A stretch of 32,000 bases of DNA, from positions 1,110,001 through 1,142,000 of the forward strand of contig OY969931.1 of assembly GCA_963704705.1 (NCBI GenBank). The letters are read 5' to 3'. The notes under the pieces were generated by a model that had not been told where the DNA came from, ran no database searches, and saw nothing but the letters and a program-made list of their open reading frames with translations. Of the stretch, positions 1-32,000 are shown piece by piece; position 1 is the first letter of the stretch; each line of letters starts with the position of its first letter. The DNA is from an uncultured bacterium (lineage in GTDB: Bacteria; Patescibacteriota; Gracilibacteria; UBA1369; PNNO01). The translations under genes were made by a program, and so were the position numbers.

Positions 1-2072
1 CTAACGAACTTATTGATGAAAAAGCAGCTAAAGCAATTGAAAAACTTAAAATTGATGAAGTTCCGGTAATAGCATATGTTACGACCAATACAAAGTATAT
101 GGATGCTGATGAAGAAAAACCATTAACAATTTCTCAGGCAAATACACCAATCGATGATAAAACAGGAGAATTCCAGGAATTAAGAGTTGCTGCCCGTGAA
201 AATTCAGAACCTGTATTGGCTGATGCCGAAGACGTAACTCATATGGATGTATCTCCAAAACAGATCATCTCTGTTACTACTTCACTTATTCCATTCCTTG
301 AGCATGATGATAATACACGTGCTTCAATGGGTTCAAACATGCAACGTCAGGCTGTATCTCTTGTGTCACCTGAAGCTCCGATTGTCGGAACAGGTATGGA
401 AGAACTTGCAGCTAAATCTTCAGGTCAGGTATTGATTGCTGAAGATGACGGTACTGTTTCATATGTTGATGCTAATGAAATTACAGTTATTTATAAAAAC
501 GGTAAAAAAGTTACTTATACTCTTCATGTTTACAGCAGATCAAACCAGGCTACTTCTATTCATCAGAGAGCAGTTGTAGATCAAGGCGATAAAGTTAAAA
601 AAGGTGACGTACTTGCTGATGGTGCATCAACTGACGGCGGAGAACTTGCACTTGGAAGAAACCTTCTGGTGGCTTACATGGCTTGGCAGGGTTACAACTA
701 TGAAGATGCGGTAATTATTTCTGACAGACTTGTTAGAGATAGTGTTTATGATTCAGTTCATATCGAAACATTCACAATGGATGTTCGTGATACAAAACTA
801 GGACCTGAAATTGTAACAAGAGATATCCCTAACGTTGGAGAAAACAGATTAAAAGATCTGGATGAAGACGGTGTTGTGAGAATCGGTGCGCATGTAAAAG
901 AAGGAGATATCCTGGTTGGTAAAATCACACCAAAAGGTGAAACTGAATTAACCGCCGAAGAAAGATTATTACGTGCTATCTTCGGTGATAAAGCGCGTGA
1001 TGTAAAAGATACTTCATTAAGACTTCCCGGTGGTGAAGGCGGAAAAGTAGTTGGTGTTCAATTATTCACAAGACAAAATGGAGATGAACTTCCAACAGGA
1101 GTAAACAAACAAATCAGAGTAAGTGTTGCGCAGACTCGTAAAATCTCAGTTGGAGATAAAATAGCGGGACGCCATGGTAATAAAGGTGTAATTTCAATTA
1201 TTGTACCTCAGGAAGATATGCCGTTCTTACCGGATGGAACACCTGTTGATATTGTTTTGAATCCGCTTGGTGTATCAAGTCGTATGAATATCGGACAAAT
1301 TTTAGAAACGCATTTGGGATGGGCAGCAATAAAACTTGGCATGAAAGTTGCGAGTCCGGCGTTAAACGGAGCAAAACCTAAAGACATTACTGATCTTCTT
1401 AAAAAAGCGGGCTTACCTGAAGATGGAAAAATCCAGCTTTATGATGGAAAATCAGGTGAACCGTTTGATCACAAAACAACAGTAGGTATTGCTTACATAA
1501 TGAAATTGAGCCATTTGATTGAAGATAAAATCCATGCAAGATCTGTTGGACCATATTCACTTGTTACTCAGCAGCCTCTTGGAGGTAAAGCTCAGCATGG
1601 TGGACAGAGATTCGGAGAAATGGAGGTGTGGGCACTTGAAGCATATGGTGCATCTCATACTCTTCAGGAAATGCTCACAATCAAATCCGATGATGTATAC
1701 GGAAGAGCAAAGGCTTATGAATCAATCGTTAAAGGTGAAGCTATCAGAAAACCAAGAACACCTGAATCATTCAATGTACTTGTAAAAGAATTACAAAGTT
1801 TATGTTTGAGTGTTGATCTTGTTAATACTGATACATCTGACGATGACCTGGCCGAGGACGAATACTCAATCAAAGAAGTTGAAAAAGAAGAAGAAGAAAT
1901 TTTAAAAGAAGATATCGAAGACAGAGAAGAAGTTGATCCTGAAGTAGCAAAGAAAATGGCTGAACAAATTGTGACTCCTCATGAAGGTGGGAATCGCATT
2001 CAGCTAAGCGAAACAGAAGCTGCCGAACTGTCGGAATCTGAAACAGAAGCAGACATTGCTTCAAAAAAATAA
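1..2072 (+). CDS. rpoB: DNA-directed RNA polymerase subunit beta, 3' part (5' end upstream of window; codon phase begins at nt 3)
   Basis: Open to the window edge. Motifs [47 protein letters not shown] at 2070-2072 after a long acidic tail. Confidence 0.97.
2001..2050 (+). repeat. R1: degenerate GC-rich repeat copy inside the rpoB tail (hairpin CAGCT-12nt-AGCTG; GAAACAGAAGC occurs twice)
   Basis: cagct 2001-2005 pairs with agctg 2018-2022 around an aagcgaaacaga loop. Translated as [18 protein letters not shown]. Confidence 0.4.
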
Positions 2073-2143
2073 CAGAGCCGAGCAACGCGAGGGTCTGGCG
2101 AGCGAAAACTTATCGCGAGCCTAAGCGTGAGCAAAGCGAACAC
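2073..2143 (+). repeat. R2: GC-rich repeat copy starting at the first base after the rpoB stop
   Basis: cagagccgagcaacgcgagggtctggcgagcgaaaacttatcgcgagcctaagcgtgagcaaagcgaacac. Opens with CAGAGC, rich in GAGCGA/AGCGA units, contrasts with AT-rich flanks. Confidence 0.6.
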
Positions 2144-2174
2144 AATAGAACACACTTAATCTTTAACCAAACGA

Positions 2175-2705
2175 ATGATGAGAAGTGTAAATAAAGTCAT
2201 CTTGATAGGAAACCTGACAAGGGATCCGGAGATGCGACAAACAGCAAACGGGCAGATGGTTACTACATTCTGCATCGCGACAAACCGTGAATGGGTTACA
2301 AAAGACAGTGAAAAACACGGATTAGCAGAATATCACGATATCGTTGCTTGGGCGCGTCTTGCAGAAATCTGCAACAAATACCTTAAAAAAGGAAAACTTG
2401 TATACATCGAAGGTTACCTAAAAACACGAAGCTGGGATACTCCTGAAGGTGTAAAAAAATTCAGAACCGAAGTGGTTGCACAGGATATGATCATGCTTGA
2501 AAAAAGACCAAAAGGTGAAGAAGGCGAAGAATATATTCCGGAAAGTGACGAATATGTTCATGAAGAAGAACCAATGCAGAGCGAGCCAAAGGCGAGCTCT
2601 TCTGGAGCGAACGAAGTGAGCGAAGCGGAAAAAGAAAAAGAAGAGAAAAAAGAAGAGAAAAAAGAAGAATCTAAGGTCGATATATCAGCTGACCTTGGAC
2701 TTTAA
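2175..2705 (+). CDS. ssb: single-stranded DNA-binding protein
   Basis: OB-fold SSB pattern (VILIGNLTRDPEMR, YHDIVAWARLAE, LVYIEGYLKTRSW), then an acidic low-complexity linker. The tail ends DISADLGL rather than the classical DDDIPF-type tip. Start could be 2178. Confidence 0.9.
   Translation: MMRSVNKVILIGNLTRDPEMRQTANGQMVTTFCIATNREWVTKDSEKHGLAEYHDIVAWARLAEICNKYLKKGKLVYIEGYLKTRSWDTPEGVKKFRTEVVAQDMIMLEKRPKGEEGEEYIPESDEYVHEEEPMQSEPKASSSGANEVSEAEKEKEEKKEEKKEESKVDISADLGL
2577..2628 (+). repeat. R3: GC-rich repeat copy in frame within the ssb linker
   Basis: cagagcgagccaaaggcgagctcttctggagcgaacgaagtgagcgaagcgg. AGAGC...GCTCT stem. Read as QSEPKASSSGANEVSEAE. Confidence 0.65.
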
Positions 2706-2728
2706 CCCTTAATTAGCAATCAGCTATT

Positions 2729-3694
2729 ATGAGTGAACTCCTACAAACAATTTTACTATTCGCGGTAGCCCTATTCTTTCTGGTTAAATCAGCAGATTAT
2801 CTGGTGAAATATTCAGAAAAGTTAGGGTTATCGCTTGGAGTTCCTTCATTTATTGTCGGGATAACAATAATCAGTGCGGGTACTTCCCTGCCGGAACTTG
2901 CCACATCAATCTTCTCTATAGTTAAAGGAGAACCAGGTGTTGTTGCAGGTAACGTAATTGGTTCAAATATTGCCAATATTTTACTGGTTGTTGGTGTCGC
3001 TACAATAATTGCAAAAAAAATCGAAATCAAAAGAAGCCTAATCAGGCTTGATCTTCCGTTGCTGGTAGGGGCAAGCGCAATTTTGGTTTTGACTGTAATG
3101 GACGGCAAATTTACATTTATTGAAGGTGTAATTTCAATTTTAGGTTTCATAATCTACTTAATTTATAGTCTTACTGAACAGAAAAAACCTTTGGAGGAAA
3201 AAGAAAAAGGTTTAATAAAAACTTTGAAAGGTGAACAAAGGCCGCCCTTCAAATGGATTTATATTTTATGGATAGTAATTTCAGCTGCAGTACTTTATTT
3301 CTCTGCAAATTTCACTATTGATGCGGTTATAACAATGGGAGCAATTTTAAATTTAGATACATCTATCATCGCAATTACCGCTATAGCTATTGGTACTTCG
3401 CTTCCTGAACTTATTGTTTCTGTAACAGCAGCGAAAAAAGGTAAATTTGATATCGCTTTAGGTAATGTACTTGGTTCAAATATTTTTAACGGATTTATGA
3501 TAATGGGTGTTTCAGGTGTTATAACTGACCTGCCTGTTGAACCTGCGGTACTTAATATTGGTGTACCGTTTTTAATTGTTGCAACAATTTTTCTTGCTTT
3601 CTCAGGTATCGAACGAAAATTTTACAACTGGGAAGGCGCGCTTTACTTAATATTATATTTCCTATTTATAGGACAACTCTTTAACTTTATATAA
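2729..3694 (+). CDS. Ca2+/Na+ (CaCA family, YrbG-like) antiporter
   Basis: Polytopic membrane protein with duplicated alpha-repeat signatures [10 protein letters not shown] / [10 protein letters not shown] and GNVIGSNI / GNVLGSNI. Its stop lies 1 nt before the rpoC ATG. Confidence 0.88.
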
Positions 3695-3695
3695 A

Positions 3696-6600
3696 ATGGC
3701 AAATCAACAAGAACGGCCTCATGAAGGTCACCAAAGACAAAATCAAAACCCTCATACTTTAGATACATTTGATGCAATTTCAATTGCAGTTGCTTCTCCT
3801 GAGGAGATATTATCTTGGTCTCACGGCGAAGTTAAAAAGCCTGAAACAATTAATTACAGAACTCAAAAACCTGAACGTGAAGGTTTATTCTGTGAAAAGA
3901 TTTTCGGGCCAACCAAAAACTGGGAATGTTATTGCGGAAAATATAAAAGAATCCGATATAAAGGTGTAATTTGTGAAAAGTGTGGAGTTGAAGTTACTAG
4001 AAGCTCAGTTAGACGTGAAAGAATGGGTCATATTAAACTTGCGGTTCCTGTTACTCACATTTGGTTTTTAAGATCTACACCAAGCAGAATCGGTTTACTT
4101 TTGGATTTACCAATTAAAACTATTGAACAGGTAGTTTATTTTGCTGCATACGTAATTACTCAGGTTGATGAAGATGCAAAAACTGAAGCAAAAGAAACAC
4201 TTACAAATGAATATCAACAGCATAAGAAGAAAATTAAAGAAGAAGCAAAAAATGCTGTAGATAAAGCTAAATCAGATGAAAAGAAAAAGGGAGAACTTTC
4301 AATGATTGAAAGAGATTACGCTAAAAAAATTGAAGAATTGGATGAACAGCATGCAAGTGCAAAAGATGATTTAAACGGACTTGCAGTTGGCTCGGTATAT
4401 TCTGAGCTTGAATATAGAAATCTTTCAATGAAATTCGGACAAATCTTTAAAGCAAGTACAGGAGCTGAATCAATCCGGGATATCATTATGAGTCTTGATC
4501 TAAAATCATTGATTGATGAACTTGAAGTTGACCTTAAAAAAGCTTCAGGTCAAAAGCAAAAGAAAATTATTAAAAGAATTAAACTTTGCGGAAGTTTATT
4601 AAAAGCCGGAATCAAACCTGAATGGATGGTACTTACAGCATTGCCTGTAATTCCACCGGATTTAAGGCCAATGGTGCAACTTGACGGAGGAAGATTCGCT
4701 GCTTCTGATCTTAATGATTTATACAGACGTGTAATTAACAGAAATAACCGTTTAAAAAGACTTATTGCAATTGGAGCACCGGAAGTAATCTGCAGAAATG
4801 AAAAACGTATGCTTCAGGAAGCTGTTGATACTTTATTAAACAACAGCGCTCGTCAGGGTAAAACAGTATTTAACTCTGGAGATAAGAGAAAACTTCGATC
4901 TCTTTCTGACATGTTGAAAGGTAAACAGGGTCGTTTCAGACAAAACTTACTTGGTAAACGTGTGGATTATTCAGGACGTTCTGTAATTGTGGTTGGACCG
5001 CACCTTAAATTAAATCAATGTGGTTTACCAAAACTTATGGCAATGGAATTATTTAAGCCGTTTGTTATCGGACGTTTGATTAGAGACGGATATGCTCACA
5101 ACATTAAAAATGCAGAAAAATTAATTCAGGCTAATAAAAGAGAAGTTTGGGATATTCTTGAGGAAGTTACAATTGGTCACTATGTATTATTAAATCGTGC
5201 TCCAACGCTTCACAGATTGGGAATTCAGGCTTTCCAGCCTGTACTGGTAGAAGGTAAAGCGATTCAGATTCATCCATTGGTATGTACGGCGTTCAATGCG
5301 GACTTTGATGGAGATCAGATGGCGGTTCATGTGCCTTTATCAAAACAGGCTCAGGAAGAAGCTAAGAGACTTATTCAGTCAGCTAACAATTTACTTAAAC
5401 CATCTCATGGTGAACCTATCGTAACACCTACTCAGGATATGGTGCTTGGATGTTACTTCTTAACAAAAATGACACCTGGTAAAAAGGGAGAAGGTATGGT
5501 TTTCTCTGACTTGGACGAAGCAATTTTAGCTTATAGACTTGGATATGTTCATGTGCAGGCTGCAATCAAAGCAAGAGTTAATGATGAAATAATCGAAACA
5601 ACTGTTGGAAGAATGATCTTTAACAGCTTTGTACCTGAAGGACTTCCTTACGTTAACGAAACAATGAAAAAAGGAAGCTTAAGTTCACTTATCAGTGACT
5701 CTTACAATAAATACGGTAACGAAGTTACTGCAAAATTCGCTGATGAAATTAAAAGACTCGGATTTAAATTTGCTACAAAATCAGGGCTTTCAATCGGAGG
5801 TGCTGATATGCTTGTGCCTTCAGAAAAGACTAAAATCATTGAAGATTCTTCTGAAGTAATTAAACAGATTACAAATCAATTCAATGAAGGATTAATGACA
5901 GATGAAGAAAGATATAATCATTCGATTAAAGTATGGTCTCAGGCTAAATCTGACATTACAACAGCAATGATTAAAAACATTGATGATGAAAATCACATTT
6001 ATTACATGATTGATTCAGGAGCCAGAGGTAACTGGGGTCAGATCACACAGCTATGCGGAATTAAAGGTCTGGTTGCTAATCCTGCAGGTAAAACAATCGA
6101 ATTACCAATCAAATCAAACTTAAAAGAAGGATTCACCATCCTGGAATACTTCATTGCAACACATGGAGGCCGTAAAGGTAAATCTGATACAGCGCTTAAA
6201 ACAGCTGAAGCAGGTTACTTAACACGTCGTCTTGTTGATGCGGTTCAGGATATCATTGTTAAAGAATATGACTGCGGAACTGAACACGCTCATAGAATCA
6301 CACGTAATGAAAGTGAACAGATCGGTGAAGATTTTGAAAAGAGAATTTACGGACGTGTTGTTACAAAGAATGTTATAGATTCAAAAACAGGTGAAGTACT
6401 TGTTAAAAAAGATACTGAACTTGGCAAAGCGGAAATCAAGAAAATCACCGAAGGAACAGTTGATGAAGTATATGCAAGATCAGTAATGACGTGCCAGACT
6501 CCAAATGGAATCTGCGTAAAATGTTATGGTAAAGATCTCGGAACAAATGACACTGTTGATATTGGTACTGCTGTTGGAATTATCGCAGCACAAAGTATCG

Positions 6601-7628
6601 GTGAACCTGGAACACAGCTTACCATGCGTACATTCCACATGGGTGGTGTTGCGGAAGGAAAAGATATTACTCAGGGTCTTACACGTGTTGAAGAACTATT
6701 CGAAGCAAGAACTCCTAAATCTCCTGCTGTACTGGCTGAAATCGATGGCAAAGTTAAAATCAGTCAAAAAGGTAAAACAGCTGCAATCACTGTTATTTCA
6801 GAAGAACCGATAATTACTCAATATCCGCTTGGCGCTTTCATGAAAGCCGAAGTGAAAAAAGGAGATAAGATTAAAGAAAAACAGGTTATTGCAAAATCTA
6901 CAAAGCAAAAAAATCTTATAAAAGCTGAAAATGACGGCAAAGTTCTTAGCGTTAGTGATGAAATGATTGAACTAATTTCAGATGACGTTGTTGAAAGAGT
7001 TTATACAATTCCTCAAGGTAAAACTATCCTTGTTAAAAACGGCGATAAAGTTACCAAAGGACAGGCGCTTACATCAGGTCACTTGAATTTGAGACAATTG
7101 ATGCAGTTAACCGACATATACAATCTGCAAAAATATATTATGCAGGAAGTACAAAGTATATATGCTTCACAGGGTCAGACAATCAATGATAAACACATTG
7201 AGATTATTGCGAGACAAATGCTTTCTAAATCAAGGATTCTTGATTCCGGTGACACAAACATGTTACCAGGTGAACTTGTTGATACCATTGAACTTGAAAA
7301 GCTTAACGCTGACTTGATTAAGAAGAAAAAACACCCTGCTGATGCTGAAAGATTACTTCTTGGACTTACAAGGATTTCACTTTATACAGATAGCTGGCTT
7401 TCTGCTGCTTCATTCCAGGAAACAATCCGTGTGCTTGTTGAAGCATCAACAACTAAACGTATTGATAACCTTGAAGGTCTTAAAGAAAACGTTATCATCG
7501 GTAAACTTATTCCTGCAGGAGATACTTATAAGAACAGAAACCCTGAATTGGTTAAAGAAATGGAGAAATACTATACGAAAAAAGAAAAAGAGGAAACAGT
7601 GCAGGAAGAATCACTTGGAGAAATGTAG
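3696..7628 (+). CDS. rpoC: DNA-directed RNA polymerase subunit beta'
   Basis: 1310 aa. N-terminal Zn motif [23 protein letters not shown], catalytic [12 protein letters not shown], conserved [17 protein letters not shown]. Confidence 0.98.
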
Positions 7629-7630
7629 TC

Positions 7631-7677
7631 GGATTGGGGCGATGTGCAAGTTGTTCACTCGCACATCGCCCCAATCC
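7631..7677 (+). other. perfect 17-bp stem hairpin 3 nt after the rpoC stop, no U-tract
   Basis: ggattggggcgatgtgc (7631-7647) is the exact reverse complement of gcacatcgccccaatcc (7661-7677), with a 13-nt loop. Followed by tctgctcat, not a T run. Confidence 0.6.
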
Positions 7678-7704
7678 TCTGCTCATAAAAAGTTTAAAAA
7701 ACTC

Positions 7705-7733
7705 TTGCAATCCGCTCTTAAATCCTTTACATT
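7705..7733 (+). promoter_or_regulatory. candidate sigma70-type promoter for rpsL-rpsG
   Basis: TTGCAA (7705-7710), 17 nt, TACATT (7728-7733), about 28 nt upstream of the rpsL ATG. Confidence 0.4.
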
Positions 7734-7761
7734 AACCGTCGCCACTTAAATTTAAAAAGAT

Positions 7762-8172
7762 ATGCCAACAATTAATCAATTAGTTAGAAAAGGAAGAAAA
7801 AAAGTCATTAAAAAGACTAAATCGCCAGCAATGGGGATAACATTCAATACATTGAAAAATAATAATGTTTCAATTAATTGTCCTCAAAAGCGTGGTGTAT
7901 GCGTAAAAGTGTTTACAATGACACCTAAAAAACCGAATTCGGCATTACGTAAAGTGGCAAGAGTAAGACTAACTAACGGAATGGAAGTTAATGCTTATAT
8001 TCCTGGTGAAGGACACAATTTACAGGAACACTCTGTTGTTACTATCAGAGGAGGAAGAGTAAAGGATCTGCCTGGTGTACGTTATCATATTATCAGAGGA
8101 TCACTTGATACTCAGGGAGTTGAAAAACGCAAGCAGGGCAGAAGCCGCTACGGAACTAAAAAACCTAAATAA
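7762..8172 (+). CDS. rpsL: 30S ribosomal protein S12
   Basis: [43 protein letters not shown]. Confidence 0.98.
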
Positions 8173-8193
8173 TAGCCATTATAAATTTATACT

Positions 8194-8646
8194 ATGCAAA
8201 AAAGAGCACATTTTATACCAAAAGATTCAAACCCGCTTTATGAAAAATTCATAAACTATGTAATGAACGACGGTAAAAAAACCGTTGCCCGCAGAATCTT
8301 TAATGATTCATTCAAAATGATAAGCGAAAAAACTAAAGAAGATCCGGGTAAAATCTTTAATAAAGCATTGGATAACGTAAAACCTCAAATGGAAGTTAAG
8401 CCAAAGAGAATCGGAGGCGCTGTTTATCAAATTCCATTGGAAGTTAATGCAAACAGACAAATTACCTTAGCATTCAGATGGCTTATTACAGCTGCAAGAT
8501 CAGGAAAAGGTTCAGCAATGCACCAAAGGCTTGCTAATGAACTTATGCAGGCAGCAGAAGGCCAGGGTGCAGCATGCAAGAAGAAGGAAGATACTCACAA
8601 AATGGCTGCTGCAAACAAAGCGTTTGCTCACTTTGCAAGATACTAA
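8194..8646 (+). CDS. rpsG: 30S ribosomal protein S7
   Basis: S7 pattern (FINYVMNDGKKTVARRIF, VKPRRIGGAVYQIP-like KPKRIGGAVYQIPLEV, AFAHFARY end) and position after rpsL. Confidence 0.95.
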   Translation: MQKRAHFIPKDSNPLYEKFINYVMNDGKKTVARRIFNDSFKMISEKTKEDPGKIFNKALDNVKPQMEVKPKRIGGAVYQIPLEVNANRQITLAFRWLITAARSGKGSAMHQRLANELMQAAEGQGAACKKKEDTHKMAAANKAFAHFARY

Positions 8647-8660
8647 AACTTACAATTTCA

Positions 8661-8697
8661 AAAAGGCGCCTGCATAATGCGGGCGCCTTTTTTTATT
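8661..8697. terminator. bidirectional intrinsic terminator between convergent rpsG and the SLH protein gene
   Basis: aaaaggcgcctgc-ataat-gcgggcgcctttttttatt: GC-rich stem flanked by an A run upstream and a T run downstream. Confidence 0.8.
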
Positions 8698-8704
8698 ATT
8701 TATT

Positions 8705-11218
8705 CTAGTAATAAATAAAGTCATAGTATTCGCCTTCATCAGGTCCAACTTCAACTGAATTCACTTCTGCATAATCATTATTCATATCATTGGCTTTTAC
8801 CATACCTTTTGAAACAGTGTATAAATAGTTTCCTATATAAAGAACTCTTTCAATATCTTTTGGACCATACCAGTAATAACCCGCTTTATCCGCTACTTCA
8901 GTTTCAGTGTAATGTGAAATCTTTGCTTTAAGATTAAATCCCTTTTGAAGATCAAGCCCGAATACATAAGCGCCCTGGAATATATAATCGCCATATGTAT
9001 TTAAAGGCATATTAGGATCTTTAACTTCATCAGGCAGCTGAGCAACTTTTACAGGGAAAGCAATTATATTTTTATCCTTATCAAATAATAATGCTTTATG
9101 ATCATATAAAAGCGGAGAATCAGTTCCCCTGTCGCCTATCACAACTTTAAATTGCTCAATTGGATTATTAACATCGGTTACATCAAACAATCCAACTTTC
9201 ATTCCCTGATACCATTCAAAATCAACTGTCCTTCCGGCTGCCTCAAGTTCAGTCGGGTCCACTGTATCTTTTCCAAATCCAAGTACATGGTTTTCGTCAT
9301 AAGGATGCAAATAATCGCTGTAGCCCGGTATCTTAAGCTTACCTAAAACTTTAGGAAAAGCATGATTGCTCATATCTATCACAAAAAATGGATCAATCTT
9401 TTTAAAGGTAACCATATAAAGTCTTCCGCCAATAAATCTCGTAGAATAAATGCTTTCACCCGGAGCAAGACCTTCAAGTTTACCAACCATATTCATATCT
9501 GAATCATAAACATAAACATCATTGTCAGAGCTTCCGTCCCAACTGAATCCACGGGTTGTTGCAATTCTAAAATGGTCATCATATTCATCCATAGAGAATT
9601 GATTTAAAATATGACCCGGTGCTTTTCCTTTTGACTGAAATTCAATTCCATCTTTTCCAAGGCTGAATTTATATAAATTTGTATTTTCATTATCACTTCT
9701 CCAATACCAATTTGATGATGCAACGTATAAATTATCACGAGATGAATATATATTTTCACTTCTGCCAAGTATAACTTCGTGTACTATATCCGCACTTTTA
9801 TCATTGATTGGAATTCCAACTACAATTAAATAATTAGGATCTTCCATAATCGGAATTTGTTTGATATCAGTACAATCAACAAGCGGTTTAGATACTTCAT
9901 CATCATTGTCCAAATACTGCGGAAGAATTTCTACAGGATTTTCAATATCAGCATAAGGAATAAACGCGTATCTGTTTAATACAACATAAACCATATCATC
10001 AACTTTTCTTGACTGGCTATAATCACCCTCAAATGTCATTTTTCTAAATTGTTTGATATCGGTTTTATCTGAAATATCAAATATATAAACCACTGTTTCG
10101 CCTCCTCCGTAATAAGGATGAGCTATTTCCACTGACATTGGCTCGCCTCTTAAAGGATACGGATATGAATAATATGAATTTCCAATTACAACCAATTTAT
10201 CGCCGTCAACATACATGTCGGTAGGCAAGAAGCTTTCGTCTTCGAACGCCAAAGCATCGAGCTCCTGCATTTCATCAGGCTGATAAGCTTTAACAACTCT
10301 TATTTTGCTGTCTTTAATAATATAAATATATTCACCGTCTGTTTTCACAAAATCCGCTTCATCAACACCTTCAACCTGTACGTTTGTAGTTGAATATTCC
10401 GCTAAATTTGTACTTTCATCTGCACGTGAAGCATCTGTAGAGCTTACAGTTGTTTTTGTGGCACCAGCATTTGGTTCAGACACAGGTAAAGCCATTTCTC
10501 CTACCGCCATATCCCCTTCAACTCCATAATAATAAGTATCAAGTGTTTGGAATTTATCTATCAGCATCTGGCATGATTCAATGTTTGTAACCTGTTGATT
10601 TTTTGTTGTTTCTTTCAAGGTATTATAATTGTTCGAATCCCCTGTTTCACCGGTTTCAACACGCCAAACCATCTCAGCCATTTCTCCTCGATTCAAATAC
10701 TGATCAAATGTTTCAACTGAAGGCGGAATCGCATTATCCGCTTCAACTGCTTTTACATATTTGTGATACCAGGCATCCTGATAAGTATCATCAGCCGGAA
10801 TATCAAGTCCTTCAGTAATAACTTTTCCTGATTCAACAAAATTAATAGGGCGTTCAGGTTTAAAAGTTCCATCCGGATATCCCTGAACCAAACCTTCAGC
10901 CTTTGCCTTACATACATAAGGAGCAAACCACTGATCTGTTACATCAGGAAAACAATAGCCACCTTCAGGTGCAATGTCTGCTGATTCAAGAACAATTTTC
11001 ACAAACTCAGCACGGTTGATTGTATTTGCCGGTTTGTAAGATCCATCAGGATAACCCTGAACAACTCCTTCATCAAGAAGGAATGTTACTGCATCAGAGT
11101 ATTCGTAAGTAGTAGGTACATCTGCGAAGCTTGCTGCACTTGCTGTATTTGAGACTACAATAAAAGTAGCCATAATACCCAGCATTGCAAACACTGCTCC
11201 CAGTTTTTTTGCATTCAT
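8705..11218 (-). CDS. secreted surface protein: signal peptide, three SLH-like repeats and a large beta-propeller domain
   Basis: N-terminus MNAKKLGAVFAMLGIMATFIVVSNTASA. SLH-like repeats FADVP...GVVQGYPDGSYKP..INRAEF and FPDV...GLVQGYPDGTFKP. The rest resembles the secreted 'beta propeller domain' family (STTNVQVEGVDEADFVKTDGEYIYI, FDxSD, HPYDENHxxGFG motifs). Confidence 0.85.
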   Translation of the reverse strand: MNAKKLGAVFAMLGIMATFIVVSNTASAASFADVPTTYEYSDAVTFLLDEGVVQGYPDGSYKPANTINRAEFVKIVLESADIAPEGGYCFPDVTDQWFAPYVCKAKAEGLVQGYPDGTFKPERPINFVESGKVITEGLDIPADDTYQDAWYHKYVKAVEADNAIPPSVETFDQYLNRGEMAEMVWRVETGETGDSNNYNTLKETTKNQQVTNIESCQMLIDKFQTLDTYYYGVEGDMAVGEMALPVSEPNAGATKTTVSSTDASRADESTNLAEYSTTNVQVEGVDEADFVKTDGEYIYIIKDSKIRVVKAYQPDEMQELDALAFEDESFLPTDMYVDGDKLVVIGNSYYSYPYPLRGEPMSVEIAHPYYGGGETVVYIFDISDKTDIKQFRKMTFEGDYSQSRKVDDMVYVVLNRYAFIPYADIENPVEILPQYLDNDDEVSKPLVDCTDIKQIPIMEDPNYLIVVGIPINDKSADIVHEVILGRSENIYSSRDNLYVASSNWYWRSDNENTNLYKFSLGKDGIEFQSKGKAPGHILNQFSMDEYDDHFRIATTRGFSWDGSSDNDVYVYDSDMNMVGKLEGLAPGESIYSTRFIGGRLYMVTFKKIDPFFVIDMSNHAFPKVLGKLKIPGYSDYLHPYDENHVLGFGKDTVDPTELEAAGRTVDFEWYQGMKVGLFDVTDVNNPIEQFKVVIGDRGTDSPLLYDHKALLFDKDKNIIAFPVKVAQLPDEVKDPNMPLNTYGDYIFQGAYVFGLDLQKGFNLKAKISHYTETEVADKAGYYWYGPKDIERVLYIGNYLYTVSKGMVKANDMNNDYAEVNSVEVGPDEGEYYDFIYY

Positions 11219-11300
11219 TATATAGAGGGTTAAATAGCAAAATCGCTAAATATAAGTATACAACGTTAGCCAAAATTACGAAAGCGAGTTGACGAATAAT

Positions 11301-11335
11301 AAAAAGCCCGCCCCACTACGATGAGTGGGGCGGGC
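11301..11335 (-). terminator. intrinsic terminator of small ORF A
   Basis: On the minus strand: gcccgccccact-catcgt-agtggggcgggc, then ttttt. 12-bp GC-rich stem (11306-11317 / 11324-11335). Confidence 0.8.
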
Positions 11336-11354
11336 GCGAAGTTCGATGAGGCGA

Positions 11355-11498
11355 TTAGGTGCCGAGTCGTCCTGTCCACGCGAGTACGTGGAAGACGACA
11401 AAAGGCGGGCAGAGCACAGTGAAGATGGCGGTAACCACGATCATGGTGTTGAAGTGACGCTTTGCGCTTCTCTTCAGCTCTTTGTTCTCGTTCATCAT
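11355..11498 (-). CDS. small hydrophobic peptide A (47 aa): MMNENKELKRSAKRHFNTMIVVTAIFTVLCPPFVVFHVLAWTGRLGT
   Basis: Absent from the ORF track, which lists nothing shorter than 60 aa. AAGGAGA Shine-Dalgarno 5 nt upstream of the first ATG (plus-strand tctcctt 11504-11510). Basic N-terminus plus one ~24-aa TM segment. About half G+C by hand count. Terminator follows directly. Confidence 0.55.
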   Translation of the reverse strand: MMNENKELKRSAKRHFNTMIVVTAIFTVLCPPFVVFHVLAWTGRLGT

Positions 11499-11819
11499 AC
11501 TTTCTCCTTTCCTTGTAATGGGTTGGTGCCTCAAAGAACATAAAGCTTCTTGCTGTACTTAAAATCAAGTCAGTAAAAAGACAGGCTAATAAAGTACCAC
11601 AATTAAATACGAAATCAATGTTACATCGTGACTGCCTGCATTTTATACATTCTAAACTTTTTGTCGATTGTTGTTTCGGATTGATGCTTGAGCTCGTCGT
11701 GTTTTTAAATATCGCCCATGGTTTTTTGTGATGAATTTCTTAAGCCGGCTTATTGCATGTGCCTTTGCCCATTTTTTGTTTGATGATTTTAAGTTTTAGA
11801 ATAATTTTTGGATTACAAG

Positions 11820-11854
11820 AAAAAACCTACCGCGCAACATGTGTACGCGGCAGG
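11820..11854 (-). terminator. intrinsic terminator of small ORF B
   Basis: On the minus strand: cctgccgcg-tacacatgttg-cgcggtagg, then tttttt. 9-bp stem with one G-U pair. Confidence 0.7.
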
Positions 11855-11874
11855 CATGAAGCGGCCGGTCAGGA

Positions 11875-11994
11875 TCAGTTGCATCCGGGAAGAGGGACAC
11901 CTATGAAGTGCAGCAACAGTGGCAGAACCCAGAGTATTACTACTACCCCAAGGGCTATCGAAACCCAGAATTTAACTTTCTTGTCTTTTGCCAT
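11875..11994 (-). CDS. small hydrophobic peptide B (39 aa): MAKDKKVKFWVSIALGVVVILWVLPLLLHFIGVPLPGCN
   Basis: Lies in frame inside track ORF 11875..12105. AGGAGA (plus-strand tctcct 12001-12006) sits 6 nt before this ATG; an alternative ATG at 12000 abuts the SD. Lys-rich N-terminus plus one TM segment, GC-rich codons, own terminator. Confidence 0.55.
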   Translation of the reverse strand: MAKDKKVKFWVSIALGVVVILWVLPLLLHFIGVPLPGCN

Positions 11995-12085
11995 TGGCAT
12001 TCTCCTTTCAGATTTCGGCCTGTATAATTTCGAATTGCGCTTCGCAACAACTGGAACGAGCACAATCCAAGCAAATTGTAATTGA

Positions 12086-12113
12086 ACCTTATCACTTTTG
12101 CTCAATTTGTCAA
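12086..12113 (-). promoter_or_regulatory. candidate promoter for small ORF B, back-to-back with the fusA promoter
   Basis: Minus strand: TTGACA (12113-12108), 16 nt, TAAGGT (12091-12086). Confidence 0.35.
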
Positions 12114-12130
12114 CTTAAAGCACTTTGCGT

Positions 12131-12158
12131 TTGACTTTTACCGCATACTCCCTATAAT
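12131..12158 (+). promoter_or_regulatory. candidate promoter for fusA
   Basis: TTGACT (12131-12136), 16 nt, TATAAT (12153-12158), about 55 nt upstream of the fusA ATG. Confidence 0.55.
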
Positions 12159-12211
12159 ACCTCTGGCGCTTTATTAGCGGCCATTTTTATATCTATTTAA
12201 CTATAAAAATC

Positions 12212-14287
12212 ATGTCTGAAGATCTGCGAAAACTGCGAAATATTGGTATTATTGCCCATATTGATGCTGGAAAAACAACTTTTACAGAACGTATATTATT
12301 CTATACCGGTAAAAAACATAAAATCGGTGAAACGCACGATGGTGCAGCTGATATGGACTGGATGGAACAGGAAAAAGAGCGTGGAATTACTATTACTTCG
12401 GCAGCTACTACCTGTTATTGGAAAGACATAAGAATTAATATTATTGATACTCCGGGTCACGTTGACTTTACTGCTGAAGTAGAACGTTCGCTACGTGTTT
12501 TGGATGGCGGTGTTGTTGTGTTTGACGGATCTCAGGGTGTTGAACCTCAATCTGAAACAGTATGGAGACAGGCTGATAAATATCATGTACCAAGAATGGC
12601 TTTCATCAACAAGATGGATAAAATGGGTGCTGATTTTTACATGTCTATTAATTCTATCGAACAAAGATTAAGTGATAAAGCAGTTGCAATTCAGCTTCCA
12701 ATCGGTGCTGAAAGTACTTTCGAAGGAGTTGTAGATCTATTGGAAGAAAAAGCATATAAATTTGAAGGAGAATTCGGGCAAAACATTGTTGCTGTTGATA
12801 TTCCTGAAGATATGAAAGAAAAAGTTGAAGAATACAGACATGTAATGATTGAAAAGGTAGCGGAATGCGATGACAATTTAATGGAAAAATATCTTGAAGG
12901 GCAAGATTTTACAATTGATGAAATTAAAGCAGCTATAAGAAAAGGAACCATCGCAAACCAAATTTATCCTGTTTTATGCGGAACAGCGCTTCAGAATATT
13001 GGTGTACAGCTAATGCTTGATGCTGTTAATTGGTACCTTCCTTCACCTCTTGATATTCCACCAATAAAAGGTATTAATCCAAGAACAGAACAGGAAGAAG
13101 AAAGACCAGCTGATGAAACCAAACCTTTCTCTGCACTTGCATTTAAAATCGCAACAGACCCTTTTGTAGGTAAACTATGTTTCTTTAGGGTTTATTCAGG
13201 AAGACTTGATGCAGGCTCTTATGTTTATAATGCAACAACAGGCCAAAAAGAAAGAATCGGTCGTATTTTACAGATGCATGCGAACTCACGTGAAGAAATC
13301 AAAGAAGTGAAAGCAGGTGATATCGCGGCTACGGTAGGTCTTAAAAACACAATGACAGGAAATACACTATGTGATGAAGGTCATCCGATTGTTTTGGAAT
13401 CAATTGACTTCCCTGAGCCTGTTATTTCGATCGCAATCGAACCTAAAACCAAATCAGATCAAGAGAAGCTTGGACTTTCTCTTCAAAAACTTGCTGAGGA
13501 AGATCCTACTTTCCAGACTTACACTGATGAAGAAACCGGTCAGACTATTATTTCAGGAATGGGTGAGCTTCACCTTGAAGTATTGGTTGATCGTTTAAGA
13601 AGAGAATTTAAAGTTGAAGCGAATGTAGGTAAACCTCAGGTTGCATACCGTGAAACAATTCAATCTGAAGTTGAAATGGAAGAAAAATATTCAAAACAAA
13701 CCGGTGGTCGTGGTCAATACGGACACGTACTTATCAGAGTCATGCCACAAGAACCAGGTAAGGGTTATGAATTCGCTGATAAAATCACTGGTGGTAAAAT
13801 CCCTAAAGAATATATTCAGCCTGTAAATAAGGGTATTCAGGAAGCAATGACAAGAGGTGTTATTGCGGGCTACCCAATGGTTGACCTTAAAGTTGAACTT
13901 TACGATGGTTCATACCACGATGTGGATTCATCTGAAATGGCGTTTAAAATAGCGGGTTCTATCGCCTTCCAAAACGCTGCCAAAAAAGCAAATCCAGTTC
14001 TTCTTGAACCAATAATGAAAGTTGAAGTGGTAACTCCTGAAGAATATTTTGGAGATGTAATGGGTAACTTAAGCTCAAGAAGAGGACAAATTAGTGAATC
14101 AGGCGACAGAGGACCAGTTAAATTTATCAAGGCCGAAGTGCCTTTAAGTGAAATGTTCGGTTATACAACTGACTTAAGATCAATGACTCAAGGTAGAGCA
14201 ACTTCAACAATGGAATTTGGACATTATTCAAAAGTTCCTAAGAATGTTGAAGAAAAGGTAGTTGCTGAACGAACAGGAAAAAAATAA
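12212..14287 (+). CDS. fusA: translation elongation factor G
   Basis: [21 protein letters not shown] GTPase motifs; 691 aa with full EF-G architecture. Confidence 0.98.
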
Positions 14288-14289
14288 TT

Positions 14290-14460
14290 ATGGATAAAAA
14301 GTACGACCCACTAGCTCCACATATACCAGAAGACATGACTCCAGAAGAAGCTGAAGCTGAAAATCAGCGATTGTTACGACAGCAGATGGAAGACGACATG
14401 TTTCAGGAGGCTCATGGGATAAAAAGACGTACTGCAAAAATTACTAGGCTTGATGATTAA
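14290..14460 (+). CDS. hypothetical acidic 56-aa protein, starts 2 nt after the fusA stop
   Basis: Absent from the ORF track. ATG 14290, TAA 14458-14460: MDKKYDPLAPHIPEDMTPEEAEAENQRLLRQQMEDDMFQEAHGIKRRTAKITRLDD. Overlaps the next ORF start by 8 nt. Confidence 0.4.
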   Translation: MDKKYDPLAPHIPEDMTPEEAEAENQRLLRQQMEDDMFQEAHGIKRRTAKITRLDD

Positions 14461-14704
14461 AATTAACGAGCTTACAAAGCGAATTAAAAATTCGCAATAT
14501 CTTTATGACAATGAAAAAGCTGAACTGCTTGCGGATTTGCCAAACCTAACAGATAATGAATTAAATACTCTGAATGACATTTTTATTGATGTGGATAATG
14601 AATATGAAGTCTTAACCGAGGCAAGTTATTTTGCTGTGTCCGGCTTAATGCAAGCATTCATCACAATGAATGATTTTGAAATTAAAAATCAAAAAAATGC
14701 CTGA
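14453..14704 (+). CDS. hypothetical acidic 83-aa protein
   Basis: The track ORF starts at TTG 14450; ATG at 14453 preferred. Overlapping start/stop with both neighbours suggests coupling. No family recognised. Confidence 0.5.
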   Translation: MIKINELTKRIKNSQYLYDNEKAELLADLPNLTDNELNTLNDIFIDVDNEYEVLTEASYFAVSGLMQAFITMNDFEIKNQKNA

Positions 14705-15458
14705 AAGATATAAAGGCCCCGAAAAAAAAGAAGTTAATAGACAAAAACTAATGCCTTCCCGCAGAGAGATTGGACGTGTTTTAAAATCCGGTCCTGCAAA
14801 CAAATTGCGACAACAAACTAATTTATTGAAATTAAAAGGTATCAATCAACTTAAAAACACCCCTGGACCAAAAGAACAAGTTACAACAATTGTAAAACTT
14901 GCTGAAAATTTAAAAAACAGAGTTGCCAAACAGGTTAGAGGCAAATTAAATGGAGAACTTAATAAAAAACAATCAGATTTATTAAATATGCGCTTTAGAT
15001 TACCTAATCAACAATCCTCAAGAGAAAGCCAAAAAGGCAAAGTTGTTTTGAAATTAAAAGGTTTAGGTGTAGGCGTGAAATATAGCAAAGGCGGTTCCAA
15101 TATTGAAGTTGCCATAAAAAAAGGCCCTGATAAAAGAACTCCTGTTGATGCAAAAGTTAAAGCCAATATTCGTATTCCTGGCCAGGAAAACACAACACTC
15201 CATTTAAGATATGATCATAAACTTAAAAGGTTTTCTGTTAGCGGAGATTATACACTTGCTAATGCAGGTAAATTATTAGGTAAAAAAGCTCAGCTTAATG
15301 TTAATGCAAATGTTGCGGTTTCTCCAAAAGAATCAAATTATTCAACTTCGGTCACTTATGGGAACGACAAATTGAAATTAGAAGCTCGCACAGATCTGAC
15401 TTATCAAAGAGGCAGGGTCTCATATCAAGTCGTGGGTGGGGTCAGCGCCAGATTTTAA
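14697..15458 (+). CDS. hypothetical protein: very basic N-terminal half, beta-strand-patterned C-terminal half ending ...YQVVGGVSARF
   Basis: ATG 14697 overlaps the upstream TGA (ATGCCTGA); an alternative ATG lies at 14670. No signal peptide or recognisable domain. Confidence 0.6.
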   Translation: MPERYKGPEKKEVNRQKLMPSRREIGRVLKSGPANKLRQQTNLLKLKGINQLKNTPGPKEQVTTIVKLAENLKNRVAKQVRGKLNGELNKKQSDLLNMRFRLPNQQSSRESQKGKVVLKLKGLGVGVKYSKGGSNIEVAIKKGPDKRTPVDAKVKANIRIPGQENTTLHLRYDHKLKRFSVSGDYTLANAGKLLGKKAQLNVNANVAVSPKESNYSTSVTYGNDKLKLEARTDLTYQRGRVSYQVVGGVSARF

Positions 15459-15465
15459 AATTCCC

Positions 15466-15494
15466 TTGCATTTAACTTCTATATTCGCTAATAT
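15466..15494 (+). promoter_or_regulatory. candidate promoter for tuf
   Basis: TTGCAT (15466-15471), 17 nt, TAATAT (15489-15494). A small tggact-ttct-agtcca hairpin sits in the leader. Confidence 0.5.
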
Positions 15495-15555
15495 CTCTCA
15501 AGCGTTTGGACTTTCTAGTCCATGCATTAAATTATATCACTAATAACCCAAAAAT

Positions 15556-16749
15556 ATGGCTGAACAAGAAAAGTTTGATCGTTCAAAGCCACACGTTAAC
15601 GTGGGTACCATCGGGCACGTAGACCATGGTAAAACAACTCTAACTGCTGCTATCACTGCTGTTGCTGCTGCAAAAATGGGTGGTAAAAACAAAGCAGTTG
15701 CGTTCGATCAAATCGACAATGCTCCTGAAGAAAAAGAAAGAGGTATTACAATCGCAACCTCTCACCAGGAGTACGAAACAGAAAAAAGACACTATGCGCA
15801 CGTGGATTGTCCAGGGCATGCTGACTACGTAAAAAATATGATCACTGGTGCGGCACAAATGGATGGTGCGATTCTTGTAGTATCTGCTGCAGACGGACCA
15901 ATGCCACAAACTCGTGAACACATACTATTGGCTCATCAGGTAAACGTTCCATACATTATTGTTTTTTTAAACAAAATGGATATGGCTGACCCTGAAGTTG
16001 CTGAACTTGCAGAAATGGAAGTTCGCGATCTTTTAACTAAATATGAATACCCTGGAGACGAAATTCCAGTTATTAAAGGATCTGCTCTTAAAGCTCTTGA
16101 AAATCCAACAGGGCCAGATGCAGAACCAATTGTTGAATTATTAAACACGCTTGATACTTATATTCCGGATCCAAAACGTGAAATCGATAAAGATTTCTTA
16201 ATGCCTGTGGAAGATGTATTCTCTATTAAAGGTAGAGGTACTGTTGCTACCGGACGTATTGATACAGGAATTGTAAGAATTAATGACGAAGTAGAAATCG
16301 TTGGAATTAAACCAACAAGAAAAGTTATTGTTACAGGAGTTGAAATGTTCAAAAAACTTCTTGATGAAGGACGCGCTGGTGATAACGTTGGTGTTCTTTT
16401 AAGAGGTATTGAAAGAGAAGAAATCGAAAGAGGACAGGTTCTTGCTAAACCAGGAACAATTAAACCACACACTAAATTCGAAGCTGAAGTTTACATCCTA
16501 ACTAAAGAAGAAGGCGGACGTCATACTCCATTCTTCAAAGGATACAAACCTCAATTCTATATCAGAACTACTGATGTAACCGGTTCAATCGAACTTCCAC
16601 CGGATGTTGAAATGGTAATGCCTGGTGATAAAGTAAACATGAAAGTTGAACTTGGTACACCAATCGCGATGGATGAAGGTCAAAGATTTGCGATTCGTGA
16701 AGGTGGTAGAACAGTTGGAGCTGGTGTAGTAGCTAAAATCATGGATTAG
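15556..16749 (+). CDS. tuf: translation elongation factor Tu
   Basis: [22 protein letters not shown]; 397 aa, highly conserved throughout. Confidence 0.99.
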
Positions 16750-16805
16750 AGAGCGACCAAAGGGAGCTCTTTGGAGCGAGCCGCGTTAAGGCGGCGAGCG
16801 AAGCT
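16750..16805 (+). repeat. R4: GC-rich repeat copy starting right after the tuf stop
   Basis: agagcgaccaaagggagctctttggagcgagccgcgttaaggcggcgagcgaagc. AGAGC (16750-16754) pairs with GCTCT (16766-16770). Second small stem gccgc/gcggc. Confidence 0.65.
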
Positions 16806-16825
16806 AAAAAATATAAGTCCTAGTC

Positions 16826-16853
16826 GCCCCTGCCGAAAGGTGGGGGCTTTTTT
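16826..16853 (+). terminator. intrinsic terminator after tuf
   Basis: gcccctgcc-gaaa-ggtgggggc, then tttttt. GAAA tetraloop, two G-U pairs. Confidence 0.7.
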
Positions 16854-16901
16854 AGACCAGGTCTGGCGGGTAGACCAGGTCTGGCCGCCAGACCTGGTCT
16901 A
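16853..16901. promoter_or_regulatory. array of three 15-bp TAGACCAGGTCTGGC units (two direct, one inverted), each holding the palindrome AGACC-W-GGTCT
   Basis: Units at 16853-16867, 16871-16885 and inverted at 16887-16901. Units 2 and 3 form a perfect 31-bp palindrome. Core centres are 18 bp apart. The array ends 5 bp before the -35 of the next promoter. Confidence 0.6.
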
Positions 16902-16906
16902 AATCA

Positions 16907-16935
16907 TTTACAACCTAAGTGAATTCTGGTATAAT
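16907..16935 (+). promoter_or_regulatory. candidate promoter (extended -10) for the 16972-18297 gene pair
   Basis: TTTACA (16907-16912), 17 nt ending in TGG, TATAAT (16930-16935). Confidence 0.55.
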
Positions 16936-16971
16936 AATAATGTATTAATATATCCTTAAACAAAAATAAAT

Positions 16972-17382
16972 ATGTCACCAGAAACACCAAAAAATCCAGG
17001 TGCAGGAGAAACTCATGAAGTAAAGGGTACGTCTCCGGAAAAACAAAAGAAAGACCAACAGCTAATGGACAAGCTTTTAACTGGTCTACCAGGCTATAAG
17101 CCAAAAACAGAAAAAGCAAAACAAGGTGCAAAAGCTGTTGAAAAAAAGGATGCTAAACTTAAAAAAGGCACAGCTGAATACAAGAAGAGACTTGCAGAGC
17201 TTACAGACATTGATATTGGTCCAAATGATAAGCTAAAAAATGTAAAAATTGCAGGCGAAGGTATGACAAAAGAACAAATTGCAGGCAAACAAGGAGCAAA
17301 GGCTCCTAATGAAGCACTTGCAAAAAAATCTACAAAAAATGCTCCTAGCTCAGGCACTCCTGAAAGAAAAGGTCTTGCATAA
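16972..17382 (+). CDS. hypothetical lysine-rich, low-complexity protein (136 aa)
   Basis: Long ORF behind a good promoter. Internal KQGAKA repeat, no TM segment, signal peptide or recognisable domain. Confidence 0.55.
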   Translation: MSPETPKNPGAGETHEVKGTSPEKQKKDQQLMDKLLTGLPGYKPKTEKAKQGAKAVEKKDAKLKKGTAEYKKRLAELTDIDIGPNDKLKNVKIAGEGMTKEQIAGKQGAKAPNEALAKKSTKNAPSSGTPERKGLA

Positions 17383-17397
17383 ACTTAATTAATTTTA

Positions 17398-18297
17398 ATG
17401 GATGAGTTAAAGAATCATTTAGAGAAACTGATTGAGCTTTCCCCTACCTTAAAGTCTCTTTCTGATGAAGAAAGGGCTTTGCGTGTTAAAAGTATGCTTA
17501 ATTCTTCTCCGGAAAAAATGCAGGAGATAATTAAAGTTTTGGAGGAAGAACAGGAATTCATGCAAAATGTTGAATCGGAATTTCAGGAGCATGCTGATGA
17601 AGTAAACGCGTTTTATGATGAAGTAAAAGAAGAAAAACATGTACAGGAAAGACAGGAAATGAAAAAAGCGGAAACAGAGGACCTTAAAGTCGCGAATAAA
17701 GAAGTTTCTATACTTATGCAAAAACTAGAAGATGTAGCAAAAAAAGAACCTGAGCAATTAAAAGAAGTTAAAAATAAAAAATACAAATTCACAGATTTAT
17801 TTAAAGGAAAAATAACTTTAATGAAATTCGTTCGCGGCACACTTGCGGCAATAATCGGCACTGTTTTATGCGGACTTGCAGGCATTCTGGTTGTTTTTGG
17901 GATTGTTTTTAGTATGGGAAAGTACGTAAAACTTGAAGTTGTATATAATTTGGAACCGCTAGTTAGTTTTAATGCTTATTGGTTTGCGTTAATTTATGCT
18001 GCATTGATAGGACTTATTTTAATTCCATTATTAAGATTGATGAAGAATAAAAGCTTTTTATTAAGCCTTTTATTGGGAGGTGTTATTGGCGGCTTACTGC
18101 TTGCTTTATCCCATATGGCTTTTGGGCTTGATACCGACATTTTATTGCTCCAGGATTCAACTCCAATACATTTAAGAGGCTACTGGGTAGCTACAGGCTT
18201 TGCAGTAATTGTTGGATTCCTAAGCCAATTTGTTTATCGTTTAATTAATTTAGGAGAATTTTTCAATTTGACTTCTAAAGAAAATTCAATAGAATAG
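17398..18297 (+). CDS. hypothetical membrane protein: acidic coiled-coil-like N-terminal half plus four predicted TM helices
   Basis: 299 aa. E/K-rich N-terminus, then hydrophobic segments [79 protein letters not shown]. Confidence 0.7.
18268..18295 (+). promoter_or_regulatory. candidate promoter for rpsJ, overlapping the 3' end of the upstream ORF
   Basis: TTGACT (18268-18273), 16 nt, TAGAAT (18290-18295). Confidence 0.45.
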
Positions 18298-18301
18298 AGG
18301 G

Positions 18302-18433
18302 GCAACAAAATTATGTGTCCTGCTTTTAGGACGCATGCCGCTTACAAAGCGGTACAGCCCGAAACTTCTATTAACAGCTATTATTAATAGCCGGGCAAAT
18401 GTTGACCCGGTATTTTTTAACAACTTAAAAGTC
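18302..18433 (+). promoter_or_regulatory. structured rpsJ leader with four hairpins, the last terminator-like
   Basis: H1 18313-18336 (8-bp stem atgtgtcc/ggacgcat), H2 18337-18353 (ccgctt/aagcgg), H3 18377-18391 (gctatt/aatagc), H4 18391-18410 (ccggg/cccgg). H4 is followed by tatttttt and ends 16 nt before the ATG. Confidence 0.45.
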
Positions 18434-18769
18434 ATGTCACCTTCAAAGCAAAAAATCAGGATCAAGCTTAGAGCTTATGATCACAAAATCATTGATGACA
18501 GCGCAAAACTAATCATTGATACAGCAGTAAGAACAGGAGCAATTATTAACGGCCCTATTCCCCTACCAACGAAAATCGAAAAATATACAGTAAACAAATC
18601 TACTTTCGTACACAAAAATTCAAGAGAACAGTTTGAAATCAGAACTCACAAACGTCTTATTGATATAAGCGAAAGTACTCCAAAAACAATTGAAAACCTT
18701 TCTAATTTGACCCTTCCTGCAGGTGTTGATATTGAAATCAAAATGCTGATAAACCCTAAAGGAGAATAA
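18434..18769 (+). CDS. rpsJ: 30S ribosomal protein S10
   Basis: From [21 protein letters not shown] the match to S10 is full length (111 aa). The 33 codons upstream in the track ORF fall in the structured leader and were trimmed. Confidence 0.93.
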
Positions 18770-18782
18770 TTTCTTGATGTAT

Positions 18783-20153
18783 TTAAGCTGGTTTTCCTCC
18801 GCCAAGATTTAATTTTGGTACTGTTCTTATTACTATTGCAAGAGCCAAAACTATCACGAGAAACAACACGTAATCGCTAAACTCTGGTACAGCTCCTCCA
18901 CCTGACGTGAAGTAATTTACGAAAACTTCTCCGTTTTGAGCAGGGAAAGGAAAATTTCCAACAAGTGAATAACTTCCATCCATCGCAACTCTTGTTCCAA
19001 AACTATCAAACGAAGCTCCGCCTGAATCCTCAACTTTTTGTTCAGTTCCCCAAGTTGTCCCGCTTCTTGTGTAATAATATGCTGCACCGGTATAATCTCC
19101 ATTACTGTACCCACTTGCTCCCACTAATAACCTATCACCGCTTATAGCTATTGATGATCCGAAACCATCATCAGCCAGACCATCACTCGCTGTAACAAGC
19201 TGTTGCTCTCCCCACGTACCCACATTATTATAATAAACATACGCTGCTCCCTGATAAGTTCCGTTATCATAGCCATCTGCTCCTGCTGCAGCGTAATTTC
19301 CATTAATTGAAACTGAAAAACCTAAATCGTCATCAGCTGAAGCACCATCAAAATTTGCTACTTCATCGGTTGAGCCGTTATCCCAATCAGCACCTCCTCC
19401 TGAAGTTTTGTTGTAAATATAAACGCCACCTGCGTAACTGTTTTTAGATGACGCACCTACAATCAAATTATCTCCATCCAAATCCGGATGATCGAAATCA
19501 TCTCCGGCAGATCCATCTGATGCTGTTATTGTTGCAAGTAAAGGCCAATCTGTATTAGTATTACGTTTATAAATTTCAATTGAACCCTGTCCGCTATTAT
19601 AATGGCTGTGTGATATGGCCAGATAATCACCATCCATTGAAATATTCTGTGCCCAACCATCATTATCAGTTTCGGGACTGTTTATAGTTTCTACAAGTGA
19701 CCAAACATCGCTACCATTATTTTTATAAATATAAACATGACCTTGTGTGAATTGAAGCGTAGGTGCTGAAACAGCAGCAAAATTTCCGCTAATTGCAACT
19801 GCTTTTCCAAATCTGTATCCAGCGGTTGGTGTTGACTCTTTTAGACATTCGTTATCACCGGAATTGTCATCACAATCATTAGTACCTGTTGTATAACTCC
19901 AAGTAGTACCTGATCTTTTATAAATCCATGCAGAACCTGAATATTGGGGTTGTGAATAATAACTATCAAACGGAGCACCAACTATTGCATAATCAGCATC
20001 AAGATCAATCGTCCAGCCAAATTGATTGGCGCTTCCATTCGGGTTACTCATTGTAGATTGCTGAGCCCATGCGGCAAAAGCACTAAGAGGACCGTTGTAC
20101 GCCGCCAAAATCAATACCAGTATAATTGAAACTAAAACTCTAATTTTTTTCAT
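18783..20153 (-). CDS. secreted seven-repeat FG-GAP-like beta-propeller protein with a PEF-CTERM-like C-terminal anchor
   Basis: Signal peptide MKKIRVLVSIILVLILAAYNGPLSAFA. Seven repeats of the pattern FGxSxAxxGDYxxVGA...GxAYxY...W. C-terminus GGGAVPEFSDYVLFLVIVLALAIVIRTVPK. Confidence 0.8.
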   Translation of the reverse strand: MKKIRVLVSIILVLILAAYNGPLSAFAAWAQQSTMSNPNGSANQFGWTIDLDADYAIVGAPFDSYYSQPQYSGSAWIYKRSGTTWSYTTGTNDCDDNSGDNECLKESTPTAGYRFGKAVAISGNFAAVSAPTLQFTQGHVYIYKNNGSDVWSLVETINSPETDNDGWAQNISMDGDYLAISHSHYNSGQGSIEIYKRNTNTDWPLLATITASDGSAGDDFDHPDLDGDNLIVGASSKNSYAGGVYIYNKTSGGGADWDNGSTDEVANFDGASADDDLGFSVSINGNYAAAGADGYDNGTYQGAAYVYYNNVGTWGEQQLVTASDGLADDGFGSSIAISGDRLLVGASGYSNGDYTGAAYYYTRSGTTWGTEQKVEDSGGASFDSFGTRVAMDGSYSLVGNFPFPAQNGEVFVNYFTSGGGAVPEFSDYVLFLVIVLALAIVIRTVPKLNLGGGKPA

Positions 20154-20205
20154 ACAGAAAAAATTAATAGATATAAACTAAATTATTTTAACAATTAAAA
20201 CTATA

Positions 20206-20859
20206 CTAGTCAAAAATGTACATCTTTTCGCCCAAAATAGGCTCAGGTTTAATTATATGAACATCAAGAAATGCCAGCAAAATTGCTGGTATTTCTCTTA
20301 GATTATAATAAGCCTGGTCCTTGTACTCCTGGCGGCTCGCAGAAACGCCAATAACGTCTATTCCCAGAGCGCGACAAGTATATAGAGCTCTGTATAAATG
20401 GTATTCCTGAGTAACAAGAATTGCTTTATCTATGCCGAATATTTCTTTTGCACGATAACAAGTGTCGTATGTGCGGCGTCCTGCAAAATCCATAATCAAA
20501 TCATCTTCATCAACAGATAAAATTTTGCCAAATCTCTTCATTACAATAGGCTCATTGTAGTTTTCAACGCGATTATCACCGGACATTATAATTTTTTCCA
20601 CTTTGCCCTTATTGTAAAGGTCTACAGCCGTAATAATACGGTCCTGCAAAATATCACTAGGCAACAAAGTTGCAGGATTAACAGCTGCACCAAATACAAT
20701 GGCTGCAGGTCGCTCATCAAGTTGCTCTATATCTTTATATGAGTAAATAAGCTCTTCTGTACTCGATTTCACGTACCAAAGTATTGAAGTAAGCATTATT
20801 AATACAAATAAAATTGCAAGCAGACCGATTGTTACGATTTTTTTCACAGGAATTGACAT
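20206..20859 (-). CDS. SanA/YdcF-like (DUF218) membrane-anchored protein
   Basis: N-terminal TM helix, then MSGDNRVENYNEP..M, DFAGRRTYDTCYRA, LVTQEYHLYRALYTCRALGID, as in SanA. ATG at 20859 preferred over the TTG at 20880 used by the track. Confidence 0.8.
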   Translation of the reverse strand: MSIPVKKIVTIGLLAILFVLIMLTSILWYVKSSTEELIYSYKDIEQLDERPAAIVFGAAVNPATLLPSDILQDRIITAVDLYNKGKVEKIIMSGDNRVENYNEPIVMKRFGKILSVDEDDLIMDFAGRRTYDTCYRAKEIFGIDKAILVTQEYHLYRALYTCRALGIDVIGVSASRQEYKDQAYYNLREIPAILLAFLDVHIIKPEPILGEKMYIFD

Positions 20860-20874
20860 AGATGTGTTTACATA

Positions 20875-20904
20875 TTGCAATTACATGCTGTTTTGGGGTA
20901 TAAT
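20875..20904 (+). promoter_or_regulatory. candidate promoter for the 20934-22137 gene pair
   Basis: TTGCAA (20875-20880), 18 nt, TATAAT (20899-20904). Confidence 0.4.
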
Positions 20905-20933
20905 ATAGTAAAGTAAAATTAACAAAAACAAAA

Positions 20934-21353
20934 ATGAAAAATTACTTTTCAGAAAACCGTTTAGTTTTCATGGGCATGGAAGGTGGCCCAAGTGGAACAC
21001 CTGAAGCTGCAGAAGCTGCTAAAGTTTCACCTGAAACCACAGCAAGCTTATCATTTAAATTTTTAAAGCTTGGCAAAAATTTTGATGCAAATCAATTACA
21101 AACAGCAGCAAAAAATTTCGTTAATAAAGAACCAAATCAATTAAATAGAATTAATAAAATTAAAAGCTATTTGCAACAAAACATTCCTGATTTTAATTCT
21201 CATGCAAAAGGCAAACTTGCAGACCAAGCACAAGAAATAGCTTCAAAAATGGAAAGCGGTATCAATGCTATTGCTTTTTCTCCAATAAAAAAGTTAGACA
21301 AAATGGTAAAAGCATATAATAAAGATAAAAATAAAGAGAGAGGAAATGCTTAA
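20934..21353 (+). CDS. hypothetical protein (139 aa) with N-terminus MKNYFSENRLVFMG
   Basis: Long ORF after a candidate promoter. Hydrophilic, K/N/Q-rich. Shares an N-terminal module with the next ORF. Confidence 0.6.
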   Translation: MKNYFSENRLVFMGMEGGPSGTPEAAEAAKVSPETTASLSFKFLKLGKNFDANQLQTAAKNFVNKEPNQLNRINKIKSYLQQNIPDFNSHAKGKLADQAQEIASKMESGINAIAFSPIKKLDKMVKAYNKDKNKERGNA

Positions 21354-21363
21354 TAATTATATT

Positions 21364-22137
21364 ATGAATAATCTATTTTCAGAAAATCGTTTGGTGTACA
21401 GAGGCGGCGGTGACAGGCCGCGTCCTCGAGAAGCTGTAAATGAAAGCAGTGAAGTTCCTAATGGGAAAATGCTTCCTTTGGCAAAAAAAATGGTTAAAGA
21501 CATGATTGATGGTAATAATGGTTTGAGTAGAAGTAAATTTGCCAAACTTAAAAGCCAACCTGATAAACAGAAGAAAATGATAGAAAGCTGGCTTAAAAAT
21601 ACTGGCCTATCTAAAAAAGAAAAAGAAAACCTTATGGGAACTGACACAATAACCGAATATTATATTGGAAATAAAAAAGTAAGTCCTGACAAAGTTGCCA
21701 ATGAGGTGCACACTTTTATAAAAGATAAAGCGAACCAGAAAAAAATCATGGATGCTATTAAAAAAGAAAAACAACAGTCCGAACAAACAAGGCAATCTAC
21801 AGAAACAACCACTCAATTTAAAGAAAACAATAGCTGGCCAAGTCAAAGAGCTGCAAATATAGCATCAAGCTTTTACTCAAATACACTACAGAAAGCTGCT
21901 CAAAAAGCCATGAAGCTTACATCTAATGTAAGAGAAAGAAATAAAATTACTCCGGATAAAGTTAAAAATAAAATCAATAGTGTAATACAACCTGGTGCTC
22001 ATATTGCTGAAATTAGAGCAAACTGGGGAATAGACTCGGAAAATATTAAATTCAACGGACCAAAAGCATGGCCGATGATAAATACCTCTGCTAAAAGACG
22101 ACAATTACAAAATAAAATACTACGTTCAATAGTGTAA
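21364..22137 (+). CDS. hypothetical protein (257 aa) with N-terminus MNNLFSENRLVYRG
   Basis: ATG 21364 chosen over 21346 because it aligns the N-terminus with the upstream paralogous module. Hydrophilic and K-rich. Confidence 0.6.
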   Translation: MNNLFSENRLVYRGGGDRPRPREAVNESSEVPNGKMLPLAKKMVKDMIDGNNGLSRSKFAKLKSQPDKQKKMIESWLKNTGLSKKEKENLMGTDTITEYYIGNKKVSPDKVANEVHTFIKDKANQKKIMDAIKKEKQQSEQTRQSTETTTQFKENNSWPSQRAANIASSFYSNTLQKAAQKAMKLTSNVRERNKITPDKVKNKINSVIQPGAHIAEIRANWGIDSENIKFNGPKAWPMINTSAKRRQLQNKILRSIV

Positions 22138-22155
22138 AAATTCCTAAAATACCTA

Positions 22156-22184
22156 TTGACTTCTATATGTTGCTCACTTATACT
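22156..22184 (+). promoter_or_regulatory. near-consensus promoter for the rplC-to-secY operon
   Basis: TTGACT (22156-22161), 17 nt, TATACT (22179-22184), leaving a ~100-nt leader before rplC. Confidence 0.6.
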
Positions 22185-22288
22185 GGGCCGGCAACATGTT
22201 TTTTTATGTTACACGTTCGGTTTAAGGGCGCCGCATAAACAAGGCAAAAACGAAAGATCTTTAAACCGCATTAACCAATTTAGTAAAC

Positions 22289-22882
22289 ATGCTAGGAATA
22301 CTTGGAAAAAAATTAGGTATGACTCGTGTCATTCAAGACGACGGTCGTGTGATCCCGATTACTCTTATACAGTGTGAACCAAACGAGGTACACCAGGTAA
22401 AGACACAAGAGAAAGACGGATATCCGGCGATAGTCCTTGGTTTTTCTAAATTAGCAAAGCCAAAAAAGACTAAAAAATTCGCTCATTTAAAAGAAGTACG
22501 TATTGAAGAAGGTGAAGAATATAAAAAAGGTGACTCAATCGGATTGGATAAATTCAATGAAATTAAAGAAGTTGAAATAAGCGGAATTTCAAAAGGTAAA
22601 GGTTTTCAGGGAGTTATTAAAAGATGGAACTTTTCAAGAGGACCTGAATCACACGGATCGCACCACCACAGAGAACCAGGTTCAGTTGGTGCTTGTGCTG
22701 CTCCCGGAAGAGTAGATAAAGGTAAAAAGATGCCTGGTCACATGGGTACTGATAAAATCACATTGAAAAAAGTTAAGGTAGAATACCTTGATGCAAAAAA
22801 TAACCTTATTGGTTTAAGAGGTGCCGTTCCGGGACCTAACAGAGGATTAATATTTATTAAAGCTAACGCAACTACTAAATAA
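22289..22882 (+). CDS. rplC: 50S ribosomal protein L3
   Basis: MLGILGKKLGMTRV..., GKGFQGVIKRWNF, synteny. Confidence 0.97.
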   Translation: MLGILGKKLGMTRVIQDDGRVIPITLIQCEPNEVHQVKTQEKDGYPAIVLGFSKLAKPKKTKKFAHLKEVRIEEGEEYKKGDSIGLDKFNEIKEVEISGISKGKGFQGVIKRWNFSRGPESHGSHHHREPGSVGACAAPGRVDKGKKMPGHMGTDKITLKKVKVEYLDAKNNLIGLRGAVPGPNRGLIFIKANATTK

Positions 22883-22884
22883 TA

Positions 22885-23556
22885 ATGAAAGCAGACTTAT
22901 ACACACAAACAGGAGAGAAAAAAGGACAAGTTGAATTAAAAAAAGAATTTTTTGAAGTTCCTTATAATAGAGATTTGATTCACCAGGCGCTTGTGCGTCA
23001 GCAGGCTAATGCAAGAGCTCCGTTTGCTCACACTCTTCAAAGAGGTGAAGTTAACGCGACTAACAAAAAGCCGCACAGACAAAAAGGAACTGGTTATGCA
23101 AGACAGGGTTCAAGAGTTGGCCCTCATATGAGAGGCGGAGGAATAGTGTTTGGTCCTAGAAAAGAAAGAAACTACACTGTGGCAATGCCAAAGAAACAAA
23201 GAAGAAAAGCTTTGTTCTCAGCATTATCAGTAAAAGCGAGAGATAATCAGATTATGGCTTTGGAAGGATATGAAGGAGAAGTTAAGACAAAATCATTTGC
23301 AGAAATGATCGCAAAATTACCAATTGAAAGAAATGTATTAGTTGTTATACCAGAGAAAAACGTAGTGATCCAAAGATCATCAAATAATCTACCTAATGTT
23401 AAAACTATTTTAGTTGGATATCTAAATATAGCTGATCTGCAGAAATACAGAAATGTTCTGTTCCTGAAAGATGCCCTTACTAAAATGGAAGAAGTTTTCC
23501 AGAGTGAGAAGGGCGCAGCGAAAGCGACCTCTAAATCTACTAAAACTAAAGAATAA
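22885..23556 (+). CDS. rplD: 50S ribosomal protein L4
   Basis: L4 pattern (KKPHRQKGTGYARQGS, GGGIVFGP) and synteny. The C-terminal tail contains repeat R5. Confidence 0.96.
   Translation: MKADLYTQTGEKKGQVELKKEFFEVPYNRDLIHQALVRQQANARAPFAHTLQRGEVNATNKKPHRQKGTGYARQGSRVGPHMRGGGIVFGPRKERNYTVAMPKKQRRKALFSALSVKARDNQIMALEGYEGEVKTKSFAEMIAKLPIERNVLVVIPEKNVVIQRSSNNLPNVKTILVGYLNIADLQKYRNVLFLKDALTKMEEVFQSEKGAAKATSKSTKTKE
23500..23537 (+). repeat. R5: diverged repeat copy in frame in the rplD tail
   Basis: cagagtgagaagggcgcagcgaaagcgacctctaaatc. AGAG...CTCT stem. Shares the TCTAAATC end with R9. Read as QSEKGAAKATSKS. Confidence 0.45.
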
Positions 23557-23558
23557 TT

Positions 23559-23885
23559 ATGGACCTACATCAAGTATTAAAAGATCCGGTAACTACAGAA
23601 AAGAGCACAATGCTCTCAGATAAAGGCAAATATGTGTTTATTATCAATAAATTTGCAACAAAAATTGATGTGAAAAATGCTATAAAAGCAATTTACGATG
23701 CAGACGTTGAAAAAGTGACAATCACTCCGATAATGCCAAAATCAAGATACGTGGGAAGAAAAATATTCATGAAGAGAAAACCAATGAAAAAAGCGACTAT
23801 AACAATTAAAGGAGGAAAATCTATAGATATCACAAAATTTAAAGATTCAAAAAAATCTAAATCTAAACCTAAACCTAAGAAATAA
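23559..23885 (+). CDS. rplW: 50S ribosomal protein L23
   Basis: L23 pattern (VLKDPVTTEKS, KFATKIDVKNAI) and synteny. Confidence 0.95.
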   Translation: MDLHQVLKDPVTTEKSTMLSDKGKYVFIINKFATKIDVKNAIKAIYDADVEKVTITPIMPKSRYVGRKIFMKRKPMKKATITIKGGKSIDITKFKDSKKSKSKPKPKK

Positions 23886-23887
23886 CA

Positions 23888-24733
23888 ATGGCTGTAAAAA
23901 CAGTTAAACCAACAACACCGGGACGAAGAAATATGAGCGCTTACACCTTTGAAGAGCTTACTAAGAGCAAACCTGAAAAAAGACTGATTAAAAGACTAAA
24001 CAAGAGATCAGGAAGAAATAATCAGGGTAAACTTACAATAAGACACAGAGGCGGAGGGCACAAAAGAATGTATAGAATTCTTGATTTCAAAAGAACTGAC
24101 AAGCACAACATTGAAGGAAGAGTTGTTGCGGTTGAATACGATCCATACAGAACAGCATATATTGCTTTAGTTCAATATACTGACGGAGAAAGAAGATATC
24201 ATCTTGCTCCGCAGGGACTAAAAATAGACGACAAATTACTTTGCGCAGAAAAAACTAAATTAAAACCAGGCAACAGAATGCTGATTAAAAATTTCCCTGT
24301 TGGATTCATGGTTTACAACATTGAATTAAGTACAGGAAAAGGCGGACAGATTGTAAGATCTGCAGGATCAGCAGCAAAAGTTGTTTCGCAGGAAGATGAA
24401 AGACACACACAGATTCAATTGCCATCAGGCGAAGTAAGGCTTGTAAACAAAGCTTGTTACGCAACCTATGGAACAGTAGGAAATATAGAACATTCAAATA
24501 TTAAAATAGGTAAAGCAGGAAGAATGAGAAATATGGGAAGAAGACCACAAGTAAGAGGTAAGGTAATGAATCCGTGCGATCATCCACATGGTGGTGGTGA
24601 AGGAAATCAGCCAATTGGTTTGAAACATCCTAAAACACCTTGGGGAATGCCAGCACTTGGATTCAAGACAAGAAGACGTAAATATTCAGATAAACATATT
24701 CTTAAATCACGTAAATATGGCAAGAAGCAGTAA
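23888..24733 (+). CDS. rplB: 50S ribosomal protein L2
   Basis: [22 protein letters not shown]. Confidence 0.98.
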
Positions 24734-24986
24734 AAAAGGGCCATTCGTTGATCCTCGATTACTCAAAAAAATAGATAAGATGAATGATAGCGGCAAGAAC
24801 AATGTTATTAAAACATGGTCTCGAAGCTGTGACATCGCGCCTGAATTCGTTGGTCACACATTCGGAGTCCACAATGGCAAACAACATATTCCTGTATTCG
24901 TTACAGAAAATATGGTTGGCCACAAACTGGGAGAATTCGCTCCTACTCGTAAATTTAAAGCCCACGGAGGTAAACTAGCTAAATAA
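24717..24986 (+). CDS. rpsS: 30S ribosomal protein S19
   Basis: [12 protein letters not shown]..., [10 protein letters not shown]. Trimmed from the track start 24657; overlaps rplB by 17 nt. Confidence 0.96.
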
Positions 24987-25018
24987 CAGTCATGAGCCGC
25001 GAGGCGAATGACCAATCC
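24987..25018 (+). repeat. R6: diverged repeat copy starting at the first base after the rpsS stop
   Basis: cagtcatgagccgcgaggcgaatgaccaatcc. Stem GTCAT/ATGAC around a gagccgcgaggcga loop. Confidence 0.45.
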
Positions 25019-25030
25019 TAATATTAAAAA

Positions 25031-25477
25031 ATGAAAGCAATCGCAAAACATGTAAGGATATCACCAAAAAAAGCAAATTTAGTTGCCGGATTGGTTAGAA
25101 GTAAAAATGCAGTGGAAGCACTTGATATCTTGAAATTCACACCTAAAAAAGCAGCAAAAATTCTTTATAAGGTTCTGCACAGCGCAGTTGCAAACGCTGA
25201 AAACAACTTTAAACAGAATAAAGACGCATTAATAGTAAAAGAAATTGTAGTAACTGAAGGACGCACATTAAAAAGAAGTGTTCCAATCTCAAGAGGAAGA
25301 GTTCATCCGATTCTAAAAAGGTCATCTCACATAACTATTACAGTAGGATTACCAGAAGGCGTAGCGACTGAAAATAAGGAAAAAGAAGAACCTAAAAAAG
25401 AAAAGGCTGAAAAAAAACCTGAAGTTAAAAAAGAAGTTAAACCTAAAAAAGCTACTAAAACAACTAAATCTAAATAA
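25031..25477 (+). CDS. rplV: 50S ribosomal protein L22 with K/E-rich C-terminal extension
   Basis: L22 core (ISPKKANLVAGLVRSK, AENNF) and synteny. Confidence 0.96.
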   Translation: MKAIAKHVRISPKKANLVAGLVRSKNAVEALDILKFTPKKAAKILYKVLHSAVANAENNFKQNKDALIVKEIVVTEGRTLKRSVPISRGRVHPILKRSSHITITVGLPEGVATENKEKEEPKKEKAEKKPEVKKEVKPKKATKTTKSK

Positions 25478-25480
25478 TCT

Positions 25481-26284
25481 ATGGGACAAAAAGTCAATCC
25501 AGTTAGCATGCGTATGAAAGTGAATCGATTATGGGATTCAAAATGGTATGCAAACAAGAAAAAATATCATAAAACATTACACGAAGACTTTGCTATCGAA
25601 GATATGATACGCGGAAAATTGGTTGATTCAGGTGTTTCACAGGTTGAAATTTTAAGAACAGCAAACGCTGTTGTAATAAATGTTCACACTGCAAAACCAG
25701 GTTTAATTATCGGTCGCGGTGGTGAAACAATCGAAGCATTAAGAGAAAAATTAGAGAAAAAATTCGGAAGCCAATTCAATGTTAATATCCTTGAAATTAA
25801 AAATCCGGCAATTGATGCGCTTTTAGTAGCAGAATCAATTGCAAAGCAGATCGAAAGAAGAATCTCTTATAGAAGAGCTGCAAAAATGGCTATCGATAAA
25901 GCAATGGAAGGCGGAGCTCAGGGAGCAAAAGTAAGAGTTGGAGGAAGACTTAACGGAGTGGAAATCGCAAGAAATGAATTCTTCTCAAAAGGAAAAATTC
26001 CTCTACACACATTCAGGGCAAATATCGATTACGCTTATACCCCTGCAAATACAACTTATGGAGCAATCGGAGTTAAAGTATGGATTTACAAAGGTGATGT
26101 ATTCAAACACGACAGAGCGAGCGAAGCGAGCTCTATGGAAGGAGCGTCAGCGACTGAAGCGGGGAAAAAAGATGAACAAAGGAAAGAAACTAAATCAGAA
26201 AAACCCGCACCAAAAAAAGCTCCGGCAAAAAAACCGATAGCAAAGAAAAAAACTACTACAAGCAAAAGTAACTCTAAAAAATAA
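25481..26284 (+). CDS. rpsC: 30S ribosomal protein S3 with long C-terminal extension
   Basis: MGQKVNP, KH domain [12 protein letters not shown]. The tail contains repeat R7. Confidence 0.97.
26113..26164 (+). repeat. R7: near-consensus repeat copy in frame in the rpsC tail
   Basis: cagagcgagcgaagcgagctctatggaaggagcgtcagcgactgaagcgggg. Read as [17 protein letters not shown], in a different phase from R3 and R5. Confidence 0.7.
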
Positions 26285-26286
26285 TT

Positions 26287-26709
26287 ATGCTCGCACCAAA
26301 AAGATTAAAATTCAGAAAATTGCATAGAGGCAGAAGCCAGCTTAAAGGAAAATCTATGCGCGGAAATATGATTAGTTTCGGTGATTACGCATTGAAATCA
26401 ATTACTGCGGGTGAAGTTAATTCAAGGCAAATAGAAGCTGCCAGAAGAGCAATCACACACTATTGTAAAAGAGGCGGGAAAATATGGATTAGAGTATTCC
26501 CAATGAAACCTATAACTATAAAAGGTGCGGAAACTCCAATGGGTAGCGGTAAAGGTGCTGTGGACAGATACGTAGATGTAGTAAAACCAGGAAAAATTAT
26601 ATTTGAAATGAACGGTGTTACAGAAGAAATAGCAAAAGAAGCTTTAAAAAGAGCTGCACACAAATTACCTGTTCAATGCAAAATTATATCAGCACATAAA
26701 CATCAATAA
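26287..26709 (+). CDS. rplP: 50S ribosomal protein L16
   Basis: [18 protein letters not shown]. Confidence 0.97.
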
Positions 26710-26711
26710 AC

Positions 26712-26936
26712 ATGTTAACTCTACAGGAACTTAAAAAATTATCAGTAAAAGAATTAAATGAAGAATTTGCGCAGGCTTCAAAAGATCTGTTTAAAACTAA
26801 ATTCGAAGTAAGCACAGGAGTATCAAAAGCAAATCATGAAATCGGGAAATTAAGAAGATACAGAGCACAAATAAAAACAACCAAGAAAAGCATGGAAATC
26901 AAAGAAAAAAGTGATTTCCAATCTCAAAAGAATTAA
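26712..26936 (+). CDS. rpmC: 50S ribosomal protein L29
   Basis: Size, ELKKLSVKELNEE..LF pattern, synteny. Confidence 0.9.
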   Translation: MLTLQELKKLSVKELNEEFAQASKDLFKTKFEVSTGVSKANHEIGKLRRYRAQIKTTKKSMEIKEKSDFQSQKN

Positions 26937-26951
26937 TAACTATCTAAAACT

Positions 26952-27188
26952 ATGAGAACAATAACAGGCATAGTGACAAGCAAAAAAATGGATAAGACCC
27001 TTGTACTTACAGTTGATTCTTACAAAAATCATCCTAAATACAAGAAAAGATACAGAGTTTCAAAAAAATTCTATGTAGATAATCCTGAAAATAAATTCGA
27101 AGTTGGAGAAAAAATCACAGTATACGAAAGCAAACCTTTGAGTAAATTGAAAAGATGGACCACCAGAGCGACTGAAGCAAAATCATAA
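26952..27188 (+). CDS. rpsQ: 30S ribosomal protein S17
   Basis: GIVTSKKMDKT, HPKYKKR, synteny. Confidence 0.94.
   Translation: MRTITGIVTSKKMDKTLVLTVDSYKNHPKYKKRYRVSKKFYVDNPENKFEVGEKITVYESKPLSKLKRWTTRATEAKS
27164..27179 (+). repeat. R8: short fragment of the repeat in the rpsQ tail
   Basis: cagagcgactgaagca matches both ends of R7 (CAGAGCGA... and ...GCGACTGAAGC). Read as RATEA. Confidence 0.3.
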
Positions 27189-27212
27189 AAAATTAACTAT
27201 TAATTAAAAGCA

Positions 27213-27581
27213 ATGATTCAACCGGAAACTAAATTACAGGTAGCAGACAATACAGGCGCTAAAATGGTGAAATGTATTAAAGTGCTTGGAGGATCAAAAA
27301 GAAGATATGCATCAATTGGAGATATCATAGTTGTATCTGTAAAAGAAGCTGCGCCAAAGGGAATTGTTAAGAAAAAATCTGTTGAAAAGGCAGTGATAGT
27401 AAGATGTCAAAACGCAGTAGGAAGAAAAGATGGTTCATATATTAGATTCGATGAAAATGCAGTTGTAATTGTAAATAAAGATATGCAGCCGAAAGGAACC
27501 CGTGTATTTGGACCGGTTGCAAGAGAGTTAAGAGAAAAAGGGTTCCAAAAAATTATATCATTAGCACCAGAAGTAATTTAA
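27213..27581 (+). CDS. rplN: 50S ribosomal protein L14
   Basis: [17 protein letters not shown], highly conserved. Confidence 0.98.
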
Positions 27582-27587
27582 ATAACT

Positions 27588-27914
27588 ATGAAAATTAAAG
27601 TAAATGACAATGTATTGGTAATTACAGGTAAAGATCGCGGTAAAAGCGGTAAAGTATTAAGAACATTGGCAAAAGATGAAAGAGTTGTAGTGGAAAAAGT
27701 TAATATGAGAACTAAACACATTAAAAAATCTCAAACAAGACCGGGCAGCAAAATTACTTTTGAAGCTCCAATGAATGTAAGCAATGTTATGGCTGTATGC
27801 CCTAGCTGCAAAAAAACAACAAGAGTAGGTTACAAGAAATTAGAAAGCGGAAGAAAACAAAGAGTATGTAAAAAATGTAATGAATCACTTGATAAAATTG
27901 AATCTAAAAAATAA
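27588..27914 (+). CDS. rplX: 50S ribosomal protein L24 (Cys4-containing form)
   Basis: KOW motif VITGKDRGKSGKV. CPSC (27798-) and CKKC (-27878) pairs in the C-terminal hairpin region. Confidence 0.95.
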   Translation: MKIKVNDNVLVITGKDRGKSGKVLRTLAKDERVVVEKVNMRTKHIKKSQTRPGSKITFEAPMNVSNVMAVCPSCKKTTRVGYKKLESGRKQRVCKKCNESLDKIESKK

Positions 27915-27947
27915 CGGACGCGAGCGACAGCGAAGCGTCTAAATCCC
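27915..27947 (+). repeat. R9: repeat copy starting at the first base after the rplX stop
   Basis: cggacgcgagcgacagcgaagcgtctaaatccc. Stem GGACGC/GCGTCT around a gagcgacagcgaa loop. Confidence 0.55.
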
Positions 27948-27959
27948 TAACTGAAAAAA

Positions 27960-28514
27960 ATGGCTAAAGAAAAATCAGGACTAAAAGAACGGTTTTATAA
28001 AGAAATAGCTCCCAAGTTAATGGCTGATTTAGGGATAACTAACCTGAACGCTGTACCAAGACTTGATAAAGTCGTTATAAATGCCGGTCTTGGAAGTCAT
28101 TACACTTCAGGAAGCAAAGACTTTTCAGTATTTGAAGATAACTTTAGCGCAATATCAGGTCAAAAACCGGTTGTAAGAAAATCTAAAAAAGCAATTTCGA
28201 ACTTCAAGATAAGACAGGGTATGCCTAACGGTGTAATGGTAACACTCAGAGGAGATAGAATGTATGACTTTATTGATAAACTGGTTAATATTGTATTCCC
28301 TCGAGTAAGAGACTTCAGAGGAATATCAAAAAAAGCATTTGATGGAAGAGGAAATTATTCAGTTGGACTAAAAGAACACATTGTATTCCCTGAAATTAAT
28401 CCTGATGATATTGCTAAAATCCATGGTTTACAAATATGCGTAAATACAACTGCTGGAAATGATGAACATGGAAAAGCATTATTAGTCGCATTGGGATTCC
28501 CGTTTAAAAAATAA
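27960..28514 (+). CDS. rplE: 50S ribosomal protein L5
   Basis: L5 pattern (NLNAVPRLDKVVINAG, FPRVRDFRG) and synteny. Confidence 0.97.
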   Translation: MAKEKSGLKERFYKEIAPKLMADLGITNLNAVPRLDKVVINAGLGSHYTSGSKDFSVFEDNFSAISGQKPVVRKSKKAISNFKIRQGMPNGVMVTLRGDRMYDFIDKLVNIVFPRVRDFRGISKKAFDGRGNYSVGLKEHIVFPEINPDDIAKIHGLQICVNTTAGNDEHGKALLVALGFPFKK

Positions 28515-28526
28515 CTTTAATTAAAT

Positions 28527-28751
28527 ATGGCTCGTACAGCACTAATCGTAAAAACTAAGAAAAAGCAGAAAGAATACCTTAATGCATTGCAGCAAGGTAA
28601 AAAGCCTAAATTCCCAACAAGAGTTTATAACAGATGCGAAAGATGCGGCAGAAACAGAGGATATTTGAGAAAGTTCAATATGTGCAGAATATGCGTAAGA
28701 GAACTTGCTCAAAAAGGAAAGATTGCAGGGCTTACAAAGTCTTCTTGGTAG
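28527..28751 (+). CDS. rpsN: 30S ribosomal protein S14, zinc-binding (type Z-like)
   Basis: CERCGR...CRIC motif, ends GLTKSSW. Confidence 0.95.
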
Positions 28752-28770
28752 AGCGTAGCGGATCGAAAAT
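28751..28770 (+). repeat. R10: 3'-half copy of the repeat, overlapping the rpsN stop codon
   Basis: gagcgtagcggatcgaaaat resembles the GGAGCGAAGCGAAGCGAAAAAT half of R11. Confidence 0.35.
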
Positions 28771-28807
28771 AACTATAACTACTACATACTAATTATAAAT
28801 TTATAAC

Positions 28808-29194
28808 ATGAATACAGACCCAATCTCAGATTATTTAACTAGAATCAGGAATGCGTCGAGAGCGAAACATTCGAAAGTTGTAATACCATATTCAAAACTT
28901 AAGGAAGAGATTACAAAAGTATTACAAAAAAGAAAATTCTTAGGTGCATATGAAGTAAAAGAAAACGGTAAATTCAAAGAATTAGTTGTTGAAATAAAAC
29001 CTTGGAGTATGGAGCCGTTAACATTAACAAGAGTAAGCAGACCCGGTCAAAGAATCTATATGAACCATAAAGATATTAGAGCCGTAAAAAACGGTCTTGG
29101 AGTATTGATACTATCAACATCTAAAGGAATTATGCCCGGAGAAGAAGCGCGAGATAAAAAAATGGGTGGTGAAGCAATCTGTAAAGTTTATTAA
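28808..29194 (+). CDS. rpsH: 30S ribosomal protein S8
   Basis: DPISDYLTRIRNA, LSTSKGIM. Confidence 0.97.
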   Translation: MNTDPISDYLTRIRNASRAKHSKVVIPYSKLKEEITKVLQKRKFLGAYEVKENGKFKELVVEIKPWSMEPLTLTRVSRPGQRIYMNHKDIRAVKNGLGVLILSTSKGIMPGEEARDKKMGGEAICKVY

Positions 29195-29237
29195 CAGAGC
29201 GCAGCATAAGCGGAGCTCTATGGAGCGAAGCGAAGCG
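29195..29237 (+). repeat. R11: near-consensus repeat copy starting at the first base after the rpsH stop
   Basis: cagagcgcagcataagcggagctctatggagcgaagcgaagcg. AGAGC/GCTCT stem, followed by a pure A/T spacer. Confidence 0.7.
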
Positions 29238-29272
29238 AAAAATAATAATTATAATAATAAAATTAAATCACA

Positions 29273-29824
29273 ATGTCACGAATAGGAAAATTACCAATTG
29301 AAATACCAGCAGGAGTTACCGTTGATATAAAAAACGGGTTAGTAACTGTGAAAGGACCTAATGGCGAATTATCTGAAGCAATTCATCCTAATATTAAAAT
29401 AGAGGTAAAAGATAATGAAATTCTTTGTTTAAGAGAAGGTGAAGATAATTTATCAAGAAGTCTGCATGGATTATCTCGAAATCTTATTAACAACATGGTT
29501 ATAGGGGTTACAAAAGGTTTTGAAAGACGACTAGAAATAATCGGTGTTGGATATAAAGCTCAGCCATCGGGAAATAAAGTTACACTTAATCTAGGTTATT
29601 CTCACCCGATTGAATATAAAGCTCCTGAAGGGATTAAATTCGAACTTGATCCTGATAAAAAGAACTTATTAATTATTACAGGAAACAGTAAACAAGTAGT
29701 TGGTGAAGTAGCGGCAAAAGTAAGAAGCTACAGAAAACCAGAACCATATAAAGGAAAAGGTATTAGATACTCTGATGAATATGTTGCACGTAAAGTTGGT
29801 AAAGCAGTAGCGAAAGGCGAATAA
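29273..29824 (+). CDS. rplF: 50S ribosomal protein L6
   Basis: MSRIGKLPIEIP, GVGYKA, KGIRY. Confidence 0.97.
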   Translation: MSRIGKLPIEIPAGVTVDIKNGLVTVKGPNGELSEAIHPNIKIEVKDNEILCLREGEDNLSRSLHGLSRNLINNMVIGVTKGFERRLEIIGVGYKAQPSGNKVTLNLGYSHPIEYKAPEGIKFELDPDKKNLLIITGNSKQVVGEVAAKVRSYRKPEPYKGKGIRYSDEYVARKVGKAVAKGE

Positions 29825-29866
29825 CAGAGCGAGCGATAGCGAGCTCTATGGAACGAAGTGGAGCGG
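29825..29866 (+). repeat. R12: near-consensus repeat copy starting at the first base after the rplF stop
   Basis: cagagcgagcgatagcgagctctatggaacgaagtggagcgg. AGAGC/GCTCT stem. Confidence 0.7.
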
Positions 29867-29905
29867 AATAAAATAATTACTAAATAATAAATTAATTATC
29901 ATAAA

Positions 29906-30250
29906 ATGCCATCAGTAAAAGAAATCACAAGAAAAAGACGACATCAAAAAATCTCTAAGAAAGTTAGAGGAACTGCAGCAAGACCAAGATTAGTTATATT
30001 TAAGAGTAATATGAGTACTTATGTTCAGTTAATTGATGACGACGCAAATAAGACATTAACTTGCATATCAGACGTAAAAGATAAAAAGCCAACTAATGTT
30101 GAAAGCGCAAAGAAAATCGGTTTGGAAGTTGCAAAGAAAGCAAAAGAATTAAAAGTTGATACCTGCGTATTTGATCGCAATGGATATAAATATCACGGCT
30201 TAGTTAAAGCATTAGCTGATGCTGCTCGTGAAGGAGGACTAAACTTTTAA
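29906..30250 (+). CDS. rplR: 50S ribosomal protein L18
   Basis: RPRLVIFKSN, FDRNGYKYHG, REGGLNF end. Confidence 0.96.
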   Translation: MPSVKEITRKRRHQKISKKVRGTAARPRLVIFKSNMSTYVQLIDDDANKTLTCISDVKDKKPTNVESAKKIGLEVAKKAKELKVDTCVFDRNGYKYHGLVKALADAAREGGLNF

Positions 30251-30282
30251 TTACTAATTACTAATTTCTAATAACTAATTAT
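30248..30282 (+). repeat. five tandem heptamers (TAATTAC TAATTAC TAATTTC TAATAAC TAATTAT) filling the rplR-rpsE spacer
   Basis: Read directly. Starts on the rplR TAA and ends 4 nt before the rpsE ATG. Confidence 0.8.
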
Positions 30283-30286
30283 AGAT

Positions 30287-30838
30287 ATGGGAAAACCAGC
30301 ACATAAAAAAGGTAGATCACCAATGAAAGAAGTTAAGGAATACGAAGAAGAAGTAATTCAGATTGATCGTGTTACCAGAGTAGTAAAAGGTGGACGAAGA
30401 CTTAGATTCAGAGCAACTGTTGTTATTGGCAACAGAAAAGGTAAAGTCGGAATCGGTATCGGAAAATCTACCGAGGTTGCTGCTGCAATTCAAAAAGCAA
30501 TCCAAAAAGCTAAACGTTCACTAATTATTGTTCCTATTTTCAGAGATACAATCCCGCACGATATTAAACATAAATTTAAGAGTTCAAGAATTATGATGAT
30601 GCCTGCTGGAGAAGGTACCGGTATTATTGCAGGAGGTGCAGTTCGTAAAGTTGTGGAATTGGCTGGAATTAAAAATATTTTAAGTAAATCGTTTGGAACA
30701 AATAATAAAGTGAGTAATACTCAATGTGCTTATGAAACTTTAAAACTATTAAGAAAAAGAACAGAAAGACCAAAAGCAGGAGCGACCAAAGCGGAGCTTC
30801 TTAAGGAGCAAAGCGAAGCGAAACCATCAAAAGAATAA
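30287..30838 (+). CDS. rpsE: 30S ribosomal protein S5
   Basis: VTRVVKGGRRLRFRA, GTGIIAGG. The C-terminal tail contains repeat R13. Confidence 0.97.
   Translation: MGKPAHKKGRSPMKEVKEYEEEVIQIDRVTRVVKGGRRLRFRATVVIGNRKGKVGIGIGKSTEVAAAIQKAIQKAKRSLIIVPIFRDTIPHDIKHKFKSSRIMMMPAGEGTGIIAGGAVRKVVELAGIKNILSKSFGTNNKVSNTQCAYETLKLLRKRTERPKAGATKAELLKEQSEAKPSKE
30777..30820 (+). repeat. R13: diverged repeat copy in frame in the rpsE tail
   Basis: caggagcgaccaaagcggagcttcttaaggagcaaagcgaagcg. Closest to R4. Read as GATKAELLKEQSEA. Confidence 0.55.
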
Positions 30839-30858
30839 TTCTATAAATTTAATTTAAA

Positions 30859-31410
30859 ATGACATTAACAGTATTAAAAAGCAATCAGGGAGCAAGGCAT
30901 AAAAGCAAACGTCTTGGACGTGGTAACGGTTCAGGAAAAGGAACTTATAGTGGAAGAGGTATGAAAGGTCAGAAAGCAAGAAGTGGCGGTGGAGTAAGAC
31001 CGGGATTTGAAGGAGGACAAACTCCTTTCGTTCAAAAAATGCCTAAATTAAAAGGATTTAGAAATCCAAATCATATTAATTATCAGGTTGTGAATGTTAA
31101 AGATCTTGAAATGTTTGATAGCGGAGCAGCAATTGATGCAACTTCACTATTTGAAAAAGGATTGGTTGCAAAGAAAAATTTCCCTGTTAAGATTTTAGGA
31201 GATGGTGAAATTACAAAAAAATTAAATGTTAAAGTAAATAGTATTTCAAAAAGTGCTGAAGAAAAAATAACTAAAGCAGGCGGTAAGTGCGAACTTCTAC
31301 CTAAGAAAGAAAAGATTGAAGGAAAAAAAGCAAAAGCTATAAGAGTAGCTAAAGAAGAAAAAGAAGCAAAAGCTGAAGAGGCTCCAGCTGAAGAAGAGCC
31401 TAAAGCATAA
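30859..31410 (+). CDS. rplO: 50S ribosomal protein L15 with K/E/A-rich C-terminal extension
   Basis: RLGRGNGSGKGTYSGRG, GFEGGQTP. Follows rpsE directly, with no L30 gene between. Confidence 0.96.
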   Translation: MTLTVLKSNQGARHKSKRLGRGNGSGKGTYSGRGMKGQKARSGGGVRPGFEGGQTPFVQKMPKLKGFRNPNHINYQVVNVKDLEMFDSGAAIDATSLFEKGLVAKKNFPVKILGDGEITKKLNVKVNSISKSAEEKITKAGGKCELLPKKEKIEGKKAKAIRVAKEEKEAKAEEAPAEEEPKA

Positions 31411-31424
31411 CCCTCCCCTACTAA

Positions 31425-32000
31425 ATGATTAAATATTTAAAACAAATCTGGAATTCAAAGGATTTACGAAAAAAAATCCTTTTTACAATTTCAATTCTAG
31501 TTATTTATAGAATTTGTACTCAAATATCTATTCCGGGTGCAGATTTGGATGCTATCAGAACAGTAATCAATAAAAACCAATTACTTGGTATTTTCAGTGC
31601 ATTAACAGGTGGATCAGCAAAAAACTTTTCTATTATTTTGATGGGACTTTCACCTTACATCAATGCATCTATCATAATGCAGCTTTTGACTGTAATTGTG
31701 CCGAAACTTGAAAACTTATCGAAAGAAGGTGAAGCAGGAAGAAGAAAAATTAATCAGTATACAAGATGGATGGCTGTGCCAATCGCATTCCTTCAGTCTT
31801 ACGGAATGATTGTACTTATTAATTCACAGGCTGCAGTGCCTATTGTGCCAAATATTGCCGACCCTGCTGTTGTATTGCCGATAATGCTAACTATCACAGC
31901 TGGAACAATATTCTTGATGTGGCTTGGTGAACTTATTACTGAAAGCGGTATCGGAAATGGTATTTCACTTATAATCTTCGCGGGTATTATCGCAAATATA
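31425..32000 (+). CDS. secY: preprotein translocase subunit SecY, 5' part (runs off the window)
   Basis: ATG 31425, open for 192 codons to the window end. MIKYLKQIWNSKDLRKKILFT..., LGIFSALTGGS, GLSPYINASIIMQLL, QYTRW. Absent from the ORF track because it has no stop. Confidence 0.93.
   Translation, partial: MIKYLKQIWNSKDLRKKILFTISILVIYRICTQISIPGADLDAIRTVINKNQLLGIFSALTGGSAKNFSIILMGLSPYINASIIMQLLTVIVPKLENLSKEGEAGRRKINQYTRWMAVPIAFLQSYGMIVLINSQAAVPIVPNIADPAVVLPIMLTITAGTIFLMWLGELITESGIGNGISLIIFAGIIANI

Follow-up and report, generated by a model that had tools for sequence, protein, structure and literature searches.

What places a GC-rich hairpin, over and over, at the very first nucleotide after the stop codons of an AT-rich bacterium? 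The question arises from a 32,000-nt stretch of DNA of an uncultured bacterium (GCA_963704705.1 OY969931.1:1110001-1142000), the whole of which is referred to here as the window. The original prediction listed 13 such copies and offered two accounts, a selfish REP/RPE-like element or a functional RNA, preferring neither. Comparative data now favor the selfish option, with the RNA option kept as a rival. The repeats are a real, hitherto undescribed family, which is specific to one lineage: its hosts form a small clade within the candidate phyla radiation (CPR), AT-rich and Peregrinibacteria-like.

The hairpin-repeat family

The repeat unit is 26-70 nt long and begins with a hairpin, which reads, from its 5′ end, as an outer stem of 5-6 bp, a GA, an inner stem of 2-3 bp, a loop of 3-5 nt, another GA, and the closing strand of the outer stem. 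A purine-rich tail (UGGAGCGAAGCGAAGCG) and then an A run usually follow on the 3′ side. Relatives also carry a long form of ~125 nt, common to two genomes, of which the short forms look like internal-deletion derivatives; window copies, relics included, measure 15-69 nt. The outer stem varies in sequence from copy to copy. The earlier claim that pairing is kept throughout such variation can be sharpened, as the inner stem covaries between GC and CG across copies, and outer stems are wholly different between subtypes with an identical tail. In the stems, G•U outnumbers A•C by 8 to 2, and this excess, together with the kept pairing, hints weakly that the sense-strand fold is under selection. The copies are 62-69% purine, and the sense strands of the window are strongly purine-loaded in general.

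Could this be a chance low-complexity likeness among GC-rich patches, with no true family behind it? Such a reading draws on the modest excess of GA-flanked hairpins in a strict structural scan (6, where local-composition shuffles average 2.0 and reach at most 8), and on R1, R5, R8, and R10, each of which has no model score of its own. Against it, the strict pattern AGAGCG N7-12 GAGCTCT N1-2 TGGARSG produces five matches in the window, all on the plus strand, where 100 shuffles lead one to expect 0. A covariance model, built and applied to related genomes as had been proposed, gives 36-51 bits to the strong copies R3, R4, R7, R11, R12, and R13, which are its own training sequences, and 20-53 bits to independent copies in relatives; the ~125-nt form shared by two genomes speaks likewise. 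Chance resemblance is thus effectively refuted. A look-alike at 20365-20392, by comparison, is a chance hairpin scoring 6 bits by the model.

Beyond the immediate relatives, the family all but vanishes. Among representative genomes of 185,579 species, 43 matches were found, of which three are true and reside in two Patescibacteria/Peregrinibacteria genomes, the remainder being chance matches in GC-rich genomes. Other lineages lack the motif in the 27 AT-rich spc loci examined, and a phage and plasmid search was without a match to the repeat. No Rfam family matches the copies; the window gave four sub-threshold chance matches, none of them on a copy.

Six of the 13 listed copies proved strong, three (R2, R6, R9) are structural variants, and three (R5, R8, R10) are relics (Table 1). 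R1, at 2001, was rejected as a copy: it is conserved rpoB coding sequence, a 13-residue stretch common to relatives. The list had also missed a relic in the rplV tail, and three further copies lie just outside the window, after secY, rpoA, and rplQ.

Table 1. Repeat copies in the window, with the state of the corresponding site in related genomes.
Copy	Position	Strand	Description	Model score (bits)	Corresponding site in relatives
R2	2073..2141	+	double hairpin, first base after rpoB TAA	12 (marginal; E 0.04-0.15)	conserved in L131 and L134; tail-only fragment in L136
R3	2577..2628	+	full copy within ssb CDS, disordered linker	46	in closest relative L136 only (44.6 bits); SSB linkers of L131 and L134 without copy
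R4	16750..16804	+	full copy plus second GA-flanked hairpin, first base after tuf TAG	50.7	L131: diverged, still paired copy with identical 3′ junction
R5	23500..23532	+	degenerate relic within rplD (L4) C-terminal tail	none	L128: clear copy (CAGAGCCGAGCGCCTAAGGCGCCAAGCTCTAAAGCGAGC...); L125: rplD without any tail
R6	24987..25012	+	hairpin-only variant, first base after rpsS TAA		hairpin in L125; empty 2-nt spacer in L128
Unlisted relic (GGCGTAGCGACTGAAAA)	25359..25375	+	rplV (L22) tail; weak evidence		L125: full and partial copy in L22 tail
R7	26113..26164	+	full copy within rpsC (S3) C-terminal tail, translated (17 residues)	45.7	
R8	27164..27178	+	deletion relic, rpsQ (S17) end		L125: full copy (39.6 bits); both end in GAAGCAAAATC(C/A)TAA
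R9	27915..27940	+	hairpin-only CGGACGC subtype, first base after rplX TAA		conserved in L125 and L128, loop differs; not in L130 or L021
R10	28750..28765	+	relic overlapping rpsN TAG		L125 and L021: full copies (31.8 and 49.4 bits, respectively); L128: a further relic
R11	29195..29237	+	full copy, first base after rpsH TAA, then A run	47.5	empty in L125, L128, and L130; CGGACGC-subtype copy in L021
R12	29825..29866	+	full copy, first base after rplF TAA	48.2	empty in L125, L128, and L130; relic in L021
R13	30777..30820	+	copy within rpsE (S5) tail	36.6	copies in L125; long form in L021

In R2, a first hairpin, CAGAGCC-GA-GC-aac-GC-GA-GGGTCTG, is succeeded by a second, GGC-GA-GC-loop-GC-GA-GCC, and by a GAGCAAAGCGAAC tail; its tandem hairpins, like those of R4, are direct, not inverted. 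The hairpin-only variants R6 (GTCAT-GA-GCC-gcga-GGC-GA-ATGAC; folding z -3.45) and R9 (GGACGC-GA-GC-gaca-GC-GAA-GCGTCT) are 26-nt palindromes with differing outer stems and without a tail. The CGGACGC subtype to which R9 belongs occupies five sites, each directly after a TAA, and bears the family tail at two of the five.

Gain, loss, and decay among relatives

Comparison of orthologous junctions, another proposal of the original prediction, was carried out across six related genomes (loci L021, L125, L128, L130, L131, L133, L134, and L136), and revealed presence/absence polymorphism with clean boundaries between filled and empty sites. At rpsH-rplF and rplF-rplR, only the window and L021 have a filled site, and at rpsE-rplO only L125 does; L133 has no copy at the 3′ end of either tuf or rpoB, and a copy follows the SLH gene in L131 but not in the window. 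Target-site duplications, also sought at these junctions, are not consistent across the filled/empty comparisons: a TAA...TAA arrangement is compatible at rpsE-rplO and rplX-rplE, not at rpoB or the SLH gene, and TAA is too common in these spacers for the arrangement to be telling.

Copy load is strikingly uneven, from ~16 in 39 kb of the window genome and ~19 in 55 kb of the JGI contig to ~3 in 43 kb of the L128/L133 genome and ~0 in 20 kb of L130. This occurs despite SecY identities of 91-93% among the window, L125, and L128. Turnover is equally conspicuous at single sites. The rpoB 3′ end is found in four states in four genomes, among them L136, whose DNA is 88-91% identical to that of the window; nested, fast-changing palindromes mark the rpoB and rpoC 3′ ends; and the subtype present at the rpsH-rplF site differs between two lineages. 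Copies are homogenized within genomes, not conserved site by site, such that non-orthologous sites share genome-specific signatures: CGGAGC...TCTAAGG in L125/L131 versus CAGAGC...TCTATGG in the window. Similarly, the sub-variant tail of R7 (ATGGAAGGAGCGTCAGCGACTGAAGCG) recurs at non-orthologous L125 sites, in the infA and rpsE tails. Decay is documented by R5, R8, R10, and the copy after secY, the three former being recognizable as relics only because relatives (L128, L125, and L021) have a complete copy at the corresponding place. The rplX-rplE hairpin is retained even in the copy-poor L128 genome.

Stop codons, reading frames, and the nature of the element

Every intergenic copy, at 13 independent sites, begins 0-1 nt past a stop codon or overlaps it, and is sense to the upstream gene (13/13). 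Within the window, the abutment described earlier was reproduced exactly: C follows TAA at the start of R2, R6, R9, R11, and R12, A follows TAG at the start of R4, and the rpsN TAG is overlapped at 28750/1. Junction inspection likewise bore out that each long spc spacer consists of a single copy plus an A/T run. The apparent avoidance of minus-strand and accessory genes holds inside the window and breaks down in relatives, where two of the sense copies follow minus-strand genes, one encoding an SLH/beta-propeller protein and the other a hypothetical ORF. Every model match with E < 0.01 runs in the direction of the local gene, and there are no inverted pairs among the model matches in the window and relatives. 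At transcription-unit ends, the copy follows the stop codon and precedes the true terminator, as at the SLH gene in L131 and at tuf, whose terminator (16826-16847) lies 22 nt downstream of R4. The copies themselves were rejected as intrinsic (Rho-independent) terminators, as a terminator scan calls none of them and purines or A runs follow in place of a U tract.

A second population resides within coding sequences: 14 copies at 11 sites, in disordered tails or linkers, including the RpoB N-terminal extension, the SSB linker, an RNR-like enzyme, and a surface protein. Thirteen of the 14 share one frame, giving ..SS(M/K)E(R/G).., as in the R3 product QSEPKASSSGANEVSEAE; R13 is the sole exception, its frame shifted by an extra T (GAGCTTCTT). 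Post-stop copies, by contrast, vary in frame relative to the upstream ORF. Copy density in translation and transcription operons is 4-5x that of one unbiased 10-kb sample, and the enriched genes encode ribosomal proteins, RNA polymerase, elongation factors, and SecY.

The repeats look like selfish insertions rather than an essential regulatory RNA, and we consider it somewhat probable (about 0.55) that they are lineage-specific, non-autonomous mobile or selfish elements filtered by selection. This reading is favored by their presence/absence polymorphism, decay, in-frame insertions, lineage-specific expansion, and near absence in relatives with the same operons. Copies are gained, homogenized, lost, and left to decay while the flanking DNA is still ~90% identical. 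They would spread by transposition or copy-and-paste, probably through a trans-acting activity that recognizes the sense-strand hairpin as ssDNA or RNA. Persistence would be confined to places of low harm: either the first nucleotide after a stop codon, where the A/U-rich leader of the next gene stays intact, or a single frame (..AGC UCU.., Ser-Ser) in abundant proteins, within disordered tails and linkers rich in Lys/Glu/Ala. The copies are co-transcribed, those in coding sequences are also translated, and any RNA effect, such as a 3′ exonuclease barrier, would be secondary. Orientation, frame, and stop abutment may then reflect selection, a transcription-linked insertion step, or both; a naive selfish-DNA model does not explain exact abutment together with a sense orientation that is kept even where the gene lies on the opposite strand. 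Several observations count against selfishness. No gene for a transposase, reverse transcriptase, or HUH enzyme is listed in the annotated loci or was found in the window, and the tail-bearing form has no terminal inverted repeats. Sense-only orientation with stop abutment could mean a selected RNA function, orthologous tuf copies stay paired through large sequence change, and the copy excess in translation and transcription operons adds to this side of the ledger.

In the principal rival, the post-stop hairpin would be selected as a cis-acting mRNA element of highly expressed operons. It could block 3′ exonucleases or set a processing boundary, either way keeping the upstream cistron whole including its stop; it could also modulate termination and re-initiation, Shine-Dalgarno sequences being absent from this genome. 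It would have spread via duplication or gene conversion, with the in-CDS copies as by-products. Invariant sense orientation (also after the two minus-strand genes), stop proximity, interposition before true terminators, compensatory stem differences with more G•U than A•C, the enriched gene classes, and retention of the rplX-rplE hairpin in L128 all suit it; E. coli REP hairpins no more than ~15 nt from stop codons, too, were reportedly found by Liang, Rudd, and Deutscher in 2015 to alter translation of the upstream gene. Yet close relatives manage the same operons without copies at these sites, L128/L133 and L130 being almost copy-free, relics at several sites are without purifying selection, and copies are homogenized per genome instead of conserved per site. 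Moreover, the 11 in-CDS sites, the RpoB N-terminal extension among them, offer no place for a 3′-end RNA signal. An RNA module is possible, if on the unlikely side.

A bolder variant, which we regard as quite unlikely, couples spread to gene expression, or else sees a domesticated "stop-codon guard" hairpin replacing conventional 3′-end signals in CPR. The element might enter the sense strand where heavy transcription of a gene displaces it, or be copied and pasted through an RNA (reverse-transcribed) step; either route would put it at codon boundaries beside stops, always in sense. If true, this would be a bacterial mini-element of a kind not previously described. Very unlikely, in our view, is an endogenous recombination product with no dedicated mobility. 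Such a module would have been born in purine-rich Lys/Glu/Ala coding tails and shuffled through gene conversion, recombination (homologous or guided by microhomology), and template switching at hairpins; tail turnover would leave the post-stop copies as by-products. The tail GAA GCG AAG CGA AGC GAA AAA does resemble the local tail code, the shared frame of 13/14 in-CDS copies is expected of in-register exchange between codon-periodic flanks, copy orientation agrees with sense-strand purine loading, the palindromes at the rpoB and rpoC 3′ ends are nested and rapidly shifting, and a transposase was not seen. However, tail truncation does not predict varying frames with an exact start at the stop at 13 sites; S8, L6, and L24 are constant in length and tail-free and nevertheless have post-stop copies; and the module codons GCG, AGC, and CGA are unlike those of the AT-rich tails.

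Comparison with known repeat systems

MITEs in operons and 3′ UTRs, exemplified by Chunjie of Geobacter and QMITE2 of Coxiella, are small, non-autonomous, and accompanied by truncated REP-like derivatives (PMC10969869). The present repeats are also small, non-autonomous, tolerated in such locations, and represented by truncated derivatives. Unlike MITEs, they exhibit no terminal inverted repeats, as the hairpin occurs at the 5′ end only and the 3′ end consists of the purine tail and A run; nor did the comparisons reveal a consistent target-site duplication or a parent insertion sequence. IS200/IS605-derived palindrome-associated elements are recognized by insertion on the 3′ side of a fixed 4-5-nt target, which is not duplicated, and by an orientation linked to the replication strand. 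Here, intergenic copies lie 3′ of TAA/TAG without clear duplication, in-CDS copies lack a common 5′ flank, and the two opposite-strand copies follow gene direction.

REP/BIME/REPIN elements of proteobacteria, mobilized by RAYT (Y1/HUH) transposases, are comparable as short imperfect palindromes of high copy number. REPs are transcribed along with their genes, at 3′ ends and in the spacers between cistrons, many of them near stops, and can stabilize the upstream mRNA or alter translation; the present repeats are likewise co-transcribed at 3′ ends and in spacers near stops. The differences are substantial. REPs are extragenic by definition, whereas 11 sites here lie in translated CDS, and REPs are found in either orientation, most typically paired as inverted doublets (REPIN/BIME), whereas the present copies are single and all sense. 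No RAYT gene, to which REPs are linked, was seen in ~230 kb, and the Y1_Tnp family is not listed in ~200 kb of annotated loci.

Yeast mitochondrial GC clusters are GC-rich, palindromic, mobile, and responsible for lineage-specific spacer expansion in an AT-rich genome (PMC5558958). In the same manner, the present GC-rich palindromes enter an AT-rich genome and enlarge its intergenic spacers by lineage, although GC clusters are organellar and unrelated in sequence. Optional GC clusters of yeast mtDNA also occur in-frame within the ribosomal-protein gene VAR1. We know of no stop-codon abutment or sense-only rule for them.

A close parallel is with the Rickettsia palindromic elements (RPEs), interspersed palindromes that lie both between genes and in-frame in unrelated protein genes, encode a conserved peptide, and proliferated in a lineage-specific manner in a small, reduced genome (PMC1779305; PMC10969869). 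Here too, in-frame and intergenic sites coexist (11 and 13), the coding copies encode a conserved peptide, and a transposase is linked to neither system. RPEs differ in length (100-150 bp, as opposed to mostly 26-70 nt with a ~125-nt long form), and the host belongs to another phylum (Patescibacteria/Peregrinibacteria); length and host description set the repeats apart from the RPE families. To our knowledge, RPEs are not noted for GC-rich copies in an AT-rich genome, exact stop abutment, sense-only orientation, or concentration in ribosomal-protein and RNA-polymerase genes.

Membership and fold of the repeat family

The core of the GC-rich hairpin repeats R1 to R13 is a real repeat family, apparently an undescribed one. 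The strict pattern AGAGCG-N7-12-GAGCTCT-N1-2-TGGARSG matches the window five times, always on the + strand, against 0 matches in 100 shuffles. A covariance model made from ten copies scores R3, R4, R7, R11, R12 and R13 at 36–51 bits; all six are training sequences. Copies from other genomes on which the model had not been trained reach 20–45 bits and support the family independently. The original prediction had listed 13 copies. These six form the core, R2, R5, R6, R8, R9 and R10 are variants or relics, and R1 has to be withdrawn, its stretch encoding a conserved RpoB segment. Though marginal by the model (12 bits), R2 is a tandem hairpin pair built like other copies, and two relatives keep it at the same site; R6 and R9 consist of the hairpin alone. 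R5, R8 and R10 are too short for a model score, yet each coincides exactly with a full copy in a relative: in the L4 tail of L128 (R5), in the S17 tail of L125 (R8), and between rpsN and rpsH of L125 and L021 (R10). They are decayed copies. Three additional copies, after secY, rpoA and rplQ, lie just past the window end on L001, a Logan contig identical to the window that reaches 7.3 kb farther. A look-alike inside the minus-strand SanA-like gene was set aside as noise (6 bits). The earlier failure to recognize a named element was borne out, as no Rfam hit in the window at E ≤ 1 fell on a copy.

The 5′ module is a hairpin composed of an outer stem, GA, an inner stem of 2–3 bp, a loop of 3–5 nt, GA again, and the outer stem. 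In the main type the outer stem is invariant, AGAGC/GCUCU (GGAGC/GCUCU in L125), and the inner stem is G-C in some copies and C-G in others, 14 cells being altered on both sides; its covariation score was matched by 0 of 500 shuffles, for an alignment that had been fitted to the model. Pairing kept despite sequence change, as originally claimed, is also seen between subtypes, where the outer stem is wholly swapped and still paired: GUCAU/AUGAC in R6, GGACGC/GCGUCU in the R9 type, and AGAGCC/GGGUCU in R2. These variants can be assigned to one family because the CGGACGC subtype bears the family tail in two cases, as AUGAAGCGAAGCGAAG or AUGGAGUGAAC... The tail is purine-rich, the copies being 57–69% GC and 62–69% purine, and in R2, R4 and their relatives it folds into another hairpin flanked by GA. 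L125, after rpoA, and L021, within the S5 tail, carry a long form of ~125 nt, from which the various short tails seem to derive by different internal deletions. Between these two long forms, three coordinated substitutions (CUAGA / UCUAG / GUAGAG versus CGAGA / UCUCG / GGAGAG) leave a local palindrome intact and a long-range pairing as well, a hint, from two sequences, that the long form may adopt alternative folds. The stems hold eight G•U pairs versus two A•C mismatches, which points weakly to folding of the sense strand. Since a strict GA-hairpin structural scan rose only modestly above local-composition shuffles, the tandem G•A (GA/GA) internal loop serves as an anatomical description rather than a statistically proven motif.

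Coordinates of repeat copies (start positions for R1–R13) and nearby features; window positions unless a locus is named
Feature	Coordinates	Remarks
R1	2001	not a copy
R2	2073	after rpoB; variant
R3	2577	in ssb; core
R4	16750	after tuf; core
R5	23500	in rplD; relic
R6	24987	after rpsS; variant
R7	26113	in rpsC; core
R8	27164	rpsQ end; relic
R9	27915	after rplX; variant
R10	28751	at rpsN TAG; relic
R11	29195	after rpsH; core
R12	29825	after rplF; core
R13	30777	in rpsE; core
Opposite-strand copy	L131 15051-15093	after minus-strand gene
Opposite-strand copy	L135 11975-12028	after minus-strand gene
Long forms compared	L125 19229-19290; L021 3370-3440	
Look-alike	20365-20392 (+)	noise
ssb and Ca/Na antiporter genes	2175-3694	between rpoB and rpoC; arrangement kept in L131, L134, L136
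Perfect long hairpin TCGGATTGGGGCGATGTGC...GCACATCGCCCCAATCC	7629-7677	first base after rpoC TAG; no U tract
Lone GA-flanked hairpin CGAT-GA-GGC-gattaggt-GCC-GA-GTCG	11344-11369	between SLH gene and fusA; relatively GC-rich, poorly annotated surroundings; not a family member by covariance model
Second palindromic repeat TAGACCAGGTCTGGCGGGTAGACCAGGTCTGGCCGCCAGACCTGGTCTA	16851-16905	just past tuf terminator
Sigma-70-like promoter match, TTTACA-17-TATAAT with TG	16907-16935	region's best; just downstream of tuf terminator, ahead of 136-aa ORF
Tandem heptamers TTACTAA/ATTACTAA	30251-30286; L001 10308-10471, 11267-11302	fill spacers upstream of rpsE, rpsM, rpsD
Low-complexity extensions (examples)	25031-25477, 25481-26284, 30859-31410	ribosomal proteins
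Different GC-rich hairpin GAGTGAGCCGGCCTTGAGGCGGCTCAC	L001 7930-8037 (~33463-33570, past window)	after adk, in 108-nt spacer
ORF with TGA end inside a repeat copy	L135 12013-12387	

Placement relative to genes

The window, AT-rich at ~36% GC and part of a 1.37-Mb contig, runs from the 3′ part of rpoB through ssb, the Ca/Na antiporter gene, rpoC, rpsL, rpsG, a minus-strand SLH/beta-propeller gene, fusA, tuf and rpsJ into the S10/spc operon up to rplO. Its sense strands are purine-loaded, with GC and AT skews that are positive along + strand genes and change sign along minus-strand genes. It holds no tRNA or tmRNA genes, and neither the window nor L001 shows Shine-Dalgarno sequences. The stop codons of the 36 main genes are TAA (30) and TAG (6), with no TGA, and in-frame TGA is absent also from long table-11 ORFs; Gracilibacteria and Absconditabacteria, near this lineage, reassign UGA.

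Both placement rules of the original prediction, abutment to stop codons and co-orientation with transcription, were upheld. At 13 independent sites, the intergenic copies all start 0–1 nt past the stop or share the AG of a TAG; because empty spacers measure 20–30 nt, such exact abutment is rarely expected from random placement. Where a transcription unit ends, the stop codon comes first, then the copy, then the real terminator. Every copy is sense to the gene that it follows or occupies. This includes the two opposite-strand copies, each of which follows a minus-strand gene, and orientation therefore tracks the gene and not the DNA strand. Two caveats attach to this rule: should the 124-aa ORF overlapping the L135 copy not be a real gene, that copy would run antisense to trmD, and 13 nt of the tail motif, AGCGAAGCGGAGT, lie in antisense in the loop of a different hairpin, the one after rpoC, in L131 and L136. 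That rpoC hairpin has the same outer arms with another interior in L131, another version in L136, and no counterpart in L133 and L134. Gene clusters for translation and transcription carry copies at 4–5 times the density of the sole unbiased 10-kb sample.

Inside coding sequence, 14 copies occupy 11 gene positions, all in Lys/Glu/Ala-rich disordered tails or linkers (S3, S5, S17, L4, L22, L5, IF1, SSB, an N-terminal extension of RpoB, an RNR-like enzyme, and a surface protein). Use of all three frames was rejected, as 13 of the 14 share the frame reading AGC UCU, Ser-Ser. Low-complexity Lys/Glu/Ala/Pro-rich extensions are found in many ribosomal proteins and at the RpoB N-terminus of L131 and L136, and their length differs by tens of residues among close relatives.

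Several other accounts were considered. Terminator identity fails, as a U tract follows no copy, and a role for R9 as S8 operator at the start of rplE was set aside, the same hairpin subtype occurring after rplQ, rpsH and secY in various genomes. An origin of post-stop copies by stop-codon loss or tail truncation was rejected, as S8, L6 and L24 keep a constant length and the post-stop frames vary. A replication-strand bias of the ssDNA-transposon kind, as sole cause of orientation, is weakened by the two copies on the opposite strand, whose direction is that of their genes. The notion that antisense insertions would create terminators was dismissed, the flanks being A-rich on the sense strand. 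Uptake-signal or KOPS/Chi-like oligomers do not fit a conserved unit of at least 40 nt that is structured and follows gene direction.

Filled and empty sites among relatives

The closest database relatives are labeled Patescibacteria, Candidatus Peregrinibacteria or Gracilibacteria. Syntenic DNA was taken from six: L136, with 88–91% DNA identity to the window; one JGI contig, of which L125, L131 and L135 make up 55 kb; L128 and L133, presumed to be the same genome; L134 and L130, one relative each; and a Peregrinibacteria MAG (L021 and L012). SecY identity is 91–93% among the window, L125 and L128, and ~83% to L130 and L021. Site by site, the comparison of orthologous junctions gave clean filled versus empty states.

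State of orthologous sites in the window and its relatives
Site	Filled	Empty or unfilled	Other
rpsH-rplF	window (AGAGC type), L021 (CGGACGC type)	empty: L125, L128, L130	
rplF-rplR	window	empty: L125, L128, L130	L021 relic
rpsE-rplO	L125	unfilled: window, L128, L021	
tuf 3′ UTR	window, L131	empty: L133	
rpoB 3′ end	double hairpin: window, L131, L134	empty: L133	L136: tail-only fragment carrying stop codon
ssb linker	window, L136	unfilled: L131, L134	
Minus-strand SLH gene 3′ end	L131	unfilled: window	

The tuf 3′ UTR copies of the window and L131 have an identical 3′ junction, and both hairpins are much diverged yet paired. Copy load ranges from ~16 per 39 kb here and ~19 per 55 kb in the JGI contig to ~3 per 43 kb in L128/L133 and almost none in L130. 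Copies of one genome carry common signatures at non-orthologous sites; one tail sub-variant is the same in the window rpsC and in infA and rpsE of L125. Taken together, the comparisons show gain, loss, homogenization and decay; conservation site by site is not what they show. Among other elements, L131 has a unit similar to the second palindromic repeat near tuf, TTAGACTGAGTCTACCCGGCAGACTCGGTCTAA, in the interval from rpsG to the SLH gene, and the adk 3′ spacer measures 0–10 nt in relatives.

Beyond these relatives, the strict pattern has true copies in only 2 of 185,579 species-representative genomes and none in viral contigs. The ~125-nt long form found no phage or plasmid match by blastn, and a phage or plasmid origin was rejected on both searches. 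As a negative control, 27 AT-rich spc loci of other lineages, drawn from an L6-protein metagenome scan and only distantly related (≤59% identity), lacked the motif. Full-text literature searches turned up no paper describing repeats of this kind from CPR or Peregrinibacteria.

Interpretation and known repeat systems

On balance, the evidence favors a mobile or selfish repeat, non-autonomous and specific to this lineage, that persists only where it does no harm. No mobilizing enzyme was seen in ~230 kb of window and annotated loci, and none of the window ORFs without assigned function is a transposase. The selfish model alone leaves unexplained the absolute, gene-following sense orientation and the base-exact stop abutment. 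Either the copies confer a selected benefit at the RNA level, conceivably as a hairpin that would halt 3′ exonucleases immediately after the stop, or insertion itself is tied to transcription or translation. Reading the family purely as a functional module is unlikely to be right, given the absence of copies from close relatives and the visible decay of several.

CPR repeat families are nearly undescribed. Selfish-looking insertions are here tolerated even in streamlined genomes of 1–1.4 Mb, within the most conserved operons, and in ribosomal proteins, RNA polymerase, SSB and IF1, with a bearing on gene calling, protein-length comparison and marker-gene phylogenomic alignments. Sense orientation, a single frame and base-exact stop abutment together make a clean, testable pattern, which could expose transcription- or translation-linked insertion, or a simple RNA 3′-end device where Shine-Dalgarno sequences are lacking. 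Filled and empty sites could also serve as strain-tracking markers in metagenomes.

Among known systems, MITEs have terminal inverted repeats and a target duplication; in this family the former are absent and no clear duplication is seen. The GC clusters of AT-rich yeast mitochondria resemble it (PMC5558958). A likeness to REPs was noted, but these are strictly extragenic and doubly oriented, and this family is neither. Closest in behavior are the Rickettsia palindromic elements (RPEs), which lie both between genes and in frame within them and have proliferated lineage by lineage (PMC1779305, PMC10969869), although they are much longer than the present units. The family thus belongs to none of RPEs, REPs or yeast GC clusters, and is an RPE/REP-like element with an unusual, testable placement rule.

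Follow-up and report, generated by a model that had tools for sequence, protein, structure and literature searches.

We found that the segment from about 11297 to 12104, approximately 0.8 kb adjoining the elongation-factor G gene (fusA), is, judged by comparison with related genomes, an insertion island in the tiny genome of an uncultured, Peregrinibacteria-like bacterium of the Candidate Phyla Radiation (CPR). Within the segment, which belongs to a stretch of 32,000 nucleotides called here the window, are the remains of a nuclease gene and two mini-genes, ORF A and ORF B, each self-contained and encoding a single-pass membrane peptide. The explanation that we prefer, at a probability of about 0.4, is that the mini-genes are selfish modules for small, toxin-like membrane peptides, carried by a mobile island in decay. 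The insertion-island status of the segment is new here, as is the finding that its HNH-like pseudogene has an intact counterpart in a metagenome relative.

The island (11297..12104, minus strand) is located between the promoter of a gene encoding an SLH/beta-propeller protein and the fusA promoter (12131-12158, plus strand; scores 11/12 in a consensus scan), with the same flanks in two relatives, L001 and L004. An earlier description made from the letters of this DNA, the sequence-only reading, had placed it between rpsG and fusA. This was correct on the fusA side, but on the other side the neighbour is the SLH/beta-propeller gene and the island does not directly follow rpsG. In L001 and L004, about 6 and 45 nt, respectively, were found between GTTGAC/GTCAA half-sites, the flanks being as in the window, and the empty-site sequence of L001 is GGTTGACGGTTTAGTCAAATTGG. 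With the island as blastn query, both relatives matched at the flanks only. The proposed check on related genomes thus gave a presence/absence polymorphism at a fixed site: the window, L081 and L002 have it filled, and in L001 and L004 the conserved flanks enclose an empty site. The foreign origin suggested earlier is supported in the sense of an insertion island absent from these relatives. An inverted pair (11287-11297 / 12105-12115) brackets the island. The sequence recurs without a difference in an independent assembly, Logan ERR11571143, and is therefore no assembly artefact. Match spans of more than 2076 nt had suggested an intron or intein in the fusA gene of relatives; in L001, the one relative examined, fusA is an uninterrupted 690-aa ORF, and the idea was given up; we presume that the EF-Tu GTPase domain next to it accounts for the rest of the span.

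Between the two units lies the pseudogene remnant of an HNH-like nuclease gene (11627..11814, minus strand), missed by the sequence-only reading, which had described two mini-genes only. Only the C-terminal third is left, interrupted by frame breaks and a deletion inside it. It was detected by tblastn with the intact 272-aa protein of L081, a metagenome relative, in two pieces (aa 152-235 and 247-271; E 2e-13), and shares 74% identity with the L081 gene, with deletions. L002, like the window, has only a remnant. In PHROG, the L081 protein matched HNH families (E 2e-4 to 6e-4); it contains the motif CxxxxC...HH...CxxHH and had no above-threshold Pfam match. Its HNH core is 48% identical over 38 aa to two viral contigs; tblastn against phage records gave nothing, and PDB sequences gave nothing meaningful. 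A distant Gracilibacteria MAG, L023, contains a 28%-identical full-length homolog with no small ORF of this kind downstream, and the idea that a small ORF regularly accompanies the HNH gene was thus rejected. Free-standing HNH homing-endonuclease genes inserted between conserved genes have been described, for example T4 mobE (PMC2790892). Like them, the HNH-like ORF of the island is found in the spacer of a highly conserved cluster (rpsG...fusA), with presence/absence polymorphism at one site, rapid decay after fixation and, in L023, a homolog lying divergently upstream of fusA. Unlike the phage genes, it is hosted by a cellular CPR genome; its HNH assignment is weak (PHROG E 2e-4 plus the Cys/His motif), making it a putative nuclease, and its cassette comes with small membrane-peptide genes of differing base composition. 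As a separate observation, the similarity rankings of SLH and fusA were incongruent among the window, L001 and L002. This and the position of the L023 homolog on the same side of fusA are only indirect hints that the nuclease would cleave the empty allele and that repair would copy the cassette in.

The ORF A unit is described here from its 5' end on the minus strand. A putative promoter, TTGATT, 16 nt, TGg-TACTTT with an extended -10 (11591..11618), was read from the sequence and is absent from the consensus promoter scan listing; its -35 comes after the HNH stop codon, and L002 has TTGACT...TGt-TACTCT at the aligned position. The mRNA is predicted to begin with a terminal hairpin (11545..11582), whose helix 1 has three compensatory pairs in L002. 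The leader then contains the 5' arm of a closing helix, GUUCUUUGAGGC (11528..11539), inside the block TGTTCTTTGAGG, invariant in the window, L081 and L002. A Shine-Dalgarno (SD) sequence, AAGGAG (11504..11509), is located 5 nt 5' of the ATG, and its purine tract is kept as AAGGAGAAAGU in L081 and GGGAAAGGA in L002. ORF A itself (11355..11498) encodes a 47-aa single-pass membrane peptide, MMNENKELKRSAKRHFNTMIVVTAIFTVLCPPFVVFHVLAWTGRLGT, with homologs in two lineages. The 3' arm of the closing helix, GCCUCAUCGAAC (11341..11352), begins 3 nt past the stop and pairs with 11528-11539 in both MFE and centroid folds. The unit ends with an intrinsic terminator (11301..11335), a 12-bp stem GCCCGCCCCACT/AGTGGGGCGGGC followed by a T-run, conserved in L081 and L002.

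Comparison among lineages shows ORF A to be a protein-coding gene under purifying selection. The closest homolog, the protein P0001, is 87% identical; the L002 copy is 32% identical and shares the frame and the stop column, which reads TAA, TGA and TAA in the three lineages. Against the L081 copy, dN was 0.072 and dS 0.337, giving an omega (dN/dS) of 0.21 (P ~0.01), which answers the earlier refuting condition of equal synonymous and non-synonymous changes in this frame. The differences were distributed 5/3/9 over the codon positions and include a double change from CGT to AGG that keeps Arg. Amino-acid changes numbered 6 in the ORF A frame and 10-12 in the other five frames, and a 5-nt indel in L081 breaks an upstream TTG extension, in agreement with the earlier view that the longer overlapping ORFs are shadows. 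In L002, the start, the purine tract and the TM hydropathy are kept despite approximately 50% nucleotide divergence in the body. The leader of the unit is 95% identical and the stretch from its 3'UTR to the SLH start 93%, compared with 62% in the rpsG-SLH spacer, which looks neutral, and a dS of 0.40-0.77 in nearby genes; this speaks for constraint on the RNA. The HNH gene alongside decayed independently in two lineages, in which the ORF A unit remained intact.

The ORF B unit, on the same strand, has an analogous layout. Its putative promoter (12086..12113; TTGACA, 16 nt, TGa-TAAGGT), read from the sequence, lies back-to-back with that of fusA and has a perfect -35 (12113..12108), as had been claimed, but the -10, TAAGGT, is weak (3/6, with TG before it) and unlisted by the consensus scan. 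The leader (12016..12070) is predicted to form a 5' hairpin (12030-12070) and to carry the 5' arm of a closing helix (12016-12020; fold z -3.07). The SD scan placed AAGGAG (12002..12007) 7 nt 5' of the ATG, and ORF B (11875..11994) encodes a 39-aa single-pass membrane peptide, MAKDKKVKFWVSIALGVVVILWVLPLLLHFIGVPLPGCN. Just past the stop, CGGCC (11863..11867) pairs with GGCCG at 12016-12020 in the MFE and centroid folds of this single sequence, and the terminator scan found a 12-bp GC-rich stem with a T-run (11819..11855). ORF B is an orphan: homolog searches, including viral contigs and partly run with a 76-aa extension as query, returned none. Because of this, it is the design alone that speaks for coding, and ORF B could be non-coding. 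A reading of ORF B as a diverged paralog of ORF A was considered and rejected, the alignment z being 2.0 for nucleotides and -0.8 for peptides, versus 13 and 4.3 for ORF A and its L002 copy. The two ORFs are analogous, but their sequences do not align.

Both peptides have an N-terminal head of net charge +3 and a hydrophobic stretch (maximum 19-residue Kyte-Doolittle hydropathy of 2.27 for ORF A and 2.72 for ORF B), and in both units the terminator hairpin begins 19 nt past the stop, the scan having placed stem and T-run at 11335..11306 and 11855..11825. The SD, hydropathy and terminator scans agree with the sequence-only reading, which had described autonomous SD-led mini-genes with a basic head, one TM helix and their own terminators; the two ORFs, 11498..11355 and 11994..11875, also translate exactly as it had given them. 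Its remark that the window contains no other gene with an SD held as well: none of 34 host genes had an SD match of at least 5 nt. It had further noted an aberrant, GC-rich codon usage. ORF A has a GC content of 0.53 and a GC3 of 0.73, and ORF B 0.47 and 0.50, compared with a GC of 0.365 for the window and a GC3 of 0.15-0.36 for the host. Among V/L/A/F/I/T/G/P codons, the G/C-ending fraction was 0.71 in ORF A and 0.41 in ORF B versus 0.25 in the membrane protein gene at 2729-3694, the contrast drawn earlier, and 0.21 in 15 host genes. In the three lineages, the GC3 of ORF A is 0.73-0.83 versus 0.37 in the adjacent HNH gene.

These data bear on the possibility that the ORFs arose by chance in the junk DNA of a decayed insertion, with nothing expressed. 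ORF B being an orphan would fit this, and the hexamer AAGGAG by itself is no rarity, with 18 occurrences in the window for 15 expected. A strict scan of the window and about 1 Mb of related loci for an SD, a TM ORF of 25-70 aa and a terminator gave nine hits, four of which are ORF A, ORF B and the L081/L082 copy of ORF A; the remaining five we took for unrelated sequences or matches by chance. In that DNA, units built in this way are thus essentially confined to the island locus, where two of them, with the same eight parts, occur within 0.8 kb. Moreover, the ORF A unit is conserved while the HNH remnant next to it has fallen to 74% identity with deletions. We consider a chance origin hardly credible.

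We then looked at the predicted mRNA folds. Four RNAs, those of ORF A from the window, L081 and L002 and that of ORF B, have a common predicted architecture: a hairpin at the 5' end, a helix in which leader and 3'UTR pair and which encloses the SD and the ORF, and the terminator. For ORF A these three elements were recovered independently in each of the three sequences, with an analogous layout in ORF B. The pairing of 11341-11352 with 11528-11539 was also present in the independent L002 fold, and 9 of its 10 pairs are invariant across the three sequences. Fold z-scores were -4.8 and -5.1 for ORF A units and -3.1 for ORF B. Compensatory pairs, found within ORF A as well, numbered 15 versus 2-5 in slid controls, a count taken from three sequences, two of them close, with a structure derived from the same alignment. 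In the predicted folds, the window copy leaves its SD and AUG mostly accessible, L081 has a paired AUG and L002 a partly paired SD. The SD lies outside the closing helix itself, and its masking is inconsistent among copies. Besides the peptide, the predicted ORF A mRNA structure is shown by these comparisons to be under selection. The strong RNA-structure constraints proposed by the sequence-only reading are well supported by the z-scores, by the recurrence of the architecture in all copies and by a GC3 kept at 0.73-0.83 despite a dS of 0.34.

Such folds could mean that the units are primarily structured non-coding RNAs, either small RNAs or remnants of mobile-element RNA, in which the ORFs are incidental or secondary. 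The z-scores and the compensatory pairs inside the ORF point that way, and between the window and L081 the leader (95%) and the region from the 3'UTR to the SLH start (93%) are above the ORF body (89%) in conservation. Structured RNA is typically high in GC in AT-rich genomes, an open frame of about 40 codons is not very improbable at 55% GC, and ORF B has no comparative support. Rfam 15, on the other hand, gave no match in the window at gathering score, and at relaxed thresholds the best was anti-hemB, at 19.3 bits versus a gathering score of 49.5 and driven by the terminator; searches for tRNA and tmRNA found none. Also against this explanation are the omega of ORF A, its third-position excess and the fewest amino-acid changes falling in its own frame, as well as the stop column, start, purine tract and TM hydropathy kept by the divergent L002 body. 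We regard it as improbable.

The position of ORF A suggests another role, that of a leader peptide or attenuator governing terminator read-through into the SLH/beta-propeller gene. Promoter, leader, short ORF, terminator and gene follow each other on one strand in the window, L081 and L002, and the region from the terminator to the SLH start is the one conserved at 93%. Yet the SLH gene has its own conserved promoter-like motifs, YGTAAT and TATACTTATA, 3' of the ORF A terminator, and it exists in L001 and L004 with no unit before it. The folds show no alternative antiterminator, a 47-aa TM peptide is atypical as a leader peptide, and ORF B, of the same design, is followed only by a pseudogene. 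Attenuation is for these reasons very improbable.

The preferred explanation, that of toxin-like modules, was confronted with database searches. Neither peptide gave a match above noise in Pfam, NCBIfam, PADLOC or PHROGs, including the families Hok/Gef, Ldr, Fst, TisB, Ibs, ShoB and TxpA/BsrG. ORF A alone and a three-sequence profile, run against 5.8 billion proteins, recovered P0001 only; an ORF A HMM run against 1.84 billion representatives recovered P0001 and a spurious match to a 2305-aa protein. The sensitive peptide and HMM searches that had been proposed as a check thus yielded one homolog of ORF A, but no known family and nothing for ORF B. A metagenome peptide-pattern scan gave no matches, and a DNA-motif scan gave one chance match, L083, in a TPR gene of a GC-rich contig. 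No match to either ORF was present in viral contigs, or in phage and plasmid DNA, and no record matches ORF A, ORF B or the 76-aa ORF B extension exactly. The ORF A family thus has three known members at one locus in one narrow clade.

In hok and aapA, long-distance 5'-3' pairing keeps the toxin mRNAs inert (PMC6733600), and the predicted island mRNAs resemble these in having a 5' hairpin, a long-distance helix closing the ORF and a strong terminator; unlike in hok and aapA, this helix excludes the SD. As in hok/Sok and aapA/IsoA, each peptide is shorter than 60 aa with one TM helix, is encoded by its own short transcription unit and is associated with mobile DNA. In contrast to these systems, no antisense RNA gene was found at the island, and its units have no overlapping reading frame like mok and no sequence similarity to Hok or other Pfam families. 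The toxin mRNAs of tisB/IstR-1, zorO/OrzO, shoB/OhsC and dinQ/AgrB are controlled through the 5'-UTR, with a divergent or trans antitoxin. What the island units share with them is a long leader (about 85 nt), the size of the TM peptide (about 30-50 aa) and a translation that is likely limited by the structure of the leader, but no divergent small RNA and no LexA-type or other regulatory site was found.

A search for antisense small RNAs had been proposed earlier. In the three homologous ORF A units, the antisense strand contained no sigma-70-like promoter, and a cis-antisense antitoxin was rejected. The plus strand of the island had no sigma-70-like promoter apart from that of fusA, non-canonical promoters being outside the reach of these scans. 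No divergently transcribed small RNA with at least 18 nt of complementarity was found in the island; inverted matches there were only 11-12 nt long, at chance level, with no convincing trans complementarity. Trans pairing between the units through the 12-nt matches I7, I8 and I9 was also rejected, these being at chance level and I9 showing no covariation in L081. The type I toxin resemblance proposed by the sequence-only reading thus stood for the small TM peptides of 47 and 39 aa. No antisense promoter and no toxin-family match was found, SD masking varied from copy to copy, and the units are candidate toxin modules.

The main rival, which we find possible if somewhat unlikely, is that the units encode ordinary small membrane proteins with no toxicity, such as regulators or accessory subunits of a complex in the membrane or envelope. 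By coincidence they would lie in a spacer prone to recombination, and the structure of the mRNA would serve stability only. A basic head followed by one TM helix is a common layout among bacterial small proteins. ORF A is under purifying selection and conserves N, T, T, C and P positions, several of them polar, in its TM helix; promoter scans found no antitoxin, and in all three lineages the SLH/beta-propeller envelope gene immediately follows the unit on its strand. Against this, L001 and L004 have the same SLH gene and no unit, the ORF A family is limited to its narrow clade, and a decaying nuclease as neighbour, a strong SD in an SD-less genome and a GC3 far from that of the host would be unusual for a housekeeping accessory. 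Proteins of the AcrZ, KdpF, CydX and MgtS class resemble the island peptides in size, in the single TM helix and in having been missed by annotation. They usually share an operon with a partner complex, or are tied to it in function, and their codon usage is like that of the host. The island units, in contrast, stand alone, are foreign in composition and can be dispensed with in close relatives.

If the units are instead toxin-like modules, as we prefer, the island would be the remains of a mobile HNH-nuclease cassette that carried two autonomous mini-genes. Each would be a complete expression unit, with a sigma-70-like promoter whose -10 is extended and a leader, about 85 nt long, that starts with a hairpin. 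The strong AAGGAG SD of each would drive an ORF of 39-47 codons in a genome that has no SDs on its own genes. The leader helix is predicted to pair with the first nucleotides past the stop, which would place the SD and the ORF in one closed domain ahead of the strong terminator. By analogy with type I toxins of the hok/aapA type, the peptides may be membrane-active and toxin-like and their translation restrained by mRNA folding, and the units may have outlasted the dead mobile element as selfish or addiction-type modules. A bolder version, which we hold to be unlikely, is that these are the first type I-toxin-like modules in the CPR. They would represent a new peptide family in which a strong SD, within a genome that otherwise starts translation without one, and a closed-loop fold form the dedicated on/off switch of a membrane toxin. 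Their vehicle would be an HNH homing cassette aimed at the rpsG-fusA spacer in CPR genomes, and they would survive its decay.

CPR/Patescibacteria have tiny, poorly annotated genomes, and in the literature that we searched neither a type I system nor any other RNA-controlled toxin has been described there. Harmless small membrane proteins would amount to a modest annotation correction. The island also has a simple signature by which unannotated small genes could be found elsewhere: a GC3 well above the genomic level, flanking sequence better conserved than the ORF body and a decaying nuclease gene beside a kept mini-gene. If the units are toxins, they would offer, in about 290 nt, a compact test case for SD function in a lineage that has no SDs on its own genes, and they would mean that post-segregational or selfish membrane toxins reach even minimal episymbionts.

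The window, from a CPR bacterium that resembles Peregrinibacteria/Peribacteria, is rich in genes for ribosomal proteins and translation factors, and its fusA has its nearest relatives in Patescibacteria SAGs and Peribacteria MAGs (85-92% identity). rpoC is followed by rpsL (7762-8172) and rpsG (8194-8646), then by a minus-strand gene (8705-11218) for an 837-aa protein with SLH and beta-propeller domains (Pfam E 1.6e-164 and 2.6e-23), and by fusA (12212-14287, TIGR00484), which has its own near-consensus promoter (11/12, 12131-12158). ORF A (11498..11355, 47 aa) and ORF B (11994..11875, 39 aa), both on the minus strand, had been headed in the sequence-only reading as an island between rpsG and fusA. 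As that reading also states, they are flanked by the SLH gene and fusA, and do not directly follow rpsG. A Logan assembly made independently, ERR11571143, matches the window with 100% identity along 7.2 kb that take in the whole region, so an assembly artefact is excluded.

The classical str operon is broken up here: between rpsG and fusA stands the SLH/beta-propeller envelope gene, inserted in the reverse direction. Another interruption is found in the fusA-tuf gap (14290-15458), with three unannotated ORFs of 56, 84 and 262 aa, for which Pfam gave no family above threshold; the gene calls of the Logan contig L084 include them. After tuf, a GC-rich intergenic block (16750-16903) contains a terminator-like hairpin (about 16822-16850) followed by a near-perfect palindrome (16851-16903) with 26-nt arms, in which AGACCAGGTCTGG occurs three times against a chance expectation of 0.24. 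The start of this block (16750-16800) is resembled by the spacer at 2075-2140, which follows a 657-aa gene, has a GC of about 0.5 and carries repeated GAGCGA/GAGCAA-type motifs; the two may be a dispersed intergenic repeat.

Both small ORFs translate exactly as first written, and the ribosome-binding and termination signals claimed for them were borne out. AAGGAG, a Shine-Dalgarno (SD) sequence, stands before the ATG at canonical spacing, 5 nt in ORF A and 7 nt in ORF B, and a 12-bp GC-rich hairpin with a T-run, the claimed terminator, starts exactly 19 nt past the stop in both units. Each peptide has an N-terminal head of +3 and one strongly hydrophobic 19-residue segment, in agreement with the basic N-terminus and single TM helix described. 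The GC-rich codon use was likewise recovered: third-position GC (GC3) is 0.73 in ORF A and 0.50 in ORF B against 0.15-0.36 in 34 host genes and, for the same hydrophobic residues, the fraction of G/C-ending codons is 0.71 and 0.41, against 0.25 in the membrane protein used for comparison in the sequence-only reading and 0.21 in 15 host genes. That no other gene of the window has an SD also holds, as none of the 34 host genes, whose upstream regions are A/T-rich, has a match of at least 5 nt. The hexamer itself is not rare in the window (18 found, 15 expected), and its other copies fall inside coding sequence, as read from the match positions. A strict scan of the window and some 1 Mb of related loci for the design (SD, 25-70-aa TM ORF and terminator) gave nine matches; four were ORF A, ORF B and the copy of ORF A in the related contigs L081/L082, and the remaining five were judged unrelated or chance. 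The observation of two SD-led mini-genes is thus confirmed far beyond chance, which as an explanation is hardly credible and ranks last.

The SD-free host starts, those of all 34 long ORFs (12212, 15556 and 22289, for example), include those of highly expressed ribosomal-protein, fusA and tuf genes, with A/T-rich tracts before the start codons, and the sequence suggests that this lineage may initiate translation SD-independently. A Peribacteria MAG locus with a GC of 0.52 (L063) has, downstream of fusA, a 38-aa TM mini-ORF (3573-3689, MADAQKFPVVLLFLAVVVFALTTIVFVGLTTWFPPTWE) that is preceded by an SD-like GGGAG and has a terminator; its sequence is not related to that of ORF A or ORF B.

The database searches gave ORF A a single homolog, P0001, 87% identical and encoded on L081, and comparison with it shows that the reading frame is conserved, a point the sequence-only reading had left to be checked: dN is 0.072 and dS 0.337 (omega 0.21), the differences fall 5/3/9 at codon positions 1, 2 and 3; in one Arg codon two bases differ (CGT to AGG), and the stop goes from TAA to TGA. 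The differences change 6 amino acids in the ORF A frame and 10-12 in each of the other five frames, and the synonymous excess has a P of about 0.01. Since a 5-nt indel in the L081 leader breaks a TTG-initiated 59-aa extension, the start is the ATG at 11498. In L002, a locus with a fusA 88% identical to that of the window, the peptide MKKKTFANLGIAVTGVATLVCFPVAPLLGLAILARMSL is read in the ORF A frame, stops at the same alignment column, aligns to ORF A with no gaps in the TM helix and a score 4.3 sd above shuffles, and has N, I, V, T, T, C, P, L, A and R in common with it. Exhaustive protein searches for the ORF A family gave nothing beyond these three members from one narrow clade and one locus, and the one DNA-motif match, in contig L083, proved to be chance, inside a TPR gene. 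ORF B is an orphan for which no homolog was found. That the units are structured non-coding RNAs whose ORFs are incidental appears unlikely overall; this codon-level evidence disfavours it for ORF A, and ORF B may still be such a case.

The noncoding flanks are more conserved against L081 than the ORF A body (leader 95%, stop-to-SLH-start stretch 93%), compared with 62% identity in the rpsG-SLH spacer and a dS of 0.40-0.77 in neighbouring genes. GC3 of ORF A is 0.73-0.83 across the three lineages and that of the adjacent HNH gene 0.37. Such a high GC3, kept at a dS of 0.34, implies that selection acts on the synonymous sites, and not that the gene arrived too recently to have taken on the composition of the host. 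ORF A is thus a real gene, constrained in two ways.

The putative ORF A promoter (11618-11591; TTGAYT, 16 nt, TGn-TACTYT) is conserved; it was read from the sequence and was not listed by the consensus scan. The transcript inferred from it folds with a z of -4.8 (-5.1 for the L002 homolog), and the window, L081 and L002 sequences, each folded independently, agree on a 5'-terminal hairpin, a closing helix and the terminator. In the predicted closing helix, leader GUUCUUUGAGG(C) pairs with (G)CCUCAUCGAAC, the second arm beginning 3 nt past the stop, and the SD and the whole of ORF A are enclosed. Both arms are among the few blocks identical in the three sequences, although the L002 ORF body is only about 50% identical. 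Across their alignment, pairing holds in 92% of cells, and compensatory change was counted at 15 pairs, against 2-5 in slid controls and 6.1 ± 2.0 in shuffles, with three sequences only and a structure derived from the same alignment. Predicted accessibility varies: ORF A of the window has both SD and AUG open, L081 has its AUG paired, and in L002 part of the SD is paired. ORF B cannot be aligned to ORF A, and its fold (z = -3.1) has an analogous plan, in which a 5' hairpin comes first, GGCCG pairs with CGGCC in a closing helix that encloses SD and ORF, and the terminator follows.

In L081, SLH, rpsG, rpsL and rpoC follow downstream as in the window, and an intact HNH-like ORF (78-896, 272 aa) lies upstream of the small ORF. 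Its protein has a CxxxxC...HH...CxxHH motif and weak matches to PHROG HNH endonucleases (E 2e-4), with no above-threshold match in Pfam. The window retains only the C-terminal third as a minus-strand pseudogene (11627-11814; tblastn E 2e-13 in two pieces), 74% identical and with a 31-nt deletion, and the ORF B unit occupies the place expected for the 5' two-thirds. L002 has a remnant deleted differently (about 5600-5900) together with the homologous small-ORF unit. In the related loci L001 and L004 (fusA 92% and 85%), conservation extends to the SLH promoter region and the fusA promoter, which lie almost side by side, with a GTTGAC-to-GTCAA half-site gap of 6 nt and about 45 nt, respectively; the window has this inverted pair too (11287-11297, 12105-12115), and there it flanks about 0.8 kb. 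The presence of the island in related genomes, also left to be checked, thus came out as a site occupied in L081 and L002 and empty in L001 and L004. In a distant Gracilibacteria MAG (L023), a full-length homolog, 28% identical, lies divergently upstream of fusA (4426-5274) with no small ORF beside it. Given the intact L081 gene, the remnants, the empty sites and the L023 homolog, the island has the look of a decaying free-standing HNH cassette that had once inserted into the spacer upstream of fusA. That the unit serves the SLH gene as an attenuator is very improbable, because L001 and L004 carry this gene without the unit.

The half-sites bracketing the island are AGTTGACGAAT and ATTTGTCAACT, and the empty site of L001 (5890-5912) is a tight palindrome, GTTGACGGTTTAGTCAA, which may represent overlapping divergent -35 boxes, an operator or a nuclease target. 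Genes of the HNH-like family (about 272-282 aa) stand upstream of fusA, and divergent from it, in CPR lineages that are far apart. L081 and L023 have intact genes, the window and L002 pseudogenes, and the family may be a homing cassette aimed at this region. Similarity ranks clash: the window fusA is closer to L001 (92%) than to L002 (88%), but its SLH protein is closer to L002 (76%) than to L001 (69%). Possible causes are recombination or co-conversion near the island, and differences in rate.

The hok and aapA toxin mRNAs have a 5' hairpin and a 5'-3' long-distance helix (PMC6733600). The units studied here are likewise short and autonomous, with a 40-50-aa TM peptide and both elements predicted. 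Moreover, the small-ORF unit is intact in three lineages and the neighbouring nuclease gene decayed independently in two, a pattern that fits a selfish or addictive module. No antisense promoter was found in the three ORF A-type units (window, L081, L002) or elsewhere in the island, no meaningful trans complementarity was found, and family searches gave no similarity of either peptide to described toxin families. Our top-ranked reading is that the units are modules for membrane peptides of a type I-toxin-like kind, sited on a decaying HNH island; with the partner that defines such systems missing, its probability is only about 0.4. A benign small membrane protein comes next and is the first of the rivals, doubtful yet ahead of the non-coding RNA and the attenuator. 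The toxin likeness proposed in the sequence-only reading stays tentative, and its other part stands: as far as sequence can tell, both units are genuine genes for small membrane peptides, foreign in look and strongly constrained in RNA structure, and they lie in a hitherto unnoticed insertion island with an HNH pseudogene.

Follow-up and report, generated by a model that had tools for sequence, protein, structure and literature searches.

We found that a hairpin repeat which usually stands directly after stop codons also lies repeatedly inside genes and is read there as protein in two frames; the phenomenon is known, and this is a new example of it. Short, structured, and lineage-specific, the repeats form a family in a sub-clade of uncultured Peribacteria (CPR); they were studied in a 32,000-nucleotide stretch of DNA (hereafter the window) and in its relatives. 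The reading that we favor, with a probability of roughly 70%, is that of a lineage-specific, sense-strand repeat family acting as RNA, as a cap or landmark resembling REP elements, with the peptide arising as a by-product. Its most likely function would be that of a REP-like RNA hairpin marking the 3' ends of cistrons.

The window (36% GC) contains 12-13 copies of a GC- and purine-rich module of 45-60 nt, all on the sense strand (Table 1). Seven of them adjoin stop codons; the initial annotation had described non-coding copies after rpoB, tuf, rpsS, rplX, rpsN, rpsH, and rplF, and these are indeed present, the one at rpsN being, like the coding one at rpsQ, a short remnant. Five others lie within coding sequence, and the two reading phases proposed for them, CAG-AGC in ssb and rplD (frame A) and AGA/GGA-GCG in rpsC, rpsQ, and rpsE (frame B), were all confirmed by arithmetic and translation. 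RpoB had also been counted among the translated cases, which is wrong for the window, where its copy is wholly post-stop, and right only for relatives. Clusters of the motif were found on the + strand only, and CAGAGCGA occurs four times in the window against 0.49 expected, a count reached in 0 of 100 shuffles.

Table 1. Copies of the element in the window and the state of the same sites in relatives.
Copy	Position	Strand	Location and reading	Sequence, structure, and scores	Same site in relatives
rpoB, composite	2073..2143	+	entirely 3' of the stop codon, directly after it	three GA-bracketed hairpins: AGAGCC-GA-GC-AAC-GC-GA-GGGTCT; GGC-GA-GCGA-AAACTTA-TCGC-GA-GCC; GT-GA-GC-AAA-GC-GA-AC; covariance-model matches at 2069 and 2123	kept in L169 and L168; short remnant instead in L167
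ssb	2577..2633	+	disordered linker, frame A (QSEPKASSSGANEVSEAEK)	AGAGC-GA-GCC-AAA-GGC-GA-GCTCT; covariance model E = 9e-6	shared with L167; unrelated 57-nt segment in L169
tuf	16746..16811	+	overlaps the stop (TAG) and runs past it; canonical terminator 3' of the copy	two hairpins; fold z = -4.3; covariance-model match	orthologues in L161 and L165, with compensatory stem changes; none in L166
rplD, degenerate	23500..23532	+	most of the L4 C-terminal tail, frame A (QSEKGAAKATS)		full copy in L164; no copy in L161, L163, L165, and L166, which end 2-5 codons past EEVF/EEIY
rpsS, hairpin only	24987..25013	+	3' of stop	GTCAT-GA-GCC-GCGA-GGC-GA-ATGAC; fold z = -3.9	orthologue in L161, variant in L165; missing from L163, L164, and L166
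L22 tail, possible remnant of the element's 3' part (weak call)	25355..25374	+		GAAGGCGTAGCGACTGAAAA; repeat family D17	clearer copies at the equivalent position in L161 and L165
rpsC	26113..26170	+	inside rpsC (25481-26284); opens the C-terminal tail of S3; frame B (19 residues)	CAGAGCGAGCGAAGCGAGCTCTATGGAAGGAGCGTCAGCGACTGAAGCGGGGAAAAAA; AGAGC-GA-GC-GAA-GC-GA-GCTCT, then a second small hairpin; seed copy of the covariance model	
rpsQ, internally deleted remnant	27164..27182	+	S17 C-terminus, frame B (RATEAKS)		full copy in L161
rplX	27915..27940	+	3' of stop	GGACGC-GA-GC-GACA-GC-GAA-GCGTCT; fold z = -2.3	orthologue in L161
rpsN, remnant	28749..28769	+	after or overlapping the stop	TAG AGCGTAGCGGATCGAAAA	full copy in L161, stop codon within the stem
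rpsH, full	29195..29242	+	directly 3' of stop	E = 1.2e-5	L161 empty; L165 filled, different stem
rplF, full	29825..29873	+	directly 3' of stop	E = 2e-11	L161 empty; orthologous copy in L165, outer stem GCGC/GCGC
rpsE	30777..30823	+	S5 C-terminal tail, frame B (GATKAELLKEQSEAK)	hairpin partly degraded; E = 3.5e-5	copy at the same residue and another 3' of the stop in L161; none in L165

The first hairpin of the unit is 21-29 nt long, with about 60% GC. Its outer stem has 5-7 bp and its inner stem 2-5 bp, the two being separated by an internal loop of purines (GA/GA or G-N-A/G-N-A), and the loop at the tip measures 3-8 nt. This hairpin is followed by GGAGCGAAGCGAAGCGAAAAA, and the 3' side of the unit comprises a linker N-U-GGAG, another GA-bracketed hairpin that can be as short as GCGAAGC, and finally an A-run; the GGAG is kept in most copies. 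Since the arms of the hairpin fell out of register when full copies were aligned by MAFFT without guidance, the covariance model was built from eight copies of equal length and pairs were counted in an alignment registered by hand. In this N-padded alignment of 29 hairpins, which mixes paralogues and was registered on the structure itself (and is to that extent circular), 91.9% of the cells were paired, against 73.7% in shuffles that ignore relatedness and 33-53% when the partners were slid. Compensatory changes were found in 36 cells against 8.7 +/- 3.1 in such shuffles, of which 0 of 500 reached 36. The GA/GA internal loop is present in 20 of the 29 hairpins as a symmetric 2x2 loop, with 3x3 as the alternative. 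Such replacement of pairs is also visible in the second hairpin of the tuf copy, which at the orthologous site of three genomes reads GCCGC/GCGGC, GUGCC/GGCAC, and GCUGC/GCAGC. By thermodynamic z-scores (as RNA or DNA, on either strand), most copies could not be separated from shuffles, those of ssb, S3, and S8 reaching only -0.4 to -0.8, and G-U pairs exceeded A-C mismatches by 12 to 6, which is a weak argument for RNA over DNA. Paired cells amounted to 89% in the in-gene copies and 96% in the intergenic ones (p = 0.06, a non-significant trend). Hairpins inside genes are thus kept nearly as well as the others, which a pure by-product model does not predict unless the in-gene copies are young.

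For the range of the family, we used the covariance model together with sequences of informative relatives, taken from a protein database and from their contigs; the sample, the window plus about 120 kb of loci from relatives, amounts to about 150 kb from six genomes, mostly ribosomal clusters. The model recovered the non-seed copies of the window at E = 2e-11 to 3.5e-5 and gave a single match, of E = 0.27, in control ribosomal loci totalling 1.48 Mb. Its matches were restricted to the window and to L161/L162/L168/L171, L164, L165, L167, and L170, with none in L163, L166, or L001. The model thus detected copies in close relatives only (74-90% nucleotide identity), and none in the other Peribacteria. 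When GTDB genomes and JGI metagenome contigs were scanned with proteins as seeds, only distant relatives (S3 identity of at most 66% and 57%, respectively) were retrieved, and these were element-free. When the whole window was compared with Rfam, no match was obtained at gathering thresholds, and up to E <= 5 none overlapped a copy; searching the viral contigs of IMG/VR for the exact pattern gave nothing, and no published account of such an element in CPR bacteria was found.

We then looked at how the element is read when it lies within a gene. In frame A it is read as CAG AGC GAG in ssb (2577, giving QSEPKASSSGANEVSEAE) and as CAG AGT GAG in rplD (23500, giving QSEKGAAKATSKS); in frame B it is read as AGA GCG AGC in rpsC (26114, 17 residues), AGA GCG ACT in rpsQ (27165, RATEA), and GGA GCG ACC in rpsE (30779, giving GATKAELLKEQSEA). 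Beyond these five proteins, translated copies were found in relatives in L22, L29, IF-1, and the RpoB N-terminus. Across the six genomes, 19 in-gene copies were counted, and about 40% of all copies seen lie inside coding sequence. The claim that the insertions sit in tolerant regions held, all in-gene copies being located in tails or linkers. In two or three of its sense frames the element is free of stop codons, and it encodes a peptide rich in Gly, Ala, Ser, Thr, Glu, and Lys, so that in-frame copies in disordered tails and linkers are tolerated and translated. In SSB, the invariant C-terminal tip DISADLGL lies 3' of the copy, which means that the copy must be read in frame; in S3, the Lys/Thr/Ser-rich end of the tail follows the copy in the same frame. 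The codons are foreign to the genome: Ala is written GCG in 14 of 16 element codons (88%) against 61 of 471 in the background (13%, p = 1e-10), and GC3 is 0.54 in translated copies against 0.24 in the background. That the nucleic-acid element came first and that the peptide would be its by-product, as had been proposed, is supported by four independent lines of evidence: the same nucleotides are non-coding, in frame A, or in frame B; the codons are alien and GC-rich; orthologues differ in presence or absence and in coding or non-coding state, with tail peptides that are not conserved as protein across the class; and the hairpin shows compensatory changes. The further suggestion that the element may partly explain the long extensions of ribosomal proteins in this lineage applies to a few tails (such as L4, S17, and L29) and not in general, since long tails are also present in the element-free L163 and L166.

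Comparison of orthologues between genomes 74-90% identical in DNA revealed both presence/absence differences and switches between coding and non-coding states. Copies have been gained, lost, replaced, or internally deleted between close relatives, and at orthologous sites the hairpin persists via compensatory changes. The RpoB N-terminal tail of L168 carries a clean in-frame insertion of 57 nt relative to L167, and the S8-L6 spacer measures 78 nt in the window and 30 nt in L161, filled and empty sites differing by the element length alone. Tail lengths of L4, L29, and S17 vary among relatives at the sites of copies (S17 has 89 residues in L161 and 78 in the window). In S3 and SSB, the copy swaps out a segment of similar or equal length, with no added length, and in S3 it stands in place of an ancestral DVELTELP-type segment. 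This S3 copy of the window is identical at 46 of 49 positions to the copy in the tail of infA (IF-1) in L161.

These differences bear on the idea of a selfish mobile DNA element, REP/RAYT-like or MITE-like, which would have moved as a single-stranded DNA hairpin without any RNA function, and which we consider unlikely though worth keeping in mind. It would explain the presence/absence polymorphism between genomes about 90% identical, the clean insertions of about 48-57 nt, the near-identical copies in unrelated genes of different genomes, and the copies without a conceivable role at a 3' end (RpoB N-terminal tail, SSB linker). The GCGAAGC and tandem G-A motifs, moreover, are stable in single-stranded DNA too. 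Orientation and position flush with the stop codon would, according to this idea, reflect an insertion mechanism or survivorship, GC-rich hairpins being tolerated only far from A/U-rich leaders without a Shine-Dalgarno motif. However, no terminal inverted repeats were seen, and filled and empty sites compared for target-site duplications (S8-L6, L6-L18, RpoB N-terminus, L4) revealed no consistent one, their flanks being low-complexity and A/T-rich; next to one S3 copy, in L165 and L161, stands GCTCC(C/G), yet this sequence also matches the element's own ends. No GTAG-type 5' signature was seen, and no target motif is common to the sequences on either side of in-gene copies. The orientation tracks the gene and not the DNA strand, which the replication-strand bias of IS200/IS605-type elements does not predict, and orthologous hairpins are kept by compensatory changes across genomes that are only 74-80% identical. 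Finally, the tuf and rpoB copies are flush with the stop codon despite ample spacer.

The latter point is general, as all intergenic copies examined start 0-5 nt past the stop codon or include it. All high-scoring matches are sense to the local gene, and the minus-strand copies of L168 (16582-16620) and L171 (15484-15528) follow or overlap the stops of minus-strand genes. The usual host sites are highly expressed cistrons (ribosomal proteins, tuf, rpoB, rpoA, secY). In the window, copies go with 12 of the 27 genes for information processing and with 0 of the 10 others (p = 0.015); their local density of about 12 per 32 kb is a value drawn from a ribosomal gene cluster. The link to highly expressed genes may be partly a sampling effect, given the about 150 kb of mostly ribosomal clusters that were sampled; in L167 and L168, about 16 kb of flanking non-ribosomal sequence contained no copies.

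According to our preferred reading, the module would act as RNA, its hairpin serving as a folded cap or processing landmark that may protect or demarcate the upstream cistron of a polycistronic mRNA at its 3' end. The family would have spread by a copy-and-paste or gene-conversion-like process, and the peptide would arise as a by-product when a copy lands in frame. The copies at the RpoB N-terminus and in the SSB linker are far from the end of the cistron and so cannot be 3' caps, and at tuf a second protective hairpin upstream of a canonical terminator looks redundant.

Stem-loops that stabilize intercistronic or 3' regions of polycistronic mRNAs are known, such as the malE-malF REP or that of Rhodobacter puf. 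A hairpin between cistrons of one operon is also the functional model proposed here, but these stabilizers are single-locus, whereas the Peribacteria element is a dispersed family with a conserved non-Watson-Crick core. Like the REP/BIME sequences of Enterobacteria and Pseudomonas, it consists of short, G+C-rich, imperfect stem-loops that are repeated 3' of genes in operons, transcribed, and variable between strains, and its first hairpin has the length and palindromic character of a REP (about 20-40 nt, G+C-rich). REPs are described as stabilizing the upstream mRNA (Stern et al. 1988, as cited in PMC3184786). REPs are further characterized by hundreds of copies per genome and by an associated RAYT (IS200/IS605-like Y1) transposase gene. 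Contrary to REPs, which are extragenic, have a GTAG-type tetranucleotide 5' of the palindrome, and form inverted pairs or BIME/REPIN clusters, the Peribacteria element also lies in coding sequence (5 of the 12-13 window copies), has TAA-C(A) or C(C) as its 5' flank with no GTAG, and occurs singly, in one orientation, sense to the gene. It further differs from them by its tandem G-A internal loop, its conserved 3' half GGAGCGAAGCG, and its position adjoining the stop codon. With the Rickettsia palindromic elements (RPEs), to which the initial annotation had compared it, the analogy is sound: these too are palindromic, found both between genes and in frame within many unrelated, often essential genes, at tolerant places, in hosts with small genomes, and the Peribacteria element likewise occurs both in frame and between genes. 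It does not belong to the same family, being 45-60 nt long where RPEs measure about 100-150 bp (Ogata et al. 2000, as summarized in PMC10969869), occurring in an unrelated lineage, and being read in two frames, a distinction made from descriptions of the RPEs. In addition, RPEs lie in internal surface loops, whereas the copies described here are at stop codons, in C- or N-terminal tails, and in linkers. Coxiella QMITEs, the pneumococcal BOX, RUP, and SPRITE repeats, ERIC, and Correia elements are also found in 3' untranslated regions and occasionally extend a gene at its 3' end or form an in-frame fusion, and truncated copies of repeats of these types resemble REPs (PMC3184786, PMC10969869, PMC5896051). 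They are, however, about 100-250 bp long and as a rule carry terminal inverted repeats as well as target-site duplications, neither of these being seen in the Peribacteria element.

Several other candidates were rejected. An intrinsic (Rho-independent) terminator would have a U-run, whereas here GGAG and an A-run come after the hairpins, and tuf has its separate canonical terminator. Integron attC sites were discarded as no core sites are present, and a kink-turn or L7Ae-binding motif because the internal loops are symmetric, without a three-nucleotide bulge, only the tandem G-A being alike. Programmed stop-codon readthrough was dismissed on account of the in-frame stops that occur 2-4 codons into the post-stop copies at rpsS, rpsH, and rplF.

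A more specific proposal, which strikes us as rather improbable, is that of a dedicated stop-adjacent RNA signal. A lineage-specific protein (a nuclease or an RNA-binding protein) would read the symmetric G-A loop and the single-stranded GGAG, thereby punctuating or insulating the cistrons of giant ribosomal-protein mRNAs in a CPR lineage devoid of Shine-Dalgarno motifs. The sense-only spread into highly transcribed genes, including some equal-length patches bounded by microhomology (S3, SSB), might then result from transcription-coupled or RNA-templated copying and not from classical transposition.

A signal for translation termination or re-initiation has also to be weighed. The terminating ribosome would melt the hairpin starting 1-2 nt past the stop and the GGAG could pair with the anti-Shine-Dalgarno of 16S rRNA, which would slow termination, insulate cistrons, or tether ribosomes. 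The position of the intergenic copies, flush with or including the stop even in long spacers, fits this idea, as do the conservation of GGAG after the first hairpin and the A/T-rich leaders of the genes in the window, which are without a Shine-Dalgarno motif. Moreover, REPs of E. coli that stand no more than about 15 nt from a stop codon reportedly stall ribosomes and trigger trans-translation (Liang, Rudd, and Deutscher 2015, Molecular Cell). Nevertheless, copies are also found 3' of the final gene of a transcription unit, where there is no downstream cistron (for example tuf, followed by its terminator), and those deep in coding sequence cannot act in this manner. We regard this signal as a very unlikely explanation.

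Selection at the protein level, with Ser/Ala/Glu/Gly-rich tail modules as its target and the likeness in DNA as secondary, is hardly tenable: the peptides are compatible with disorder and the dominance of frame B (13 of 19) could hint at a peptide preference, but the same nucleotides are non-coding at seven window sites, the two frames give unrelated peptides, the codons are strongly atypical, the hairpin covaries, and the tails are unconserved at the protein level among relatives and across the class. There is next to no chance that the tails are an artefact of sequencing, assembly, or annotation, with true stops upstream of the elements or frameshifts mimicking tails; GC-rich hairpins can in principle trouble sequencing, and nothing else was found in favor of it, while the independent Logan assembly L170 is 100% identical to the window over 6,467 nt (25534-32000, including the S3, S17, and S5 copies), which indicates that they are not assembly errors, relatives have equivalent copies, also in frame, in assemblies from JGI, NCBI, and Logan, and conserved features (the SSB tip, the end of the S3 tail) follow the copies in the same frame.

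Seemingly, no structured repeat family had been described before in a CPR (Patescibacteria) lineage, nothing comparable having been found in Rfam or in the literature searched. It indicates that a nucleic-acid element can add peptide segments to the most conserved proteins (S3, S5, S17, L4, L22, L29, SSB, IF-1, and RpoB), even in genomes of 1.4 Mb. Tails derived from the element will confuse alignments of ribosomal proteins used for CPR phylogeny, and gene callers may misplace stops where the stop codon sits within the hairpin. Its site flush with the stop codon, together with its sense-only orientation, suggests either a new RNA signal at cistron ends or an unusual insertion mechanism.

The repeat lies in a 36% GC cluster of ribosomal and transcription genes filling the 32 kb of the window, which runs from the 3' part of rpoB through ssb, a Na/Ca-exchanger gene, rpoC, S12, S7, fusA and tuf to S10 and the ribosomal-protein genes L3 to L15, and ends at the start of secY. 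Several hypothetical genes are scattered among the named ones, genes for an FG-GAP-repeat protein and a DUF218 protein lie inside the ribosomal cluster on the opposite strand, and the window has no L30 gene (none between S5 and L15). The nearest named genomes are Candidatus Peribacteria/Peregrinibacteria MAGs of the candidate phyla radiation (CPR). The 33 plus-strand genes stop at TAA (29) or TAG (4), with TGA at 0, and gene leaders are A/T-rich and carry no Shine-Dalgarno motif. Two neighbouring hypothetical genes with similar N-termini, both without a Pfam match above cut-off, are probably tandem paralogues.

The initial annotation had described a segment of rpsC (S3) as one copy of a repeat that is translated in two phases in some genes and untranslated after others. 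We found the sequence as described and inside rpsC, and gene-start arithmetic together with translation confirmed the phase given for each gene. Copies are read in the CAG AGC/AGT GAG phase (frame A), in the AGA or GGA GCG phase (frame B), or lie 3' of stops. RpoB, which had been listed among the translated cases, has to be removed from them in the window, where its copy follows the stop codon. CAGAGCGA occurs 4 times in the window against 0.49 expected, and motif clusters are confined to the plus strand. A covariance model built on eight copies of equal length recovered the remaining copies in the window (E = 2e-11 to 3.5e-5) and gave a single match (E = 0.27) when run over ribosomal loci of other bacteria totalling 1.48 Mb. 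The repeat pattern in the window is beyond chance. Assembly artefacts are ruled out as the origin of the tails, since window 25534-32000 recurs with 100% identity in a Logan assembly of the same strain under another accession (L170).

Positions of repeat copies and of neighbouring features in the window and in related loci
Locus	Position	Feature	Remarks
Window	99-7628	rpoB to rpoC	split by ssb and Na+/Ca2+ exchanger gene
Window	2073-2143	copy 3' of rpoB	non-coding; starts 1 base past TAA
Window	2577	copy in ssb	frame A
Window	23500	copy in rplD	frame A
Window	26114 (flagged sequence 26113-26170)	copy in rpsC	frame B
Window	27165	copy in rpsQ	frame B; remnant
Window	30779	copy in rpsE	frame B
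Window		copies 3' of tuf, rpsS, rplX, rpsN, rpsH, rplF	non-coding; rpsN copy a remnant
Window	7629-7677	hairpin at rpoC stop, 3' side	long, near-perfect (TCGGATTGGGGCGATGTGC...GCACATCGCCCCAATCC)
Window	11219-12211	gene-free stretch, 993 nt	between minus-strand SLH/beta-propeller gene and fusA
Window	11344-11369	GA-bracketed hairpin in gene-free stretch	CGAT-GA-GGCG-ATTAGG-TGCC-GA-GTCG
Window	16825-16903	canonical terminator 3' of tuf copy, then palindrome	terminator GCCCCTGCCGAAAGGTGGGGGCTTTTTT
Window	16851-16903	palindrome adjoining tuf terminator, 3' side	26-nt arms, 92% complementary
Window	20934-22137	two hypothetical genes	139 and 263 aa
Window	20934-20975; 21364-21405	N-termini of these genes	76% identical
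Window	22138-22288	conserved leader upstream of L3	promoter-like TTGACT...TATACT, then hairpin + U7 (ACATGTTGC...GGCAACATGTTTTTTT)
L161	20302-20655	IF-1 gene	acidic C-terminal tail; contains a copy
L165	19896-20321	IF-1 gene	acidic C-terminal tail
L170	9978-10307	IF-1 gene	acidic C-terminal tail
L170	7930-8037	adk-map spacer, downstream of window	~105 nt GC-rich hairpin sequence (GGA-GUGAGCCG...CGGCUCAC-GA...)
L171	15484-15528 (minus)	copy at end of hypothetical gene	supplies last codons and TGA stop

Loci of relatives were found through their S3, SSB and IF-1 homologues. The family is present in L167 and L169 (89-90% nucleotide identity to the window), in L164 (84%), in L161, L162, L168 and L171, which belong to one genome (~80%), and in L165 (74%). 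L163, 77% identical to the window over 5 kb, contained no copy, and the family was not found in L166 or in the GTDB Peribacteria loci L001 and L002. The rpoB/ssb/exchanger/rpoC arrangement is kept in all relatives fetched (L167, L168 and L169), and RpoB of this clade has a Lys-rich N-terminal extension.

All good copies share a single architecture, made of an outer stem, a purine internal loop, an inner stem and a loop. The outer stem has 5-7 bp, commonly AGAGC/GCUCU or GGAGC/GCUCU, with GUCAU/AUGAC, GGACGC/GCGUCU, AGAUC/GAUCU, GCGC/GCGC and CGGU/ACCG elsewhere; the symmetric internal loop is GA/GA in 20 of 29 hairpins and GGA/GGA, GCA/GGA or similar in the rest; the inner stem has 2-5 bp and the terminal loop 3-8 nt. 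In full units, N-U-GGAG, a second GA-bracketed hairpin and a closing A-run follow, the second hairpin consisting of no more than GCGAAGC in GGAGCGAAGCGAAGCG and being longer in the copies at tuf, L6 and secY. When the 29 hairpins, from four genomes, were registered by hand, which was guided by structure and mixed paralogues and so makes the counts partly circular, 91.9% of cells were paired versus 73.7% in shuffled and 33-53% with slid partners, and two-sided changes reached 36 cells versus 8.7 +/- 3.1 (0 of 500 shuffles reached 36). Because of this registration, stem changes between orthologues are the cleaner evidence of covariation. The second hairpin 3' of tuf has GCCGC/GCGGC in the window, GUGCC/GGCAC in L161 and GCUGC/GCAGC in L165, all bracketed by GA...GA; the copy 3' of L6 has AGAGC/GCUCU in the window versus GCGC/GCGC in L165, and the S17 copy GGAGC/GCUCU in L161 versus CGGU/ACCG in L165. 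G-U pairs outnumber A-C mismatches by only 12 to 6, single copies mostly show no excess folding stability over shuffles, and no Rfam family matches the element even with permissive thresholds. Altogether, we describe a dispersed, sense-oriented, structured repeat family with a conserved hairpin.

Other hairpins were seen nearby. That at the rpoC stop has no U-run behind it, and its sequence is unrelated to the family. The gene-free stretch before fusA has GC-rich patches (up to ~42% GC) and gave no tRNA, tmRNA or Rfam match; L168 has a called ORF of 126 aa at the corresponding place. The L3 leader, whose arrangement recurs in L161, L165 and L166, is a possible attenuator for the S10 operon. 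The adk-map sequence may be a further family member or belong to a second GA-bracketed hairpin family; it is absent from L171, whose adk and map genes are separated by 3 nt.

All high-scoring matches are in the sense direction relative to the local gene. The two minus-strand copies lie 3' of or over the stops of minus-strand genes, an SLH/beta-propeller gene in L168 and a hypothetical gene in L171; therefore, with only two such cases to go by, orientation tracks transcription and not the DNA strand. The L171 copy sits in the 46-nt spacer of a gene convergent with trmD and is antisense to the trmD 3' end. Every intergenic copy examined starts 0-5 nt past the stop, and the stop falls inside the stem for tuf in the window, rpoA in L170 and L171, and S14 in L161. 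This placement is kept even with long spacers, as 3' of tuf (222 nt), where the copy precedes a canonical terminator. That terminator and its preceding ATATAAGTCCTAGTCG box are kept in L161, L165 and L166. The 5' flanks of in-gene copies have no target motif in common, and the stop-flush rule is therefore not accounted for by target specificity. Of the 27 information-processing genes in the window, 12 have copies versus 0 of the 10 other genes (p = 0.015), and the non-ribosomal flanking sequence of L167 and L168 (~16 kb) had no copy.

The same nucleotides are left untranslated or read in frame A or frame B, giving unrelated peptides. Among 19 in-gene copies from six genomes, 13 are in frame B, 5 in frame A and one, doubtful, in frame C. 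The codons of translated copies are foreign to the genome: GCG makes up 14 of 16 Ala codons versus 61 of 471 in the background (p = 1.3e-10), AGC 50% versus 14% of Ser codons, and GC3 is 0.54 versus 0.24. The S3 copy of the window and the copy in the IF-1 tail of L161 are identical at 46 of 49 positions, in genomes only ~80% identical. Bacterial IF-1 usually has about 72 aa, and that of this clade has 109-141. The tail peptides show no conservation across the class, and translation through the copies is required because two features lie 3' of them in the same frame, the invariant tip of SSB (DISADLGL) and, in S3, the Lys/Thr/Ser-rich end of the tail. Therefore, neither of the outcomes that would have spoken against the initial annotation, tails conserved as protein or sequence errors hiding the true stops, was observed. 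Disordered tails and linkers tolerate copies, which are translated there, and the initial annotation, which held that the element came first and the peptide is a by-product, reported a real finding and read it essentially correctly.

Copies turn over quickly between relatives. Sites 3' of S8 and L6 are occupied in the window and vacant in L161, with spacers of 78 and 81 nt versus 30 and 29 nt; therefore, filled and empty sites differ by the element alone. At the S14 site, L161 has a full copy where the window keeps a remnant, and S5 has a tail copy in the window, a tail copy and a post-stop copy in L161, and none in L165. The L4 tail derives from the element in the window and L164, and L4 of L161, L163, L165 and L166 ends 2-5 codons past EEVF/EEIY. 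L29 and S17 are longer in L161 (92 versus 74 aa and 89 versus 78 aa in the window), where both tails hold a copy. In L168, the N-terminal extension of RpoB has gained 57 nt in frame relative to L167, an insertion made up of a perfect copy (E = 7e-16); RpoB of L167 lacks this insertion. The composite copy 3' of rpoB is found in the window, L169 and L168; L167 has a short remnant instead, into which the RpoB frame runs. The ssb copy is common to the window and L167, and at its place L169 has an unrelated segment of identical length (19 codons) with near-identical flanks. In S3 of the window, a copy stands in place of the ancestral DVELTELP-type segment, with AGAG and ACTGAAG as shared anchors on its two sides, and L161 and L165 have an orthologous copy at another tail position, with a second one in L161. 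That the patches in S3 and SSB keep the length gives a hint of recombination or conversion, more than of transposition, as the mode of spread.

The element would act in the transcript, and its most likely role, to which we give a probability of about 0.35, is REP-like, as a folded cap or processing landmark at cistron 3' ends in long polycistronic mRNAs. However, the tuf copy would be redundant with the terminator behind it, copies lie deep within RpoB and SSB, and hairpins within genes are nearly as intact as intergenic ones (89% versus 96% of cells paired, p = 0.06). Termination or re-initiation is a possible role, favoured by the flush position and by a GGAG that is conserved where leaders carry no Shine-Dalgarno motif. 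The element may also be purely selfish. As to its mode of spread, terminal inverted repeats, consistent target-site duplications and GTAG were not seen at copies.

REPs, stem-loops rich in G+C, can stabilise mRNA (PMC3184786), and small repeats can fuse in frame with genes, internally or as 3'-end extensions (PMC3184786, PMC10969869, PMC5896051), so that the general phenomenon is already established. The element works like REPs and Rickettsia palindromic elements (RPEs), but belongs to neither: unlike REPs it is not restricted to extragenic sites and lacks GTAG and inverted pairs, and it has 45-60 nt versus 100-150 bp for RPEs, in an unrelated host lineage. Its symmetric conserved G-A loop, GGAGCGAAGCG half, sense-only orientation and stop-codon abutment are peculiar to it. 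Such a repeat is unmentioned in the publication on complete Peribacteria genomes, which have 58.5% GC and therefore represent a different lineage from that of the window, and a full-text literature search for REP, MITE or intergenic repeats in connection with CPR/Patescibacteria returned nothing. The family should be moderately interesting to work on CPR genomics, ribosomal-protein phylogeny and repeat biology.
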